From positions 64,001 to 128,000 of the IMG/VR virus record IMGVR_UViG_3300042474_001633: a DNA stretch of 64,000 nucleotides; one strand, given 5' to 3'. The notes under the pieces are model-generated. The model worked only from the letters and a program-made list of their open reading frames with translations. It did not search any database and was not told the origin of the DNA. How positions within the stretch are numbered: position 1 is the first letter of the stretch; every line of letters starts with the position of its first letter. The position numbers and the translations under genes are program-made. This document shows, one piece after another, positions 1 through 64,000 of this stretch. Source of the stretch: a virus.

Positions 1-17
1 CCAATGGTATTGGTGGT

Positions 18-2336
18 TTGTTTGCCAAAGTACAGTTCAACCTTGCTTCAGAGCGTGGTCGCGAAGCATTTGCAAACGTAAAATTTTTTGGTGAAGAGCA
101 AGAGTGGTCAATTGGCTACAAGACTTTGGACGCAGTATTCGACACAACAAAGCAAGCCAACATGCTCAAAGAAGTTGAACTATACGAAGTCAGCCCTGTA
201 TTGCATGGAGCAAATCAGCTCACAGGAACAATTTCAATCAAGTCAGATAAGCAAAACGAAGAAGTCAAGGGCGGACCTTGTTGGGATGGCTACAAGCAAG
301 TTGGGATGAAGAGGGGCAAGAATGGAAATATGGTTCCAAACTGTGTTCCCATTGAGGAAAAAGGAGAAAAGCTCAGGGACCCAAAGGGCGGCCTTACTGC
401 TGCTGGTCGCGCACACTTCAAGCGCACGGAAGGGGCAAATCTGAAGCCAGGAGTTAAGGGAGCAGCAAATACGCCAGAAAAAATGCGCAGAAAAGGTTCT
501 TTCCTAACTCGCTTCTTCACTAATCCATCTGGACCAATGAAGGATGAAAAGGGTCGCCCAACACGCCTTGCGCTTTCTGCAGCCGCATGGGGTGAGCCGG
601 TGCCACAGGATACTTCTGATGCAGCAAAACTCGCAGCGAAAGGACGTCGCATGCTTGAGCGTTATGAGAATTCAAAGAAGAAGTCGAGTGAGGTTGAGAT
701 TGAAGAAAAAAATATTTCAATCTATTCCATCGCGAACCCATCCGAAAATCCAACAATGGGAAGAATGGGTTCAATCGCAAAGGCAATTTCAACTCACTTT
801 GGTGGTGAAGTCGCTGTCCGCGAAGCAGACAGCAACAACGTCGTGTTTGACCTCATGAAAGACGGAATGGTTGAGACAATGCGCGCTGCGTACCACACAC
901 AAAATGAGTCAGATTTTATGTTTGGCCCAGCCCAAAAGGTTAGAGTCGAAACGATTTATCTTCCAGTTGATTCAAACGGAGAAACATCCGGAGCACCAAT
1001 ACCAAAAAGCCCGAACATGCTCGCCGCGCCAAAGCCGGGAGGGTGCGGATGTGGCGGAGCGTGCGGTGGAAAGTCTGACCCATTTTCAAGTTGGGAAGAG
1101 TTCAAGAACGACAACCCGGGTGTCCATCTTTTCATCAAGACAGAAAACATGGAGATGTACGAAGTAGCGAACAACGTTTCCGAGTATCACGGTTTTGACA
1201 TTGAGCTACTCGCCGATGGATTTGTTGTTCCAAACATCGATTGGTATGAAAAAGACGCGCGAGATGCTGTGATAACAGCAATTGAGAACGTTGAACAAAA
1301 GGCCATTGCAAGAGCCGCGCGCAGCGCTCGTGGTGTTGGTCGTTCGGCAAGAAGAATGGTTAATCCATCAGAGTTCGATGGAGATGGTGACGGATTCAGA
1401 ACTGGGCGCGATGGCAGGGACAATGTTCCATACAAGAAGCCAAAGGCACCAAAGATGATGCCACCACGAACCGTTCCTCAAGAAATTCCAGAACGAGAAG
1501 AAAAACCACTTAGAATCCCTAAGCCAAACGAAATCCCTCGGCCGGCACCAGCACCACAGCCGGCTCCCGCACCAGCTCCCGCTCCGTCGGTCCCACAGAG
1601 AGTTCCGGAAAGACCCGGAATTCCCGCAACCATTACGGGTCGCACAAGAGGAGCTTCTGCCCTGAGGGCCGGAAAACTGGATTCCGCTATTTACAAGGAA
1701 AGAATGGCTGGAGCCTCCCTTGAGGATGTAGCAAAAAAATACGGTGTTGAAAGAATTGACGTTCGTCGAGCCGAACAGCGCCATATGCAAAAAATGAGGG
1801 CCGCAAAACAGAAACGTTCATCAATCCTGCAACAACTAAGAGACATGCAGGACGACCCGAGCATGCCTTCTGGTGTGCCGGAGAGGGCTAAAGAACGAGC
1901 CATATCCATGATTGCAGAGCAAAACAGTATGACGCCTGCTGGCGTTCGCAGGGCCATCAGAAGAGAGCTCGCTGCAGAAAGAATGACTCAAGCAGCAAAT
2001 CAAATGAGAGGCAGAAGAAAGTCTCTTTCCTCTGTCTATGTTTCGGTGTCTGAAGGTAACGACATATCCGTTAAAACTGCCCTGCAAAGCACGGTTGACG
2101 ACTCGGTACTTATCAAGGTTGAGCCCCAATTCGTATCGCAAGTAAAACAAGCGGTTGACACTGTTGCCGAATACCACGGCGTGCGTATTTCTCGTGCCGA
2201 AAATGGAATTAACGTATTCGGAGCGCATGAATTGAATGACGACTCGATTGAGGCTATTTCTCGCGCGATATATGCGTCGTATGTGGATAGCAATATTGAA
2301 GACATCGAAATGGACAGAATTTTCTCGAAGAGATAA
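18..2336 (+). CDS. HK97-family prohead (capsid maturation) protease, 5'-partial, with long modular C-terminal extension
   Basis: WSIGY...LKEVELYEVSPVLHGAN is typical of HK97-type prohead proteases. The frame is open to the window edge. It is followed by a CWDGYKQVGMK..VPNCVP module, a DUF6321-like GGLTAAGR..RRKGSF module, a DGDGDG motif, a Pro-rich linker and an HTH. Confidence 0.85.
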   Translation: MFAKVQFNLASERGREAFANVKFFGEEQEWSIGYKTLDAVFDTTKQANMLKEVELYEVSPVLHGANQLTGTISIKSDKQNEEVKGGPCWDGYKQVGMKRGKNGNMVPNCVPIEEKGEKLRDPKGGLTAAGRAHFKRTEGANLKPGVKGAANTPEKMRRKGSFLTRFFTNPSGPMKDEKGRPTRLALSAAAWGEPVPQDTSDAAKLAAKGRRMLERYENSKKKSSEVEIEEKNISIYSIANPSENPTMGRMGSIAKAISTHFGGEVAVREADSNNVVFDLMKDGMVETMRAAYHTQNESDFMFGPAQKVRVETIYLPVDSNGETSGAPIPKSPNMLAAPKPGGCGCGGACGGKSDPFSSWEEFKNDNPGVHLFIKTENMEMYEVANNVSEYHGFDIELLADGFVVPNIDWYEKDARDAVITAIENVEQKAIARAARSARGVGRSARRMVNPSEFDGDGDGFRTGRDGRDNVPYKKPKAPKMMPPRTVPQEIPEREEKPLRIPKPNEIPRPAPAPQPAPAPAPAPSVPQRVPERPGIPATITGRTRGASALRAGKLDSAIYKERMAGASLEDVAKKYGVERIDVRRAEQRHMQKMRAAKQKRSSILQQLRDMQDDPSMPSGVPERAKERAISMIAEQNSMTPAGVRRAIRRELAAERMTQAANQMRGRRKSLSSVYVSVSEGNDISVKTALQSTVDDSVLIKVEPQFVSQVKQAVDTVAEYHGVRISRAENGINVFGAHELNDDSIEAISRAIYASYVDSNIEDIEMDRIFSKR

Positions 2337-2339
2337 TTC

Positions 2340-2711
2340 ATGGCTTCAGATTTTTTAAGTCACCTTGCTCGATTGCGCGACAGCGCCATAGTGAATCACG
2401 ACATGAAGTCTGTCAATAAATATAATGATGCAATCGACGACTTTTTGGAACTTAGCAAAAAACAAGAAAATTCGATTGCTCCTCGAACGGCAAAAAAGAA
2501 GTCATCGCGCTTCACTGTTAGCAAGCGGAGACCAAACGTCAGCCGTGAATCCTCTTCTATGGGTTATGCTAAACCTATACATAATCAACGGATTTTAAGT
2601 AAATACAACTGCATGGTTACCGGAGAAAAGCGCATGAATCCATGCGCTGGCTGTAGTAACGTACAAGGTTGTATTTCCAATTCAATGCAGTACAAGGAGC
2701 ACCAAGCATGA
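2340..2711 (+). CDS. hypothetical protein with C-terminal Cys cluster
   Basis: Tightly packed ORF; CMVTG..PCAGC..GC. Confidence 0.6.
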   Translation: MASDFLSHLARLRDSAIVNHDMKSVNKYNDAIDDFLELSKKQENSIAPRTAKKKSSRFTVSKRRPNVSRESSSMGYAKPIHNQRILSKYNCMVTGEKRMNPCAGCSNVQGCISNSMQYKEHQA

Positions 2712-4213
2712 GCGAAAAAGCAGCAGTCGTAAAGTTGAATGCTGACGGCGAAGTTGTTAGTTGCGCCAAAGGCCTCGGCTCGGATGAGTGTGGATACACG
2801 CCAGGCGCAAAAGTTTGTGGAAAGTGCGGAGCAATGGCTGTCTCTGTAAAGAAGAAAGAAGATGTTGACGTTAAGGCCGCCAAGAAAAACATGCTAAACA
2901 TGGCCGCAATGGATTCTGACCTGGATGAAGAAATGTCCATGGAAGATGAAGAAAAAGATGACGACATGGAAGACATGGAGCTCGTTGATGACGAAGAGGA
3001 CATGGATGAAGAGGACATGGACGACGAAGACGACGAAGACATGGCCGCAGATGACGACGAAGAAGACGAAGACATGGAAGACCTTGACGGCAAAATGTAT
3101 GATGATGAATCAGTAGACGAAATGTTCGTCCGTCGTTCTGCGCCAAAGAAGAAAAAGAAAGGCGCCATGATGATGGGGCCAGACGCTGAAGTAGAACTAG
3201 ACGAAGACGAAAAAGACATGGATGGCATGTACTCAGATGAATCTTCAGTTCGCAAAAAGATGCGCAGACGCAGACTCGGAACAATGGGGTACAAGTCAGC
3301 AGATTTTGACGACAACGCATTCGTTTGTGGATTCGACCGCAAGGTCTACCCAGGCGGCGCAAATGTTTGCGATAGCTGCCCAGGCGGTTGTGTTTCCGAA
3401 AAGGGAATGCCAGCCCTGATTGAAATTGAAGGCATGGCAGAAGACATGTTTAGAGGCAAGGTTCTCGATTCTGGATATTCAGATGAAGCAGACCTGTTTA
3501 TAGTTGATGTTGAGAGAAAAGACGGAAAGCCAGTCGAGGTGTTCTTCGATGGTTCAACCGGCGAAGTCATGGGCTGGCACATGCTCACTCAGGATGTCGT
3601 GCAGGTTAAGTCTGCGCTGCAAAACAAGGTGATGATTAGCTTTGGTGAAGCAGCAGATATTGCTGTTAAATCGGTTGAAGGTGACATCATTGCTGTTGAA
3701 CCAGATGTTTTTGAGGGATTTGATGTTTACGCAGTAGAAATCGAGGGCCTCAATGGCAAGTCGTATGACGTGTTTGTTGGGCTCGATGGTGAAGTGCTTG
3801 GATACGATGAGTATACGCAGGAAGAAGCTTCAGAGATTGAAGCCGAAGCGGCGGAAATTGCGCTGAAGCGTGCCTACTCGGAAGATTCGCGCACATCAAT
3901 GGCTCAAGCCGGGCAGGCACTTGCAGATGGTTCATTCCCAATCAAGGATGAAGCAGACTTGAAGAATGCAATCCAGGCTTACGGTCGCGCAAAAGACAAG
4001 ACAGCAGCAAAAGCTCATATCATGAAGAGAGCTGTTGACCTTGGCATGGAAGAAATGATTCCTTTGAGCTGGGTCTCCAAGGAAGATATGGACAAAGCCA
4101 AAAAGGACTACGCTGCTGAAGAGAAGTCAGAAGTGACGGATTTCTTGTCAAACTTGATGGAATTCGAAATGCTTTCCATCGAAGAGGAAATCAACGAACC
4201 AAAACCTGAATAG
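2708..4213 (+). CDS. head-module protein: Cys clusters, acidic tract, PepSY-like repeats, C-terminal DGSFPI..LKNAI module
   Basis: ATG at 2708 after AAGGAG. ISFGEAADIA..YAVEI..YDVFV..DGEVL fits PepSY. The C-terminal motif is common in phage head proteins. Confidence 0.7.
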   Translation: MSEKAAVVKLNADGEVVSCAKGLGSDECGYTPGAKVCGKCGAMAVSVKKKEDVDVKAAKKNMLNMAAMDSDLDEEMSMEDEEKDDDMEDMELVDDEEDMDEEDMDDEDDEDMAADDDEEDEDMEDLDGKMYDDESVDEMFVRRSAPKKKKKGAMMMGPDAEVELDEDEKDMDGMYSDESSVRKKMRRRRLGTMGYKSADFDDNAFVCGFDRKVYPGGANVCDSCPGGCVSEKGMPALIEIEGMAEDMFRGKVLDSGYSDEADLFIVDVERKDGKPVEVFFDGSTGEVMGWHMLTQDVVQVKSALQNKVMISFGEAADIAVKSVEGDIIAVEPDVFEGFDVYAVEIEGLNGKSYDVFVGLDGEVLGYDEYTQEEASEIEAEAAEIALKRAYSEDSRTSMAQAGQALADGSFPIKDEADLKNAIQAYGRAKDKTAAKAHIMKRAVDLGMEEMIPLSWVSKEDMDKAKKDYAAEEKSEVTDFLSNLMEFEMLSIEEEINEPKPE

Positions 4214-4283
4214 GCTAATATGGTTGTTGTTCCATAACTTCGTTAGGTGATTGCGGTATCTGTTTGCCGCCTAGGAGCAACAA

Positions 4284-7200
4284 GTGGCTAATTCATATTC
4301 CAATTTCGCAGAACGCAGGATAAACAACCTGTCCAAGAATGGCGAATTAGAAATAGGTTTCATTCCCAAAATAGAGACCAAGGCCGAAAAACCAGAAGTA
4401 AATAAGCCTCCAGTAAAATATTCAAACCCGTATGAAGAATACATAAAGACATGGGAGCCGGGGGACGTAATACCGCTTGTTCCACCAGGCAAGAGAATGC
4501 ATTTTTGCACTTTCAACCCAAATATGCTGGATACAGATTCAACATTTTTTAGGTCAACACACAAACATTCCTCTCCGACGAAATTTAAATCGGGTGAACT
4601 GAATGACATCGAGTACAAGGTCCTTGGAAGGAAACTAAAGGACAGCCTTGACTCGCTACTGCGAAGAGCAGCCAAAACAAGAGGCTTATGGGTTGACGAT
4701 AAAAACAAGCTTCGCTGCCCTCCGGGAACACCAGCTGCAAACCAATTTACAGACATAACTGGCTCTAACTGCTTCATACCGTCACCAAGAACTGCCGCAC
4801 AAAGTGGAGCTCGTGCAGTGCGTAGAGCAACAGCTGGCGCAACCCAGATGTCAACCCAGGTTGGCGGAAGAGTTGCTAGTGGATTCGATGCAGCTAGAGC
4901 AAACGCTGAACAAATTAGAGAACTTGGTTTTGAAAGAGTTCAAGAAGCAATGGGGTACGGTGGCAGAATTGCGCCCACTCCACAAATGGTTAGCGATACA
5001 GTCTCGGGAGCCATGAGGGCTACGAGGTTTGGTCTCATACCAAACCCTTCAGCGAGAACTGGAGGCAAGCAGCGTGGAGCACCGAAGGGCGTCGGCAACA
5101 ATGTGTGGCAGCTTGGATTAAAAGAACAAGTCTGGAGAGGCAGAAGAGCCACCGAACTTGCTCGCTCCACAAGGGATAGATTTAATAACCCAAACCGACC
5201 AGACGGACTAAGACTCCCACCGAGTCAGAACTTCCCGGCCGGTAGACCAATCGGCGACATAAGCCAAAAGGCTCAATTCGTTTCCGCAATGGCCGAACTA
5301 TTTCCAAACGTTCCACAAGCAGAAATAGAAGAAATGTTTGACCAAGCAATTCCAATGAGCTTGAGCAGGATGGAAAGGTCAAAACTGAAGGCATCTTTGA
5401 TTCAATACTGGTACTCCTGGATGGAAAATGCAATTGCAAATCCAGAGCAGGCAAAATGGGTTACCTCTTTCGCGATAGATACGGAAATGGGGTCAGCGTT
5501 CGAAGTTAGATTTGATGCATTTGCTCCCTCGCCTTCAACGGGAGGAAGAAGAATTAGCCAAGCAGCATCAAACGCGGCTCAGGGAAGAACCGCAGAACAG
5601 GGTGGACTTCAGTTCTCCCTTGTTATGAATCCATGGGAAATGTGGTCACAGGTAAATCGCTCGGGCTTTGACAGAAATGGTCGAGCAAATGGAGTCGCTG
5701 ATTCTGTTGAGGGTGACATGCACTATTTGGCCAACCATGAGTGGGGCCACGTTGCGCACTTCTCGAGTGTTATGGAGACACTTGGATTCCAAACGCAAAA
5801 TCTTCAGAGATATCCGCTTGCACAAACACTCGTAAAACCACAGCAGGGTGGTCCCCAGTGGCAAAGACAGAAACAAGTCAATGCATGGATGATTGACTTT
5901 AGGCAAGCTGCGAATCCAACAGGAAACAGAAGTATTCAGCTGTTAATCGACTCAGCAAACAATCTAAGCAGAAGGCAATATATTCGCTCTGGAAGTTGGG
6001 GAGGTTCGACCGGGTACACAAGGCAAGACCTGGAGACCGATTTAAACAATTTTCATAATGCGCTAGCTGAGGCAATTGAAAACAACATCACCGATGATGC
6101 TGACGACCAGGAGTTGATGAGACAGTTTTCTGGTGGTGTTTATGCGGCAACATCAAACATAGAAGCCCGCGCAGAGTTCTTCGCATCCCGAAGATTGTTT
6201 GGAGACCCGGTACTAACAGGTGGGCAAACAGGAATCCCATCCACGGTTGATGAGTTCGCGCGAACAATGGCTTCAGCCCAGGGAGCCACACGGACGCAGG
6301 CACAATACCGTTCCCAGATGGACGACATTGGACAGAATGTTTTTAGTGTTCCTGGAAACGCATGGAATATTAGTGGTCGCATGGCTGGTTCTGGATTGCC
6401 ACAACAAAGGCCAACACTTAAAACACAGGCCGTCAGAAGAGCTGTAGACCAAAACTATCCACGAAGCAATAGAAATAGGAGTTCCTCGGCTATTACTGGA
6501 GCAATGAGGTCATCCTCATTACAGCAGAGAACCACTTCTTCTCGTGACTGGAAAAATCAAGACACGATAAGTTCAATAAACACAAACAGGCCATTCACCG
6601 AAGAGCGTCAATCGCTGCCGGGAATGCTGCAATCAGCATTGGGAACTCAGCAATCATCTACACCAATCGTTGGAAGGATGTCCCCGCTGGTGCCAACAAC
6701 GGTCACGGGTGTTAGGAATCGTTTCGATGGCAGCAGGTCTGGTGATGTCGACATCAAGGTCCACGAAATAAACGGCGAAAAAATAGTATTTGATAATCCC
6801 GACGCAATATCAATCGATGACTCATCAATAAAAATTATTCCTAAAAACCCATTTGAGATAACCGGAAAATCCAGAACCAGTAAGGAAGGTCGCGAATATT
6901 CAGAGAAGTGGCTCAATGCCCATCTAGGCAAAGGAGACATGGATTCGAATGATGTCGACGCCCTTCTGTATCGAGCATCACGCGGTGACACGGAGGCAGC
7001 AAAGGAATTCGATGGTTTAGCGGAAAAAGGAAGCAAGCGAGTCTCTGAAGCAGAAGGAAAATTGTATGAACCCATCGAACTTGATGAATACCAGGAAAGA
7101 ACAATAACCCGAGCTGGTCTTGAGGATTTGAGCCTAGATGACTTGTATGTTGTACATGAAACAAGTTACGAGCCAGAAATTGATGAAAATGGAGACATAA

Positions 7201-10200
7201 GCATCTCTCCTCGTTCTAACTTTGAGGAAACAACTGAATCCGGAAAGAAGGTAAGGGTTCCTCGCCACACGATTCACTTCGCATTAAATCACCTTGTTGG
7301 TGGACATATATTTAGGCAGCGCTCAGAAAAAGATACGACTATCTTAATAGCGCCACTGTCTCAGGTGCTAAGAGACAATCCAGATTCACTCGACAATCTA
7401 TATACGCTTGATACTGTTCTTACACCAAAACCTGGTGAGGGGATAAAGCTCAAATCAGGAAGCTTCCGAAGACTCACTGGTACACCAGACAAAGAAGCAA
7501 CAGAAGAGGCTGTTCGTCAGCAGCTAAACGAAATGGGTGCAACAAAGATTTTTAAAGCAGAATCAGCAGAGTCTTCAACTGACGCACAGGATTTAGCAGT
7601 CGGCAAAATAGCCAGGCAGCTGAGAACCCAATCGGGATTGCACGCAAACATCCCAAGCGGACAGGTCGAGCAGTATTTGATTCGCCAGGCTGGAAGTGGT
7701 GGTAGCGCTGAAGTGACGCTTCCGCCTAGTTGGGTGGCCGGAATGAGCAAAAACCATCGCCAAAGACTTGGTGATTCAAACTTCTGGAGCGATGCGAAAC
7801 CAGCCCCAATCACCGGCTTTATGAGAAGCGGCTCGACCCCACAAGCAGGACAGAGCAGAATCAAGAAAAACAAAGACGGTGTGCCTCAGTACCCACGGAC
7901 GCCAACCTACGGTCCAATGCTCGGTGAAACAGAAAATATTTTTGCTGGAGTTAATTCTTGGGAAGAATTTAAACAGAGATATAATGACCAGGAAATAGTC
8001 TTTCTTGATTATGAAACAACTGGTTTAGTATTCGACAAATATGGTCGCGCTACGGAAAACGGAAATCCGGTAGAAATAGGCGCAATAAAAGTAAAAAACG
8101 GACAAGTAATAGACAGATTCAACACATTTGTCAATCCGGGAAAGCCTCTGCAGCAATGGTCTAAAGACAACTTGCGCGACGCAGACGGAAACCCCCTCAC
8201 TGACCAATACCTACAGGGGGCTGAGTCTTTGGAGTCTGGGCACAAAAAACTTGTTGAATTTGCTGGACCAAATGCAATTATGGGTGTTCAAAACGCCGCA
8301 TACGACAAGAACGTACTTGAAGACACTCTCCGTGAAGCGGGAATTGAATGGCAAGCAAGGGGCTGGATTGACCTCAAAGATATGGCCGGCATGACACTCC
8401 CAAGGTACACAGATGAAAATCCGGATGGACCACATAAGACAAATAAAGATGGAACAAAATCACCATCCAATGGACTTGCGGACATAACAAGATACCTCGG
8501 GGTCCCTCTTGGCAAAGAGCATCATAGAGCAGACAAAGACGCTGAAGCAACAGCGGAATCAATGCGTCTTTTGATTGATGGTGCAATTGAAAAGAATTGG
8601 TCAAAAGACGCTCTGGATAGAGCCAAGCGAAGTGCGTACGTCAAAAAAACACAAGACGATTTTGACTCAGATGTAAAAGAATGGGAGTCCGAGCTTGCAA
8701 AGTACTTAGGTGATGGAGTGTCGGGAAAGATGTCGTCATCACCTGCTTTGCGCTCTGCTCCACAGTTTGGCAGAAGACAGTCTCGTGAGTTCTATAGCTC
8801 GGTACCAAACAGTAAATTATGGAGACCGGAAACTCTCGAGCAAAGCGAACCATCACGAATTGCGAAAAGACAAGAAATAATCAAAGACATCAAAGGATTC
8901 ATAGAGTCTGGCGATGGCGACGCAAAATACATGTCTGCAATGAATGGACTTGACCCAGAATTTGCTAACTACATGCGCAATACCGAAGACCGCGAGATTC
9001 TGGCAGACCTTCGTCAGGCAGCAGTTGAATTTCATGCTGGCATCGACCAGAGACCACGTCTAAACGTAAACACTGCAGAACTTTCGAGCTTAATGGAAAA
9101 TGGGCTACGAAGAGACGATTCAGGCAAACCGCGACGTCTGTCAGAGAGAGTAAAAGCCTACGAAGCAGACATTGGAATTTCTCCAGACCTTCCCGACGCA
9201 GAACGCCCAATAACTGGATACATGGTGCATTCCGATGGCGACTTCGCTGAACAAGAGGCTTCATTTAGGGAGTTTTCTAATAAAGTTGATGTCAATTCTC
9301 CACGTTATAAGTTTGACCTTTTTAAGTCAAGTAACGAAAATCGCAACAATGGTTTCAATTCTATTTTTGGTGATGCTGAAATAATTCTAAAACCAGAAAC
9401 CGGCCAAAGGACAGCTTACGGCAACGGTGACGCCCTTGATAATCACATATTTCCTGTCCTGGCAAACTCAACAGATTCTGACGAAATAGGTCGCGCACTC
9501 ATTGACCCTAACGGAAGATTTGACGAACGTGAATCAAATTCCATCGAACTTCTCTATGGAAAATTTAAAAATGATTTCAATGCCTACAGAAAAGATAACG
9601 GTCAAACTCGTCCACGGATAAGCGGAGCATGGGGAAATAGGGACGCCCTGATTATGGGCGGAATAGAGCCGAGTGATATCGAAGAGGTGAGGGTTCCGTT
9701 TAATTCTCTAGATATTACAAACTCAACCACGCCGGAAGAATTTGCAAAAAAACCAAGAGAACTTAAGTACTTACCCGTTACTGAGTATGTAGACGAAGGC
9801 CCTGCGATTGCTTCCTCCGGCGCAGGAGCACCACCGCCGCCACCACCGCCAGATGACCCTGACAACAACATGACAGACGAAGAAATTTCTAAAATTCAAG
9901 AAAAAATGAAACGGAGTTTTGCGGCCACAAAAGAAGAGCAAAAAATAATCGAAGATATTTTGTCTGGGTTAGAGCCAATTAATGCGATACCCAAAAATTT
10001 AGCCATACGAATTGACAACGTTAACGAATACAGGAAAATCTCAGACGACTTTAGAAATCTAAGAAGAATTGAAGAAGCCGAAAGACTTCAGAGATTAGCG
10101 AAAGCAAGAGGTTTTAATCTTGCAGTAACCAATGACTACGGATTGGACGTATTTGATGGGCGCTCATTCTCAAGTAAGGCTCCCAAGTCAAAAACATCAA

Positions 10201-10364
10201 AAGAAGTTATTGAGGCAAAAATAGACAAGCAGATAGAAGAACTTGTTGAGTCAATGCGTCAGGCAAAGTTCAAAAACATTAAAAATATTTCTGACTCCAG
10301 AAGCAGACTGGAAAAGATACAGGAAGAGTTTGATAAACTCACAGACGGCAGGAATGAAAAGTGA
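4284..10364 (+). CDS. 2026-aa multidomain head-associated protein (HExxH zincin, DEDDh/DnaQ exonuclease, DUF3626-like C-terminal domain)
   Basis: HEWGH at 5736 plus a downstream EARAE; FLDYETTG (8001-8024) and HRADKDA; RPITGY..FGD..LK..RT..GD; six [IV]xGxM motifs. Confidence 0.8.
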   Translation: MANSYSNFAERRINNLSKNGELEIGFIPKIETKAEKPEVNKPPVKYSNPYEEYIKTWEPGDVIPLVPPGKRMHFCTFNPNMLDTDSTFFRSTHKHSSPTKFKSGELNDIEYKVLGRKLKDSLDSLLRRAAKTRGLWVDDKNKLRCPPGTPAANQFTDITGSNCFIPSPRTAAQSGARAVRRATAGATQMSTQVGGRVASGFDAARANAEQIRELGFERVQEAMGYGGRIAPTPQMVSDTVSGAMRATRFGLIPNPSARTGGKQRGAPKGVGNNVWQLGLKEQVWRGRRATELARSTRDRFNNPNRPDGLRLPPSQNFPAGRPIGDISQKAQFVSAMAELFPNVPQAEIEEMFDQAIPMSLSRMERSKLKASLIQYWYSWMENAIANPEQAKWVTSFAIDTEMGSAFEVRFDAFAPSPSTGGRRISQAASNAAQGRTAEQGGLQFSLVMNPWEMWSQVNRSGFDRNGRANGVADSVEGDMHYLANHEWGHVAHFSSVMETLGFQTQNLQRYPLAQTLVKPQQGGPQWQRQKQVNAWMIDFRQAANPTGNRSIQLLIDSANNLSRRQYIRSGSWGGSTGYTRQDLETDLNNFHNALAEAIENNITDDADDQELMRQFSGGVYAATSNIEARAEFFASRRLFGDPVLTGGQTGIPSTVDEFARTMASAQGATRTQAQYRSQMDDIGQNVFSVPGNAWNISGRMAGSGLPQQRPTLKTQAVRRAVDQNYPRSNRNRSSSAITGAMRSSSLQQRTTSSRDWKNQDTISSINTNRPFTEERQSLPGMLQSALGTQQSSTPIVGRMSPLVPTTVTGVRNRFDGSRSGDVDIKVHEINGEKIVFDNPDAISIDDSSIKIIPKNPFEITGKSRTSKEGREYSEKWLNAHLGKGDMDSNDVDALLYRASRGDTEAAKEFDGLAEKGSKRVSEAEGKLYEPIELDEYQERTITRAGLEDLSLDDLYVVHETSYEPEIDENGDISISPRSNFEETTESGKKVRVPRHTIHFALNHLVGGHIFRQRSEKDTTILIAPLSQVLRDNPDSLDNLYTLDTVLTPKPGEGIKLKSGSFRRLTGTPDKEATEEAVRQQLNEMGATKIFKAESAESSTDAQDLAVGKIARQLRTQSGLHANIPSGQVEQYLIRQAGSGGSAEVTLPPSWVAGMSKNHRQRLGDSNFWSDAKPAPITGFMRSGSTPQAGQSRIKKNKDGVPQYPRTPTYGPMLGETENIFAGVNSWEEFKQRYNDQEIVFLDYETTGLVFDKYGRATENGNPVEIGAIKVKNGQVIDRFNTFVNPGKPLQQWSKDNLRDADGNPLTDQYLQGAESLESGHKKLVEFAGPNAIMGVQNAAYDKNVLEDTLREAGIEWQARGWIDLKDMAGMTLPRYTDENPDGPHKTNKDGTKSPSNGLADITRYLGVPLGKEHHRADKDAEATAESMRLLIDGAIEKNWSKDALDRAKRSAYVKKTQDDFDSDVKEWESELAKYLGDGVSGKMSSSPALRSAPQFGRRQSREFYSSVPNSKLWRPETLEQSEPSRIAKRQEIIKDIKGFIESGDGDAKYMSAMNGLDPEFANYMRNTEDREILADLRQAAVEFHAGIDQRPRLNVNTAELSSLMENGLRRDDSGKPRRLSERVKAYEADIGISPDLPDAERPITGYMVHSDGDFAEQEASFREFSNKVDVNSPRYKFDLFKSSNENRNNGFNSIFGDAEIILKPETGQRTAYGNGDALDNHIFPVLANSTDSDEIGRALIDPNGRFDERESNSIELLYGKFKNDFNAYRKDNGQTRPRISGAWGNRDALIMGGIEPSDIEEVRVPFNSLDITNSTTPEEFAKKPRELKYLPVTEYVDEGPAIASSGAGAPPPPPPPDDPDNNMTDEEISKIQEKMKRSFAATKEEQKIIEDILSGLEPINAIPKNLAIRIDNVNEYRKISDDFRNLRRIEEAERLQRLAKARGFNLAVTNDYGLDVFDGRSFSSKAPKSKTSKEVIEAKIDKQIEELVESMRQAKFKNIKNISDSRSRLEKIQEEFDKLTDGRNEK

Positions 10365-10705
10365 AAAAGTACCTAATCGCCAAAGTCGGAAAAACTGGGA
10401 ATCTCTATTTTGTTCCAGATGGCGACAGGTATAACGGCCTGTTTGTTGACGGCAAGAGATTATCCCCAGTTCCGCTGTTTTCTTTTATTGAACGACGTAA
10501 TGACATCTTCCCAGTTATGAAGACCAACAGACAGAAACGTTTCTGGAAGCTAGACTTCAGGGATAGTGACTGGTCCACTAGGCACAACACGGAAAACCCC
10601 GGAAAGATATCAAAGAATCCTTATAATAAAAAAGCTTTAGATTTTTACGACCAACTAGAGGAAATCCAGCCAGTCCGCAAGCCAGGATTTCGGAAATCTA
10701 GTTGA
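10361..10705 (+). CDS. hypothetical protein
   Basis: GTGA overlap with the upstream stop codon. Confidence 0.6.
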   Translation: MKKYLIAKVGKTGNLYFVPDGDRYNGLFVDGKRLSPVPLFSFIERRNDIFPVMKTNRQKRFWKLDFRDSDWSTRHNTENPGKISKNPYNKKALDFYDQLEEIQPVRKPGFRKSS

Positions 10706-10777
10706 CATGTATTTAAATCACAGTATTTTGCGTACAATTAAATTCAGGGGTTTATTCACTGGTTGCAAGGAGACCAA

Positions 10778-11422
10778 ATGAGTCTGGTCAACAAAATTAT
10801 GAATGGCGATGTCCAAATTGCCGTCGACACAAAAGCAGCAGGACCTGCTGGCGCCATAATACCTCAAGAAAATATTACCGGTGATGTACTCAGGGGGTAT
10901 GGACCGCGCAGGGGCAATCTTGAGCGCCTCCTTCGTTACTGGAGACCAATTATGCGCAAGCCTGGCGGGTTCAGGAGATGCCGAGTAATTCTTGCCGACC
11001 ACCCAGAGCTTTACCCACTTGAAAGAATATGCGCCTGGTTGCATCACGAAACAACTGGTCTGTGGCCAAATGAAGGGTGCCACCACCCAGGAATGAAAAA
11101 CTGTCGCAAGAAGATGCGCGGGGTTGTTCGTGGCTCACTCTACTCTGACCAGGAATTCAACAATAGAATGCGCAAACTGACATCGCGCAGTGGCAGGAAG
11201 GCTGTAGAATTTACGGGTATACGCTCGGTTGATGAGCCCTTTTCCCCAGTCATCACGCAGGATGATTGGACCCATGCAGTGAAAGTATTACAAGATTTCA
11301 TAGACATGGAACCGGACTTCGTTAAGTACGTGGAAGACGAAAAAAACTGGGAACACGTCGATGGGTATGTTATCGATAAAAACGAATTGGAGTCGCTAGA
11401 TGCGAACAATATTGAGTTCTGA
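10778..11422 (+). CDS. phage head-associated protein (L..YW..PGGF.RC..CAWLH..G.WP module)
   Basis: AAGGAG RBS before ATG at 10778; the motif type is recalled from actinophage head proteins. Confidence 0.65.
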   Translation: MSLVNKIMNGDVQIAVDTKAAGPAGAIIPQENITGDVLRGYGPRRGNLERLLRYWRPIMRKPGGFRRCRVILADHPELYPLERICAWLHHETTGLWPNEGCHHPGMKNCRKKMRGVVRGSLYSDQEFNNRMRKLTSRSGRKAVEFTGIRSVDEPFSPVITQDDWTHAVKVLQDFIDMEPDFVKYVEDEKNWEHVDGYVIDKNELESLDANNIEF

Positions 11423-13451
11423 TTGCTGCCCGTCCCAGGAGATTGTAAAAGTTAGACATATTTCTCCGTCTTTCGCACTATCTAGAACTAACCTTTTTAC
11501 AGCGCCAATTTATTCTGTCAACGAAAGAAAATCAATTATTGATTTCAAATGCGCAATGCAGCGCAGAGGCGTAAAAAGTGCTTACGAAATAAAAGTCGGA
11601 GCGACTGGCTCGGACAGCAGAATTCTTCAATCTCTCCAGGGACTTGGTTCTGCCGTTACTCCGGGAAACTTTTCCAACGTGCGAAGTCCTGTTAGGTCAC
11701 GAATTTACTCAGCTCTCACCCCGGGTGGTGGTCGAGGAGTTCCTGGTGGATTTGGCGCACTCAAGCCAGAGCGTGGATATAGATGTCCAGAAGGGTATCA
11801 ATTCGGTGGAAGATTTACTGACTCACGTTTTTCTACATGTGGAAAACAACTATTCGACCTTCCTGGAATCATAGGCGCAACAATCGCCTCTGTTTTGCGT
11901 GGCTCTCGTCGTAGCCCATCCTTCCAGGATGTCGGTGGCACACGTGTTAAGCCAGTGTCTGTGGCTGGTGACGTAATCCAGTCGCGCGCGCCACAAATTC
12001 CAAAAGTTACTGGTGCTAACAGACAGCGCAGAAATCGCTCCGTCGATGACATAGTCGGACAGATGTCGCAGGTAAATGAAGCCTACATGAGAATGGTGCG
12101 GCGCGACGGCTTCATCTTGGAGCCGGTAGTTTCTCCTGCAGTTCTTAGGACAATCCCCGACAACAGAGATATGGAAGGCGCAACATTCCTGATGAATGCT
12201 TTGACGTCGGATTCAATTGGTGGAGAAGAACTTGGAATGCTTTCGAATACCGGCATTGAAAAACTATCCTATGTCCTATCTGGAGGTTCAACTGTTTCCA
12301 TCGGGAAAGCTCGCCCGCTAACAGTTGGAGAACGACGCAAGCTTGGTAGAACTGTGGCCACGGCGGAGAAGCTGCGTGCCAATGATGACCCGGTTCAAAA
12401 ATTAAAATTCATCGCAGAGGAAATGGGCGATGGAATATCTTATGAAGAAGAGTTTAAAGGAATAAAAAACCCGAATGAAATCATTAAAGTCAACCTCCCA
12501 GCAGGTGCTGGCAAGCGAACAATGCGCAGGTGGCATTATGAGACTTTCTATCGAAAGAAAAAGAAGTCAAAGCAGTCCGCTCGCTCCACAGAGCTAGAAG
12601 CAATTCCCGAAGACGATAAAATCAAAGACCTTGCTTCTGCGGTCCGTCACCTTAATAATGGTGGTTCGATTGAGAATATTTCATCGAATGTTCGGTCGGA
12701 GGCTGTCAGTCGTAGCGCAATGTACAAGACTGGAAAAATACGAAACGGTGTATTGATTCACGAGCGTGCCGATGGACAAACGGTGTTTGAAATAACACCT
12801 GATGAGAACTTTGAACATCTGGGTGCCGCACTGGCATCAGAACTACAGCGCTCAATGGGTCTTATTGCGCCAAAGGTTCGTTTGGCTGGTGCTGGAAAAA
12901 AGCGCAACTATATGCTTGGAGAAGCTCAGGATGCAGAAATGTTTGGCGTTCAAGATAGGACAATGGACATTGCTGACCTCCCCTCGGAGGACGTTGTCGG
13001 AATTCTAATGTCCGACTATCTCACCGATACCAGGGATAGAAACCCTTCCACGATTGCGCCAATACGCGTCGGTGGCAGAATGCGTGCAGTTGCTTCTTTG
13101 AATGGAAGTGCTGGTCTCTCGGGTATGACCTCGACGGAAATACGCGGAAGACGACAAATGCAAGTAAACGATTTCTTCAAGAAAAAGCAGCAGAGAATAT
13201 ACGCTGAATATTTTGAAAAACTTCAGGCCCAGCAGCGCAAGAGGGCGTTAATGCTATTTGATAAGCTGCTCGAACAAGCAGGAGAATTTGATTTTAAGCG
13301 ATTTAGACAAATGCTCTCAATAGATGGACAGCTTTCTGAAGCAGAATTACTACATCTTGGGATTGTCGAAAAAATATTTGAACAGCGTGTCAACATACTT
13401 AAATCATCATCTGGAAATTTCAAGAAACTGATTGGCTTATCGATTAGATGA
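11400..13451 (+). CDS. 683-aa protein with RCP..FT..C leader motif and C-terminal degenerate HipA/PI3-4-kinase-like domain
   Basis: MGLIAPKV and DYLTDTRDRNPSTI resemble the D.L..N.DRH..N catalytic loop. Confidence 0.65.
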   Translation: MRTILSSDCCPSQEIVKVRHISPSFALSRTNLFTAPIYSVNERKSIIDFKCAMQRRGVKSAYEIKVGATGSDSRILQSLQGLGSAVTPGNFSNVRSPVRSRIYSALTPGGGRGVPGGFGALKPERGYRCPEGYQFGGRFTDSRFSTCGKQLFDLPGIIGATIASVLRGSRRSPSFQDVGGTRVKPVSVAGDVIQSRAPQIPKVTGANRQRRNRSVDDIVGQMSQVNEAYMRMVRRDGFILEPVVSPAVLRTIPDNRDMEGATFLMNALTSDSIGGEELGMLSNTGIEKLSYVLSGGSTVSIGKARPLTVGERRKLGRTVATAEKLRANDDPVQKLKFIAEEMGDGISYEEEFKGIKNPNEIIKVNLPAGAGKRTMRRWHYETFYRKKKKSKQSARSTELEAIPEDDKIKDLASAVRHLNNGGSIENISSNVRSEAVSRSAMYKTGKIRNGVLIHERADGQTVFEITPDENFEHLGAALASELQRSMGLIAPKVRLAGAGKKRNYMLGEAQDAEMFGVQDRTMDIADLPSEDVVGILMSDYLTDTRDRNPSTIAPIRVGGRMRAVASLNGSAGLSGMTSTEIRGRRQMQVNDFFKKKQQRIYAEYFEKLQAQQRKRALMLFDKLLEQAGEFDFKRFRQMLSIDGQLSEAELLHLGIVEKIFEQRVNILKSSSGNFKKLIGLSIR

Positions 13452-16400
13452 AAAAAGCAACGGTAATTAGAGACAAGCTCTCTGGTCAGCCTTTTGCAAT
13501 ACTTCTTCCATCCGATGGAAAGAAACCAGTTGCATTCGGCTCATCAGGCCAAGGGAGACTATGGGCCGACTGGGCGATGTCGTCCAGTAGCGGAGCGCTC
13601 GACAATCTCGATGTGTCTCTTACCGTCGAGAAAGATGTTGAACTAACCGATGAATTTATAACCTCACTCGAGAGCACTTTTGAAATTGCCGACTTAAACG
13701 AACTTAAATTCACCATCTCCAAAAAGGCGTTGCTGGTCATCGAAAAAGTAAAATCCCTTGCCGGAGAGGAGCCTGCAAAATATGAGCAGATGAACGAGGA
13801 TAACGAGGAGGAACTCGTAGACAGATGGCCAGTAGTGGATGCTGCGATTGCGACCATCGATGTTGCCTATAAACAAAATGCTCTTGACTACAAGGCAAAG
13901 GCTTTCAACCTTGATTCAAAACGCAGCTCAATGCTGCTGCAAGTCAAGGGCGTAAGAGCCATGTGGGACCCAAACATGCCTGGCGGGGGTGGATGGAGAT
14001 GCCCTGACGAAACGGTAAATGGTGGCCAGTTCACCAACAGACTTGGTCGTGGGTGCACATTTGGGGCAATACGCAGAATAGGCAGGGCATTGATGACTGC
14101 CTCCCTGAAGGACATTGCAAAGGGTTTTGATGATGATGAGGTGGCCTTTCCGAGCGTCTACAGGGCTGGAAAGAAACTAGACGAGGTTGGAGAAAAACTC
14201 AAAGAAAGAACAGGGAAAAAATACAGCCGCAGAGCGATGAGGAGGGCTGACCAGCTCAAAAAAGAACAAGCTCGTCAGATGCTAAAAGAATCTCGCCCAA
14301 CGTTTAGACAAAGATATGAATCGCTTGGGCCAACAGTAAGTAGACGCAACAGGGTTCTAATAGCCGCCTCTCAAACCGCCAGAGACGTTGCCGATGACCA
14401 GGCAACCAGAGGTTTTGTTTCTGAAGCCAGGAGACGCACTCGCAGACAAGGCATCCCCACAAGAAAAACACCAACAAATGATACTGAAACCTTCTCAAAT
14501 GACGACACCATAACTGGCGCCATGAGCCCAGAGCGAAGGGCTCAGATTGCGGAAAAACTGAGAACAACAGCACAAGACATTTACGAAGGTCGACGTTTTG
14601 CAAGACGACAAAAAAAATCGGAACGAAAACAGACAAAAAACTCACCACAACTCAATGAAAACGAACTAGAGCGCAGCAACAGGATTGCTACAAAGCAAAT
14701 TGATTCAATACTTGGCGTACTCAAGCAAAGAGACTCGGGTAGAGAGTATCTTGCCGGAGTTGTGAATTCAGCGGTGAGCAATTTGAATAATTGGGCTAAA
14801 GAAAAAACTGATGGATTAGGGTTTCCTAACAGGGTTTATACAGAAGCCGACTTCGACGATAACGATGTACAGATAATCGAACGGGCTCTGCGTGAGCTAA
14901 AAGAAAACCCAGACAAGCCATTTGCGGACCAACAGTGGGGTAGATTTGCGCAATTATTCAAGCTTTGGGGAACGCACAACTGGGCGGTAAATCGCTCTAT
15001 GCCACTGCAAAATAACGACGGAAATGTAATTTCAGATTATATTCCAAGATTAAAAAAACCTTTTGGGCAAACAGATGTGTTTCCGGAGCTATGGGTAGAT
15101 GGTCGTTCGGTCAATGAGTTTGGATTGCGCACGCCTGAGGAGTTGACCGAATTAAATAACGCCCACACTACTCTTGGTTTTCTCGACATTGACACAAAAA
15201 TTCCAGACAAAGACCAGACACTCTCCATGCTCGGCGGATTTTACTCTGACGAAGAAGGTGATGTTTTCGGTGGCTACTACAAGGAGTTTATCGCCGATGA
15301 ATCAAAATTTTCGGTTTCGGCGAGAGAAGTTTTGGCAAATGGGCTAAAGCGCAATCATGAAATAGACTTGCGTAAGTTTTTACATAATAAATTTTATGGC
15401 TCAACCGCGTGGAACTCTCCAAAGAAAACCACAAACAGGGAAACTGAGATAACGCCATCACAGTCCATTGTTGAGCGTTTCATGCGTGGACTAAGTCCTT
15501 CGCGTGACAAAGAACAACGAACTCTTGAAAGAGAACTCAGAGGAAAGACGCCTCGCAGTACAACCGAATTGCGCGAAAGAATTGCTCGACGACAGAGACG
15601 GCGAGCAAAGGAGCAAGCTGGTGAGCTGGTCACGTTTGAGGATTATGCAGACTACGAGCAGCTCAAAATAAACAGACCAGAACTTGTTGGCGGAAAGCGA
15701 AAGCTTAATGAATTTACAGAACCAACACCTCCGAATAAAACCAGAATGCGTGCGCGCGAACGCTGGAGGACCAAACCATCCGAAGAGGGTCGCCCAAAGG
15801 TCGACATCATCCTGCGAGACATGGAGCCACACCTATCCTCAAGCGGAGATGTAAATGAAAACACCATCAAAGGTCTTGATGACCTAGATAGATTTTTTCA
15901 AGCGGAAGTAAATCATGCCGCAATCGCCAGACTGCGAGAGTCCGCCCTGACTCCATACGACACAGAAAATCAGGATGAACTCAAAAAGATTTACGGAGAC
16001 TGGCTGCGCTCATTCAACGACTCAGATGCGGACCCGCAGCCGGGTTCCCCATCAAACATGGGACTCACTGAGCAGACATCGATATCGTGGGTTGTTCCCG
16101 GTGAACCAGGGTTTCTCACCAGGAATCTGGATGAAGCATGGGAATTTGCAACTTCAAAATCAGAAGAAGATAGCAATTTCGACCCACGCACGCTAGACGC
16201 GGTAGGGGACAGAATTGTTCTCCGAGCAAATCAATTCAACGGACGTCCTGTGGTTTACGTAGAAGATACGGAGGCGCAGGTTGCTCACCTTATGACTCCG
16301 GATGGAAGACACCTGATGTCGATTGTGACATCGCGGGACGACTCAGACGAGCCAGGAAAAGTTAGATTTATCAGCGGCTCCGCGGCCTTGGAGCAAATCG

Positions 16401-19400
16401 CAAGAACAAAAATGCGTCCAACAGTTTCGGAACGAATCGCAAAACTAACAGGAAGACAGAGACGCAGAACCGCTTCGTTAAGCAAACCAGCAGAACAAGC
16501 AAAAACGAAAAAGAGACTAAATATTGGTTTCGCCAATGGAGAGCCAGTCGGTTTATTTTTTGGCAAAACAACTACCGGCCGCCGCCTAAACACGCTCTCC
16601 CCATTGGCGATGACCGAATCCGAGATGGCGGAAATAACCAAGTCAATCGAGGAGAATCTAGACATTCTCGAAAACAACCTACGTAGAAGACTTGGCTACC
16701 CAGATTTGAATCAGCCAATTTCAACAGTCGATGCCGCAGCGAGAATTGAAGAAGTACGTAAAACTTCTGGAAGATTTGCAGGAATTCTAGAAACAGACCT
16801 ACACAACATGATTGCGCTTTCCAGGGCTCAAGAATCAAACGATATTCTCTACATAAACGACCTAAAACCTGCATTGCGTAACAAAATTTTAGAAAACGTT
16901 TCTTCTAGCTATTTGGAAATTGGCTTGTCGTCCGGGAACAAGAGATATGACGTTGTTCCGCACAAGGGTAGGCCGGCAGCAGCCAAAAAAGTAATAAAAC
17001 TGCCGCAGCGGGCTCCGCTCATGGTTTCAGAATCATCCCTTGCTCCGGACCCGTCGACCGTGGGAACTGGTCCTGACTTAACTCCAGGAGTTGGAAATGC
17101 CCAGCTAGGCATTGAATACGAGGCGAGCACTGGTCTCTACAAGGATTCCGTCAGTCTCGAATACATAGAAGACTACTCAAACCTCCCAATTGAGCAAACG
17201 GCAATCTACGACCCGGTTCTTCCTGATGAGACAAAAACGTACCCACGAGTTTCGATTACCCCAGCTGGGGTATTCCCAACCAGATTCGCAACATTGGCTC
17301 CAGAAGTGAATCCGGATGGCGATGCAATTAAACCTGGTGACGTTGCCACAAGAACATTCAAGGACGCAATCGAAGCTTACATATCATCTCGGGTGCTAAC
17401 TGGAAAAGCGAAGACGGACCCAACCGCAGCGGCAGTCGACAGAATACTTGGAAGAAATGTCGAAGCCGAGTCGCTTAGGGCAAACATACTTGCTCGAGTT
17501 GACGCGAGAGGATACAAGCCCACGAAGACGAACGGCGACCCTGTCTTTTCTGTGCCTCCGACACTTGGTCAACTCACGTTTGCTGAAATGCAGGCTCTTG
17601 CAAATAGCTCAATTGAATCAAATCCAGATTCAAGCATGACCGACTTGGGTCTAACATTTTCTTCAGTTAGCCCCAATGCAGAACTTGGTTCGATAGCTGG
17701 GAAGAGGGCATTTGAGGATGTTTTCAGAACTTCCTTCATTGATGGTTTAGGTCTAGATATGGATTTGGAACCATCACTCTTTTATATCCCTTCTGAGTCC
17801 GTAAAAGGCAACGACATAAACGAGATGCTTGTCGACATAAACAGAGCATTGCAGCTTCAAAATGCCGCCGACCTGCTGCGTGCTTCCCTCTCTAGTTCAT
17901 TCTCGGATGCCAAGGCTGCCAAGCTACAACAACTACAAGACGAGGCAAATGACGCATGGCAGCAGGCATCAAAAACTTTATCTACGTCTTACAGGGATGC
18001 GGCAACAGCCCGGAACGATGCCCTCGCGATACTCAGCGATAACCCTAAGAATAAATCTGCCATGAGTATGTATTTACAGATGGGCGCAAGAGCAGAAGCA
18101 GCGAAGATGCTTCTTGATAAACACATAACATCAAATCAGGTGGCTTTGGACGCAATTACGGCGATGAGGCGTACCGAACTTGAAGGAATGGCAAAATCTA
18201 GAAATCAGCGTAAGCGCGCAATGCTCGACAGGGTGAAAGCAAGGGCAAATAAAGGAATTCCTCGCAATGAGGGAGCCTTTGACGCAACACCAGAACTCCT
18301 TGACCCATGGGGAACGGCGACTCCTCCGTTACAGCCTCGCTCCCTGGATGACATCCTCGCCGTGAGGGCTCAGCATCGAGCCGAGGGTCTGTATGACGAC
18401 CCAACTCAAGGTATCGCTCAGCTAGCAGAAGAACAAATTGATGCACTCGTTGCAATGGATGTCATACAAAAAAAAGCCGCAGATGCTATGCAGGGCAATG
18501 GGGATGGTAGCGACCCAAGCAAATTTACCGGCATGGAAAATACGCCTATGTACGGTGCGGATTTCGACTACACACAGAGAGCCGACGTGCAGGTTGCTCA
18601 CTTTTGGTATTACAACGGTTCTAGCAGCTTGCCGGTGCTGGTCAATCAAGAAGAATTAGACGAAATTTTAACCTCTGTGGATTCTTCGGGTAATAGGCGC
18701 GCACTCGTGATAACGCGCGGCGTAAAGGCGTCAACCGGAACGACAGCGGAAAAAACGGCACAGGAAGAAGAGTGGGTAAACATGGCTCTCCGTGGAGACA
18801 GATTTGTCCCGGGAAGCGGCGGAAAGGCAGAGGGACACGGCGAGTATTGGACATTTAATCCTGGTGGTGGTTGGTCCTCGTATCATGGAGGACACGGCGG
18901 AACGATGATTGCCGTAATAACCGACCAATCGGAAATATTCCACAAAGACGTTTTTCATGCTTTGTTTTCTGGTAATTCAGGACAACTATACGAAAATCTG
19001 TGGGGAATCTATAATGCAATTGGCGCTCCTGATTCGACTGGAGTCAATGCATCTCACGGACAGCAAGTAGCAAGATTGCTGGCGCCAAACAGTGTTCTCC
19101 CAGACGCGAATACCGGACAATTCACCGCAACTCAACTTGCACAACTTGAAGACGTAGTTCAACAACTAACCGCTATCGGCCCAGACCTCACCGTAAGAAA
19201 GTCAAGTAGGTCAAGATTGAAAGCACTTGATATATCGGATGAATGGGGAGCATTCACCCTGGAGGGACTATACAGAGACAGCCCATTGGGCACTCGCCCT
19301 CCACATTCAAGCATGTCACAATCTGCATGGGAAGATATGTTTAGGGACGTTAGATTAACACCCGACACACCGGAGAATATCCGAATAATCGAAGAGACAA

Positions 19401-19837
19401 AAGCATTGCGTCAAAAAGTGAATGCTTGGTACGCTCAACATCTCAGCTGGTTCGTGCAGCTCGCGCAGATGCGCCGAGATGAATCACAACCTGGGCAAGC
19501 AGGCACAGATGCAAAAGAGTACAATACAAGACTCAATTCAGCCATGCGAAGCATTCTGTATTTAGGGGCAGAATCTCGCGCATCAATGTTGGGGGTTGAC
19601 GCATTGATTCCCGATGTGGCTCAAACGGTGCTTCCATCGGAATTATTTCAAGCTATCAGCAGGCCTGACAATCCGGCCGGGGACAGGGTGCTGATGATGA
19701 ATCGCTCAGGTATGATTATGCTGAGGACAGGAATAAAGCACTATACCGATATCGTAAGTCACCTGAGGAATCTGCAGGTCCCAAAACCAAACGGAACCGC
19801 ATACTCACCTATAAACGATAGAAACTGGGGACGTTAA
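13448..19837 (+). CDS. 2129-aa head-associated protein with possible C-terminal ART-like domain
   Basis: ATGA overlap; RCP..GGQFT..C motif; LPVLVNQEELD..ITRGV..GHGEYW near the C-terminus. Confidence 0.7.
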   Translation: MKKATVIRDKLSGQPFAILLPSDGKKPVAFGSSGQGRLWADWAMSSSSGALDNLDVSLTVEKDVELTDEFITSLESTFEIADLNELKFTISKKALLVIEKVKSLAGEEPAKYEQMNEDNEEELVDRWPVVDAAIATIDVAYKQNALDYKAKAFNLDSKRSSMLLQVKGVRAMWDPNMPGGGGWRCPDETVNGGQFTNRLGRGCTFGAIRRIGRALMTASLKDIAKGFDDDEVAFPSVYRAGKKLDEVGEKLKERTGKKYSRRAMRRADQLKKEQARQMLKESRPTFRQRYESLGPTVSRRNRVLIAASQTARDVADDQATRGFVSEARRRTRRQGIPTRKTPTNDTETFSNDDTITGAMSPERRAQIAEKLRTTAQDIYEGRRFARRQKKSERKQTKNSPQLNENELERSNRIATKQIDSILGVLKQRDSGREYLAGVVNSAVSNLNNWAKEKTDGLGFPNRVYTEADFDDNDVQIIERALRELKENPDKPFADQQWGRFAQLFKLWGTHNWAVNRSMPLQNNDGNVISDYIPRLKKPFGQTDVFPELWVDGRSVNEFGLRTPEELTELNNAHTTLGFLDIDTKIPDKDQTLSMLGGFYSDEEGDVFGGYYKEFIADESKFSVSAREVLANGLKRNHEIDLRKFLHNKFYGSTAWNSPKKTTNRETEITPSQSIVERFMRGLSPSRDKEQRTLERELRGKTPRSTTELRERIARRQRRRAKEQAGELVTFEDYADYEQLKINRPELVGGKRKLNEFTEPTPPNKTRMRARERWRTKPSEEGRPKVDIILRDMEPHLSSSGDVNENTIKGLDDLDRFFQAEVNHAAIARLRESALTPYDTENQDELKKIYGDWLRSFNDSDADPQPGSPSNMGLTEQTSISWVVPGEPGFLTRNLDEAWEFATSKSEEDSNFDPRTLDAVGDRIVLRANQFNGRPVVYVEDTEAQVAHLMTPDGRHLMSIVTSRDDSDEPGKVRFISGSAALEQIARTKMRPTVSERIAKLTGRQRRRTASLSKPAEQAKTKKRLNIGFANGEPVGLFFGKTTTGRRLNTLSPLAMTESEMAEITKSIEENLDILENNLRRRLGYPDLNQPISTVDAAARIEEVRKTSGRFAGILETDLHNMIALSRAQESNDILYINDLKPALRNKILENVSSSYLEIGLSSGNKRYDVVPHKGRPAAAKKVIKLPQRAPLMVSESSLAPDPSTVGTGPDLTPGVGNAQLGIEYEASTGLYKDSVSLEYIEDYSNLPIEQTAIYDPVLPDETKTYPRVSITPAGVFPTRFATLAPEVNPDGDAIKPGDVATRTFKDAIEAYISSRVLTGKAKTDPTAAAVDRILGRNVEAESLRANILARVDARGYKPTKTNGDPVFSVPPTLGQLTFAEMQALANSSIESNPDSSMTDLGLTFSSVSPNAELGSIAGKRAFEDVFRTSFIDGLGLDMDLEPSLFYIPSESVKGNDINEMLVDINRALQLQNAADLLRASLSSSFSDAKAAKLQQLQDEANDAWQQASKTLSTSYRDAATARNDALAILSDNPKNKSAMSMYLQMGARAEAAKMLLDKHITSNQVALDAITAMRRTELEGMAKSRNQRKRAMLDRVKARANKGIPRNEGAFDATPELLDPWGTATPPLQPRSLDDILAVRAQHRAEGLYDDPTQGIAQLAEEQIDALVAMDVIQKKAADAMQGNGDGSDPSKFTGMENTPMYGADFDYTQRADVQVAHFWYYNGSSSLPVLVNQEELDEILTSVDSSGNRRALVITRGVKASTGTTAEKTAQEEEWVNMALRGDRFVPGSGGKAEGHGEYWTFNPGGGWSSYHGGHGGTMIAVITDQSEIFHKDVFHALFSGNSGQLYENLWGIYNAIGAPDSTGVNASHGQQVARLLAPNSVLPDANTGQFTATQLAQLEDVVQQLTAIGPDLTVRKSSRSRLKALDISDEWGAFTLEGLYRDSPLGTRPPHSSMSQSAWEDMFRDVRLTPDTPENIRIIEETKALRQKVNAWYAQHLSWFVQLAQMRRDESQPGQAGTDAKEYNTRLNSAMRSILYLGAESRASMLGVDALIPDVAQTVLPSELFQAISRPDNPAGDRVLMMNRSGMIMLRTGIKHYTDIVSHLRNLQVPKPNGTAYSPINDRNWGR

Positions 19838-20217
19838 TGAGCAATGCAAACATCGACTCAGACGATGCGAGATATCAGTACAATCGCGGAAAATTTATAG
19901 ACAAATACTTTGACCTGTTCGAAAACTTGAATTTTCCACCTATGTTCATCGCAGGTCAAGACCTTGTCGCAGGTGAATATGAAATGGCTCTCAAGGAAGC
20001 GTACATTGATGGATTATCAGTACCCAGAATAGATTTCGTCACCGGTGATGCAAAACCATTTTCCGAATTTGAATCTAAATTCAAAAAAGAAATAGATGAA
20101 GCAAAGAAATTTAGAAGTGCAACAAACGACAACCACCGATTGGCCTTGGATTTGTATGCAAAAGAAAATGGTGAACTTCACGAGTCGGAGTACATGAAGC
20201 AACAAAAGAGACCGTAA
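19837..20217 (+). CDS. hypothetical protein
   Basis: TAATG translational coupling at both ends. Confidence 0.65.
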   Translation: MSNANIDSDDARYQYNRGKFIDKYFDLFENLNFPPMFIAGQDLVAGEYEMALKEAYIDGLSVPRIDFVTGDAKPFSEFESKFKKEIDEAKKFRSATNDNHRLALDLYAKENGELHESEYMKQQKRP

Positions 20218-22571
20218 TGAAAAATGAAGAAGAGTTAGTCCCTAAGCTTTTCTCTAAAAAGAAAAAACGCACACGTAAGCGTTCTGCTGGAGAACATCGT
20301 GACGGATGGGAAAATTTGGGGGAACGTGGCGTTGTCAGAATAGATGCAAGCCCTGGTGGTGGAATAACAGGGGTTAATGTCGGCGGTATTTCTGGAAAGG
20401 GAGTGCCACGGGTCGGCCGTAGATTGGGCTCAATAGGTAGGGCTGCAAGAAGGAAATTTCAAAAAGTTTCACGAGATGGTGACGGTGATGGAAAATGGAC
20501 AAACCCCCTTACGGGTGAAGACAATTTGCCATACAACCCTTCTGGAAAACCAGACGCGACTGATTTGCCTGGTGCAATAAACCTACCAAGCCCCAGCGAC
20601 ACAAATGGTCGGCAACGACGCAAGTTTCTTTCAGATATGGAAAATCACGTAATGAGATTGACCACTGGGGGGATAGATTCTCTGGAAGTTGAAATTGAAG
20701 ACAGAATCACAGCAATGCAGTTGAGAGGCCGGGTTCACTACTGGAATAGACCGGGAACCAGGGATATAAAAACTTCTTACAATGGAAATAAATTCAGAGC
20801 CTACGCTTCAACTGGTCCTAAGTCTGGGAAAAAAGTAACAATTAGCGGAGCAATGGCGTCCGGTCCACCCAGGAATGAAACACCCTACATCGGTGACGAA
20901 AAACTGATTGAAGAGCAGGCAAACCAAACACAAAAGTTTTTGCGCTGGAAGCAGAATGACGATTGGAAAAATTTCCACATTGAGCATTACGACTGGTGGA
21001 CATTCCCAATAGACAAAGGCTCTGGACCGTACGGATTTATGTACGACGTCAGTGGCGAGCCACTTGAAAGGCTTAAACAAAACCAGAGTTATCTTGCATC
21101 GATTCGAGATGCAGCTTCCGCCTACATGGAAAGCCTTGGATGGAACATGAGAACCGGGTGGTGGATTCCAAATCCAAGACCAGACCAAAAACCTAACGGG
21201 AACATAAATCAACAGCGTTTGTTTAAAATAGGACGGTCGCTTCAAATACACGAACTGAATGATTCTTTCAATTCTGTGCGGCACCTAGTGGAGACACTGA
21301 AGGCTAATGGGGTGCGCGTAGGGAACGATGAATACTGGTCAAATCCGAGCAAATACACACCAAGGTCTCGTTTTAAAGATTCTGATGGCGTTGTTGGAAG
21401 GATGGCTCTCGGAATTAGTCCAAAAGCATTCAAGGGTCACCAGGAGTTAATTGACCCAATGGATGCCAGCTTCAGGAGGGTGTGGAATGATAGAGATGAA
21501 CGAAATGCAATTAAAAGCAAAATAAAAAATGATTTGACTTTTGATTGGAAGGACGAAAACTCGCGCAGGGATTATATTAATAAACTTTGGAGAAATGACC
21601 TAACCCCAGAATACGCAAATTTTGCTAAAAAGATTTCTCCGCAAACAAGAAATTCTGCTGATGGAAAAACCGGTCTAAACCCAATACTGAAGGAAAACCT
21701 TGGCCTCATAAATGATTTGGGTGTTCACTGGACATCACGAACGGGTGCGCGCGGTCAAGCAACATTTCGAGACCAATATGGCTCCCTGTTCGGGCACGCC
21801 ACAACACCAATGGGAGAGGACGCATACGCCAATCAAGTCAGAGATATTCTAGGCTATTTTGCACCGACGATTAATCCAGATTTGTATTGGAATAGATTTG
21901 AATCGTGGATTAGGAATCCATTTTCTGTAGTTCGTGATAAAAAGACCGGAAACGACATAGGAGTGCGACTTTACTTCAATGACGACAGAGATGAGCTGGT
22001 TAAAGAATTTAATAAAAGAATTACACGTCTCTATGCAGCTGTCGCCGAGGCATACGGCCATAGGCCCGAAGACAAGCCTTTTATTCCCTTGCCCGAACAT
22101 GAGGAAATGGACACCTTTTCACAAGATGATGTTTTGGAGTACATCCGAAAGCAGATGAATGCGTTGATTAATTCCCCCGAGCTGCCCATGCACCAAACAC
22201 CAACGGTTGAAGCGTTGAGAAAAGAACTTATTGAGTACATGTCGGTCAGCAATCCACAGAGCATCGATAATTTGGCGCCGATTACGTCAACCTGGTTTGA
22301 GGAATACCTCAAAAGAAACCAGCCTGGATATCTAAAGCGCACGCTGAATTCAAATCCAAACTTTCTGCGTCGAAGCCTCGCTGACGACCTGGACGCAAAC
22401 AAACGCAGGGACTTGGTGGAAATGATGGAGATTGTCTTGTCTTATCCTGGTAATTCGAACCTGAGCGCAGAGCGACTCAAGCGTTCTCACTTTCCAGAAA
22501 AAGATTTCACAGAAGAGATGATTCAAGAAGAAAGAGATAGGCAGGTGGGGATAAAAAATGTCAACAGTTGA
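20217..22571 (+). CDS. 784-aa protein with central OGFr/DUF1810-like domain
   Basis: HYDWWTFPID and RLFKIGRSL resemble OGFr-N motifs (H.YIQW.FP, RITRILKSL). The domain is bounded by ISGAMA and VVGRMA. Confidence 0.65.
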   Translation: MKNEEELVPKLFSKKKKRTRKRSAGEHRDGWENLGERGVVRIDASPGGGITGVNVGGISGKGVPRVGRRLGSIGRAARRKFQKVSRDGDGDGKWTNPLTGEDNLPYNPSGKPDATDLPGAINLPSPSDTNGRQRRKFLSDMENHVMRLTTGGIDSLEVEIEDRITAMQLRGRVHYWNRPGTRDIKTSYNGNKFRAYASTGPKSGKKVTISGAMASGPPRNETPYIGDEKLIEEQANQTQKFLRWKQNDDWKNFHIEHYDWWTFPIDKGSGPYGFMYDVSGEPLERLKQNQSYLASIRDAASAYMESLGWNMRTGWWIPNPRPDQKPNGNINQQRLFKIGRSLQIHELNDSFNSVRHLVETLKANGVRVGNDEYWSNPSKYTPRSRFKDSDGVVGRMALGISPKAFKGHQELIDPMDASFRRVWNDRDERNAIKSKIKNDLTFDWKDENSRRDYINKLWRNDLTPEYANFAKKISPQTRNSADGKTGLNPILKENLGLINDLGVHWTSRTGARGQATFRDQYGSLFGHATTPMGEDAYANQVRDILGYFAPTINPDLYWNRFESWIRNPFSVVRDKKTGNDIGVRLYFNDDRDELVKEFNKRITRLYAAVAEAYGHRPEDKPFIPLPEHEEMDTFSQDDVLEYIRKQMNALINSPELPMHQTPTVEALRKELIEYMSVSNPQSIDNLAPITSTWFEEYLKRNQPGYLKRTLNSNPNFLRRSLADDLDANKRRDLVEMMEIVLSYPGNSNLSAERLKRSHFPEKDFTEEMIQEERDRQVGIKNVNS

Positions 22572-22674
22572 CACCAGGCTTTCACTACTCCCGCCATCGA
22601 GCACTCGTAAAGTAAGATTGTTTCATCTGCTTCTATCGCAAATCAGCGATATTCGAGAAAATTAACGAGCCTCC

Positions 22675-25600
22675 ATGGATGATTCCGCAGAAATGCAAAA
22701 CATAGAAGAAAAGGTGATTTTTGGCGCTCGCGTCGTGAATCCATCCGACCCCGACGTGTTTGACAACCCGGATTCGGCCAGAGTTAGAGCAAGACAAATC
22801 GGTTGCATTGGAATCAGAAGATATAACAACCGAAGCGGAGCCGCATCATGGATGCCATGCACAAACGAATCTGACTACAGGAGAGTATCTGGCATCGGCC
22901 ACTCAGGTAGAAGATTTAGAAGACAAGAAATTGAGCGCGAGGTACGCAGGGTAATCGGCGGTCGTGGTGGTCGCAAGGTCGACTCCAAAAGCGCAAACTA
23001 TACAAAACCAGAGGTTCGAGAAACTCTAAAGAAAAGAATTATGGCTGGCTCAAAGGGTGGAAACCCGGGTCAGTGGAGTGCAAGGAAGGCTCAGCTACTT
23101 GCAATCGCATACAGAAAAGCTGGTGGTGGCTACAAGGGTGGAAAGACAAAAAAACAACGTTCACTTTCGAAGTGGACAAAACAAAAGTGGCGCACTTCTG
23201 ACGGCAAACCTGCTCGTCGTGGAAACGTGACGCGACGCTATCTTCCTGCAGCAGCATGGAACCGTCTAACTGTCGGCCAACGAGCCGCAACGAATAGAAA
23301 AAAAATTCAAGGGAGCAGAGAGGGACGTCAGTTCGTTGAAAACACAGAAGCAGCGAAGCGTGCACGCAAGCGTTCGACCCGCGGGCAAAAACACATCGAG
23401 TTTTACGAGGATTTCGAGTTTAAGGCAATCGGCTCACGGATAGGAAAAGTAACAAGACAAAGAAATTTTGGCTCATCCACTGGTGGGCGGGTAGCTAGAA
23501 GAATAGGTGGAAAGCTTCGCGGTGCATTCGCTACCTTCGACCCCAGTGCAAGAGACGCAGATGGAGACAACATCGTCCAGGAAGGAACTATTCAAGAACG
23601 ACGTATTGGTACGAGAATCACCCAGGCTGCACGGAGAGCTGCCGCAAGTACACCAGACAACATTGGAAGAATACGACGTCAACCACAGGTTGATGAAGCA
23701 CGTGCTTTTGGTAGAGCTGAACGACTTGCCGACGGAAGATACGCGACAACGCTTCCTTCTAGTATTGCGCGGACACAGCCTTCACCAAGAAAAATTCGAA
23801 GAGGTTCTACACAGACTAGACGCATCGAAGAGACCAAGCCGAAAAAAATACGTCAGTCAAAGCGCCCAGAGACCAAGCCAACAACGGAAATCCGTGCGGC
23901 AGTGCGTGATGCAAAACCGGAGCCGAAACTATACCCACCTCAGTACGAGCGTGACGCAATTCGAAGCATTAGGGATAGTCGTCCAGAAATATACAGACAG
24001 TTCATCACTGGTGAATCAACTGTTGCCGAAATTGCAGACCGATTTGATGTCGTTAGGGACGAAATACAACAAGCGATTAACCAACATAAAAAGTTAAGAA
24101 AATCGAACCGGAATAAATTCACAAACAACAATCCACGATTAACCAGAGCAATTGAAAAGTTTTCCAACTCCAGAAACGCATTCACGGAAGCAATATCCGA
24201 AGGCAGGTTCCGAGACTGGGACTCCATGGTTCAATACGTTTTTAGAAATCCTGATTCATCAAAAAATCGCGACAATATGGTTCAAGACCTGTTCGACACA
24301 TTCAAGACAGGAAGGAACCCGGACCGCTCAAGCAATATAAGTCTTGGCTATGTGCCAAGTGTTAGAGAAGATGACAAGAGACTTGTAAAAACTTTCTCCG
24401 ACTCACGCAAACCGCGACCAGGATTCCGCGGTCTCGACCAGTTCGAAGTGCAGCCAAAGAGAACTACTTCTGCTGCTTCCTTTGAACAGCGCACTCCGCG
24501 TTCGTACAGAAGAGACGACTTGATTGCAGACGCAATGGCTGGTGGTTACACAATCACCGGCAAGATGTCGGGCTCAATGACGCCAAAACAGGAGCAAGAG
24601 TGGAAAAGGAAAGAATGGAAGCGCCAGCAACTCAAAGGATTTGCCATCGACCCGAATGCTTCTGCGAAATTCCCTTCATTAAACGCAGTTCTTGCTGGCA
24701 GAGACGTAACCAAGTCCATAGAGGCGCTTGATGCTCTTGACGATACCCAATTGGATAATTTATGGACATCGACAATTGGAGATATATCTTCGGTCCCTGG
24801 GATGTCCGTTCCTGCATATCAAGCAAAGAATGCGCCACTGTCCCCGAGGGAGCTTGCTCTTGCCGCATCAGTTAAGAGACCGCTAGTTAAAGCGTTTGTT
24901 GATGAATACAAGAAGTTTAATGCAGGTGGCCTAATTGCCGGCCTGGATATCGATGCAATGAGTGATGCTGATATTCAGTCATTCTTCAATACTTTTGTTT
25001 TGCCAGAGTTAACAAACACAGGCTCGCCTTCTGTGCAGGACGTCGAGCAGGCAGCACAACTTCTTCCAACCCAAGCAAGACTGTCAGATGCAGAAAGACT
25101 ACTAGCGGCGCTACCGTCATCATTTCAAACTCTTGAATACAGAATGAAGGTCGGTCGCAAGGTGCTTGCCGAAGAGGGGTACGACGTTGATACCCCAGAA
25201 TTCGACGCAGCTCTTCAAAGATTCCTCGATGAATCAGAGCAAAAGGACTTAGACAATTTCAACGAACAGCTAACCACTTGGCTCAATGGCGGGAAGCCAG
25301 TAAAAGCAGTTAAGAAAATCCCAATCAATCCGGATACAAACGAACCTTACACAGAACAAGAACTGCGAGACCAGATTGACGCCGTATCCGAGGCAATTGA
25401 AGTAATTCAGGAAAATTTTGACCCTGAAATGTTCAATGAATTGCAGCAGATAAACGGCATAACTTCTCTCCTAAATGAAGCAATGGCTCTTGAGACATTC
25501 CTAAATGACCCTACAAAAGTTCCCGACGAAAGCCTTCTGCCGATAAACACATCAACTGGGAAACCGTATACGTTGCGCGAATGGATTGAGTCTGGGGCAT

Positions 25601-28600
25601 TCAAATTGTTTCGTATGTACGACAACCCAGCTACAAAAAAACCATTCACAGACGCAGAACTTATGGAAGTTCTCTTCAACCTTGCATTACAACGCAGAGA
25701 AATAGAAAACAAGATAGGGCCATCAATCCTTTCCGACTTCAACAAGCTCGAAGCTTTCAACAGAAGGCTGATTAACGCACTAGCTGGTTTAGCAGAAGAA
25801 GACGAAGACGAATTTGAGCTATCGCCCGGAGACCTGCTTGATGGCGAAGAAGAAGAAGGAGAAGAAGGAGGCATGCAGCCAGACCCTCCCTCGATTGAGG
25901 AAATGCAGCAAGCAAACCAAGACATCCTCGACTCCCAGGCGGAGCGCCTACAAAATCGCCCTGAAGTTGGCGATGAGTTCACCAAGGATGATGTGAAAAA
26001 TATACGCGACACAATATCCTCCATCAAGAAAAACCAAGAACCAACCACTGCAGCTCCAGATACTGATGAATACTGGGAAAGATTCGGTCCTTATGATGGC
26101 GACAAAAATCACCCTCTCAACCAGGTAACTGACGCCGAGGGTAAAGAAGTTGGTCTTAATTCAAAAGAATACCAAGTAGATAAAAATTTGTGGAACGAGT
26201 ATCTGGCTGGAAACTATGCACAAGAATGGTCAGACATACACAACAGTCACATAATTGCACGATATACGGACGTGCCGGAAGAACTTAGTCGTTACAACGG
26301 CGAGTTCGAAGAGGGCGCAGACCCAGCGTTGATTGACCCCAATATTCGGTGGGACAAACTAATCGATGTGCTTCAGCAGACAAACCCTGAACTATTCCGC
26401 AAAGACCCGAAAACTGGCGAGGTTGTTGGGGAGACACTCGATAATCTTGCTCAACAACTTGGTCTGCAGAATTATGGTGGGGCATCATTCTCAGCAAGAG
26501 CAGGACGAGTGACTGATGCGTCTGGAGAGATTATTGATACCAGCGGACCGCAATACAGAAGATTGCTTGGTGAACTCGCAAAGGATGAGCGCTTAAAGCA
26601 AAATGAGCAGTATTTGGGTTCTACGAAAGCTGCCGCAAAAGAACGTGCGAAGCTTTGGAACTTATTTGAGGTAGGGACTTTAACACCAGAAGAAATTGCT
26701 TTTCAGGAAGAAATTCGAGACGTAAACACTGTTGTCCAGGCATTGCATATGCACGAGGTTGATAACAGTATACCAAGTGCAAACAGGACCAATCTCGATG
26801 GAGTGGCAAGAACGGCCTTTCAGACAAGAAAAGCGGCATTCGAAAAAGCCAAGACAAAAAAACTAATTGAAGGTATACGCGAAATAGCAAGACTTTCAAA
26901 CCCGAATGTCTCCACTAGGGCTACAGCTAGTGACCTTCAGAACACAATCGATAGGGCAATTACGTATCTTGACGAAACAATAAAGAAGATTGGAATTGAA
27001 TACGACCAGTTCAGAAGAACGAAACAGATGCTTCACGGCATGATTTCTTCCCTACTAAAAACGAGACCGGGATTATTCGAGGTCGACCCCAAAAATCCAA
27101 ATCAACGAAATAGATTCGGCCAGACCGGTTGGAATAGGGCCAAAGAACCGCTCCTTAGGTATATGAACCGCATCTATAAGTGGAACGAAGAAATGTTTGG
27201 CTATGTCGACAGGAGAACAGGCGAGACGAAGCGCGGGCTCTTGCGCATCCTGGTCGAATATGAGCGCTCTCTTGCTCTTCAGACAGGCGACCCGGCTGGT
27301 TCGTCATCTACAACCGCAATTTTTAATCGTGCGCGGCAAAGAAAACAAGAGCTCGAGCGATTCAAGGGAGAATTGCAGTCGCTATCGCAACAGGCGCAAA
27401 GTCAGGGCATTACCGGATTCATGAAGGGTGCTGGGGCGCTTGGACGAGCTGAAGATTCTGCTCGCAGAGGTGCCCGGAGGGCCGCTGAAGGAAGATTCGG
27501 ATTTGCAGACCCTCGAATTCTCAAGAGGTATGACCGCGCGGGATTTGATGTAACCAAGCCAATGCTTGGAAACGCATCGGGGTTTAATAAGCGATTCAAT
27601 CGGGAGATACAAGAGGCAATTCGTAATAACAATAAAAGCATGGAGAGTTCCCCGGCGTTTAATCGGCTTAACCAGAATGAAAAGTCTTACATGAGACTAC
27701 TAGAAGCCGTGAACAATACACCAAGGCTCTTTGGGAATGAAGAAAATCCTGCTCGCTTACGTCAACAAACGGGTCGAGTCGGTCAAACTGGTTTGAACCC
27801 TAGCGTTCGCACACCAAGATATGTAACTCCATACGTAAACAGAAGACCAACAGAATTTTACAAATCCGGCATAACAGGCAGAATGGAAGGCACTTCTCGC
27901 AACGAAAGAATTAAGAATTTTGGCGGCAAAGACAAACTAAAGATTGGTGGATTTCTAGAAGTTGTGCCAGAAGAACTAGAAGACGGTCGCTGGTACATGG
28001 TCAATAGGCATGGTGAAATAATGTCACCAGAGTCTTATACAAACGAAGACGCCGCCTACAAGGCGAGCCTGGCTCTTGGGAGAAAATTTAGAGAACAGCA
28101 ACGTGGCCAAGAGCTTCCACAAAACACAGCTGAGTGGGAAGCTGCGCGTCTTGGACTCAGACAAAGTGGTTATCGAGCTGCCTCGGTTCACCGTCAAAAC
28201 CTTGCAGACATTGCGCCAATCAAGGCTGACGGAACAAAAAACGAATACATATTTGCTGTTGACAAACGCCCCAAGCAAAGGGCTGGAGACGCATTAATTA
28301 TCAGGAAGAACCCATCTACTGGCGCGCTCGAGGCATTGGTCATCGAAAGAGGTTTTGGCCCACATAGAAAAGATGGTGAAGGAACCGTTGCTCTTCCTGG
28401 TGGATTTTTTGACCAAAGCAAGGGAGACGCGGACCTTTTCGATTCAGCTCTACGAGAAGCCCTCGAAGAAACAGGACTTCGTCCGGAAGACCTAATTACT
28501 TCACAGAAGCTGGGAACAATCGATTCCCCAGACTGGGACCCTCGTTTTGCCGAAGGCATAGAAGTTTCTGCAGTTCTCGTGGAAGTTCCATCCACTTGGG

Positions 28601-31600
28601 AACCAACAGCTGGCGATGATGCAGAATCAGCTCGATTCGTTCCACTGGTAGACCTTGCCAGTGGAGATATTCCACTTGGATTCGGACACGCAGCGTGGTT
28701 CGATGCAGCTTTTTCCGCCCATGAGGACCCGGAATTATCGTCCCTGGGAGAAAAATTCTCCCACCTCAACTGGTTGGCAAGACAACGTCAACAGAGAATA
28801 ATACGAGACGCTAACGAATTGCGCGTGGCCTACAACGCCGAAAGACTTGAGCGAGACCTAACTTTATTTGACCAAGAAAATCCACGCCTAAAACTTTTTC
28901 CAACAGAACTTCCAGACACAACAAATGGGGGCTGGAGGCCAACTGGTTCGGAGTTTGATGCAATATCCAAGCCGAGAGTGGCAAGAATCATCAAAGAAGC
29001 ACATGCTCATCTAGACGCTCTGATTAACACAGAGAGAGCCAAGCGTGGATTGCCACCAAAGAGAACCAAGAGAAATCTTCCAGAGATACCGCCTGGGGCA
29101 GTATCTGGTGCGATGCGTGCAGCAATGACCGAAATGGGCCCTGACGAATTTGACAAGGTAAGTCGTCTTGACAACGGAAGAGATAACCCAGCTGCAAGAA
29201 AGTTTATTGATGACGTAATCAACTTGCGTATGGCCGGTATGGATAAATACTCAATCGCTAAATTCATGTCAGATAAAGCAGCGCTTGAATTCGCGATACG
29301 CGACAATGGAAATTCCCCAGAACCAAAAGACCTCATTAGAAGTCATAATTCAAAAGCGGATAGAGGCAGCGAGCTAGCCGGCCTGGCTCCGACAGATGAA
29401 CTTATTTTTAGAATAATCTCTGAAAGAAAACTCAACACAACTGGCAACTCACGAAGCAGGTTCTCCACCGCGGTTCGTGGAGTCGAGCCGCAGGATAAGT
29501 TTACGAAGCAAAGAAACGATGCAGCAAAAGACGTGATGACGCTCGCCCTTGAGGGGATGTCAACAGCAGAGATAGCAGACATCTTGGATATTTCCAAAGG
29601 GAGAGTTGGAAGCACCCTTCGTCGAATGGGCATGCAAGACAGGGATGGCTCTACAACTATTGGTGATATGAGTGATTCAATTCGCCGCTATGAGCAGTCC
29701 CCAAATCAAAAAGCCATGTATGTGGACTCAATGTATAAGCGGATGTCTCTTTCGGAAATATCCAGAAAGTACAAACTTACCGAATCAGAGGTTAGAGAAT
29801 CGGTTGAGTCATACAGGGATAATGTGGAATCGCTGCAGCCGGAACACCACGCCATCTACCGTAAAGCGCTAACCGATATCGAAGCAGATGTACTTTCCCG
29901 AGACGAAGAGCAAATTACAAGAATGAGACTCGATGGCCTTTCGATTTCTGATATATCTGAAGTCACAAAAATGGACAATGGACGAGTAAAGACCATAGAG
30001 CAGCGAGCTCTTTATAAACTTCGCAGAAACAATTCTGATGAATTTATGGGAGTCAAGCGCGACCTCGACGTAATCAACTACAGAAGAACGCCAAGCATGA
30101 ACTACATGGTTGGCGGTATGACCGATATTGAGAGAGATGGCGTCTACTTCAGCGCGAGAGACCTTAGAGACTTCCGAAACAACGACAAAGACATATACAT
30201 AATGAATCAGCATATGGGGTCTTCCGTGAAGGATATTGCCTCAAGATTCAAGATGTCAGAAGATGCTGTGCGCCAATCAATCGAATCCTACTCGTCAGCA
30301 ATTGAAAAAACTGACACATTCAAACACAAAGCTCTTCGGCGCGTTCTCGCGACGAATAATTCCTCCCTTAGTGGCGCGGACATTGACATTATAAACATGC
30401 GTAATGACGGTGCATCAATCGACGATATCGCTAGGTATTTTGAGGTCCCCTCAGAGTCCGTGAGAGCTCGACAGATTGCTGTTATGTCCAAGTTGAACAA
30501 CTCTGATGGAATCAGCGGCGCAATGAAGGGTGTTCCGAATATTGAATCACGCAATTTATACAGAGAGCTTGGTGTTGATGAATCAGCTCCCCAACGCGAG
30601 ATTGACGATGCTTTTACTTCTGAGGTTTCTGGAATCATGTCCAGGGCGATGAAAAATGAACCGAACTCGGTTGACCGCTTGTATACAATCTCGGAGGCCT
30701 ACAAGGTTTTGTCCAACCCTGCAGCCAGAGAGTCGTACGATAACTTCGACTTTGACGACAACGACGACTTTATGGAAATTCCAGAGCTTGATAAGTTGTT
30801 TGACTCTTGGCCAATGTCTCAATATGTTGAGCCATCAACAAATAAGATTCGTCCGCCGTGGGTCGCAGACGCGATACTTGGCGAATACAGACAGTACGAC
30901 AACTTTGTCAAAATGCCGCATCATCTTGGCTCTGATGAAATAACTGATGACATCGACGATGGTTTCTTGGGCTTTAACATAAATGATTCCGATAGAGACC
31001 TGGCGATTAGCGACATGTATTACCGCGAGCCGATTCCTGGAACAAAAGAATGGGATATGGGCCAGCGAGCGGCTGACCGAGCTCGAGCCAGCGGAGACAC
31101 AAGAATAACGTTTGACAAAGACGGATTTATTTCTGGGTCCACTATGAATTTTGACCCAAGATTTGATGACCCTCAGTCTCCGGTTTATATCGGTGATAGA
31201 TACGGCGGCCCCCAAAAAGGAGCACGGCTAGACCAGCCAATGATTTCTGGTGGAATGGATTCTGAGTCAAAAAAAAAATTCAGCAAACTACTCCCTGAAA
31301 GTCTGAGCGAAAGCTCCACTAGATATCCAGGTAATTCCCGTCCGTCCAAAAAGGATATGACGCTCATCAAGACCTCGTCGGATAGGCTCCGAAGTACGGA
31401 AATTCTCCCGATAGCCGAAGTCTTTGACTTTGAATTCAGCGGACCAGATGGCGAGCGTTACGAATCGGGCATCCTGACAATTGCACAAAGACCCGTAGTT
31501 GTCGTCCGTTTTTATGACGATATCAATGTTCCCTTCTACATAAGTTCTGGACGCGGCGGAAAGAAGGATGTCGCTACGGGCAAATGGTATCCATTCTGGG

Positions 31601-38807: not shown

Positions 38808-39356
38808 TTAACAGTCAATTAATCAAAAGTGATGCCAATAGTGGCTTGTGAAGCCATACACTAGTGCGCTCAATACAAAAGAAAGAAACGCGCACATGTC
38901 TGTACTCAATGAACTCATCCTTGCACTTAGAAAAGAACGCAAAAGTAGCTCGAGGCTCCACGACAGGGCGTCTATCGAAATGCGGGTTCGCAAAAGAGAG
39001 CACGACTTCTTCCTGAGTGGACGTCACACGTATTCAGCGAACACTCAGACAATTGGATAAATCTATCCGAAACTAAGTGAGCTAAAAAAATCTCACGCGC
39101 GCTCCCCCCCACCCGGCCGGTAGCCGGAAAGTTTGCAATCGGGGCTATCAGGTGAGACAACCAAACAGCCTTACCGACCGTTGCATTTATTGCGTTTAGA
39201 TTCCTGACAGTGCAAGCAACAACTTACAAAACATCATCCAGAATATTGTCCAGATTACTGCTGACTATATAAGCTAGTTTTTGCTATAACAAACGACAAC
39301 CATATAGCCAGACTGTTGCTTCGTCCAAATATACAAACGTCAGACTTGCTGCTGTG

Positions 39357-39995
39357 TTAATCGAATATCTGACAATAAAAGCCCGACTCAATTAGTCCGT
39401 GTGACAAAGTGTTGTAGAACTCTTGTGCATCGAATGGTTCTTGCTCTTGCTCTATCGAACTAATTACCTTGCTAAACATATTGGGATACTTGCCGTCCTG
39501 TGACCGCACCATTGTTGAGCCAGGTTCGTACTCCTCATCAGCCCATACGACCATACGTGGCACGTCATACTTGTAGGTCTTGACCACGAATGTCACACGC
39601 TCTACGTCCACATGCATGACCGTTAGGCACTCGCCTACGTTGTACTCAGGGTCGACGAACGCCTCCCTCAACTCGACACCCTTTGTCAATGAAGGGTCAT
39701 GGCTTACGTATGCCTCGGATACCAGAGTAAACTCGTCGATGCCCCAGCCCTTACGGGTGACCAAAGCAGCAGTCGCTATAGCATCGAAGCGTTGCTCTGG
39801 TGTTGCCTTCTGTATGTCAGCCCTCAGCTGCATCATCAGCTTGAGTCTGTCGTCCTTCCAGCAGAAGATACTGATAGGTAGGTCCTCGCCTATGCCGAAC
39901 TCTTTGACCGACTCATTCTTTGCCTCAACACCAGACATTAAAGCCAGAGCAATCTTGTCAAGACGATTATAGAATGAATCCAACCTCACACTCAA
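39357..39995 (-). CDS. hypothetical protein (start uncertain)
   Basis: 212-aa ORF with protein-like composition. Confidence 0.65.
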   Translation of the reverse strand: MSVRLDSFYNRLDKIALALMSGVEAKNESVKEFGIGEDLPISIFCWKDDRLKLMMQLRADIQKATPEQRFDAIATAALVTRKGWGIDEFTLVSEAYVSHDPSLTKGVELREAFVDPEYNVGECLTVMHVDVERVTFVVKTYKYDVPRMVVWADEEYEPGSTMVRSQDGKYPNMFSKVISSIEQEQEPFDAQEFYNTLSHGLIESGFYCQIFD

Positions 39996-40053
39996 CGCTA
40001 CATCACGTCAAGGTTCCGCCAGAAGTGCCTACGGGTGTACTAGCGTTTACGCC

Positions 40054-40281
40054 ATGACAACAAAGAAAACATCCAGCAATAAGACAACGAAGAAGGCAGC
40101 GCCAAAGAAGAAGGCTGTTGCCAAGAAGAAGACTCCTGCAAAGAAGAAGCCAGATGCAGCCAAGGTTGAAGAAACCGTTGTTGTGCCTGTCGTCAAGCAA
40201 GAGCCAGCAGTTGTTATCTACGCAGGTGATGTAAAGAACCCCAAGACGAAGCGTCGCTTCCTCAGCTGGTTCAAGTTCTAA
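40054..40281 (+). CDS. Lys/Ala-rich histone-like small protein
   Basis: KKAAPKKKAVAKKK repeats; TAGCGT 7 nt before ATG (leaderless). Confidence 0.65.
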   Translation: MTTKKTSSNKTTKKAAPKKKAVAKKKTPAKKKPDAAKVEETVVVPVVKQEPAVVIYAGDVKNPKTKRRFLSWFKF

Positions 40282-40665
40282 CTAGAACTCATCATCTTCT
40301 AGTTCAGCAAAGTCCCTCTTGTCTCTGTGAGCAAGAAGGTCGACTGCTTGTAGGCCGTTGCTGGTTATGCGCCAAGCTCCCTCATACACGCTTTCCGCAA
40401 AACCCCTGCGCTCAAGAGTCCTTAGGATTCGAGCTGCATCAGAGGGGCCCTTGAAGAATCGAGGGAACATGTCCTTTGTTTGCTTCGCAGTAGCAGGCAT
40501 GCCACGCTTCATCTTTAAATAATGCAATACTGACTTGGTTGGTGTAGAGCCTCGCTTAATAAACACTACGGGCTTAAAGTGTGGCAATCGATTCGGTTTT
40601 GAGATTATGTATCTCGAGCGACTCTTTGTCATACTGCAGCTTATCAATTTCCTACAGAAACACAA
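40282..40665 (-). CDS. winged-helix protein (start uncertain)
   Basis: ARILRTLERRGF..WRITSNG wHTH pattern. Confidence 0.55.
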   Translation of the reverse strand: MCFCRKLISCSMTKSRSRYIISKPNRLPHFKPVVFIKRGSTPTKSVLHYLKMKRGMPATAKQTKDMFPRFFKGPSDAARILRTLERRGFAESVYEGAWRITSNGLQAVDLLAHRDKRDFAELEDDEF

Positions 40666-40683
40666 CAGGTGTAGAATTGTCGA

Positions 40684-41001
40684 ATGTCAGACATGTTCTA
40701 TTCGCAAGACACAATCTATGGCGATATCCAATTCCATAGAGCAACTAGGGAACCTTGCCTGGTCTGTGGACACCCTACGGGTGACTGCACACCAGAAGAC
40801 CACAACCCACAGGATATCCACATAGCATTCGCATCAGTCGAATCTGCAACGCTTAGCGACATTCGCACAATATACGTCGACGAAGATATTTGGGGAGAAA
40901 GACAGATTACTCCTTTCACGACTGCTAGGGTACTGCTCGCAAGAAAGGGACAACAAGTCACGCTTGAAAAAGCTAAAGAGTTGGGAATAGAAATCAACTA
41001 G
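40684..41001 (+). CDS. hypothetical protein with CxxCGH..C motif
   Basis: TAGAAT-N6-ATG leaderless start. Confidence 0.6.
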   Translation: MSDMFYSQDTIYGDIQFHRATREPCLVCGHPTGDCTPEDHNPQDIHIAFASVESATLSDIRTIYVDEDIWGERQITPFTTARVLLARKGQQVTLEKAKELGIEIN

Positions 41002-41068
41002 ACGCATGACTTTGTTTTCTCATATAAACTTGTAAACCCACTCAATCCCTACGTAAAGGAAATTAATA

Positions 41069-42994
41069 ATGTCGTTGCTCACTCCAGAATTCATTGCAAG
41101 CTATGCCAACAAGAAAACACCCTGGGGTTTTGGTGGACTTGGAGAAGTCGTTTACCTACGTACATACAGTCGCCCAATCGAGGAGATGAATCGCAATGAG
41201 ACTTGGACCGAAACTGTCGTACGGGCTATCAACGGTGCTGTCGAAATTGGCACACCGCTCACACAACAAGAAGCAGAAACGCTATTCGACCACATGTTCA
41301 ATCTGCGCTGCTCACTCTCCGGCCGAGCACTTTGGCAACTTGGAACGCCACTGGTCAAGAAGTTCAATGCGACGTCGCTAAACAACTGCTACTTCACCAA
41401 CATCGAAACAATCGAAGACTTTGAATTACTGTTTGAGTACCTAATGCTTGGTGGTGGCGTTGGATTCTCTGTTGAGCGCTCCAAGATTCACGACTTGCCA
41501 AAGGTTAAGTCAGGCGTGACAGTCACTCACGAACGCTCCAACGATGCAGACATCATCGTCCCAGATTCGCGTCAAGGTTGGAAGCGACTCTTGCATGCAG
41601 TGTTGAAGTCATATTTCGACACGGGTAAGTCTTTCTCATACTCCACAATTCTTATTCGTGAATTCGGTGCACCACTCAAGACATTCGGTGGCACAGCATC
41701 AGGTCCAGGCGCACTCATCGAAGGGATTGCAGACATATCAAAGGTGATGCAGAATCGTGAAGGCAAGAAGCTTCGCTCTATTGACGTACTTGACATTTGC
41801 AACATCATTGGTCGCATTGTCGTGTCTGGCTCGTCGCGCCGTTCAGCGCAGATTGCAATCGGAGACCCAGATGACGTGCTTTTCCTTCGTGCCAAGAATT
41901 GGTCTACGGGTACTGTCCCTGCATATCGCGCCAACTCCAACAACAGCATCTATGCAGACGCCTACGAAGAAATCATGCCAGAACTGTGGAAGGGATACGA
42001 TGGTTCAGGTGAGCCATATGGTCTCGTTAACCGCAAGCTTGCACGCACGTACGGTCGCCTTGGCGAGAAGATGACAGATAACACAATCGAGGGATTCAAC
42101 CCCTGTGCGGAGATTGCTCTTGCTGATGGCGAGTCATGCAACCTCTCTACCATCTTCTTGCCAAACGTCGAATCAGTAGAGCAACTCAAGGAGATTTCGA
42201 CACTCCTCTATAAGATTCAAAAGCAAATCACTCGTCTTGATTATCCGTATGCAAAGACCACAGAGATTGTTCGTAAAAACGCTCGTCTTGGTCAAAGCGT
42301 TACGGGTATCCTCCAGGTCGAAGAGGAAAAGATTCAGTGGCTTGATGAGGCCTATGTGAACCTCCGTGAGTTCGACAAGAAGTACTCAGCGGAGAATGGA
42401 TGGCCAGAATCAGTACGCTTGACTACGGTCCAACCATCAGGGACGCTGGCCCTTCTCCCAGGCAATACACCTGGCATACACCCAGGATTTGCGCAGTACT
42501 ACATTCGTCGTGTTCGTTTCGGTGCCGCCGACCCGCTAGTGGCAGGTTGCCGTGCTCGCGGGTACAAGGTGCTCTGGGATATTGGCATAGATGGACGTGA
42601 AGACCACACCAAGTATGTGGTCGAGTTCCCATGCGAGTCACCAGAGGGCGCAGTGTTGGCAGCCAGCATGACTGCCATCGAACAGCTTGAATGGGTCAAA
42701 AAGATGCAGACCGTATGGGCAGATAATGCCGTATCGGTAACTGTGTACTACCGCAAGGAAGAGCTTGACTCTATCCGTGAATGGTTGTCCAAGAACTATG
42801 ACAAAGGTGTAAAATCGGTGTCGTTCCTTCTCCACAGTGACCACAACTTCCCACTCCCTCCATACGAGGAGATAACCAAAGATGAATACACAAAGATGGT
42901 CTCCAAAATCGACTTCAGCGTCCCCCTCGTATCATCACAGTCGGAGCTGTTGGACCTGGGAGACTGCAGTACGGGCGCCTGTCCGGTACGATAG
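41069..42994 (+). CDS. nrdJ: class II (adenosylcobalamin-dependent) ribonucleotide reductase
   Basis: NNCYF, GGGVGF, NPCAEI, TTVQPSGT and C-terminal C..GACP. Confidence 0.92.
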   Translation: MSLLTPEFIASYANKKTPWGFGGLGEVVYLRTYSRPIEEMNRNETWTETVVRAINGAVEIGTPLTQQEAETLFDHMFNLRCSLSGRALWQLGTPLVKKFNATSLNNCYFTNIETIEDFELLFEYLMLGGGVGFSVERSKIHDLPKVKSGVTVTHERSNDADIIVPDSRQGWKRLLHAVLKSYFDTGKSFSYSTILIREFGAPLKTFGGTASGPGALIEGIADISKVMQNREGKKLRSIDVLDICNIIGRIVVSGSSRRSAQIAIGDPDDVLFLRAKNWSTGTVPAYRANSNNSIYADAYEEIMPELWKGYDGSGEPYGLVNRKLARTYGRLGEKMTDNTIEGFNPCAEIALADGESCNLSTIFLPNVESVEQLKEISTLLYKIQKQITRLDYPYAKTTEIVRKNARLGQSVTGILQVEEEKIQWLDEAYVNLREFDKKYSAENGWPESVRLTTVQPSGTLALLPGNTPGIHPGFAQYYIRRVRFGAADPLVAGCRARGYKVLWDIGIDGREDHTKYVVEFPCESPEGAVLAASMTAIEQLEWVKKMQTVWADNAVSVTVYYRKEELDSIREWLSKNYDKGVKSVSFLLHSDHNFPLPPYEEITKDEYTKMVSKIDFSVPLVSSQSELLDLGDCSTGACPVR

Positions 42995-42999
42995 TAGTC

Positions 43000-43317
43000 A
43001 TGGTCGAAAAAGTAACAAGCGATTCGCTTCCAGATTTCTTAGATGGCGACAAGCACGTCATCATTGACTTCTGGGCGCCTTGGTGTGGTCCGTGCAGCGT
43101 CATGAAACCGCAATTCGAGTCATTTGGGAAAAAACACTCTATGCACTTCAAGACCGGAACAGTAAATATCGACGATTACCCAGAGATTGCCCAGATATTC
43201 AATATCTTCAGTATTCCGACTATCGTAGTTTTCAAGGACGGCACGCCAGTCAAGACACTTACGGGCGCACGAGGCGAAAGCCAGCTTGAAAGAGAACTAA
43301 AAGAATACATGTCGTGA
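43000..43317 (+). CDS. trxA: thioredoxin
   Basis: DFWAPWCGPC and SIPT. Confidence 0.95.
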   Translation: MVEKVTSDSLPDFLDGDKHVIIDFWAPWCGPCSVMKPQFESFGKKHSMHFKTGTVNIDDYPEIAQIFNIFSIPTIVVFKDGTPVKTLTGARGESQLERELKEYMS

Positions 43318-43416
43318 CCACTCTGATGTATTACGTCGGGTTTGGATTAGGTCTTTTCCATGGAGTCCTTATAGGTATGCTTGTATATAGACATAGCTAT
43401 TTAAAGGATTTGGATA

Positions 43417-44256
43417 ATGGACGAAAACCGAATGCTCACCAGCGTGCTGCAGTTAAGAGCAAGCGAGTTAAACAACGCGTTTCTTGATGGCGTGCAAGGC
43501 GCAGGCCTAAAAGAAGCACGGGCCAGTTGGCTGAAGTTTAGGCAGCAAAACGAATTCGGCTCATACGCCAACCTCCTTACTCTTCCCAGTGTTCAGCACA
43601 AGCTGAAGAAGTCAAAGATATACACAGTTGGTCTGACGATTCAGCACGCCAATGTTTCCGGTATTGAGACATGTGCCTGGCGCGGCCATTGCACAAGCGT
43701 TTGCGTTCTAGACAACGGCAACGGGCGATACAACAGTGTGCAAAAAGCTCGCAATGTAAAGACCCAGTTCCTAGCCAAGCACCCAACAGACTTTGTGCGC
43801 ATACTTGGTTCCGAGATTAAGAAGCACTCCAATGAACAAGATACGGTGCTTGTCAGACTTAACGTAAATAGCGATTTGCGTTGGTACAACATTCTTACGT
43901 CTTTAGCCAACAACGAAGCCGGAATGGACAACGTATTTGTATATGACTACACCAAGAACCCAGCAATTCTAAGCGGAGACGGAATGGTTGGAAGTCGCTA
44001 CAGAGTTGTCTATAGCGTCAACGAGAACAGCGACATGGACAAGGTTCAGTCATTCATACGCAATGGTGGAACCGCAGCCATCGTGACCAATAGACACAAG
44101 ACGCAAAAGACTATGGATTCATACAACGGTCTTCCATTGGTAGACGGAGACCTGTCAGATGACAGATACAACGAGAAAGGCGTATGGGTGGACCTTGCAG
44201 CTAAGGGCAAAGCCAGAACCATGGGTGACGTTGGATTCGTTAGGAACCTGTACTAG
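43417..44256 (+). CDS. GP88-like phage Cys-cluster protein
   Basis: C-x5-C-x3-C..G.G, VRLNVNSD and YDYTK. Confidence 0.65.
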   Translation: MDENRMLTSVLQLRASELNNAFLDGVQGAGLKEARASWLKFRQQNEFGSYANLLTLPSVQHKLKKSKIYTVGLTIQHANVSGIETCAWRGHCTSVCVLDNGNGRYNSVQKARNVKTQFLAKHPTDFVRILGSEIKKHSNEQDTVLVRLNVNSDLRWYNILTSLANNEAGMDNVFVYDYTKNPAILSGDGMVGSRYRVVYSVNENSDMDKVQSFIRNGGTAAIVTNRHKTQKTMDSYNGLPLVDGDLSDDRYNEKGVWVDLAAKGKARTMGDVGFVRNLY

Positions 44257-45020
44257 TAGTCAGCGTGCGAGCGTACGAAATCCATAAGACGCTCAGCAGT
44301 TGTATTCCCGGCGTACACGGGTGAACTGCGCAGATAGCGTATGAACTGGTACCAGTCCTTCTGCTGTTCAGGGGTGTCAAAGACAAGAGTGTATTGAACA
44401 ATCGCTTGCGATGAAGTGCTTGCCCCAACTGCTGCACTACCACGGATTGCTGCATCTCCTGAATCTATGTTTGAATTAGCAGTGAACCTCTGCTCGCCAT
44501 CTGCACCTTCTTCAACCTCGACATTGTCGAAATTGACAGTGTTCTGCATAACAGGAGCAATATAGCCTCTTTGCTCGTTCTCGTCTTCTTCGTTGTTCTT
44601 GGTTTGCCATTCAGTCATGGCGGCCATCTCAAAGTCATCCCACTTTAAGTCGTCCAGCAGTGCCGAATACTCGTTTCCAAGCTCCGCAATCATATCGATT
44701 ACCTGACCCTGGTCGGTATTCCCGAGTTCCATGGTTCTATTGTCGGCAAGAGCAAAAGCTATAGCGCGCTGGTCGTCACCATCCAACACAACAGCAGCTA
44801 TCTCATTCCAACCAAGCTTCTTTGCGGCCTGTAGCTGGTGGTTACCGGCGATGACTGTGTACGTGCCATCCTCGTTGTCTTTCACAACGATTGGCTTAAC
44901 CTGCCCAAACTCTGAATAGGATGCCGCAATCGCGTCGACATCACCTCTGCGTGGGTTGCCTTCGAGTGGGAGCAGCGAGTCGATAGACATCGCCAGCTTC
45001 TTGATTGATGGATGTATCAT
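44253..45020 (-). CDS. ParB/Srx N-terminal domain protein
   Basis: NPRRGDV..FGQVKPIVV..VIAGNH..ALADN. Confidence 0.85.
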   Translation of the reverse strand: MIHPSIKKLAMSIDSLLPLEGNPRRGDVDAIAASYSEFGQVKPIVVKDNEDGTYTVIAGNHQLQAAKKLGWNEIAAVVLDGDDQRAIAFALADNRTMELGNTDQGQVIDMIAELGNEYSALLDDLKWDDFEMAAMTEWQTKNNEEDENEQRGYIAPVMQNTVNFDNVEVEEGADGEQRFTANSNIDSGDAAIRGSAAVGASTSSQAIVQYTLVFDTPEQQKDWYQFIRYLRSSPVYAGNTTAERLMDFVRSHADY

Positions 45021-45634
45021 TCCCCAGATTCTAGTTCAATCAGTTCGGCATCAATAGCAGCAGGTATGTCTTTGGCTTGCCCGAGAATACCGTCTACGTA
45101 CTCTTTAGTGAGCACGCCGCTATTCCCCATTATCTCAAGCAACTTACGGGCTTCTGCTTCTGGGGAGAACTGCGTCTTGATGTCGTTTGCTACGGCACCA
45201 GCAAGGGTTGCCCTAATTGGCGCAGTTGCAGACACGTCCATCTGTACGTTGATGTTGTTCTGGTCCATGCCAAGCAGGCGCGAACGTCTATCAATTATGG
45301 AAAGCATGGTCTGAACCGCCTTCAGGTCTGGCTCAATCTGTATCTCTGTGCCATCGTCGGCCTTCACCTTTCGATACTGCGTTAAAGGCCACACCGACTG
45401 TTGCAATGCATCGAGTCTCTCTAGCTCCATCCGGAGAACTTCTGGGTAAGCCATCAAGGCTTCCTTGTTCAGCTTCTCTAGCTGTCTACGAATTGCCACG
45501 CCTACAGCAGACGTGGTCATACCAAACCTTCTGGCAATCTCATTGCTAGCCACACCGGCTTGCCTCATCTTAAATATGCGTAAATCCCTCTCTACGAGGA
45601 ATTCTCGCGTTAAGGGCTTTTTTTCTGTGGCCAT
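45017..45634 (-). CDS. HTH protein, terminase small subunit-like
   Basis: N-terminal HTH, ELERLD.L..WP and RRSRLLGMD. Confidence 0.55.
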   Translation of the reverse strand: MATEKKPLTREFLVERDLRIFKMRQAGVASNEIARRFGMTTSAVGVAIRRQLEKLNKEALMAYPEVLRMELERLDALQQSVWPLTQYRKVKADDGTEIQIEPDLKAVQTMLSIIDRRSRLLGMDQNNINVQMDVSATAPIRATLAGAVANDIKTQFSPEAEARKLLEIMGNSGVLTKEYVDGILGQAKDIPAAIDAELIELESGE

Positions 45635-45636
45635 TA

Positions 45637-47472
45637 TTACTCCTTCATAAATTCTAGAACCTCAAATGGCAAGCGGAGGCTACGTTTCATCTTTGTCGGC
45701 CATGCGCGCTTGTCACGGGCACCACGGAAATGCTTCACATCATAAACATAGCCTTCCGGACTCAGTGGGTCTGGCGTAATCGAGATACCGAATTCCGGCC
45801 AACGAGACCATACGGAAGAACCAAACGGACGAAGTTCACGTGTTGAATTGGAAGCACCAAGTGGCGCATGGTGTTCCAGCCATAGCGCGCACCCATATAC
45901 ATCGCGGATGTGGTCCAGGAACTTTGCTACCTCAACAGCAAGAGCTTCGCTTGTTAGTGAGCCGTTGTCGACATACGCCTTGTACAAGGGTCCAAGGCAA
46001 ATTAGCCCTGGCTTGATTTTATCCACGAGTTGCTCAACGAACGCCCTGTCCTTGGCTGAAGCCAAATCCAAACCAGAAGGATGAATGTGTAGATGGGCGT
46101 CAACCGTCTTGGCGTGAGACAGGCGAATTGACTGCTCCATGATTGTTCGTGATGTGCGACGAATAATTCGTGCAGGGTTTTCTAGGTCAATTGTTAGCGT
46201 CGTCACGGGTGGCATTGGCTGAAATGTAAATGGATGCAATCCGGCAGCACAAGCTATTGCTACTTGACGCGCAAGCATCGTCTTTCCTACGCCCTCAGCG
46301 GCGACAACGATTACGCGCTCTTGCTTCTCCAGCAAACCTGGGATAATCCATTCGTAAGAGTCATCCTCTGCCTCAAGCAAGAACTCCTGCCAGTTAACAG
46401 TGCGCCCATAGTCCTCAAACGAGGCCGTAGTGAAGCTACTTGCGGCATGCGTAATTCGACTGAGCTTCTGCTGCAAAGACAAACGCTCGGATGCGACAAT
46501 CTCCTGAATCTGTTCCAGGAGTTTGTCCTCTGGTTTTATCTCACTGGCCTCATTCTTTTCTTCATCCGACAGTTCCATTTCTTCTTGGACCACTTCATTG
46601 TCGGGCTCATCACTTACATACGACTCAAGTTTGAACATGGTCTCCATGTCAATGGCGTGCCCCATGGCGACGTGGTCGGATATATCTTTTGCGTGCTTGG
46701 ATACGAATACAGTTGCATTGCCACCGGCGGCATTGATTTCATCGCGAACGCTAATCGCATGTCGCTTGCCAGGGTCGTCATTATCGGCAATAATGCAAAC
46801 AGCAGTAGCTGCAGCCAGGGTCATCGTGTAGTCAGGCTGCCAAGCGTTCGCTCCGTTGGTCATGGTTGTTGCTGGTATACCGAACTTCTCAAGCATTGTG
46901 TCAGCGTCTTTTTCGCCCTCAACAAGCCATACATCTTCGTTGTTGGCAATTTCTTTTAACAGCTCAGGAAGGCGATACAGAACCTTACGGGTGTCGTTTA
47001 GGTTGTACAGGTATTCGCCTGGATTATCCGGGTCAGGACGTCGATGCGCGAATGACTTCTTACCATCGTCGGTTTGATAGCGAAGTTTTTCATACAGAAC
47101 GTTTCCATCTTCATCATGGTACTGATAGGTCTTGACGAGCTTTCGTTTCTGTTTTGGCGCCGACACAGGTGAAACACTAGCGGCTTTGAATGGCTTAGCT
47201 GATTTTTCCTTGCGCTCGTAGTCGTCGCGGTCTTTTGCAAATCCATCTTTGACCAGGTCAAGACCGCACGATTCGAATATCTTTTGTGCATCACAGAGGC
47301 CCTTATGGCAGTAAACAAGTGCTTCGTCATCGTTGCCAACTTTTACTGCAAGCGAGGGAGTATCGTCATCGTTTCTGCAAGGACATGCCGCCATCCACTG
47401 CCCGTTGGCCTCTCGAACATTGCTAAGACGAGAAAGTAGTTTTGCTACTGGTTCAGATTGATAAAGGGCCAC
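45637..47472 (-). CDS. DNA primase-helicase (Zn finger + TOPRIM + RecA-like AAA)
   Basis: CPC..PSL, LVEGEKD, IIADND.PG and AAEGVGKT. Confidence 0.88.
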   Translation of the reverse strand: MALYQSEPVAKLLSRLSNVREANGQWMAACPCRNDDDTPSLAVKVGNDDEALVYCHKGLCDAQKIFESCGLDLVKDGFAKDRDDYERKEKSAKPFKAASVSPVSAPKQKRKLVKTYQYHDEDGNVLYEKLRYQTDDGKKSFAHRRPDPDNPGEYLYNLNDTRKVLYRLPELLKEIANNEDVWLVEGEKDADTMLEKFGIPATTMTNGANAWQPDYTMTLAAATAVCIIADNDDPGKRHAISVRDEINAAGGNATVFVSKHAKDISDHVAMGHAIDMETMFKLESYVSDEPDNEVVQEEMELSDEEKNEASEIKPEDKLLEQIQEIVASERLSLQQKLSRITHAASSFTTASFEDYGRTVNWQEFLLEAEDDSYEWIIPGLLEKQERVIVVAAEGVGKTMLARQVAIACAAGLHPFTFQPMPPVTTLTIDLENPARIIRRTSRTIMEQSIRLSHAKTVDAHLHIHPSGLDLASAKDRAFVEQLVDKIKPGLICLGPLYKAYVDNGSLTSEALAVEVAKFLDHIRDVYGCALWLEHHAPLGASNSTRELRPFGSSVWSRWPEFGISITPDPLSPEGYVYDVKHFRGARDKRAWPTKMKRSLRLPFEVLEFMKE

Positions 47473-47848
47473 GAGGTCCTAATTCTATTTGTTTGCGCAT
47501 CTCCGAATACGGAGGATGAATATGCGCTCGCTCCATCGAATGCGCTCGTTGGATAGCCGTGCGAGCCCTGCTGCGTCGCTTAACGGAAAGCCCACCCCAT
47601 ATACCATGAACGCTCGGATTATCTATTGCAAAGTCACCACACTTGCGCTTCTCGTCGCATGAATTGCAAATTTCTATTGCCCTCGCGGTGTTGTTGCGGA
47701 TTGACGCGCCACCATCCTTTTCAGGAAACCACCACTCTGTTGGCAAACCAGCACACGCTGCATTCTTAAATACTGGGACATCGAGTGGCTCTGGCAGTTG
47801 CCAATTGCTGTTGACCAGATTAATCAGTGTCTTGCGGTCTATTGTCAT
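47453..47848 (-). CDS. whiB: WhiB-family transcription factor
   Basis: AAC..WWFP..IC..C...C..GIWGG. Confidence 0.9.
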   Translation of the reverse strand: MTIDRKTLINLVNSNWQLPEPLDVPVFKNAACAGLPTEWWFPEKDGGASIRNNTARAIEICNSCDEKRKCGDFAIDNPSVHGIWGGLSVKRRSRARTAIQRAHSMERAHIHPPYSEMRKQIELGPRGPLSI

Positions 47849-47872
47849 ACTCCCCCTTGGATGCGTTTAGGT

Positions 47873-47901
47873 ATCCTAACCCCAAGGGAAAGACATGTCA
47901 A
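47873..47901 (-). promoter_or_regulatory. sigma70-type promoter for whiB-primase operon
   Basis: TTGACA-N17-TAGGAT. Confidence 0.7.
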
Positions 47902-47902
47902 C

Positions 47903-48385
47903 CTATTGAGACAGTTTCTTGAAAACCTTCCAAGCAATATTGCGCATTTGTTTGCGGAATCTTTTCTTCGGGCTTCCAGACTTAGAATAAAGCTCCACGA
48001 AATCACTCATTGCATGTTCCGATAGAAAAGCAACTTTGTGTATTAACTCTGAATACTGGTCAGAGTTCGCGTAGTAAGACCATATCTCCTCATCGAATGT
48101 TTCATGACGATAAAACATGTAGTCGTCGAGAGCGTTCTTGTCGGCGATTATTTCAGTTCGCCAGCCCATCTTGCGCTCAACACACGATAAGACCTCAAGC
48201 AATGTATTGGTCCCACCGAACTCATATGCATTTCTTACGAATGTGCCAATAACGCGACTCTCAAACATGCTTTTTTGCAACTCGGACATTGGTGAATCTT
48301 CGTCCCCATCTCGTTCATAGGACTCATCGTCAAGCCCTGCTATATCTTCTTCGTCCCACTCTGAGTAATCATCATTGGATGCCAT
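47903..48385 (-). CDS. hypothetical protein
   Basis: Packed 160-aa ORF. Confidence 0.6.
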   Translation of the reverse strand: MASNDDYSEWDEEDIAGLDDESYERDGDEDSPMSELQKSMFESRVIGTFVRNAYEFGGTNTLLEVLSCVERKMGWRTEIIADKNALDDYMFYRHETFDEEIWSYYANSDQYSELIHKVAFLSEHAMSDFVELYSKSGSPKKRFRKQMRNIAWKVFKKLSQ

Positions 48386-48389
48386 CCAA

Positions 48390-49415
48390 CTAGGATATCA
48401 CCACGCGATGTGCGAGCAACTTCTTTTGCGTAATTGCTGATGTGTCATCCATTGACGCAACTGCACTTGAAGCATTGTCTACAGAACGATAGAAATCCAA
48501 GTACTCGACAACAGCGTTGTACGTCGACCAGGCATTAAATCCGAACTTGGCAGCGTTTCGGTCGTTTATATAAATAGAGCGAATCGTTTCGTGAATGGAG
48601 TCGCGTGTTTTTCTCTGGCGCTCCGTTTCTTTGGCTGCTTGAGGGAAAACTGTGTTTATAACGTCATCGAGTTTCTTTGAACCCATGGGAACTGGGATGC
48701 CCAGCATTCTCTCTGCCTCTATAGAAAACTCGCGTCCCCACGTGGATGAAAGCTTCAGTACATTGCGTGCGTCTTCAATTGTGGCATCAACATTTCTTGT
48801 GTGTCTTGCTACGAACACCCTCTCCGCTTTCTGTAAGCCGAGAACCACGGTATTACTACACACAGCGCGAATGTCAGTATTTGCATAGCGAATCGGCCAT
48901 ACGCCGTCGTGTCCCGAACTTACGACTAGATAGCGAGCAATCTTGTCATTAACACCCTGTGGGTCAATAACGATTCCGCCCAGTTCAACAGTTGCAAAGA
49001 ATCGTGCACCATTCTTTAGAACACCAACGGTATCCATTACTGCATCACCGCTTGATGCGCCGACGATAGCGAGTGCGCGCTCTAGAACTTCGCGATTCTG
49101 ACGCACCTCATAACGCGTGCCGACTGTTGCCAGGGGATTAAAAGAGCCATCAGTGTTCTGACGAACTGTTGCTCTGCTGTCTTCAATCACCAGGACGCTT
49201 CCGTCTGCATTGCGAATCAAGTTGCCTTCGTCATCAACGGCTGCTACGCGGGTGAGAATAACATCGAAGTCTGCTTCTGCGGCCTGGAGCATTGCCTCCA
49301 TGGTCTGCAATCCGGCCATGGGTGTGCCAAGCCGATGCCATGGGGCTCTTCGGTCGCCGCCAAGGGCATATGCCATTCGGGCTTTTCCTTTAATTACTTC
49401 GAGTTCGTGTGCCAT
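48390..49415 (-). CDS. DUF932 family phage/plasmid protein
   Basis: MAHELE..PWHRLG..HDG..RAVCSNT..HT..AWSTYNAVVEY. Confidence 0.85.
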   Translation of the reverse strand: MAHELEVIKGKARMAYALGGDRRAPWHRLGTPMAGLQTMEAMLQAAEADFDVILTRVAAVDDEGNLIRNADGSVLVIEDSRATVRQNTDGSFNPLATVGTRYEVRQNREVLERALAIVGASSGDAVMDTVGVLKNGARFFATVELGGIVIDPQGVNDKIARYLVVSSGHDGVWPIRYANTDIRAVCSNTVVLGLQKAERVFVARHTRNVDATIEDARNVLKLSSTWGREFSIEAERMLGIPVPMGSKKLDDVINTVFPQAAKETERQRKTRDSIHETIRSIYINDRNAAKFGFNAWSTYNAVVEYLDFYRSVDNASSAVASMDDTSAITQKKLLAHRVVIS

Positions 49416-49566
49416 GTTTGTTTACCTGCACCTACCTTATCACCGAATACTCATGCACTAGGATGTCTTCATCACGCAAGACACGTTCCGACTCTCGCCG
49501 GACTTCGGACGTACTCCGTGTTTGGTGGGGTGACATCGAAATTGGTGTCACCCCACCATTTTACAT

Positions 49567-49968
49567 TTATCGGTTATCGCCACTTCCAGCAATCACGTTT
49601 CGTTCTAGCCTGCTTTGCAGCTTCTCTATATTCTGGGCAAGAACATCGCTCATCTTGACACCGACATGACTGGCAAGCATTGCGGCATACCAAATGACAT
49701 CACCAATCTCTGCTGCAATCGCGCTCTTGTCTTCGTCAGAGAATATTCCGTCTTTGTCTCGTATGACTTTTTTAACCTTGCTCGCTATCTCGCCGGATTC
49801 TGACGTAATGCCGAGAGAAAGATATTCCCATGCTTTGTCTTGTGGGAATTGGGCAAACTTTCCAGCCAAGCTCTGATACGTGTCGATGCTGTCTCTCTTC
49901 TTGTCTTCGATTGTCTTTCGAGCAAGGGCTAGCGCTTCGGAATCTTCATTTGGTGTTGACATTTGCAA
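49567..49968 (-). CDS. MazG-like NTP pyrophosphohydrolase
   Basis: ESGEIA..KK..EIGDVIWY..NIEKL.SR..GSGDNR. Confidence 0.88.
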   Translation of the reverse strand: MQMSTPNEDSEALALARKTIEDKKRDSIDTYQSLAGKFAQFPQDKAWEYLSLGITSESGEIASKVKKVIRDKDGIFSDEDKSAIAAEIGDVIWYAAMLASHVGVKMSDVLAQNIEKLQSRLERNVIAGSGDNR

Positions 49969-50019
49969 TTGCCTCCTGTATTTTAGATTTTGCTACACAC
50001 TACAAGGGGGTACTCACCT

Positions 50020-50436
50020 ATGCAAACATTCGTTCCGTATCAATCTTTCGAGCAATCAGCGGCGTGTCTTGATTATCGCCGCCTAGGCAAGCAAAGAGTT
50101 GAAACACTGCAGATTCTCAACAGTCTGACCAAGCCCGGTTACGGGTGGTCAAATCATCCCGCTACCAAGATGTGGGTAGGTCATGAAGCGGGTCTTTGTG
50201 CCTATGGGCTGGCTATCTGTGCCGACTGGATTAGTCGTGGCTACAAGGACACCTGCGCCGAGAAAATGCTTGCAATTGTGACTCCAGACACATCTGATTT
50301 GCCTACCTGGTGGGGAGATGAAAAAATTCACGCTAGCCACCGTGCTAATTTGCTTCGAAAGTTACCGGAGCACTATGCTCAATTTGGATGGACAGAAAAC
50401 CCGGAAATGCCCTACGTTTGGCCTCGATTGGCTTAA
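50020..50436 (+). CDS. pyrimidine-dimer DNA glycosylase-like (MSMEG_6728 family)
   Basis: MQTF.PY..LD.RRLGKQRVE..HPA..MW..HASH..NLLRK..Y..YVWP. Confidence 0.88.
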   Translation: MQTFVPYQSFEQSAACLDYRRLGKQRVETLQILNSLTKPGYGWSNHPATKMWVGHEAGLCAYGLAICADWISRGYKDTCAEKMLAIVTPDTSDLPTWWGDEKIHASHRANLLRKLPEHYAQFGWTENPEMPYVWPRLA

Positions 50437-50525
50437 TAATTATTATGGCAACCTTAAGCTTCTACGTTGCCCTGGTTGTCGCGTCCCTCAAAAATACCTA
50501 CAAACGAATACGCGGCTAATCACTA

Positions 50526-50598
50526 GGGCTAGTAGCTCAGTGGTTAGAGCAGCACTCTTATAAAGTGTTGGTCGCGGGTTCAATTCCCGTCTAGCCCA
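50526..50598 (+). tRNA. tRNA-Ile(TAT)
   Basis: GGGCTAG/CTAGCCC acceptor stem, TAGCTCAGTGG D arm, anticodon loop CTTATAA, GTTCAA T loop. Confidence 0.9.
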
Positions 50599-50609
50599 CA
50601 AAGGAATGT

Positions 50610-50894
50610 ATGAATAACACCGTTGACGAAGTAACACAAGTACTCATGGAGGAATACTTTGGTATTGGCTCCACGCCAGAAACAGCGCTTGATTCCCTTG
50701 CGGATGACATGGCCCAGAATCGCATTGACATTGGGGTATTTGACTGCACTCCGTTCGAGTTCATGCAGGCGGTCGGCAATGTCTTAAAGCGAATCCACGC
50801 CGGCAATAAGCACGAAACAGCCCACTGGCAACAAGAAGTGCTTGCTGCCCATAACAAACCGGAGGAAGAAGATTGGTGGTTTGCAATTCGATGA
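50610..50894 (+). CDS. hypothetical protein
   Basis: AAGGA RBS. Confidence 0.6.
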   Translation: MNNTVDEVTQVLMEEYFGIGSTPETALDSLADDMAQNRIDIGVFDCTPFEFMQAVGNVLKRIHAGNKHETAHWQQEVLAAHNKPEEEDWWFAIR

Positions 50895-50977
50895 AACTAA
50901 TCGCTAAAATCACTGGTCGCATAGCTCTTCTTGTGATTATGTTCTCCATAATCACATGGCATATCTCGGGGTGAAAC

Positions 50978-51400
50978 ATGAATGAATTACAGCTGCAGAT
51001 AGAAGAACTCAAGAAAAAGATAGCTCCGGGATACTGGAAGGCAATAGATGTTGATGAGGGCTGGTATCAGCTGGTCGTAGATTGCGATAAAGAACTAACC
51101 AGAGTGGACCCGAACTACCAGATTTACCAAGTCAAGGAAAAGTTTGGCGGCCTTCGCTTCTACACAAAGCCATCAAATATGGATGACAAACATACACTGA
51201 TACAAATCAGTAATATCATCTCCAAATACGAAGATATCGCATGGAAAACGTGTAGTGCCACAGGCAAACCGGGTGTTCTTATGAAGTCAATCGGTGGATG
51301 GTTCAAGACGCTTAATCCCGAATATGCCGCCAATACACTTCATTATGCGAAATATTCGATAGTTGGAAAAATTCAAATAAAAATGGAAGATTCTCTTTAG
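50978..51400 (+). CDS. conserved phage hypothetical (QVKEKFGGLRFY motif)
   Basis: GWY..QVKEKFGGLRFY..C..G.PG. Confidence 0.75.
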   Translation: MNELQLQIEELKKKIAPGYWKAIDVDEGWYQLVVDCDKELTRVDPNYQIYQVKEKFGGLRFYTKPSNMDDKHTLIQISNIISKYEDIAWKTCSATGKPGVLMKSIGGWFKTLNPEYAANTLHYAKYSIVGKIQIKMEDSL

Positions 51401-51402
51401 CA

Positions 51403-51768
<366 letters not shown>

Positions 51769-51808
51769 ACAATAGATATCATGGGAGCTATGAAAAAGAT
51801 AAGCAGCA

Positions 51809-52009
51809 ATGTCTAACTTTACAAAAGCGGAAATCAAAGCGTTATTCGCAGAACTAGAGAAGCTAACTACCAATATGGACATACCGATATTCAGACGGAC
51901 AGATGCGGCGTGGCTTCTCCGTAATGCTTCGATAAACAACGAGGACCACAAGAATTTGCAAAAGGTGCTAAAAATTGCCAAGATACTTGCAGGGGAAAAC
52001 AATGGATAA
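51809..52009 (+). CDS. hypothetical protein
   Basis: Packed small ORF. Confidence 0.55.
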   Translation: MSNFTKAEIKALFAELEKLTTNMDIPIFRRTDAAWLLRNASINNEDHKNLQKVLKIAKILAGENNG

Positions 52010-52241
52010 CTTTGACGATTGGATGGCACACGGAATCAAAATGGGTTGGGCTGGTCCACCGGTGTGCTACACACACGATGGTCTGCCAATGTCCGAAGAA
52101 GAGGATGAAGAGTTTCAAGAAGGCGACCCGTGTATTCATATCGTTCGCCTATACGAAGACCCGGAACATAAATCAGCAATTGAAAAAGACCACAGCCCTT
52201 CGCAGTGGAGAAACATTTACAAGGAGGAAGACAATGGATAA
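52002..52241 (+). CDS. conserved phage hypothetical (PVCYTHDGLP..GDPC)
   Basis: GGGG RBS; ATG at 52002. Confidence 0.65.
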   Translation: MDNFDDWMAHGIKMGWAGPPVCYTHDGLPMSEEEDEEFQEGDPCIHIVRLYEDPEHKSAIEKDHSPSQWRNIYKEEDNG

Positions 52242-52383
52242 CATCTCGGTTGAGGAAGTCAAAGAGCTTCTCGACGACATGGTCGGGCAGGGCTTTATCG
52301 AAACCATGATTGACGATGATGGCGTCGAGCGCTACAGGCTCACCGAACTCGGTCGCCTGGAAATGGCTTTTCACTCGGAATGA
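52234..52383 (+). CDS. small wHTH-like protein
   Basis: AGGAGG RBS; GFIE..YRLTELG. Confidence 0.55.
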   Translation: MDNISVEEVKELLDDMVGQGFIETMIDDDGVERYRLTELGRLEMAFHSE

Positions 52384-52712
52384 GCGTTAAATGCTCAGCG
52401 TGTGGAAATGATGTGGATGGAGAATCCGTCAATCATCATCTTCCGGATGTGGGTTTTGTTTTGCCATATCAAGAGTTCGGTTACTACGGCGGGTTTACGG
52501 ACACATTCGATGACTACTACGAAAAGCCACGTGAATGGCTTATGTGTCACGACTGTGTCGTCAAGCTGCTGGAAACCTTCCCGCTTCTCGCTCAGACAAT
52601 CCCTCGTGGTGAACATCCATGCGACAAAGAGATTCCATGTTGCAACTGGGCTTGGCGTAGTCATGAAGACGGATTGCAATTCGGCAAAGATGGCCAATGG
52701 GTAAATGACTAG
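52380..52712 (+). CDS. Cys-rich hypothetical protein
   Basis: CSAC..GYYGGF.D..CHDC. Confidence 0.6.
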   Translation: MSVKCSACGNDVDGESVNHHLPDVGFVLPYQEFGYYGGFTDTFDDYYEKPREWLMCHDCVVKLLETFPLLAQTIPRGEHPCDKEIPCCNWAWRSHEDGLQFGKDGQWVND

Positions 52713-53826
52713 GCAGCGACTATTCCTGGATATCAACTGCTTGGAAGCAGCCAGACAGCGAATACGGCACGTCTACGACACCTTTGACACTGTCTGCGTA
52801 CAGTTCTCCGGGGGCAAGGATTCCACTGCAGTCCTATACCTTGCCAAGGAGATACATGACGAACGAGGCCTGGGGCCGGTAAAGGTCATCTTCCGCGATG
52901 AGGAGATGGTTAGCCCGATGGTTCTGGATTTCGTAGAGAAAGTCCGCAACTACGACTGGGTGGAAATGGAGTGGTATTGCCTCCCAGCAAGCGCAGAGGT
53001 CTGGGTACTGGGCCGAAGGGAGTATTGCCTCCTCTGGAGCCCTTACAGAGCGTCTCAGGGCCGTCTAACGCGTGATATGCCCTCATGGGCTATCCGTGCA
53101 GAGCACTTCGGCTTGGACCCCTCTGAGCCCATCCCAGAGCCATACGACTACTATATGATGCAAGGCAAGGTGGGTCGCACAGCGTTCATCACGGGCGTCC
53201 GCGCGAATGAGTCCATGATGCGTTATCGCTCCCTTGTCCAGAAGTTACATGAAAACTACATCGTGACGCCGTACCGCCTAAAACGCTCCATCCCGCTTCG
53301 CTTTGCAAAGGTCATTTACGACTGGACTACCGATGATGTCCTCAAGTTCATATCTGAAGAACACAATGCCGAATACTGCGAGTACTACGACGCTGCGGCT
53401 CTTACCGGTTCCAATACGCGCGTAGGCATACCGCTCCACTCTGTAGCGATTCGTCGCCTCGGTGATGTGGTTGCTACGGAGCCGGAGTTCTATGACCAGC
53501 TTTACCGTTGTTGGCCACATATCGATGCTCAGCGCCGTATTTGGGCGGACTTTGACTTGGAGAAGTACATCATGCAGTATGCAGATGACGGGTGGGACGG
53601 TGTGCGCCGTTGTCTAGAAGAAAATATTGTTACTCCAGGTTTGAACACTCGGGCAAAAGCGTACTGCGCGGAGTTCCGTCGCAAGCACGCCAAAGACCCG
53701 CGGTCTTACCCAATTCACTGGTTGATACGAAACCTCCTTATTAGCGAATTTGCGAGTCGAGCAGTAACCCCAATTGGTCCGGGTACACGTGCGTACACGA
53801 TTCAGCAGGAGATAGAAGCGGAATGA
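52705..53826 (+). CDS. PAPS-reductase/PP-loop family protein (IbrA-like)
   Basis: QFSGGKDS, GVRANES..R and IYDW..DV. Confidence 0.85.
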   Translation: MTRQRLFLDINCLEAARQRIRHVYDTFDTVCVQFSGGKDSTAVLYLAKEIHDERGLGPVKVIFRDEEMVSPMVLDFVEKVRNYDWVEMEWYCLPASAEVWVLGRREYCLLWSPYRASQGRLTRDMPSWAIRAEHFGLDPSEPIPEPYDYYMMQGKVGRTAFITGVRANESMMRYRSLVQKLHENYIVTPYRLKRSIPLRFAKVIYDWTTDDVLKFISEEHNAEYCEYYDAAALTGSNTRVGIPLHSVAIRRLGDVVATEPEFYDQLYRCWPHIDAQRRIWADFDLEKYIMQYADDGWDGVRRCLEENIVTPGLNTRAKAYCAEFRRKHAKDPRSYPIHWLIRNLLISEFASRAVTPIGPGTRAYTIQQEIEAE

Positions 53827-53992
53827 GGGATTTCGAAGAATTAGACGGTGATGAACTTGATTACTGGCTGGAGATGGCAACTGAATATCTTGTGGCACAT
53901 AACATAATTCCGTTGAGCGACGAAGTGTGGGCTACGGATAAGTACATGGATAAGATTTACGCAAAAGCAAACGAGCTATGGGATGATGAGCA

Positions 53993-54178
53993 GTGACAAC
54001 GAGGGACACCTACGATTTGGAGCAAGCAGAACTGCTCGACTCTTTTGAGCGCATGAAGGAAGTTTGGCAAGAAACCGCAAAACAGCATGCGGCGATTCAG
54101 GTAAGTTTCTGGAAAGAGCTTGAAGACTTTAAGGCTTGGTGGGAACTTGAGAAGATTTCTTCTTTGCCCGAGGCTTAA
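53993..54178 (+). CDS. hypothetical protein
   Basis: Short ORF. Confidence 0.4.
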   Translation: MTTRDTYDLEQAELLDSFERMKEVWQETAKQHAAIQVSFWKELEDFKAWWELEKISSLPEA

Positions 54179-54293
54179 TACCAAGAGCGTTGTCACACCT
54201 TGCGATTTCTTTATCCAGAGCAATAATCTCTTTGTGTATTTGCGCTAACTCTTTCTCAAGCTGAGCAATTTCTGCATCTAGGTCTTTTGGCAT
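54129..54293 (-). CDS. small coiled-coil protein
   Basis: MPKDLDAEIAQLEKEL heptads. Confidence 0.45.
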   Translation of the reverse strand: MPKDLDAEIAQLEKELAQIHKEIIALDKEIARCDNALGIKPRAKKKSSQVPTKP

Positions 54294-54300
54294 AACTGCA

Positions 54301-54756
54301 TCATACATCGAACACGTTGCTCTGAGGAAAAGCAATCCTTCTTGCTGATTCCGGGTCAAGGTATACCAAAACGTACAAGAGATTCATGCCCTCTCCTTCA
54401 TCACCCATCACAACATCGATAGTCTCCGGAGAAACTGCCAATGCATTCGCTAGGCCGGCACGTATAAAGCCAATCTCCTGTTCTGTCTGAGCAATGTCTT
54501 CTGCAATGTCGTCAATCCACGGCACCTCAATGGGCGGGTCAATTATTGTTGGTCGCGCCAAACTACTGAGCATCGATTCTGCTAACCCGGCTTTCACGCA
54601 ATCAAGGCAAGCAATCTTTTTGGTTGATGCGGCGCGTTTGCGTATCTCCTTGTGACCGCAATCGAGCTTATGTATGTACTGAACCTTGCTCCACTCACCG
54701 GTCTTGATTATCTCAACCACGGAGCGCTGTGGAGCGCTCTTACGGTTACTGCTCAT
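54301..54756 (-). CDS. hypothetical protein (LDCGH..CLDC Zn site)
   Basis: Packed operon. Confidence 0.6.
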   Translation of the reverse strand: MSSNRKSAPQRSVVEIIKTGEWSKVQYIHKLDCGHKEIRKRAASTKKIACLDCVKAGLAESMLSSLARPTIIDPPIEVPWIDDIAEDIAQTEQEIGFIRAGLANALAVSPETIDVVMGDEGEGMNLLYVLVYLDPESARRIAFPQSNVFDV

Positions 54757-55048
54757 TGAGGATTTGGTCTACGAACGCATCAAGATGAAGCTGTTCAACG
54801 ATGTCGACAACACTCATGTTCTTGCCGTTTGGGAGCTCCACATAGGTTTTGCACAGTTGGTCAAACACATGGTCCTCGGTAAGCAGCTCCGTTGAACTTG
54901 CGGCAACAACGAATGTCTGTATTGCCTGTTTGCAGGCCGGCACGAACTCGACGGAAACGGGCGGGTAGTGGTTGCTCGTTAGATGCCACTCAAGGGCCTG
55001 TTCTAGTTCGGCATATTGCGCTGCGTCGTAAGCGTTTAGATATCCCAT
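54746..55048 (-). CDS. conserved phage hypothetical (WHLTSNHYPPV..HLDAF)
   Basis: TAATG coupling to the helicase. Confidence 0.7.
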   Translation of the reverse strand: MGYLNAYDAAQYAELEQALEWHLTSNHYPPVSVEFVPACKQAIQTFVVAASSTELLTEDHVFDQLCKTYVELPNGKNMSVVDIVEQLHLDAFVDQILNEQ

Positions 55049-56976
55049 TATTGCTCACCGATTCCTTCCTTTAAGAAGTCCAATACTATCTGCTGTGCGC
55101 TTGCGGTTTCATTAATCTCAGTGCCCTCCGTTGCCGCGTTGACAACCGAGCGTTTTGAATCAATTAAGTCGAATATCTCTTGGTCTATTGTTCCGTTGGC
55201 AATCATGTAAGTTGCCATTACAGAGCCTTTCTGACCGAGCCGGTGACAACGGCTGTATGTTTGGTCTACGTCCGCGGGCGTCCACGGTAACTCCACAAAC
55301 AAAACATCTTGTGCTGCGGTAAGAGTGTGTCCGGTCTTTGCGGCCTGCATGGAGAGAACAATCACCGGAGCCTCATCGATGCTTCCTGTTTGGAATTTGG
55401 CTTTATGTTCCTGAACGTCCTCTACGGACATTCCGCCTTGAATCTTTAGCCCGCAATAGTGGTCGGCAATCATGTCCACGATTTCTCTGTGGTGAGCCGC
55501 GACAACAACCTTGTCTCCGGATGCAATCTTGCCGTCAATCCATTCGAATACCGACTCCATCTTGGCTTTCGCGGCTAGACGGCGTAGTACCGATATCCGA
55601 ACAAGGTGTTCGTTGGCTTCTGCACGAATCTTTGCGTGTACTGCGGCGTTCCAGATTGATGTACCCATCTCGAGGGCGACTTCTTTGGCTCGTCGGGTGA
55701 TGTACTCGATAATGTCACGACGCGCTTGTTCATACTCTTTCATGCCTGCCGCAGAACCCGACACAACAACCTTGGAGTGGCGAACTGCGGGCAGGTCCAA
55801 AAGCACTTGGTCTTTGGTTCTACGGATGTAACATGTTGCACGGAGAGCGTCGTTCAGCTCTTCTAGGTTTGTCGCGCCATCTATATGCCACTGTCCAAAC
55901 CGGTCACGGAATGCGCCACAGTACCGTCGGTAGAAACCCCAAAGTCCGCCAAATTTATTTAGTTGTCCGAGAATGTCGAGTTGCGGTCCAAACTCGGCTG
56001 GCCTATTTGTTATCGGCGTGCCGGTAAGACACAGTACAAGTCCATCCTTATCGGCTGAGCGCGCCATCTTGATGGCTGACTTTGTTCGCTTTGCGGTCGG
56101 TGTCTTTGCATAATGCGATTCGTCGAATACGTAACTCGTGAATCCGGTTAGCGACTTAACCCAGTGGTCGATGTTTGAATACCCGACAACAATTACATCA
56201 AACTTGTTTCGGTCGGGAAACTCTGAACGATTGGCTACGGTACCAACGCTACGGTGTGGAAGCCACTTATTGAATTCATCGCGCCAGTTAAGGACAAGTC
56301 CGGGTGGACACACGATGACCGCCGGGAAAGCATCCGCGTACTCAAGTGCTGCAATTGCCTGGATTGTCTTACCTAGCCCCATGTCGTCGGCAATAAATGC
56401 ACGTTTTGCGTTTGTCGCGTAAAGCACGCCGGCTTTTTGATACGGGAGAAGCTCGCCATTGAGCGAAGGTAAATCCAGCTCTGCAGAAGTCGATTTTGCG
56501 GCTGCTATCGACTCCGTCCGCGCGGCTTCTATCTGTGTTGCCATTTCGCTTATTTCACTTGGGACTTCATACCCAAAGGATTCCGCGAAACCGATTACAG
56601 AACGTACTGCGGTTAATGGAGCCTTCCATGCTTTTGACTCGGCGTCCCACGTAACTCCCGGTACTCCTTTTACTGCTCGAACGCGTACTGGGTCGTAGCT
56701 AAAGCTCATGAACAACCAATCGTCCAAGTGGTAAACACCAGTTCTTTGAACCGTTTTATCGGGAAGCGTAAAAGTCAGCACGTCGTTGTCAATGTGAAAG
56801 TTGTGTTTGCTGGCGAAATCGCGTGCTTGCTGGAGACTTGACATCGGAACTCGCCACACACGGCTTACCTTGTCCCACTTTGCGCCGTCAATCTTCTTGA
56901 TTTCTGTGACCTGCGCCGCGTCATACGGAAAGTCAAACACCAAATGGTCGTTGGAGAGGGCGAGTGTTTCGGGCAT
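55048..56976 (-). CDS. SNF2-family helicase with two N-terminal HARP-like repeats
   Basis: ADDMGLGKT, DESH, LTGTP and R.HR.GQ motifs. Start moved to 56976 because TTGTAT-N17-TATCAT (57012-56984) gives a leaderless ATG. Confidence 0.9.
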   Translation of the reverse strand: MPETLALSNDHLVFDFPYDAAQVTEIKKIDGAKWDKVSRVWRVPMSSLQQARDFASKHNFHIDNDVLTFTLPDKTVQRTGVYHLDDWLFMSFSYDPVRVRAVKGVPGVTWDAESKAWKAPLTAVRSVIGFAESFGYEVPSEISEMATQIEAARTESIAAAKSTSAELDLPSLNGELLPYQKAGVLYATNAKRAFIADDMGLGKTIQAIAALEYADAFPAVIVCPPGLVLNWRDEFNKWLPHRSVGTVANRSEFPDRNKFDVIVVGYSNIDHWVKSLTGFTSYVFDESHYAKTPTAKRTKSAIKMARSADKDGLVLCLTGTPITNRPAEFGPQLDILGQLNKFGGLWGFYRRYCGAFRDRFGQWHIDGATNLEELNDALRATCYIRRTKDQVLLDLPAVRHSKVVVSGSAAGMKEYEQARRDIIEYITRRAKEVALEMGTSIWNAAVHAKIRAEANEHLVRISVLRRLAAKAKMESVFEWIDGKIASGDKVVVAAHHREIVDMIADHYCGLKIQGGMSVEDVQEHKAKFQTGSIDEAPVIVLSMQAAKTGHTLTAAQDVLFVELPWTPADVDQTYSRCHRLGQKGSVMATYMIANGTIDQEIFDLIDSKRSVVNAATEGTEINETASAQQIVLDFLKEGIGEQ

Positions 56977-57082
56977 CAACGTCATGATACAACTTGCGGG
57001 GCTCGAATACAAAGCCCGAAAACCAGATGTTGTTGCGCTGAGTTCTTCGGACTGACACGAGGCGACCTGAGCGAACGCAAAC

Positions 57083-57117
57083 AAAAAGCCCGCCTGCGGG
57101 GGGCGCAAGCGGGCTTC
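57083..57117 (-). terminator. intrinsic terminator
   Basis: AAGCCCGC/GCGGGCTT stem with a U tract on the minus strand. Confidence 0.75.
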
Positions 57118-57139
57118 TTGTTTTCTTTTGTTGGCTGTT

Positions 57140-57193
57140 TTATGCGACCATTATTGCGAGAAAAATCATGGTACAAACTACGGTATACGACAC
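57140..57193 (-). CDS. 17-aa hydrophobic micropeptide MSYTVVCTMIFLAIMVA
   Basis: Own TTGACA-N17-TACTAT promoter (57252-57224), GGGAG RBS and downstream terminator. Confidence 0.45.
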   Translation of the reverse strand: MSYTVVCTMIFLAIMVA

Positions 57194-57357
57194 GCTAACT
57201 CCCTTCTTGTAGTGGTCAAAACGATAGTAGCCACTTACTTAGTAGTTGTCAAGCATTGACCTTCGTCACAGACACGAACACACAAGTGTGCCAATAGTCA
57301 CAAAAGTATGTTATCGGTATGGTTCCGAGACTTACTCATCCGTATCGGTCTTGGCTG

Positions 57358-57603
57358 TTAGAGCGAGTCTGAACGAGTCAGCACTGTATCGGATGACTCA
57401 CGGGTCAGTTCGTATCCGAGCGAGTAGCAGCGTGAGCAGACATCACTTAAAGCACCTACCAGCGCATCAGTTTTTTCCTCTGTCCATGTTGATTCGGCTG
57501 CTTCGGCTTCGGCTGCCTCCACTAGGGCTATCAGTCGGCTTAGAACAAGTTTGACTTCGCTTGCTCGCTTCGTCAGTTTCGTAATGTCGGTTTTTGTTGT
57601 CAT
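57358..57603 (-). CDS. hypothetical protein (cassette gene)
   Basis: Leaderless TTGACA-N17-TAGTAT-N6-ATG (57638-57610). Confidence 0.7.
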   Translation of the reverse strand: MTTKTDITKLTKRASEVKLVLSRLIALVEAAEAEAAESTWTEEKTDALVGALSDVCSRCYSLGYELTRESSDTVLTRSDSL

Positions 57604-57903
57604 GTGTCAATACTAGGGGCATTTATCGCCCATGTCAAGTTCTAGACTGTGCAGTTAGACACACCCACCTGACCACCCACCCGTCTGACTTGCCGCCATC
57701 GTCACAGAAGCGGACAAGCAAGCAAGTCCCTCGAAGAACTCCTCGAGCTGGCGGCCGGCCCTCGAGAGCTGGTTGTTTTGACGGGGCTCTAACCTGCCAC
57801 GAGACATCTAGTTGCGACGGTGGCGGATGACGGACGTGAACGGGTACAGCAGAAAGCCCCACCTGCCGTTGGGCAAGTAGGGCTTTCTTGGGGGTCGTTG
57901 TGA

Positions 57904-58146
57904 TTATTGTGCTTGCTTTATTGCTTCGGACGCATCAAGAATGGCATTTTCCATTACTTTATGCGTAGCCGTTGCGAACAATTCGGCGAGCGTTGCTGGC
58001 AAAGTGACTAGGTACTTTAGGATTTCTACCTGCTCATCTTTCAGCAATAGTTCTGTAGTGTCGTTGCTAATTTGCTCAAGCATTTCGGCAATAGACATAC
58101 ACTCGTCCGCTATCTCTGTAAGCGTTTCTGCTGGCGTTTGGCTCAT
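57904..58146 (-). CDS. hypothetical protein (cassette gene)
   Basis: TTGACG-N18-TACAAT promoter (58197-58168), GGGGG RBS, terminator at 57853-57885. Confidence 0.7.
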   Translation of the reverse strand: MSQTPAETLTEIADECMSIAEMLEQISNDTTELLLKDEQVEILKYLVTLPATLAELFATATHKVMENAILDASEAIKQAQ

Positions 58147-58207
58147 TTTCCCCCCTTTCTGATACCTATTGTATGGGGCACAAGTACCCCACGTCAAGTT
58201 TATTTCA

Positions 58208-58359
58208 CGTGACATTGGGCACACGCTATTTGTGTCGGGCGTCACACTTGCGTTTGATGTGTCGGCGGTCACGTCCTGCGTGTCGGGCGTCACACAGCCC
58301 TACTATGTGCCGGCAGTCACACTACGTGTCGGGCGTCACACTACGTGTCGGCGGTCACA
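58208..58359. promoter_or_regulatory. tandem array of seven CRP-like YGTGN-N6-TCACR boxes
   Basis: Boxes at 58208, 58231, 58258, 58279, 58306, 58325 and 58344. Confidence 0.65.
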
Positions 58360-58363
58360 CCGG

Positions 58364-58377
58364 CGAACAAGTGTTCG
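58364..58377. promoter_or_regulatory. LexA (SOS) box, Gram-positive/actinobacterial type
   Basis: CGAAC-AAGT-GTTCG. Confidence 0.55.
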
Positions 58378-58811
58378 GTCAGCAGCGAAACCGGAGAAAT
58401 TTTCCGCCGCCGGCTTCCGGTTCGCCTTCGCGGGGACATCGCAATAGCGGGGCTGCGATGTCCCCGACGACTTCTTCTGACGGTGGCGGATGACGAAGGA
58501 ACTGAGTTGCTGAAGCAGTTTTGGATACACGAAGTCGGCTTTGATGTCGGGAAGCAAACATCCAAGTCAGGTTGTTGGAAACTTTCTTGACAAACCGCAT
58601 CTCACTTGCTAACACGGAACGTGCGAGGAACTCTGATGGCGTCAAACACGAGAGTCCCGCCAAAACCAGAACCAAACCAAAAACCACGAGTGGCTGGGTG
58701 TTCTTGGGCAACAAAAAACCCGCCCTTTTGGGCGGGCTAGTTGATTTTTACCCTGCTAGTAGAACTAAAAGGCAAAAAAAGATTACATAAGTTGTGGCTT
58801 GGGACAAAACA

Positions 58812-58925
58812 TCACCCCCAATTCTCCTTTTTCCATTTTTCCCACTCTTGTTGCTTTCGCTCTATGTAGTCACCGAGCGGTATTGCGATAAGAATTGAGA
58901 CGGCGATTATTTGATGTATCTTCAC
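58812..58925 (-). CDS. 37-aa membrane-anchored micropeptide (cassette gene)
   Basis: TTGACT-N17-TACTCT promoter (58983-58955), GGGGGTG RBS, terminator at 58713-58737. Confidence 0.5.
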   Translation of the reverse strand: MKIHQIIAVSILIAIPLGDYIERKQQEWEKWKKENWG

Positions 58926-59308
58926 TTCACCCCCTTTACTTTTCTATTTAGTAAAGAGTAGTAAGTGGTACGCAGATAGTCAAGCACTCACACGCACTTC
59001 TGTCAAGTTACTACCAAAGTCATGCGTCACAGGCTTTGACCACCAAGAAAGTTGACAACAGGTCGGGTCTAGCCGTTCATGTGTTCGCAATTGACGACAT
59101 CACGAGTTCTTCGCCTGGGACTGAGGACACCCCCGTTTGGTAGCGGGGCTGCCAGACGGGGGTCATCTTCTACCGACGGTGGGGCATGAGTCCCTTCCGT
59201 TCGACCTGATGAACACCTGTGGGCGAACACCTGTTTGTTCCAACCGATGTGACGAACTTCATGCCGTACAAGTTGCTTTTTGTCCCATCTACGGGCTAGC
59301 GTGTTGCT

Positions 59309-59926
59309 ATGGCAACACGCCACCTTACACACGACACCGAGACGGCTGTTTTAGAAGTCGCCAAGGACTTTTGGCTTCGTGAGGTCGTGCCCGTGACCGT
59401 ACCGAACGCCTGCATACTGGCTTCTCGTATTCTCACGGTTGCCCTAAACAAGTACGGGGTCGCTGCTAACGCAACCCAACTTGACGCTGTCTGCTGGAAC
59501 GATGAGGGCTACCGCCTACGCAATGACGTAGTTGCTTCCCGAGAGAGCAAGACCGCTTGGTCAGTAGGCGTAATGTCTAAACCGAGTGACCAATGGATTA
59601 CCAATGAGATTGCTTCGGGTCGTAATCCATTTGAGCGAGATTTCTTTGGACACCTTGTAGTGGAGACTGAGCACCACTTCATTGACTTCACTGCTGGTCA
59701 ATTTGACCGCCCTCAACACGGCATCGTGACTGGTTCACCCCTCATCGTGCCCAACTCCCATCTCGTAGAGACAAAAGACGGGTGGAAAGTACCGATTATC
59801 AAGGGCGTCTACACGATTCGTGACGCCAAGTACCCTGCCTCACCACGCAATGCACCCGACTGGCACACGAACTACAAGCGTGATGCCAAGCGACTGATTG
59901 ACGAACTACGCCCATTGTTGGGCTAG
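59309..59926 (+). CDS. hypothetical protein with C..H..D pattern (inverted cassette)
   Basis: NACILASR..GHLVV..IDFTAGQF, a transglutaminase-like triad pattern; TAGCGT-N6-ATG leaderless start. Confidence 0.7.
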   Translation: MATRHLTHDTETAVLEVAKDFWLREVVPVTVPNACILASRILTVALNKYGVAANATQLDAVCWNDEGYRLRNDVVASRESKTAWSVGVMSKPSDQWITNEIASGRNPFERDFFGHLVVETEHHFIDFTAGQFDRPQHGIVTGSPLIVPNSHLVETKDGWKVPIIKGVYTIRDAKYPASPRNAPDWHTNYKRDAKRLIDELRPLLG

Positions 59927-60206
59927 TTCCTCGCTTTTCCCCTTCCGTCTGGCTGATGTCGCGCGCCTACGCTTTGCCGCCGCAACAGCGTGAGAGGAAA
60001 CTAATACGATTTTCTCTCATGGCTTCTTCGGGTGCGGGGCTGTCATGTCTTTCCAGAGTTCTTCTTACGACGGTGGCGGATGAACGGGAATAGCAAAACG
60101 GGCAGACACACTCGCAGTGAGTGCGCCTGCCCGTTAGTCGGGGGTTCGCTGTGTGGTTACTGGCTAAGTATCAGTGCGATAACAAACACGACGATTGCCG
60201 TCGCTA

Positions 60207-60620
60207 TCACTCCGAGTCTTCGTCTAGTGCGTAACGAACGGTGTAGCCACGCCCCATTGGGACATCGTGGTGCGCTAAGTTCAGGTGCAACACTTCTCCC
60301 GATAGTTGCCAGCGCAGACGCCAAGTGTCGTTGACTGTGACCGCACGGATGAAGTCGGGAATGGTTTCCGCTGTGAACTCTCCCGATACCGAACGATTCC
60401 ATAGTGGCAGTCCGTCAATCGTGAAGTTGCAGGTCGGGTTGGCGTCGTACCATCCCTTTATTCCTTCTGTGAAGTGAAAAACGGCAGTCTCCCAGCAATC
60501 GCCATAGCAATAGTCTGCAGGCTCATCCGTGTACTCTTCCCTTATCGGGTCATACTTCATGCAGTCGCAACTGTTTTGGATTACTCCATCCCAGTCACTC
60601 TGTGTTTTGGTTGTTGTCAT
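60207..60620 (-). CDS. hypothetical protein (cassette gene)
   Basis: TTGACA-N17-TATTCT-N6-ATG (60655-60627); terminator at 60095-60135. Confidence 0.75.
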   Translation of the reverse strand: MTTTKTQSDWDGVIQNSCDCMKYDPIREEYTDEPADYCYGDCWETAVFHFTEGIKGWYDANPTCNFTIDGLPLWNRSVSGEFTAETIPDFIRAVTVNDTWRLRWQLSGEVLHLNLAHHDVPMGRGYTVRYALDEDSE

Positions 60621-60928
60621 GCGCTAAGAATAAGACATAAGTAGTACTTTGTCAAGTCATGTCGTGCGTGCTTGTGGTCACGCTTGAGGTTCGGCCGGCA
60701 GTTGGTGTCGCCCCAGCCGGCAACCGGACTCTCAGTCGCACGCCGGCTCTCCGGACGCGGGGGCAAGCTGCGGGGCTGTCAAGTCCGACGGCATCTTCTA
60801 CCTTCTGACGGTGGCGTATGAGCCGACACGAGCAACAACGGCGAACGGGTACGAACGACAACGGGCGCACCTACCGAATTGGTAGATGCGCCCGTGTTGG
60901 GGGTTGGTTTGGGGATTTGGCTAGTGCA

Positions 60929-61300
60929 TTACTTCCAAGTAGATAGGTCAAGCACCACTTCTGCGAGTTGGTCGCAGTAGATGTGCGACTGTTCCGCTTC
61001 TACGACTTCCGTGTGTGCCATTTTCCCTGTTTGTATGTAGCGGATACGCTTGACTATGTAGGTGTCTGAATAATCAAGCACCACTTCTATGCGTCGGGTT
61101 GAGGTAATCGGCAGGATTACGCCGACTGTCTCGCCTTCCTTATCTTCTAGGCAAGCCATACGCCCGCCCGATACGGCAAGCACTACCATTTTCCCGATTT
61201 GGTTCATTACTTCGCTAGTGTCGCACGGTCGCCCGTCACGCACTATGCCTATTAGGTGACAAGACGAACTGCCCTTGCCCCATTTGAGTGTGTTTGTCAT
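60929..61300 (-). CDS. hypothetical protein (cassette gene)
   Basis: TTGACA-N17-TACGAT-N6-ATG (61335-61307); hairpin at 60860-60898. Confidence 0.75.
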   Translation of the reverse strand: MTNTLKWGKGSSSCHLIGIVRDGRPCDTSEVMNQIGKMVVLAVSGGRMACLEDKEGETVGVILPITSTRRIEVVLDYSDTYIVKRIRYIQTGKMAHTEVVEAEQSHIYCDQLAEVVLDLSTWK

Positions 61301-61562
61301 AGTTCTATCGTAGGGCAGTTGTGGGTCTTTGTCAAGTTTCTAATCTGTGGTTGTGGTCACGGCGCAGGTTTCTGCTCTCAGGTTGCGAGGTTCTCCGCCG
61401 CTGCCGCCAGACGGCGACTGGGACTGGGGGCGTTGGCTAGCGGGGCTGGCGAACGCCCCCAGAGTTCTTCTTACGACGGTGGCGTATGAGTTGCGTGAAT
61501 ACACAAAAAAACCGCCTAGCCATTACGACTAGACGGTCTTTCGGAGGGTGGTTATTCGTTGG

Positions 61563-61775
61563 TCAGTTGCTCACTTCCCAAACTCCTTCTGCTTCATTTA
61601 GAACATTTTCCTCAATGTTCCATTCGCTTTCTTCCCAACGGATTTCTTCTTTCATAATCAGTGCGATTTTGTCTGTAAACTCTCGCATAATCGCTTCCGC
61701 TTGTTCTTTGCTATCCGCTTTTATTTCCGTGATAGCGATAGACAAGTCTGTTGAGTAGTACTTTTCTACGCTCAT
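61563..61775 (-). CDS. hypothetical protein (cassette gene)
   Basis: GGGGG RBS; terminator near 61505-61541. Confidence 0.65.
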   Translation of the reverse strand: MSVEKYYSTDLSIAITEIKADSKEQAEAIMREFTDKIALIMKEEIRWEESEWNIEENVLNEAEGVWEVSN

Positions 61776-61792
61776 TTCCCCCCTTTCTTTTA

Positions 61793-61978
61793 CTAGTTTT
61801 TAGGACAGTCCTCGTATGGGTTTTCATTACCCTCGTTATCCTCGCACGGACACCAACCGAATAGTCCTACTTGTGTTTCGTGCGTGAGTTCGGCTAAGTC
61901 TCCCCAAGACGGCGAGCCACCGAGTTGGTCTATGACCAAACTCCAATAGTCCACGAATAGTTTTTCTTTTCCGTTCAC
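61793..61978 (-). CDS. hypothetical protein (cassette gene)
   Basis: TTGACT-N17-TAAAAT-N7-GTG (62014-61986). Confidence 0.65.
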   Translation of the reverse strand: MNGKEKLFVDYWSLVIDQLGGSPSWGDLAELTHETQVGLFGWCPCEDNEGNENPYEDCPKN

Positions 61979-62405
61979 TATTGTTATTTTAGGACATAAG
62001 TATCCCTAAGTCAAGTTTTGTGGCAACAGTCACATTACATTCCTCGGCGCAGCGAACCTCAATAAGTATGAGAGAGAGGAAGTTATGCCAACGGACGACA
62101 ACCGAACATACGAACAGATAGCAACCGAGACTTGCGAGTTGATTTGCGCTCTACAAGACGCTGTTGGGGTTCTTTTCCCTTGGCGTATGTATGACTGCGA
62201 CAAGATAACTGTATCCAACGACACCATCAAGTTGCTTCTCGAAGCCATCAAGGACTGAACCTGCTCGACCGGACATCCGGTTTTGTAATCCAGCGGGGCT
62301 GGCAAGTCCCTGCCTGAGTTCTTCTTTTGACGGTGGCGGATGACGGGCAAAAAAATAAGGGGCGCACCTGCCTTTCAGCAAGTGCGCCCCTTTGGGGGTT
62401 GGCTA

Positions 62406-62798
62406 TCAGTAAGCGAGTGTGCGAGTGAGCAAATCTTTTACTAGGGCGTTGTTATCAACCCAGTGGTCAATGTTGCGAACTACCTGAGCCTCAAACTCGG
62501 CAAACGACTTATCGCCATAGCGCCCAACTGGGTTGGTGTGGATTACCTGCGCTGGATACTCAGGGTTGAATACCTCAAACGCAGTGACGGTGAACCCTAC
62601 GCTCGGTTGCCATACGACACGGCGTATCGTTGCTTCGTACTGCTTGCGCTTGGAGTTGTGGCTGAACTCAAGTTCTACCTGCTCACCCCATAGGTCTGTC
62701 TCGCCCATGCGCTGAATGTTCAGGTCTTGCGACTGCCAGACATAAGTAACCTTTCGGTCACGCTCTTGGCGCTTCGCTCGTGGGAATACTGTAATCAC
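62406..62798 (-). CDS. hypothetical protein (cassette gene)
   Basis: TTGACA-N18-TACACT (62856-62827), AAGGAG RBS, terminator at 62349-62393. Confidence 0.75.
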   Translation of the reverse strand: MITVFPRAKRQERDRKVTYVWQSQDLNIQRMGETDLWGEQVELEFSHNSKRKQYEATIRRVVWQPSVGFTVTAFEVFNPEYPAQVIHTNPVGRYGDKSFAEFEAQVVRNIDHWVDNNALVKDLLTRTLAY

Positions 62799-63062
62799 TT
62801 GCTCTCCTTTTCTAGTAGGTGAGGTAAGTGTACCTGCTATGGCATACGACTGTCAAGTTGTTGCGCTGGTCGTGCGTCACACACGGCTGGCGAGGCGAGT
62901 TGGCTGCGAAGGTCGCACCTGACGACGGCTGCGGCGACGGGGACATCACTCGGCGGCCCCGCGCCCGCCGACCAACCCGCGTTCTTCTTCTACCCGACGG
63001 TGGTGGATGAATAGAAAAAGCCCCCACCCACATTTCTGCGGATGGGGGCTAGTTCGTGGGGA

Positions 63063-63473
63063 TTACTTTGTAGCGAACGCACCTTCGTATCGGTGTTCAC
63101 CAATAAAAGAGATGGCTTTGTCGCCCTCTATCTTGTAAGCGAAGATGGCTTTGTCGCCAAGTACATAGACATACTCTGCCCATGCGAACTCGGTGTCACT
63201 CTGCGTGAACCACTTTACTGATGTTATGTCGTTGTGTGCTTCGCCATACCCTTCCACTACCTTCCACTCGGTTTCACGAGTTTCGTAGTTCGGGTCAATG
63301 ACAGACCATGAAAGGTTGTCGTGGAGAAGTGTCTGTCGGACTTTCTCTACGCCGTCACGGATTACGAGTTCCGTGAGTTGGGGTATCTTGACTGATGGGT
63401 AGCCATCCCAATGAGAGTAGCGACCACGCCACCCATCACCGAACGGTTCAGCGATAATGCTACGAGTTGCCAT
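63063..63473 (-). CDS. conserved phage hypothetical (MATRS..Y.HWDGYP family)
   Basis: YSHWDGYPS and AEYVY motifs; terminator at 63015-63050. Confidence 0.75.
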   Translation of the reverse strand: MATRSIIAEPFGDGWRGRYSHWDGYPSVKIPQLTELVIRDGVEKVRQTLLHDNLSWSVIDPNYETRETEWKVVEGYGEAHNDITSVKWFTQSDTEFAWAEYVYVLGDKAIFAYKIEGDKAISFIGEHRYEGAFATK

Positions 63474-63609
63474 TTGCTACTACCTCGCCTTCGGTTTCCC
63501 ATTTGGATACTTCTTCCATGACATCATTGAGCGATTTCATAACAGCGATAATCCTGTCAAATAAATAGTCTTTGATGTCTTTGCTTACGACAACCTTACG
63601 AGTTTCCAT
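63460..63609 (-). CDS. 49-aa hypothetical protein
   Basis: Fills the gap between neighbours with overlaps at both ends (METRKVV...VANGNS). Confidence 0.5.
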   Translation of the reverse strand: METRKVVVSKDIKDYLFDRIIAVMKSLNDVMEEVSKWETEGEVVANGNS

Positions 63610-63826
63610 TTGTTACCACCTTGTCTGATGATGTGTCCCATACGGACACGGGGATTTCTTCGTAACTGTCCAAGCCCTCAATGAGCGAGAGAGTAGAACC
63701 GCAGTCCCAAGTGACTGATAAGACGGTTGCGCCCCAAAAGTCCACAGATTTATTGGTGACAGTTCCCTCGTCGCCCGCTTTCAGGCGGGTGTACGGGTCA
63801 TCCGTTGAGATTAGACGAATACGCAT
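63596..63826 (-). CDS. DUF4314-like protein
   Basis: RIRL...DPY..L..GDEGTV...V.WD.GS.LSLI.G.D. Confidence 0.75.
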   Translation of the reverse strand: MRIRLISTDDPYTRLKAGDEGTVTNKSVDFWGATVLSVTWDCGSTLSLIEGLDSYEEIPVSVWDTSSDKVVTNGNS

Positions 63827-63999
63827 CACAGACCTTTGAGAAGTTCTGCTGGCTTTACGCCTACGGCTTCACACAAACGGAACAAGGTGTCAAGGTTTGG
63901 TGCGAAGTGTCCGTTCTCAATGCGGTTCACGGTCTTGCGGTCAATGCCTGACGCTTTTGCGAGTTCCTCTTGCGTTAGTTCGTTTTCCAGTCGCAGTTC
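63826..63999 (-). CDS. XRE/Cro-family HTH regulator, 5'-partial
   Basis: Hand translation: LTQEELAKASGIDRKTVNRIENGHFAPNLDTL. Confidence 0.85.
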   Translation of the reverse strand, partial: ELRLENELTQEELAKASGIDRKTVNRIENGHFAPNLDTLFRLCEAVGVKPAELLKGL

Positions 64000-64000
64000 G

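Follow-up and report, generated by a model that had tools for sequence, protein, structure and literature searches.

Three giant open reading frames (ORFs A, E and F) of an uncultured phage carry repeated copies of a short peptide, [ILV]-[STAV]-G-x-M, that lies in linkers and marks the points at which modules are exchanged among related phages. The three proteins are probably polyvalent cargo proteins built from cassettes, with the motif serving as the site for a single phage endopeptidase. The phage, IMGVR_UViG_3300042474_001633, has a dsDNA tailed-phage genome of ~160 kb, of which the window analysed here covers 64,000 nucleotides (positions 64,001 to 128,000 of the record). As originally predicted, the ORFs lie between a prohead protease gene and the capsid gene: Pfam assigned the S78 prohead protease and the HK97-type Phage_capsid that flank ORFs A-F. 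The features of this region, numbered from the start of the window, are as follows.

1..2336, + strand: 3' part of the 881-aa protease ORF, which starts 309 nt upstream of the window (Pfam)
2669..4213, + strand: 514-aa ORF with neither a family match nor a motif copy
4284..10364, + strand: ORF A, predicted 2026-aa cargo polyprotein, with conserved putative junctions at nt 5001, 6369, 6492, 6666, 7809 and 8718
5124..6368, + strand: HExxH domain, first cassette of ORF A (aa 281-695), with a putative junction site on each side
7998..8558, + strand: DEDDh 3'-5' exonuclease, RNase_T (Pfam 4.8e-11; PHROG 192)
10763..13451, + strand: ORFs B (219 aa) and C (683 aa), conserved in all relatives
13448..19837, + strand: ORF D, 2129 aa, with a single ITGAM at 14510
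20217..22571, + strand: ORF E, 784 aa, with sites at 20841 (ISGAM) and 21390 (VVGRM)
22675..34422, + strand: ORF F, predicted 3915-aa cargo polyprotein, with sites at 24553 (+24565), 27409, 27871, 29101, 30106, 30511, 31243, 31951 and 33688
28312-28656, + strand: NUDIX of ORF F (Pfam)
29482-30024, + strand: sigma-70 region 4 array of ORF F (Pfam)
30553-30741, + strand: DnaJ-like region of ORF F, below the Pfam cut-off (25.2 vs 27.8 bits)
32242-32676, + strand: Zeta_toxin of ORF F (Pfam)
34768..36108, + strand: major capsid protein, HK97-type (Pfam Phage_capsid 7.9e-44), with an N-terminal coiled-coil (delta-like) region

The 881-aa ORF contains the S78 prohead protease domain, DUF6321 and C-terminal domains (Pfam Peptidase_S78, DUF6321). 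The portion of Peptidase_S78 within the window scored 28.0 bits against a cut-off of 21, and the full domain could be aligned in 11 genomes. In both lineage types described below, the 514-aa ORF is conserved at this position, after the protease gene and before ORF A. ORF F also has an HTH alongside Zeta_toxin, and ORF D gave zero matches in Pfam and PHROGs searches.

Motif abundance, location and cassette exchange

The cargo ORFs (9,996 residues) contain 22 copies of [IVM][STAV]G.M. Residue shuffles of the same ORFs (n=2000), the control proposed with the original prediction, gave 0.53 +/- 0.72 copies with a maximum of 4, an enrichment of ~40-fold. Only 2 copies were found in the rest of the 160-kb genome (39,813 residues), both in the tail tape measure (Fisher p = 8e-14). 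Every copy listed in the original prediction was recovered at its coordinate with its peptide, together with four further ones: ITGYM at 9210, IVGQM at 12051 in the 683-aa ORF, MSGSM at 24565 and VSGIM at 30625. The proposal that selection acts on the peptide is borne out by codon usage, in which all four Gly codons and both Ser codon families (TCN and AGY) occur, and by the DNA flanking the copies, which shows random-level identity.

Motif sites persist in homologues at 37% protein identity. At aligned positions in ORF A homologues, the motif was kept at A240 in 22/26, A696 in 27/27, A737 in 21/23, A1176 in 13/15 and A1479 in 24/24. Sites in the other two ORFs were retained in all homologues (E209 3/3, F627 5/5, F1579 6/6, F3672 3/3). 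Three copies were not conserved: A1643 (9210; 1/24), C218 (IVGQM, 12051; 0/5) and D355 (ITGAM, 14510; 0/2). These three and F2651 (30625), which sits in a helix of the J-like domain, are probably chance copies. Because its single ITGAM is not conserved, the 2129-aa ORF D does not qualify as a punctuated polyprotein; the 2026-, 784- and 3915-aa ORFs do show the pattern, which reduces the four giant ORFs first proposed to three.

Structure models placed 10 of 11 modelled motif sites in coil of pLDDT<50 between folded blocks, segments that make up 42% of modelled residues (binomial p = 0.0012); the models came from shallow alignments (22 and 9 rows), and low pLDDT could partly reflect poor information rather than disorder. 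Motif flanks were also poor in hydrophobic residues (0.209 vs 0.274, p = 5e-18). Thus the motif occupies the domain boundaries at which it had been predicted. A Foldseek search of the 1200-residue ORF A model against the PDB returned no match at E <= 0.001.

Comparison with homologous giant genes showed the expected gain and loss of domains at the motif. Module borders in relatives begin exactly there, and cassettes have been gained, lost, reordered and shifted between genes at these points. Residues 1176-1477 of A correspond to 2265-2554 of a protein in one relative (G004), where the segment starts at that protein's own motif, and residues 3672-3893 of F are found within the E homologue of the same genome. 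Cassette order is swapped in another relative (G001), and a single 407-aa cassette bounded by two sites distinguishes two further proteins (P0003 and P0004). Each cassette border has a motif copy, even around mini-cassettes of 41 and 58 aa, and the HExxH domain has one on either flank.

The domains first proposed to lie between copies were recovered in part. Pfam identified RNase_T, NUDIX and Zeta_toxin, the first within the ORF A cassette delimited by ITGFM (7809) and VSGKM (8718), and DnaJ fell just under its cut-off. The OGFr-like and ART-like regions had no Pfam match and are language-model leads only (OGFr_N 0.92, DRAT 0.86); at that level, the OGFr-like cassette is the ORF E segment between 20841 and 21390.

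Lineage dialects

The relatives of this phage fall into two types that form one family, with capsids 73-83% identical and a common gene order. The 114 sites of M-type genomes have the consensus I/V, S/T, G, R/A/K, M. In most relatives, the L-type, G-x-M is replaced by LSSG, a dialect with no Met (96 observed vs 2.5 expected), and each locus has one code or the other, never both. Finer dialects were also seen: whole proteins are uniform in LTGAM, VSGKM, LSGKM or ISGRM, and the cargo of one contig, L070, uses GP[VI]G[KS]M. Gene content differs between the types as well. The protease ORF of the window genome is short (881 aa) and unfused to cargo, whereas L-type relatives have S78 as the N-terminal domain of an LSSG polyprotein. 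Three extra giant genes (D, E and F) in the window genome replace two small genes that precede the capsid gene of L-type relatives. When ORF A was sought in other-dialect contigs (L070, L081, L029, L080 and L078, all fragments), only the RCP region matched, and Pfam gave no match on the L-type A-like N-terminal parts.

The tail tape measure, identified by sheath-tube-chaperone synteny and without a match in Pfam or PHROGs, carries L[ST]GAM-type sites in M-type genomes; in L-type genomes, [LF]SSG occupies the same two positions. The motif had been proposed as a feature of the head module; its presence at conserved positions in a tail protein, in a dialect that switches with that of the cargo, does not agree with this. 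The dialect changes in concert at all sites of a genome, including the two tape-measure positions, which suggests a single reader that the phage itself encodes, most probably a protease. A reader active only inside the prohead does not explain the co-switching sites of the tail protein. Dialect is confounded with lineage, and its co-variation with either candidate protease is not independent evidence. The Ser/Thr position tolerates Val or Ala in 15/114 sites (13%), which argues against a Ser/Thr modification site.

Candidate readers and other explanations

In the explanation that we favour, ORFs A, E and F would each begin with a conserved carrier region, followed by a series of exchangeable cassettes that fold independently. 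Among these would be the HExxH domain, the DEDDh exonuclease, Nudix, the sigma region 4 array, the J-like domain and the zeta-type kinase, and each disordered linker between them would present [ILV]-[STAV]-G-x-M. A single phage-encoded endopeptidase would recognise the motif and free the cassettes as separate proteins, and would also trim the protease ORF and the tape measure. Enzyme and sites would co-evolve, giving rise to the lineage dialects. If cleavage occurs, the HExxH cassette of A would have a little under an even chance of being the enzyme and the S78 prohead protease somewhat less, and another enzyme would be unlikely.

The HExxH cassette, a candidate zincin protease from its sequence, is a special case of this explanation that we put forward tentatively; its targets would be all ejected proteins (cargo, protease ORF and tape measure), which it would cut in the cytoplasm or once delivered. 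All M-type homologues of A have it as their first cassette, with a site on either side, and H485, E486, H489, E627 and E631 are invariant (22 and 6 sequences). The domain forms a folded block in the AF2 model. Its best fold matches (VIA) are zinc peptidases, anthrax lethal factor (1yqy_A, Z 6.6, rmsd 4.0, 188 aligned residues) and a Bacteroides zinc peptidase (4l7a_B, Z 5.5); both are weak and below the tool's 'clear' level, with Z 6.6 in its noise range, and the domain was not folded alone. Pfam gave no match, which leaves the cassette without a family assignment.

Relatives of the domain were found only within this phage family, in just 25 clusters of 1.84 billion proteins. Of these clusters, 24 clearly carry the domain and use the G-x-M dialect, an association that is confounded with phylogeny; the marginal 25th (P0042, E 8.6e-4) is without HExxH and carries LSSG. 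The LSSG phages have an unrelated HExxH region: in hhalign, the M-type domain gave 5% probability against that region and 0.4% against MPTase-PolyVal. The HExxH cassette would account for the tape-measure sites, and a processing role for zincins in polyvalent proteins has been proposed (PMC5512222). However, the cassette could instead be an effector against host proteins, and its activity before packaging would detach cassettes from their carrier.

The second special case, and the version given in the original prediction, is that the S78 prohead protease reads the motif and cuts cargo inside the prohead, which we consider about as likely as the first. The cargo genes are flanked by those for S78 and the capsid, and S78 is fused to the LSSG polyprotein in L-type relatives. 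The protease ORF has relaxed sites of its own (TMGRM at nt 753-767 and ITGRT at 1632-1646), and a site of the form NP-x-[STAM]-G-[RK]-M-G is kept in it in 6/6 M-type genomes. Nearly all capsids, in both dialects, carry [ST]IGxMF where the delta-like region ends, a possible maturation site; in the window this is TIGQM (nt 35074-35088), which an alignment of 57 relatives places at the meeting point of the variable region and the conserved block. Eight residues upstream, L[ST]S[RHS]E occurs in 33/34 L-type loci, and LSS is present there in 0/7 M-type capsids. Within S78, 15/150 columns are type-specific, two of them near the catalytic Ser. There is also precedent: PMC5694885 and PMC10052503 describe the prohead proteases of phiKZ (gp175) and SPN3US (gp245) as cutting many head and ejection proteins at a short motif. 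Against S78 stand the co-varying sites in the tape measure, a protein that does not belong to the prohead, and the 73-83% identity of the S78 domain across two very different dialects. In addition, the L070 capsid has SIGDAF, although its cargo uses G-x-M.

An uncut motif, serving as a short linear motif for docking, loading or threading (a capsid or scaffold tether, or an ejection handle), is unlikely. Linker location, concerted dialects and the tape-measure copies would suit a protease and a binding partner equally well. A copy at every cassette border, down to those of the mini-cassettes, is nevertheless how polyprotein junctions are arranged; there is no obvious candidate for a binding protein, and proteases are encoded beside the substrates, or inside them in L-type phages. 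Cleavage by a host protease after injection appears very unlikely. All putative substrates are expected to enter the cell, but closely related phages, with capsids 75-83% identical, have incompatible dialects, with sub-dialects homogenised within a genome, and such change would be unexpected if the reader were a conserved host enzyme. That the peptide has no function at all is barely credible: it would fit the four probable chance copies and the few sites reading GGA-NNN-ATG, which faintly resemble ribosome-binding sites, but not the enrichment over shuffles or the conservation at low protein identity. Internal translation starts at the Met were rejected on the grounds that the Gly is only 3 nt from the ATG and that the LSSG dialect has no Met, and DNA-level recombination linkers on the grounds of diverse codons and flanks at random DNA identity.

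Relation to known systems

Iyer, Burroughs, Anand, de Souza and Aravind (2017) described polyvalent proteins of phages and conjugative elements, which string together 2 to 15 unrelated conflict domains, are encoded beside packaging or capsid genes and are predicted to be co-delivered with DNA; processing by zincin peptidases was proposed (PMC5512222). ORFs A and F resemble these proteins in holding several unrelated conflict or effector domains in a phage capsid gene context, and L-type relatives carry the hallmark pair of ArdC-N and MPTase-PolyVal. The window's own genome is without PF18818 (MPTase-PolyVal), a hub domain that is frequent but not obligatory in polyvalent proteins. The 2017 study describes no junction peptide (0 occurrences of 'linker'), and our literature search found neither a described junction motif nor an S78 cleavage rule. 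In contrast, the cassette borders here bear an explicit, lineage-specific code that is also present in the tape measure. The lineage dialects and their concerted genome-wide change are new here.

Prohead proteases offer a second comparison. In phage T4, gp21 cuts the internal proteins, and T4-type proteases, among them those of the giant phages, cut after Glu ([LI]-x-E or A/S/G-x-E). The T4 and giant-phage systems share with the one predicted here a single head protease, many packaged and injected substrates and a short consensus. The present protease is S78 (HK97 type) rather than S77/S80, and its motif contains no Glu. Unlike the substrates of those systems, the ones predicted here are multi-cassette polyproteins, and a tail protein shares their code.

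The adenovirus-type comparison made in the original prediction is a resemblance only. The adenain consensus is (M/I/L)-x-G-x↓G or (M/I/L)-x-G-G↓x. Both systems have a recurring short site between units, and a hydrophobic P4 with Gly at P2 would fit if the present motif were cut before Met; P1' would then be an invariant Met, not Gly. A six-frame search of the genome for clan CE peptidases with PF00770 and PF02902 found none at E <= 0.1, a result that would be compatible with a very divergent member.

More tentatively, the family may possess a private protease and junction code that cuts all ejected proteins (cargo, its own carrier and the tape measure) and drifts with the enzyme, leaving related phages mutually orthogonal. 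The protease would be co-delivered or capsid-resident, and one carrier domain would load dozens of freely exchangeable effectors. Such a system would parallel, in a dsDNA phage, the polyprotein expression of RNA viruses.

Since 2017, polyvalent proteins have been proposed to undergo processing, with site and enzyme undefined; the present family offers exact candidate sites, a pair of candidate enzymes and naturally occurring variants in specificity. Mutually orthogonal pairs of protease and site could serve as laboratory tools. If the code holds, it would provide a rule for dividing the unannotated giant ORFs, ~9,000 residues in each genome, into individual effector units, across hundreds of related metagenomic phages.

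The head module and its recurring motif

The giant ORFs were predicted to lie between the prohead protease and the capsid gene, and the gene order bears this out. The source record (160,282 bp), of which the window covers bases 64001-128000, is rated complete in IMG/VR, and its head module, in window coordinates, reads as follows.

start 309 nt upstream of the window, + strand: 881-aa ORF, S78 prohead protease domain and DUF6321
between the 881-aa ORF and A, + strand: 514-aa ORF
4284-10364, + strand: A, 2026 aa, cargo polyprotein
10763-13451, + strand: B, 219 aa, and C, 683 aa
13448-19837, + strand: D, 2129 aa
20217-22571, + strand: E, 784 aa, cargo polyprotein
22675-34422, + strand: F, 3915 aa, cargo polyprotein
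3' of F, + strand: HK97-type capsid gene

Capsid identity to Gordonia and Brevibacterium phages is 47-49%, which makes an actinobacterium the likely host. IMG/VR contains 390 relatives, with capsid identity of 73-100% among the 80 listed. Immediately 3' of the capsid gene lies an Asp/Asn beta-hydroxylase-like ORF (36190-36732; Pfam 2.9e-14), and replication and nucleotide genes occupy 41069-57108 (ribonucleotide reductase, GP88, ParB_N, an AAA_25 helicase-like ORF, DUF932, a PAPS-reductase-like ORF and an SNF2 helicase).

Every copy of the motif [IVM][STAV]G.M named in the original prediction was found, together with four that it had not listed. The count was well above background: 22 matches compared to 0.53 ± 0.72 in shuffled controls, an enrichment of about 40-fold. 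Within the genome, 22 matches in 9,996 residues contrasted with 2 in 39,813 residues elsewhere (Fisher p = 8e-14). Codons at the motif were diverse, with Gly encoded by all four codons and Ser by both codon families, and identity of the flanking DNA was at random level; selection therefore acts on the peptide, as had been proposed. The same evidence ruled out DNA repeats and internal ribosome-binding sites as the source of the pattern.

Sites, folds and cassette borders

To a large extent the motif avoided predicted folds. In an AF2 model of A 1-1200, built on an alignment of 22 rows, folded blocks spanned 281-695 and 804-1169, and the sites at 240, 696, 737, 795 and 1176 all fell in coil of pLDDT<50 at block edges. 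In an AF2 model of F 1700-2899, sites 1733, 2143, 2478, 2613 and 2857 lay in low-confidence segments; the exception was F2651, within a helix of the J-like domain. Low-confidence segments thus held 10 of the 11 modelled sites while making up 42% of modelled residues (p = 0.0012), and motif flanks were depleted in hydrophobic residues. Among the domains said to lie between sites, RNase_T, NUDIX and Zeta_toxin were supported by Pfam, and the DnaJ-like domain by a Pfam score just short of the cut-off; the OGFr-like and ART-like domains stayed language-model leads.

Complete head modules were compared from five M-type relatives (G001-G005), which share the G-x-M code and the layout of the window, and five L-type relatives (G006-G010), which have the commoner layout and an LSSG code. 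Modules had moved, swapped or been inserted with borders at the motif, and BLAST module borders fell on motif copies in both partners. A1176-1477 matched residues 2265-2554 of G004, a segment starting at that genome's own motif; in G005 the zeta-kinase module of F started at the motif; in G004 the E homologue contained F's C-terminal module; and two F modules were in swapped order in G001. Of the internal HSP ends, 34% lay no more than 25 aa from a motif; for random positions the figure was 13.5%. The 23 A homologues (37-98% identity) carried sites at about 240, 700, 740 and 800 and then at each module border, with the Gly and Met invariant at aligned sites; the difference between P0003 and P0004 was a single 407-aa cassette with a site on each side.

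Copies A1643, C218 and D355 were not conserved in homologues, and per-site conservation tells real sites from probable chance copies. Since D355 is its single copy, D is, on alignment evidence, not a motif-punctuated polyprotein, contrary to the original prediction. D was present in all M-type genomes and none of the L-type, had no conserved junction sites and matched no Pfam or PHROG family.

The N-terminus of F (aa 9-227, 22700-23355) was homologous to stand-alone proteins of 221-361 aa just upstream of the L-type capsid gene; giant F resembles a small head-module carrier to which cargo has been added. An RCP-x8-F[TS]-x6-C element occurred near the N-termini of A (4713-4790), C (~11780-11850) and D (~13997-14070) and in 11/11 genomes examined, L-type A-like and C proteins included. 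It could serve these proteins as a shared carrier element or for incorporation into the head.

Dialects and the tape measure

Of the distinct giant ORFs that precede the capsid gene, eight used the G-x-M code and most others LSSG (96 observed, 2.5 expected), the two being mutually exclusive by locus. Within the G-x-M group, one sub-dialect ran throughout each whole protein.

Sub-dialects of the G-x-M code
L[STV]GxM: P0006
LTGAM: P0030-P0035
VSGKM: P0025, P0041
LSGKM: P0028
GP[VI]G[KS]M: L070 giant ORF, 8 copies

RGMAS (three copies in L080) and RFG(R) (six in each of L081 and L029) may be further codes.

The only other motif matches in the genome were in a 1648-aa minus-strand ORF outside the window (genome 44931-49877; L104:432-5378), identified by synteny as the tape measure because it follows sheath, tube and chaperone genes. 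It had no Pfam or PHROG match; some of its segments are hydrophobic or Gly-rich, and its C-terminal part has an HxxxD...HxH pattern like that of LAS-type cell-wall peptidases. Its sites were at aa 44, 582 and 829. Across 10 relatives, M-type genomes had peptides of L[ST]GAM type at the first two positions, and L-type genomes had [LF]SSG there. The code thus extends over the whole genome and switches at its sites together, which points to a single reader, most likely a protease, that acts in trans and would encounter both the head cargo and the tape measure.

Candidate readers and proposed junction cleavage

The S78 protease is one candidate reader. It is syntenic with the cargo, and although its ORF is separate in the window, in L-type genomes it stands as a domain at the N-terminus of a polyprotein of 2,943-3,694 aa with 4-14 LSSG copies and UvrD, sigma region 4, ArdC-N plus MPTase-PolyVal and WYL domains. 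In G009 (L100:856-11547) and G010 (L102:848-11932) this polyprotein was ~3,600 aa, with 10-14 copies. An NP-x-[STAM]-G-[RK]-M-G site was conserved in every M-type protease ORF, motif-like peptides occurred where the delta-like region of the capsid ends, 15 of 150 S78 columns were type-specific, and T4-like and phiKZ-like phages provide precedent. However, the tape measure also carries sites, and the S78 domain is 73-83% identical across very different dialects. The protease ORF also has a Cys/Gly-rich stretch, GCGCGGACGG (aa ~455-470, ~1060-1090), longer in relatives, with a copy of a repeated domain on either side.

The second candidate is the HExxH cassette of A (aa 281-695), with an invariant HExxH...E, motif sites on either flank and weak zinc-peptidase fold matches; Iyer et al. 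hypothesized such a role for zincins in polyvalent proteins. The domain occurred strictly with G-x-M dialects in 24 of 25 matching clusters; the 25th, P0042, was a marginal match that lacked HExxH and carried LSSG. LSSG phages have their own, unrelated HExxH region. The cassette matched no Pfam family, however, and its dialect association is confounded with phylogeny. The evidence weighs about equally for the two candidates.

The proposed likeness to adenain, a clan CE peptidase, failed on P1', and no clan CE peptidase was found in six-frame searches with PF00770 and PF02902. ORFs A, E and F are polyvalent proteins sensu Iyer et al. and resemble prohead protease substrates of giant phages; in the literature on polyvalent proteins and phage proteases, we found no description of an explicit, lineage-specific junction peptide that bounds every cassette and is common to the tape measure. 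The observation behind the original prediction held and its interpretation was borne out in part: the motif is, in our judgement, probably a proteolytic junction code.

In A, the cassette between 795 and 1176 (aa 838-1072, 6795-7500) gave weak ADP-ribosyl-type fold matches (Z ~4) to CopC, tRNA 2'-phosphotransferase and an ADPR-binding protein. Sites 696, 737 and 795 delimit mini-cassettes of 41 and 58 aa (aa 701-794, 6384-6665), kept in nearly all A homologues with an almost invariant basic stretch, RPTLKTQAVRRAV. Cutting at these three sites, if it occurs, would release small basic peptides.

What the first reader, a model, noticed from the sequence alone, without database searches (positions are those of the whole stretch)
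57083..63473. Cassette array: promoter-gene-terminator units separated by a conserved polar repeat every 660-900 bp
Seen: eight same-strand copies of GACGGTGG(C/G/T)G(G/T/C)ATGA, usually preceded by TTCTTC and CGGGGCT, spaced 663, 696, 894, 738, 668, 854 and 667 nt apart. Each interval holds one small unrelated gene (two in one case) with its own promoter. On the minus strand a hairpin terminator comes before the repeat, 5-40 nt before it in most units. The repeat is always intergenic, between one unit's terminator and the next unit's promoter. Known analogues: T4-type PeSL elements (modular shuffling) and the oriented GGTGG-containing stoperators of mycobacteriophage L5. Inference: either a recombination/capture site for shuffling early host-takeover genes, or an oriented protein-binding signal. 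No integrase is visible in this window.
Basis: partly seen in the sequence, partly recalled or inferred. Interest (0 to 1): 0.8.

Follow-up and report, generated by a model that had tools for sequence, protein, structure and literature searches.

The report
Strand-fixed boundary motif in phage early region
A 15-base motif sits between almost every early gene of a 160-kb uncultured lake phage of actinobacteria and its many relatives. It always lies on the same DNA strand whichever way the neighbouring genes point, so it acts on the DNA itself rather than as a promoter, terminator or classical operator.

Summary
The 8 copies in the window are part of 19 copies spread over 20 kb of the 160-kb phage genome, all on one strand and none elsewhere.

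At least 50 related IMG/VR contigs carry the same arrays. Across 80 loci oriented on one conserved gene, I counted 350 copies on that gene's strand and 0 on the other.

The core, "Box 1", reads TC[A/T]TNC[R]CCACCGT[C/T] on the window's minus strand. About 96% of copies are intergenic. All 19 sit at the same positions in a relative with about 80% identity.

Box 1 orientation does not follow transcription. Seven copies lie among plus-strand genes, and a whole operon is inverted in relatives while Box 1 stays put. This rules out membership of L5-type stoperators and argues against a promoter.

A second box, AGCCCCG, lies about 25 nt downstream. It often sits in the loop of a hairpin whose stem sequence varies, and it accompanies only copies whose flanking genes are co-oriented.

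Edges of homology between relatives pile up at Box 1, and one relative has gained a unit there. The arrays are otherwise stable, and the genome has no detectable recombinase.

Best reading, confidence about 0.4: a strand-specific protein recognition site that marks unit boundaries and acts as a one-way barrier, or possibly as a nick site. A conserved small protein with a helicase-associated (HA) domain and a sigma-region-4-type HTH is bracketed by sites and is a weak candidate binder. I found no description of this motif in the literature I could search.

The parts
57816..57830 (-). Box 1 copy r1 (TCATCCGCCACCGTC on the minus strand)
58479..58493 (-). Box 1 copy r2
59175..59189 (-). Box 1 copy r3 (TCATGCCCCACCGTC). 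It lies 120 nt upstream of plus-strand gene 59309-59926.
60069..60083 (-). Box 1 copy r4
60807..60821 (-). Box 1 copy r5
61475..61489 (-). Box 1 copy r6
62329..62343 (-). Box 1 copy r7
62996..63010 (-). Box 1 copy r8 (TCATCCACCACCGTC). Its Box 2 is replaced by an inverted GCGGGGC inside a hairpin.
57782..57788 (-). Box 2 (AGCCCCG) of r1
58448..58454 (-). Box 2 of r2, in the loop of a 12-bp perfect hairpin
59144..59150 (-). Box 2 of r3, in the loop of an 8-bp hairpin
60035..60041 (-). Box 2 of r4
60771..60777 (-). Box 2 of r5
61441..61447 (-). Box 2 of r6, in the loop of an 11-bp hairpin
62294..62300 (-). Box 2 of r7
63019..63050 (-). Intrinsic terminator of gene 63063-63473, ending 9 nt before r8
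62357..62392 (-). Intrinsic terminator of gene 62406-62798, just before r7
61506..61542 (-). Intrinsic terminator of gene 61563-61775, just before r6
60097..60135 (-). Intrinsic terminator of gene 60207-60620, just before r4
57858..57877 (-). Terminator of gene 57904-58146, just before r1
62827..62856 (-). Sigma-70-type promoter (TTGACA, 18 nt, TACACT) of gene 62406-62798
61986..62014 (-). Promoter (TTGACT, 17 nt, TAAAAT) of genes 61793-61978 and 61563-61775
61307..61335 (-). Promoter (TTGACA, 17 nt, TACGAT). The ATG lies 6 nt after the -10 element, so the mRNA of gene 60929-61300 is probably leaderless.
60627..60655 (-). Promoter (TTGACA, 17 nt, TATTCT), with a probably leaderless start of gene 60207-60620
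58168..58197 (-). Promoter (TTGACG, 18 nt, TACAAT) of gene 57904-58146
57610..57638 (-). Promoter (TTGACA, 17 nt, TAGTAT), with a probably leaderless start of gene 57358-57603
63826..64000 (-). XRE-type HTH gene (92 aa, runs past the window end). It is conserved in distant arrays but its orientation relative to Box 1 varies.

Best explanation
Box 1, about 15-17 bp and reading TC[A/T]TNC[R]CCACCGT[C/T] plus a following purine, is a strand-specific recognition site for a sequence-specific protein that acts on the DNA, not on a transcript. One copy sits at nearly every boundary between early transcription units. Its polarity is fixed relative to the chromosome, not to the flanking genes.

I infer that it works as a one-way boundary. 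It would block machines moving in the direction in which the motif reads TCAT...GTC (leftward in the window), most plausibly RNA polymerase that has read through a terminator or is making antisense RNA. Traffic in the opposite direction would pass. The block would be either a protein bound as an asymmetric monomer or a nick that such a protein leaves in one strand.

A candidate binder is the conserved 129-aa early protein at genome 136219-136608. It has two predicted nucleic-acid-binding modules: a helicase-associated (HA) domain and a sigma-region-4-type HTH.

Box 2 and its optional hairpin are a separate accessory found at units transcribed in the motif's own direction. Unit gain and replacement at Box 1 are by-products of having about 20 direct repeats in a recombination-active phage.

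Shown: the motif, its strand exclusivity, its intergenic placement, its conservation, its independence from gene direction, and its linkage to the HA-sigma4 gene. Inferred: protein binding, the barrier or nick mechanism, and the identity of the binder.
For: Strand exclusivity:
- 19 of 19 copies in the genome lie on one strand.
- Five related records have 54 copies, all in one orientation per record, with 0 hits to the reversed control pattern.
- In 80 loci oriented on the HA-sigma4 gene, the count is 350 to 0.

Independence from transcription:
- Seven copies lie among plus-strand genes.
- The flanking-gene contexts include tandem in either direction, convergent and divergent arrangements.
- The five-gene XRE operon is inverted relative to Box 1 in L072. 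XRE is also anti-oriented in G001, L111 and L034/L056, while Box 1 orientation is unchanged.

Placement and conservation:
- 179 of 187 copies are intergenic by my gene calls.
- In co-oriented units Box 1 follows the terminator; the median distance from gene end is 78 nt.
- All 19 positions are kept in a relative with about 80% identity. Identity is 0.92 in Box 1, 0.75-0.78 in genes and 0.58-0.68 in the linker.
- Homologous positions are kept in the distant 170-kb relative G001.

The motif has invariant and freely varying positions, as expected for a protein site.

Candidate binder:
- Pfam HA scores 53 bits and Sigma70_r4 25.9 bits, both above their cut-offs.
- The model shows two folded domains joined by a linker, mean pLDDT 84.5.
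- The recognition helix LSRQR[VI]HQI is invariant across the family.
- In 22 of 52 loci a site lies within 50 nt after the gene's end, and in 30 of 52 a site lies 56-150 nt before its start.

Precedents: monomeric two-domain repressors on asymmetric sites (PMC9283540), and one-strand-only nick motifs in phages with convergent genes (PMC3517423).
Against: No binding, nick or transcript data exist; everything about mechanism is inference.

Thirteen to fifteen of the 80 loci carry the HA-sigma4 gene with the same recognition helix but no Box 1 within 10 kb. That protein therefore does not need Box 1.

A one-way block to leftward traffic has no obvious use at copies inside rightward operons, or in G001, where most array genes run rightward.

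Foldseek gave no significant whole-protein match; the best E-value was 0.066.

Contig ends are not enriched at Box 1, with 0 of 48 within 100 nt, so double-strand breaks there are unlikely. This says nothing about nicks.

The restriction to a 20-kb region and to intergenic DNA is not a known property of T5/tf-type nick sites.
Confidence: 0.4

Rival explanations
1. Site-specific nick sites, like the localized single-strand interruptions of T5, phiKMV and tf. A phage nickase would cut one strand at Box 1 in packaged DNA. The nicks would be sealed early in infection and would stimulate recombination nearby.
For: The known signature of such sites is a 9-19 nt asymmetric consensus found on one strand only, even when genes converge, with an uneven distribution (PMC3517423). 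Box 1 shares all of this. Homology edges fall at the Box 1 edge, and the least conserved linker lies on one side of it.
Against: No nickase has been identified. The sites are confined to 20 kb and to intergenic DNA, which is not reported for tf or T5. Contig ends are not enriched at the sites. Physical nicks cannot be tested here.
Confidence: 0.15
2. A recombination linker whose main function is cassette exchange. This would resemble T4 PeSL modular shuffling or Botstein-type linkers: homologous exchange between direct Box 1 modules swaps, deletes or duplicates early genes.
For: The architecture resembles PeSL hyperplastic regions, with ORFan genes, strong sigma-70-type promoters and stem-loop terminators (PMC2839356). 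Of homology-block (HSP) starts, 11 of 115 fall within 3 nt of the Box 1 start; of HSP ends, 19 of 147 fall at the Box 1 end. About 1% would be expected for each. L065, L042 and L029 have an extra 667-bp unit between two copies. L121 has a replacement starting 2 nt after Box 1.
Against: All 19 positions, and almost all gene content, are the same at about 80% identity. Copies are also kept between conserved core genes (the CobS/T-like pair and HA-sigma4) in very distant relatives. About 90% of breakpoints lie elsewhere, mainly at promoters 100-150 nt downstream. Exchange between direct repeats cannot explain the inverted XRE operon. No recombinase was found. Any conserved repeat would show some exchange.
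Confidence: 0.15
3. A Chi-like signal read by a host helicase-nuclease (RecBCD or AdnAB). This would protect the early region from degradation from one end and stimulate recombination to one side.
For: The plus-strand core GACGGTGG resembles E. coli Chi, GCTGGTGG (my own knowledge). The polarity is uniform. The variable linker and the homology edges lie on the 5' side of GACGGTGG, where Chi stimulates exchange.
Against: A 15-17 nt conserved site is much longer than any known Chi, and strict intergenic placement is not expected. In an Acidimicrobiia MAG that contains a related phage contig, the 8-mer occurs 184 times against 132 for the reversed control. In small actinobacterial genomes the 11-mer is present 0-3 times. 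It is enriched only in large high-GC genomes, where codon use (ACG GTG GCG) is a likely cause. The host is not identified, and the contig ends are arbitrary.
Confidence: 0.07
4. A promoter for a phage-specific transcription machine, such as a virion-delivered or early RNA polymerase or a sigma-like factor, starting at the purine after Box 1.
For: The layout recalls single-subunit RNA polymerase promoters: a conserved 15-mer, then a purine, then a purine-rich tract. Giant head-module proteins could hide an unrecognisable polymerase (compare PMC10770324).
Against: A quarter to a third of copies would drive antisense transcription. One copy sits between convergent genes, 2 nt after a stop codon. 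No PF00940 or sigma region 2 match was found in the genome, although the PF00940 control rang nowhere. Every unit already has a near-consensus host-type promoter.
Confidence: 0.07
5. An RNA-level element, for example a nut-like boxA/boxB pair, a processing site or a small RNA. Box 1 would be the linear part and the Box 2 hairpin the structured part.
For: Box 2 sits in the loop of 8-15 bp hairpins whose stem sequences differ completely between copies, in about 28 copies, against a shuffled control that rarely exceeds 6 bp. Box 2 goes with co-oriented genes: 57 to 15, against 18 to 29 for copies with Box 1 only.
Against: Box 1 lies just after strong terminators, so it should be little transcribed. 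The hairpin is absent in most copies. There is no G-U versus A-C asymmetry to indicate a transcribed strand. No Rfam family matches. Box 1 keeps its strand where genes are reversed.
Confidence: 0.06

Closest known systems
Stoperators and operators of cluster A mycobacteriophages (L5, TipsytheTRex)
   Same: There are more than 20 copies of a 13-15 bp asymmetric site containing GGTGG in an actinophage. The sites lie in short intergenic spaces and next to promoters. The known binder is a monomer with two DNA-binding domains (PMC9283540). Here a two-domain HTH protein is encoded among the sites.
   Different: Stoperator orientation follows the direction of transcription, and reversing a site abolishes its function. 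Here the orientation is chromosome-fixed and ignores gene direction. This phage has no detectable integrase, and the candidate protein belongs to another family (HA + sigma-4).
Localized single-strand interruption (nick) sites of T5, phiKMV-like phages and tf
   Same: A short asymmetric consensus is found on one strand only, although the genome has opposed transcription units. The distribution is uneven. The biological role is unknown (PMC3517423).
   Different: Nicks have not been demonstrated here. The sites are confined to a 20-kb early region, are almost always intergenic, and occur about one per transcription unit.
PeSL regulatory cassettes of T4-type hyperplastic regions
   Same: The region consists of small ORFan early genes, each with a strong sigma-70-type promoter and a stem-loop terminator. 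Some indels between relatives are bounded by the conserved intergenic module (PMC2839356, PMC4122927).
   Different: A PeSL is itself the promoter plus terminator and so points with transcription. Box 1 is neither promoter nor terminator, and it keeps one strand where genes are reversed. Mini-circles were not tested.
Integron attC cassette arrays
   Same: One polar site per gene unit, uniform orientation along the array, gene direction free within a unit, and an optional hairpin with a variable stem.
   Different: There is no integrase. The units have their own promoters and terminators. Box 1 is a conserved linear sequence, not an imperfect inverted repeat with R''/R' cores.
Polar replication or transcription barriers (Tus-Ter, RTP-Ter, the rDNA fork barrier)
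   Same: Asymmetric protein sites that block traffic from one side only. In rDNA there is one per unit, just after the terminator, and the barrier also provokes unit gain and loss.
   Different: No contrahelicase homologue is known here. The comparison rests on my own knowledge and on position only.

Membership tests
L5-type stoperators | Many copies of a short asymmetric site in intergenic spaces and at promoters | tested here: met
   19 copies in the genome. 179 of 187 copies across relatives are intergenic. Some copies abut a -35 element.
L5-type stoperators | Site orientation correlates with the direction of transcription (PMC9283540) | tested here: not met
   The strand is the same among minus- and plus-strand genes. 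An operon is inverted in relatives without any change in the site. The count relative to a fixed gene is 350 to 0.
L5-type stoperators | A cognate immunity repressor of a temperate phage | tested here: inconclusive
   No tyrosine or serine integrase was found. Two-domain HTH proteins exist, but I made no sequence comparison with gp71.
PeSL cassettes (T4-type) | A strong sigma-70-like early promoter plus a stem-loop terminator, repeated in a region of ORFan genes | tested here: met
   Seven promoters scoring 10 of 12 and strong terminators. The genes have no Pfam hits.
PeSL cassettes (T4-type) | The conserved repeat is the promoter-terminator module itself | tested here: not met
   Box 1 lies between the terminator and the next promoter, about 130 nt from the -35 element, and it also occurs without either.
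PeSL cassettes (T4-type) | Indels and replacements between close relatives are bounded by the repeats | tested here: inconclusive
   Edges are enriched about 10-fold at Box 1, and there is one unit gain and one replacement. Most edges lie elsewhere, and the arrays are stable.
PeSL cassettes (T4-type) | Excised mini-circles | not testable with these tools
   This needs reads or PCR on phage DNA.
Integron | An adjacent IntI tyrosine recombinase | tested here: not met
   PF00589 has no match in the whole genome, and the control rang in 14 of 14 genomes.
Integron | attC sites: imperfect inverted repeats that fold; promoterless cassettes | tested here: not met
   Box 1 is not palindromic. The hairpin is present in only about 30% of copies that have Box 2. 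Every unit has its own promoter.
Localized nick sites (T5/phiKMV/tf) | An asymmetric consensus present on one strand only, irrespective of gene direction | tested here: met
   compare PMC3517423.
Localized nick sites (T5/phiKMV/tf) | Physical single-strand interruptions in virion DNA | not testable with these tools
   This needs virion DNA. Contig ends are not enriched at the sites, which says nothing about nicks.
Chi sites | Over-represented in the host genome | tested here: inconclusive
   184 against 132 for the control in one Acidimicrobiia MAG. The 11-mer is rare in small actinobacterial genomes. The host is not identified.
Phage RNA polymerase promoters | Downstream genes are co-oriented with the promoter, and a phage polymerase is present | tested here: not met
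   Many copies face away from the next gene. There is no PF00940 or sigma region 2 match, but the PF00940 control was silent, so absence of the enzyme is not shown.

The most novel reading that the evidence does not exclude
Box 1 may be part of an undescribed chromosome-polar punctuation system in large actinophages. The traffic could be transcription, replication or DNA entry. As a side effect the signs would make that region a hotspot of unit turnover.
Probability: 0.3. Interest if true: 0.8.

Novelty: new variant of a known kind. Interest (0 to 1): 0.62.

Why it matters
Dispersed asymmetric sites are known in phages as stoperators and as nick sites. The function of nick sites has been unexplained since the 1960s, and stoperators are tied to the direction of transcription.

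Here a site of the same general kind is found with perfect strand exclusivity (350 to 0) in a widespread, uncultured clade of lake actinophages. It occurs once per early transcription unit and is demonstrably uncoupled from gene direction.

That gives a clean natural system for asking what a chromosome-fixed polar signal does in a virus. It also offers testable partners: the HA-sigma4 protein, XRE and WhiB. If the sites are nicks or one-way barriers, they would link genome punctuation, early gene insulation and modular gene turnover.

Tried and rejected
- **Known RNA families.** An Rfam scan of the window and L001 found only two tRNAs.
- **Conserved peptide or stop codon.** In 29% of copies the TGA of the motif reads AGA instead, so it is not a conserved stop.
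- **Sigma-70 or ECF-type promoter in either orientation.** There is no conserved hexamer at the required spacing on either side of Box 1; information content is below 0.25 bit outside the motif and the purine tract.
- **The four tandem sigma-4-like HTH domains of the 3915-aa head protein as binder.** No homologue was found in G001 or G002, which do have Box 1.
- **Phylogenetic profile to pick the binder.** XRE and the 154-aa and 367-aa proteins are present only in loci with Box 1, but the loci without Box 1 form a separate clade, so this is confounded.
- **RNA strand from G-U pairs in Box 2 stems.** No signal.
- **Genome termini as the reference for polarity.** The ends of G000 are contiguous in G001, so they are arbitrary, and there are no terminal repeats.
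- **Contig ends at Box 1.** Not enriched.
- **Cultured relatives.** No nucleotide or HA-sigma4 protein match among GenBank phages.
- **Host identification through the RNR gene.** This found only two phage-like contigs inside MAGs.
- **Literature.** The motif strings, stoperators, nick sites, PeSL and freshwater actinophages gave no description of this motif.

Full report
**1.

The pattern GACGGTGGNGNATGA has exactly eight plus-strand matches in the window, at the stated positions. Chance expectation is 0.09, and the spacings are as stated.

The window is bases 64,001-128,000 of a single 160,282-bp phage contig. Across the whole genome there are 19 copies, all on the plus strand, between 121,816 and 141,476. 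There are none elsewhere.

The phage has an HK97-type capsid protein, a class II ribonucleotide reductase, a primase-helicase and an SNF2 helicase. It also has a WhiB gene and an HA-domain protein, which point to an actinobacterial host.

**2. Anatomy of a unit**

Read on the minus strand, a typical unit in the window has these parts in order:
- a near-consensus promoter (TTGACA, 17 nt, TAnnnT), in three cases with the ATG 6 nt after the -10 element, so the mRNA is probably leaderless;
- one small gene with no known family;
- a strong intrinsic terminator;
- 9-28 nt later, Box 1 (TC[A/T]TNC[R]CCACCGT[C/T]);
- a purine and a purine-rich tract;
- Box 2 (AGCCCCG) 20-30 nt after Box 1;
- a GC-rich linker of about 100 nt;
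- the next promoter.

This rests.

Box 2 follows Box 1 in 97 of 156 distinct copies and never precedes it. In about 28 copies Box 2 forms the loop of a perfect 8-15 bp hairpin whose stem sequence differs from copy to copy. Shuffled flanks rarely exceed 6 bp. The stems give no G-U versus A-C asymmetry that would name a transcribed strand.

**3. It is a family trait**

An exact-match scan of IMG/VR followed by a degenerate scan found arrays in at least 30 related contigs, with up to 13 copies per locus.

Whole-record scans gave these counts:

| Record | Copies |
|---|---|
| G004 | 20 |
| G005 | 19 |
| G001 (complete 170-kb relative) | 7 |
| G002 | 7 |

Within each record all copies share one orientation, and the reversed control pattern had no hit.

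All 19 copies of this genome align with copies in G005, which is about 80% identical. Identity is 0.92 within Box 1 and 0.84 at Box 2, against 0.75-0.78 in genes and 0.58-0.68 in the linker. Differences between orthologous copies fall on the three degenerate positions.

**4. Polarity is tied to the chromosome, not to genes**

This is the key result.
- From about genome 132.4 kb the genes run on the plus strand, yet seven copies there keep the same strand.
- Across relatives, copies occur between tandem genes of either direction, between convergent genes and between divergent genes. By my crude gene calls, 179 of 187 are intergenic.
- One copy lies 2 nt after a stop codon between convergent genes.
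- The five-gene operon containing XRE is co-oriented with the motif here. It is inverted relative to the motif in L072, and XRE is also anti-oriented in G001, L111 and L034/L056. Box 1 orientation is unchanged in all of these.
- Box 2 does follow gene direction. Copies with Box 2 are flanked by co-oriented genes 57 to 15, against 18 to 29 for copies with Box 1 alone.

**5. What this excludes**

A promoter in either orientation is unlikely:
- Many copies would drive antisense RNA.
- No conserved hexamer lies at promoter spacing.
- I found no single-subunit polymerase or sigma region 2. The polymerase control was silent, so absence of that enzyme is not proven.

Membership of L5-type stoperators fails on their defining property, orientation coupled to transcription (PMC9283540).

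An integron-like system fails because there is no integrase, every unit has its own promoter, and there is no attC-type repeat.

A Chi-like reading is weak. The site is too long and is strictly intergenic. The core is not clearly over-represented in the actinobacterial genomes I sampled. The sample includes four unpublished genomes (G008, G025, G055, G075), and the conclusion does not depend on them. The host is not identified.

**6. Recombination**

Among all pairwise alignments of array loci, 11 of 115 block starts fall within 3 nt of the Box 1 start, and 19 of 147 block ends fall at its end. About 1% would be expected for each.

Most other starts fall 100-150 nt downstream, at the promoter. 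Blocks therefore typically run from promoter through gene and terminator to Box 1 or Box 2, with the linker least conserved.

L065, L042 and L029 carry an extra 667-bp unit between two copies. L121 has a replacement beginning 2 nt after a copy.

So exchange does occur at the motif. But the arrays are positionally stable, copies are retained between conserved core genes in very distant relatives, and direct-repeat exchange cannot explain the inverted operon. I read the turnover as a consequence of the repeats, not as their purpose.

**7. A candidate reader**

Several genes are conserved across distant arrays: XRE, a CobS/CobT-like pair, and a 129-aa protein at genome 136219-136608.

The 129-aa protein has an HA domain (53 bits) and a sigma-70 region 4 HTH (25.9 bits), both above the Pfam cut-offs. 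The model shows two folded domains joined by a linker, with mean pLDDT 84.5. Fold matches to sigma-4, LuxR and resolvase HTHs are weak, with E-values of 0.07 or higher.

Its recognition helix LSRQR[VI]HQI is invariant in 80 IMG/VR loci. In those loci every strict Box 1 copy (350) lies on the gene's strand. A site lies within 50 nt after the gene's end in 22 of 52 loci, and 56-150 nt before its start in 30 of 52.

A two-domain monomer would fit a bipartite asymmetric site, and the plus-strand reading (T)TGACGG resembles a -35 element. Against this, 13-15 loci have the gene with the same helix but no Box 1 within 10 kb. The link is a lead, not a finding.

The four sigma-4-like HTHs in the 3915-aa head protein have no detectable counterpart in G001 or G002.

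**8. Best reading**

Box 1 is a strand-specific protein recognition site that punctuates early transcription units and acts on the DNA with chromosome-fixed polarity.

The known systems that behave this way are one-strand nick sites (tf, T5, phiKMV, PMC3517423) and polar barriers. In units transcribed in the motif's direction, Box 1 sits exactly where a back-up stop after the terminator would be. It also sits directly after the stop codon of the HA-sigma4 gene, which faces a convergent operon.

I therefore favour a one-way boundary, made either by a bound protein or by a nick in the template strand. Confidence is about 0.4 for the DNA-level polar site and lower for the specific mechanism.

**9. 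Novelty**

I found no description of this motif or of these phages' early-region architecture in the searchable literature. No cultured relative exists among GenBank phages.

It is a new variant of known kinds of dispersed asymmetric phage sites. It is distinguished by perfect strand exclusivity that is demonstrably uncoupled from gene direction, and by its one-per-unit placement.

Noticed in passing
window 22675-34422: The 3915-aa head-module protein carries four tandem sigma-70 region-4-type HTH domains (genome 93527-94471). It also has Zeta-toxin/AAA_33, NUDIX and DnaJ domains. If it is packaged and injected, the phage may deliver sigma-4 mimics together with its DNA.
   Followed up: partly
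window 58228-58360: Five to six iterons of about 16-20 bp (GTGTGACGCCCGACAC and variants) lie just upstream of the promoter at 58197-58168. Single GTGAC boxes lie about 20 nt upstream of several other -35 elements. These are candidate operator or origin repeats, better suited to a dimeric XRE protein than Box 1 is.
   Followed up: no
window 57610-57603, 60627-60620, 61307-61300: In three units the ATG lies exactly 6 nt after the -10 hexamer. The mRNAs are therefore probably leaderless, as is common in actinobacteria. Other units have clear GGAGG-type ribosome sites.
   Followed up: no
genome 121000-142000 (window 57000 onward and L001): The 150 nt on the low-coordinate side of each Box 1 are 10-15-fold enriched in CTCGAG, GCCGGC and CGGCCG. 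The rest of the array has half the 6-bp palindrome density of the genome (5.9 against 11.7 per kb). In at least one case the palindromes lie inside the 3' end of a coding gene.
   Followed up: partly
L001 14498-14821 (genome 142498-142821), L001 17047-17568, L001 15553-16758: A WhiB-family gene, a MarR-like winged-helix gene and a 401-aa metallophosphoesterase sit just beyond the high-coordinate end of the array. WhiB proteins bind sigma region 4, which is notable in a phage that has several sigma-4-like proteins.
   Followed up: no
genome about 142.2-144.1 kb (L001 about 14200-16100): The ends of 21 of 28 related IMG/VR contigs map into this 1.9-kb zone, about 1-3 kb beyond the last Box 1. 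About 5 would be expected if the ends were spread evenly over 10 kb. This could be a hypervariable spot that breaks assemblies, or a real packaging or terminus region.
   Followed up: partly
genome about 131,966-132,010 (L001 about 3966-4010): Three tandem copies of CGAGATTTAGT(A/G) lie in the divergent intergenic region where gene direction switches. This is a possible origin or operator.
   Followed up: no
L124, L125 (genome contigs): The only two genome-collection matches to the phage RNR (75-77% identity) are short or phage-like contigs binned into an Acidimicrobiia MAG and a Bacteroidia MAG. These are probably phage contamination of the bins and are not reliable host evidence.
   Followed up: no
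L148, L155, L156, L204 (IMG/VR loci with the HA-sigma4 gene but no Box 1): These more distant phages carry other same-strand repeats, such as ATTATTGCCTGTAAGG (9 copies), CATTATGACCGATAGA (10 copies) and GGTAGTAGGTAC (7 copies). At least some of these are conserved promoter-leader modules. They might be analogous punctuation with a different sequence.
   Followed up: partly
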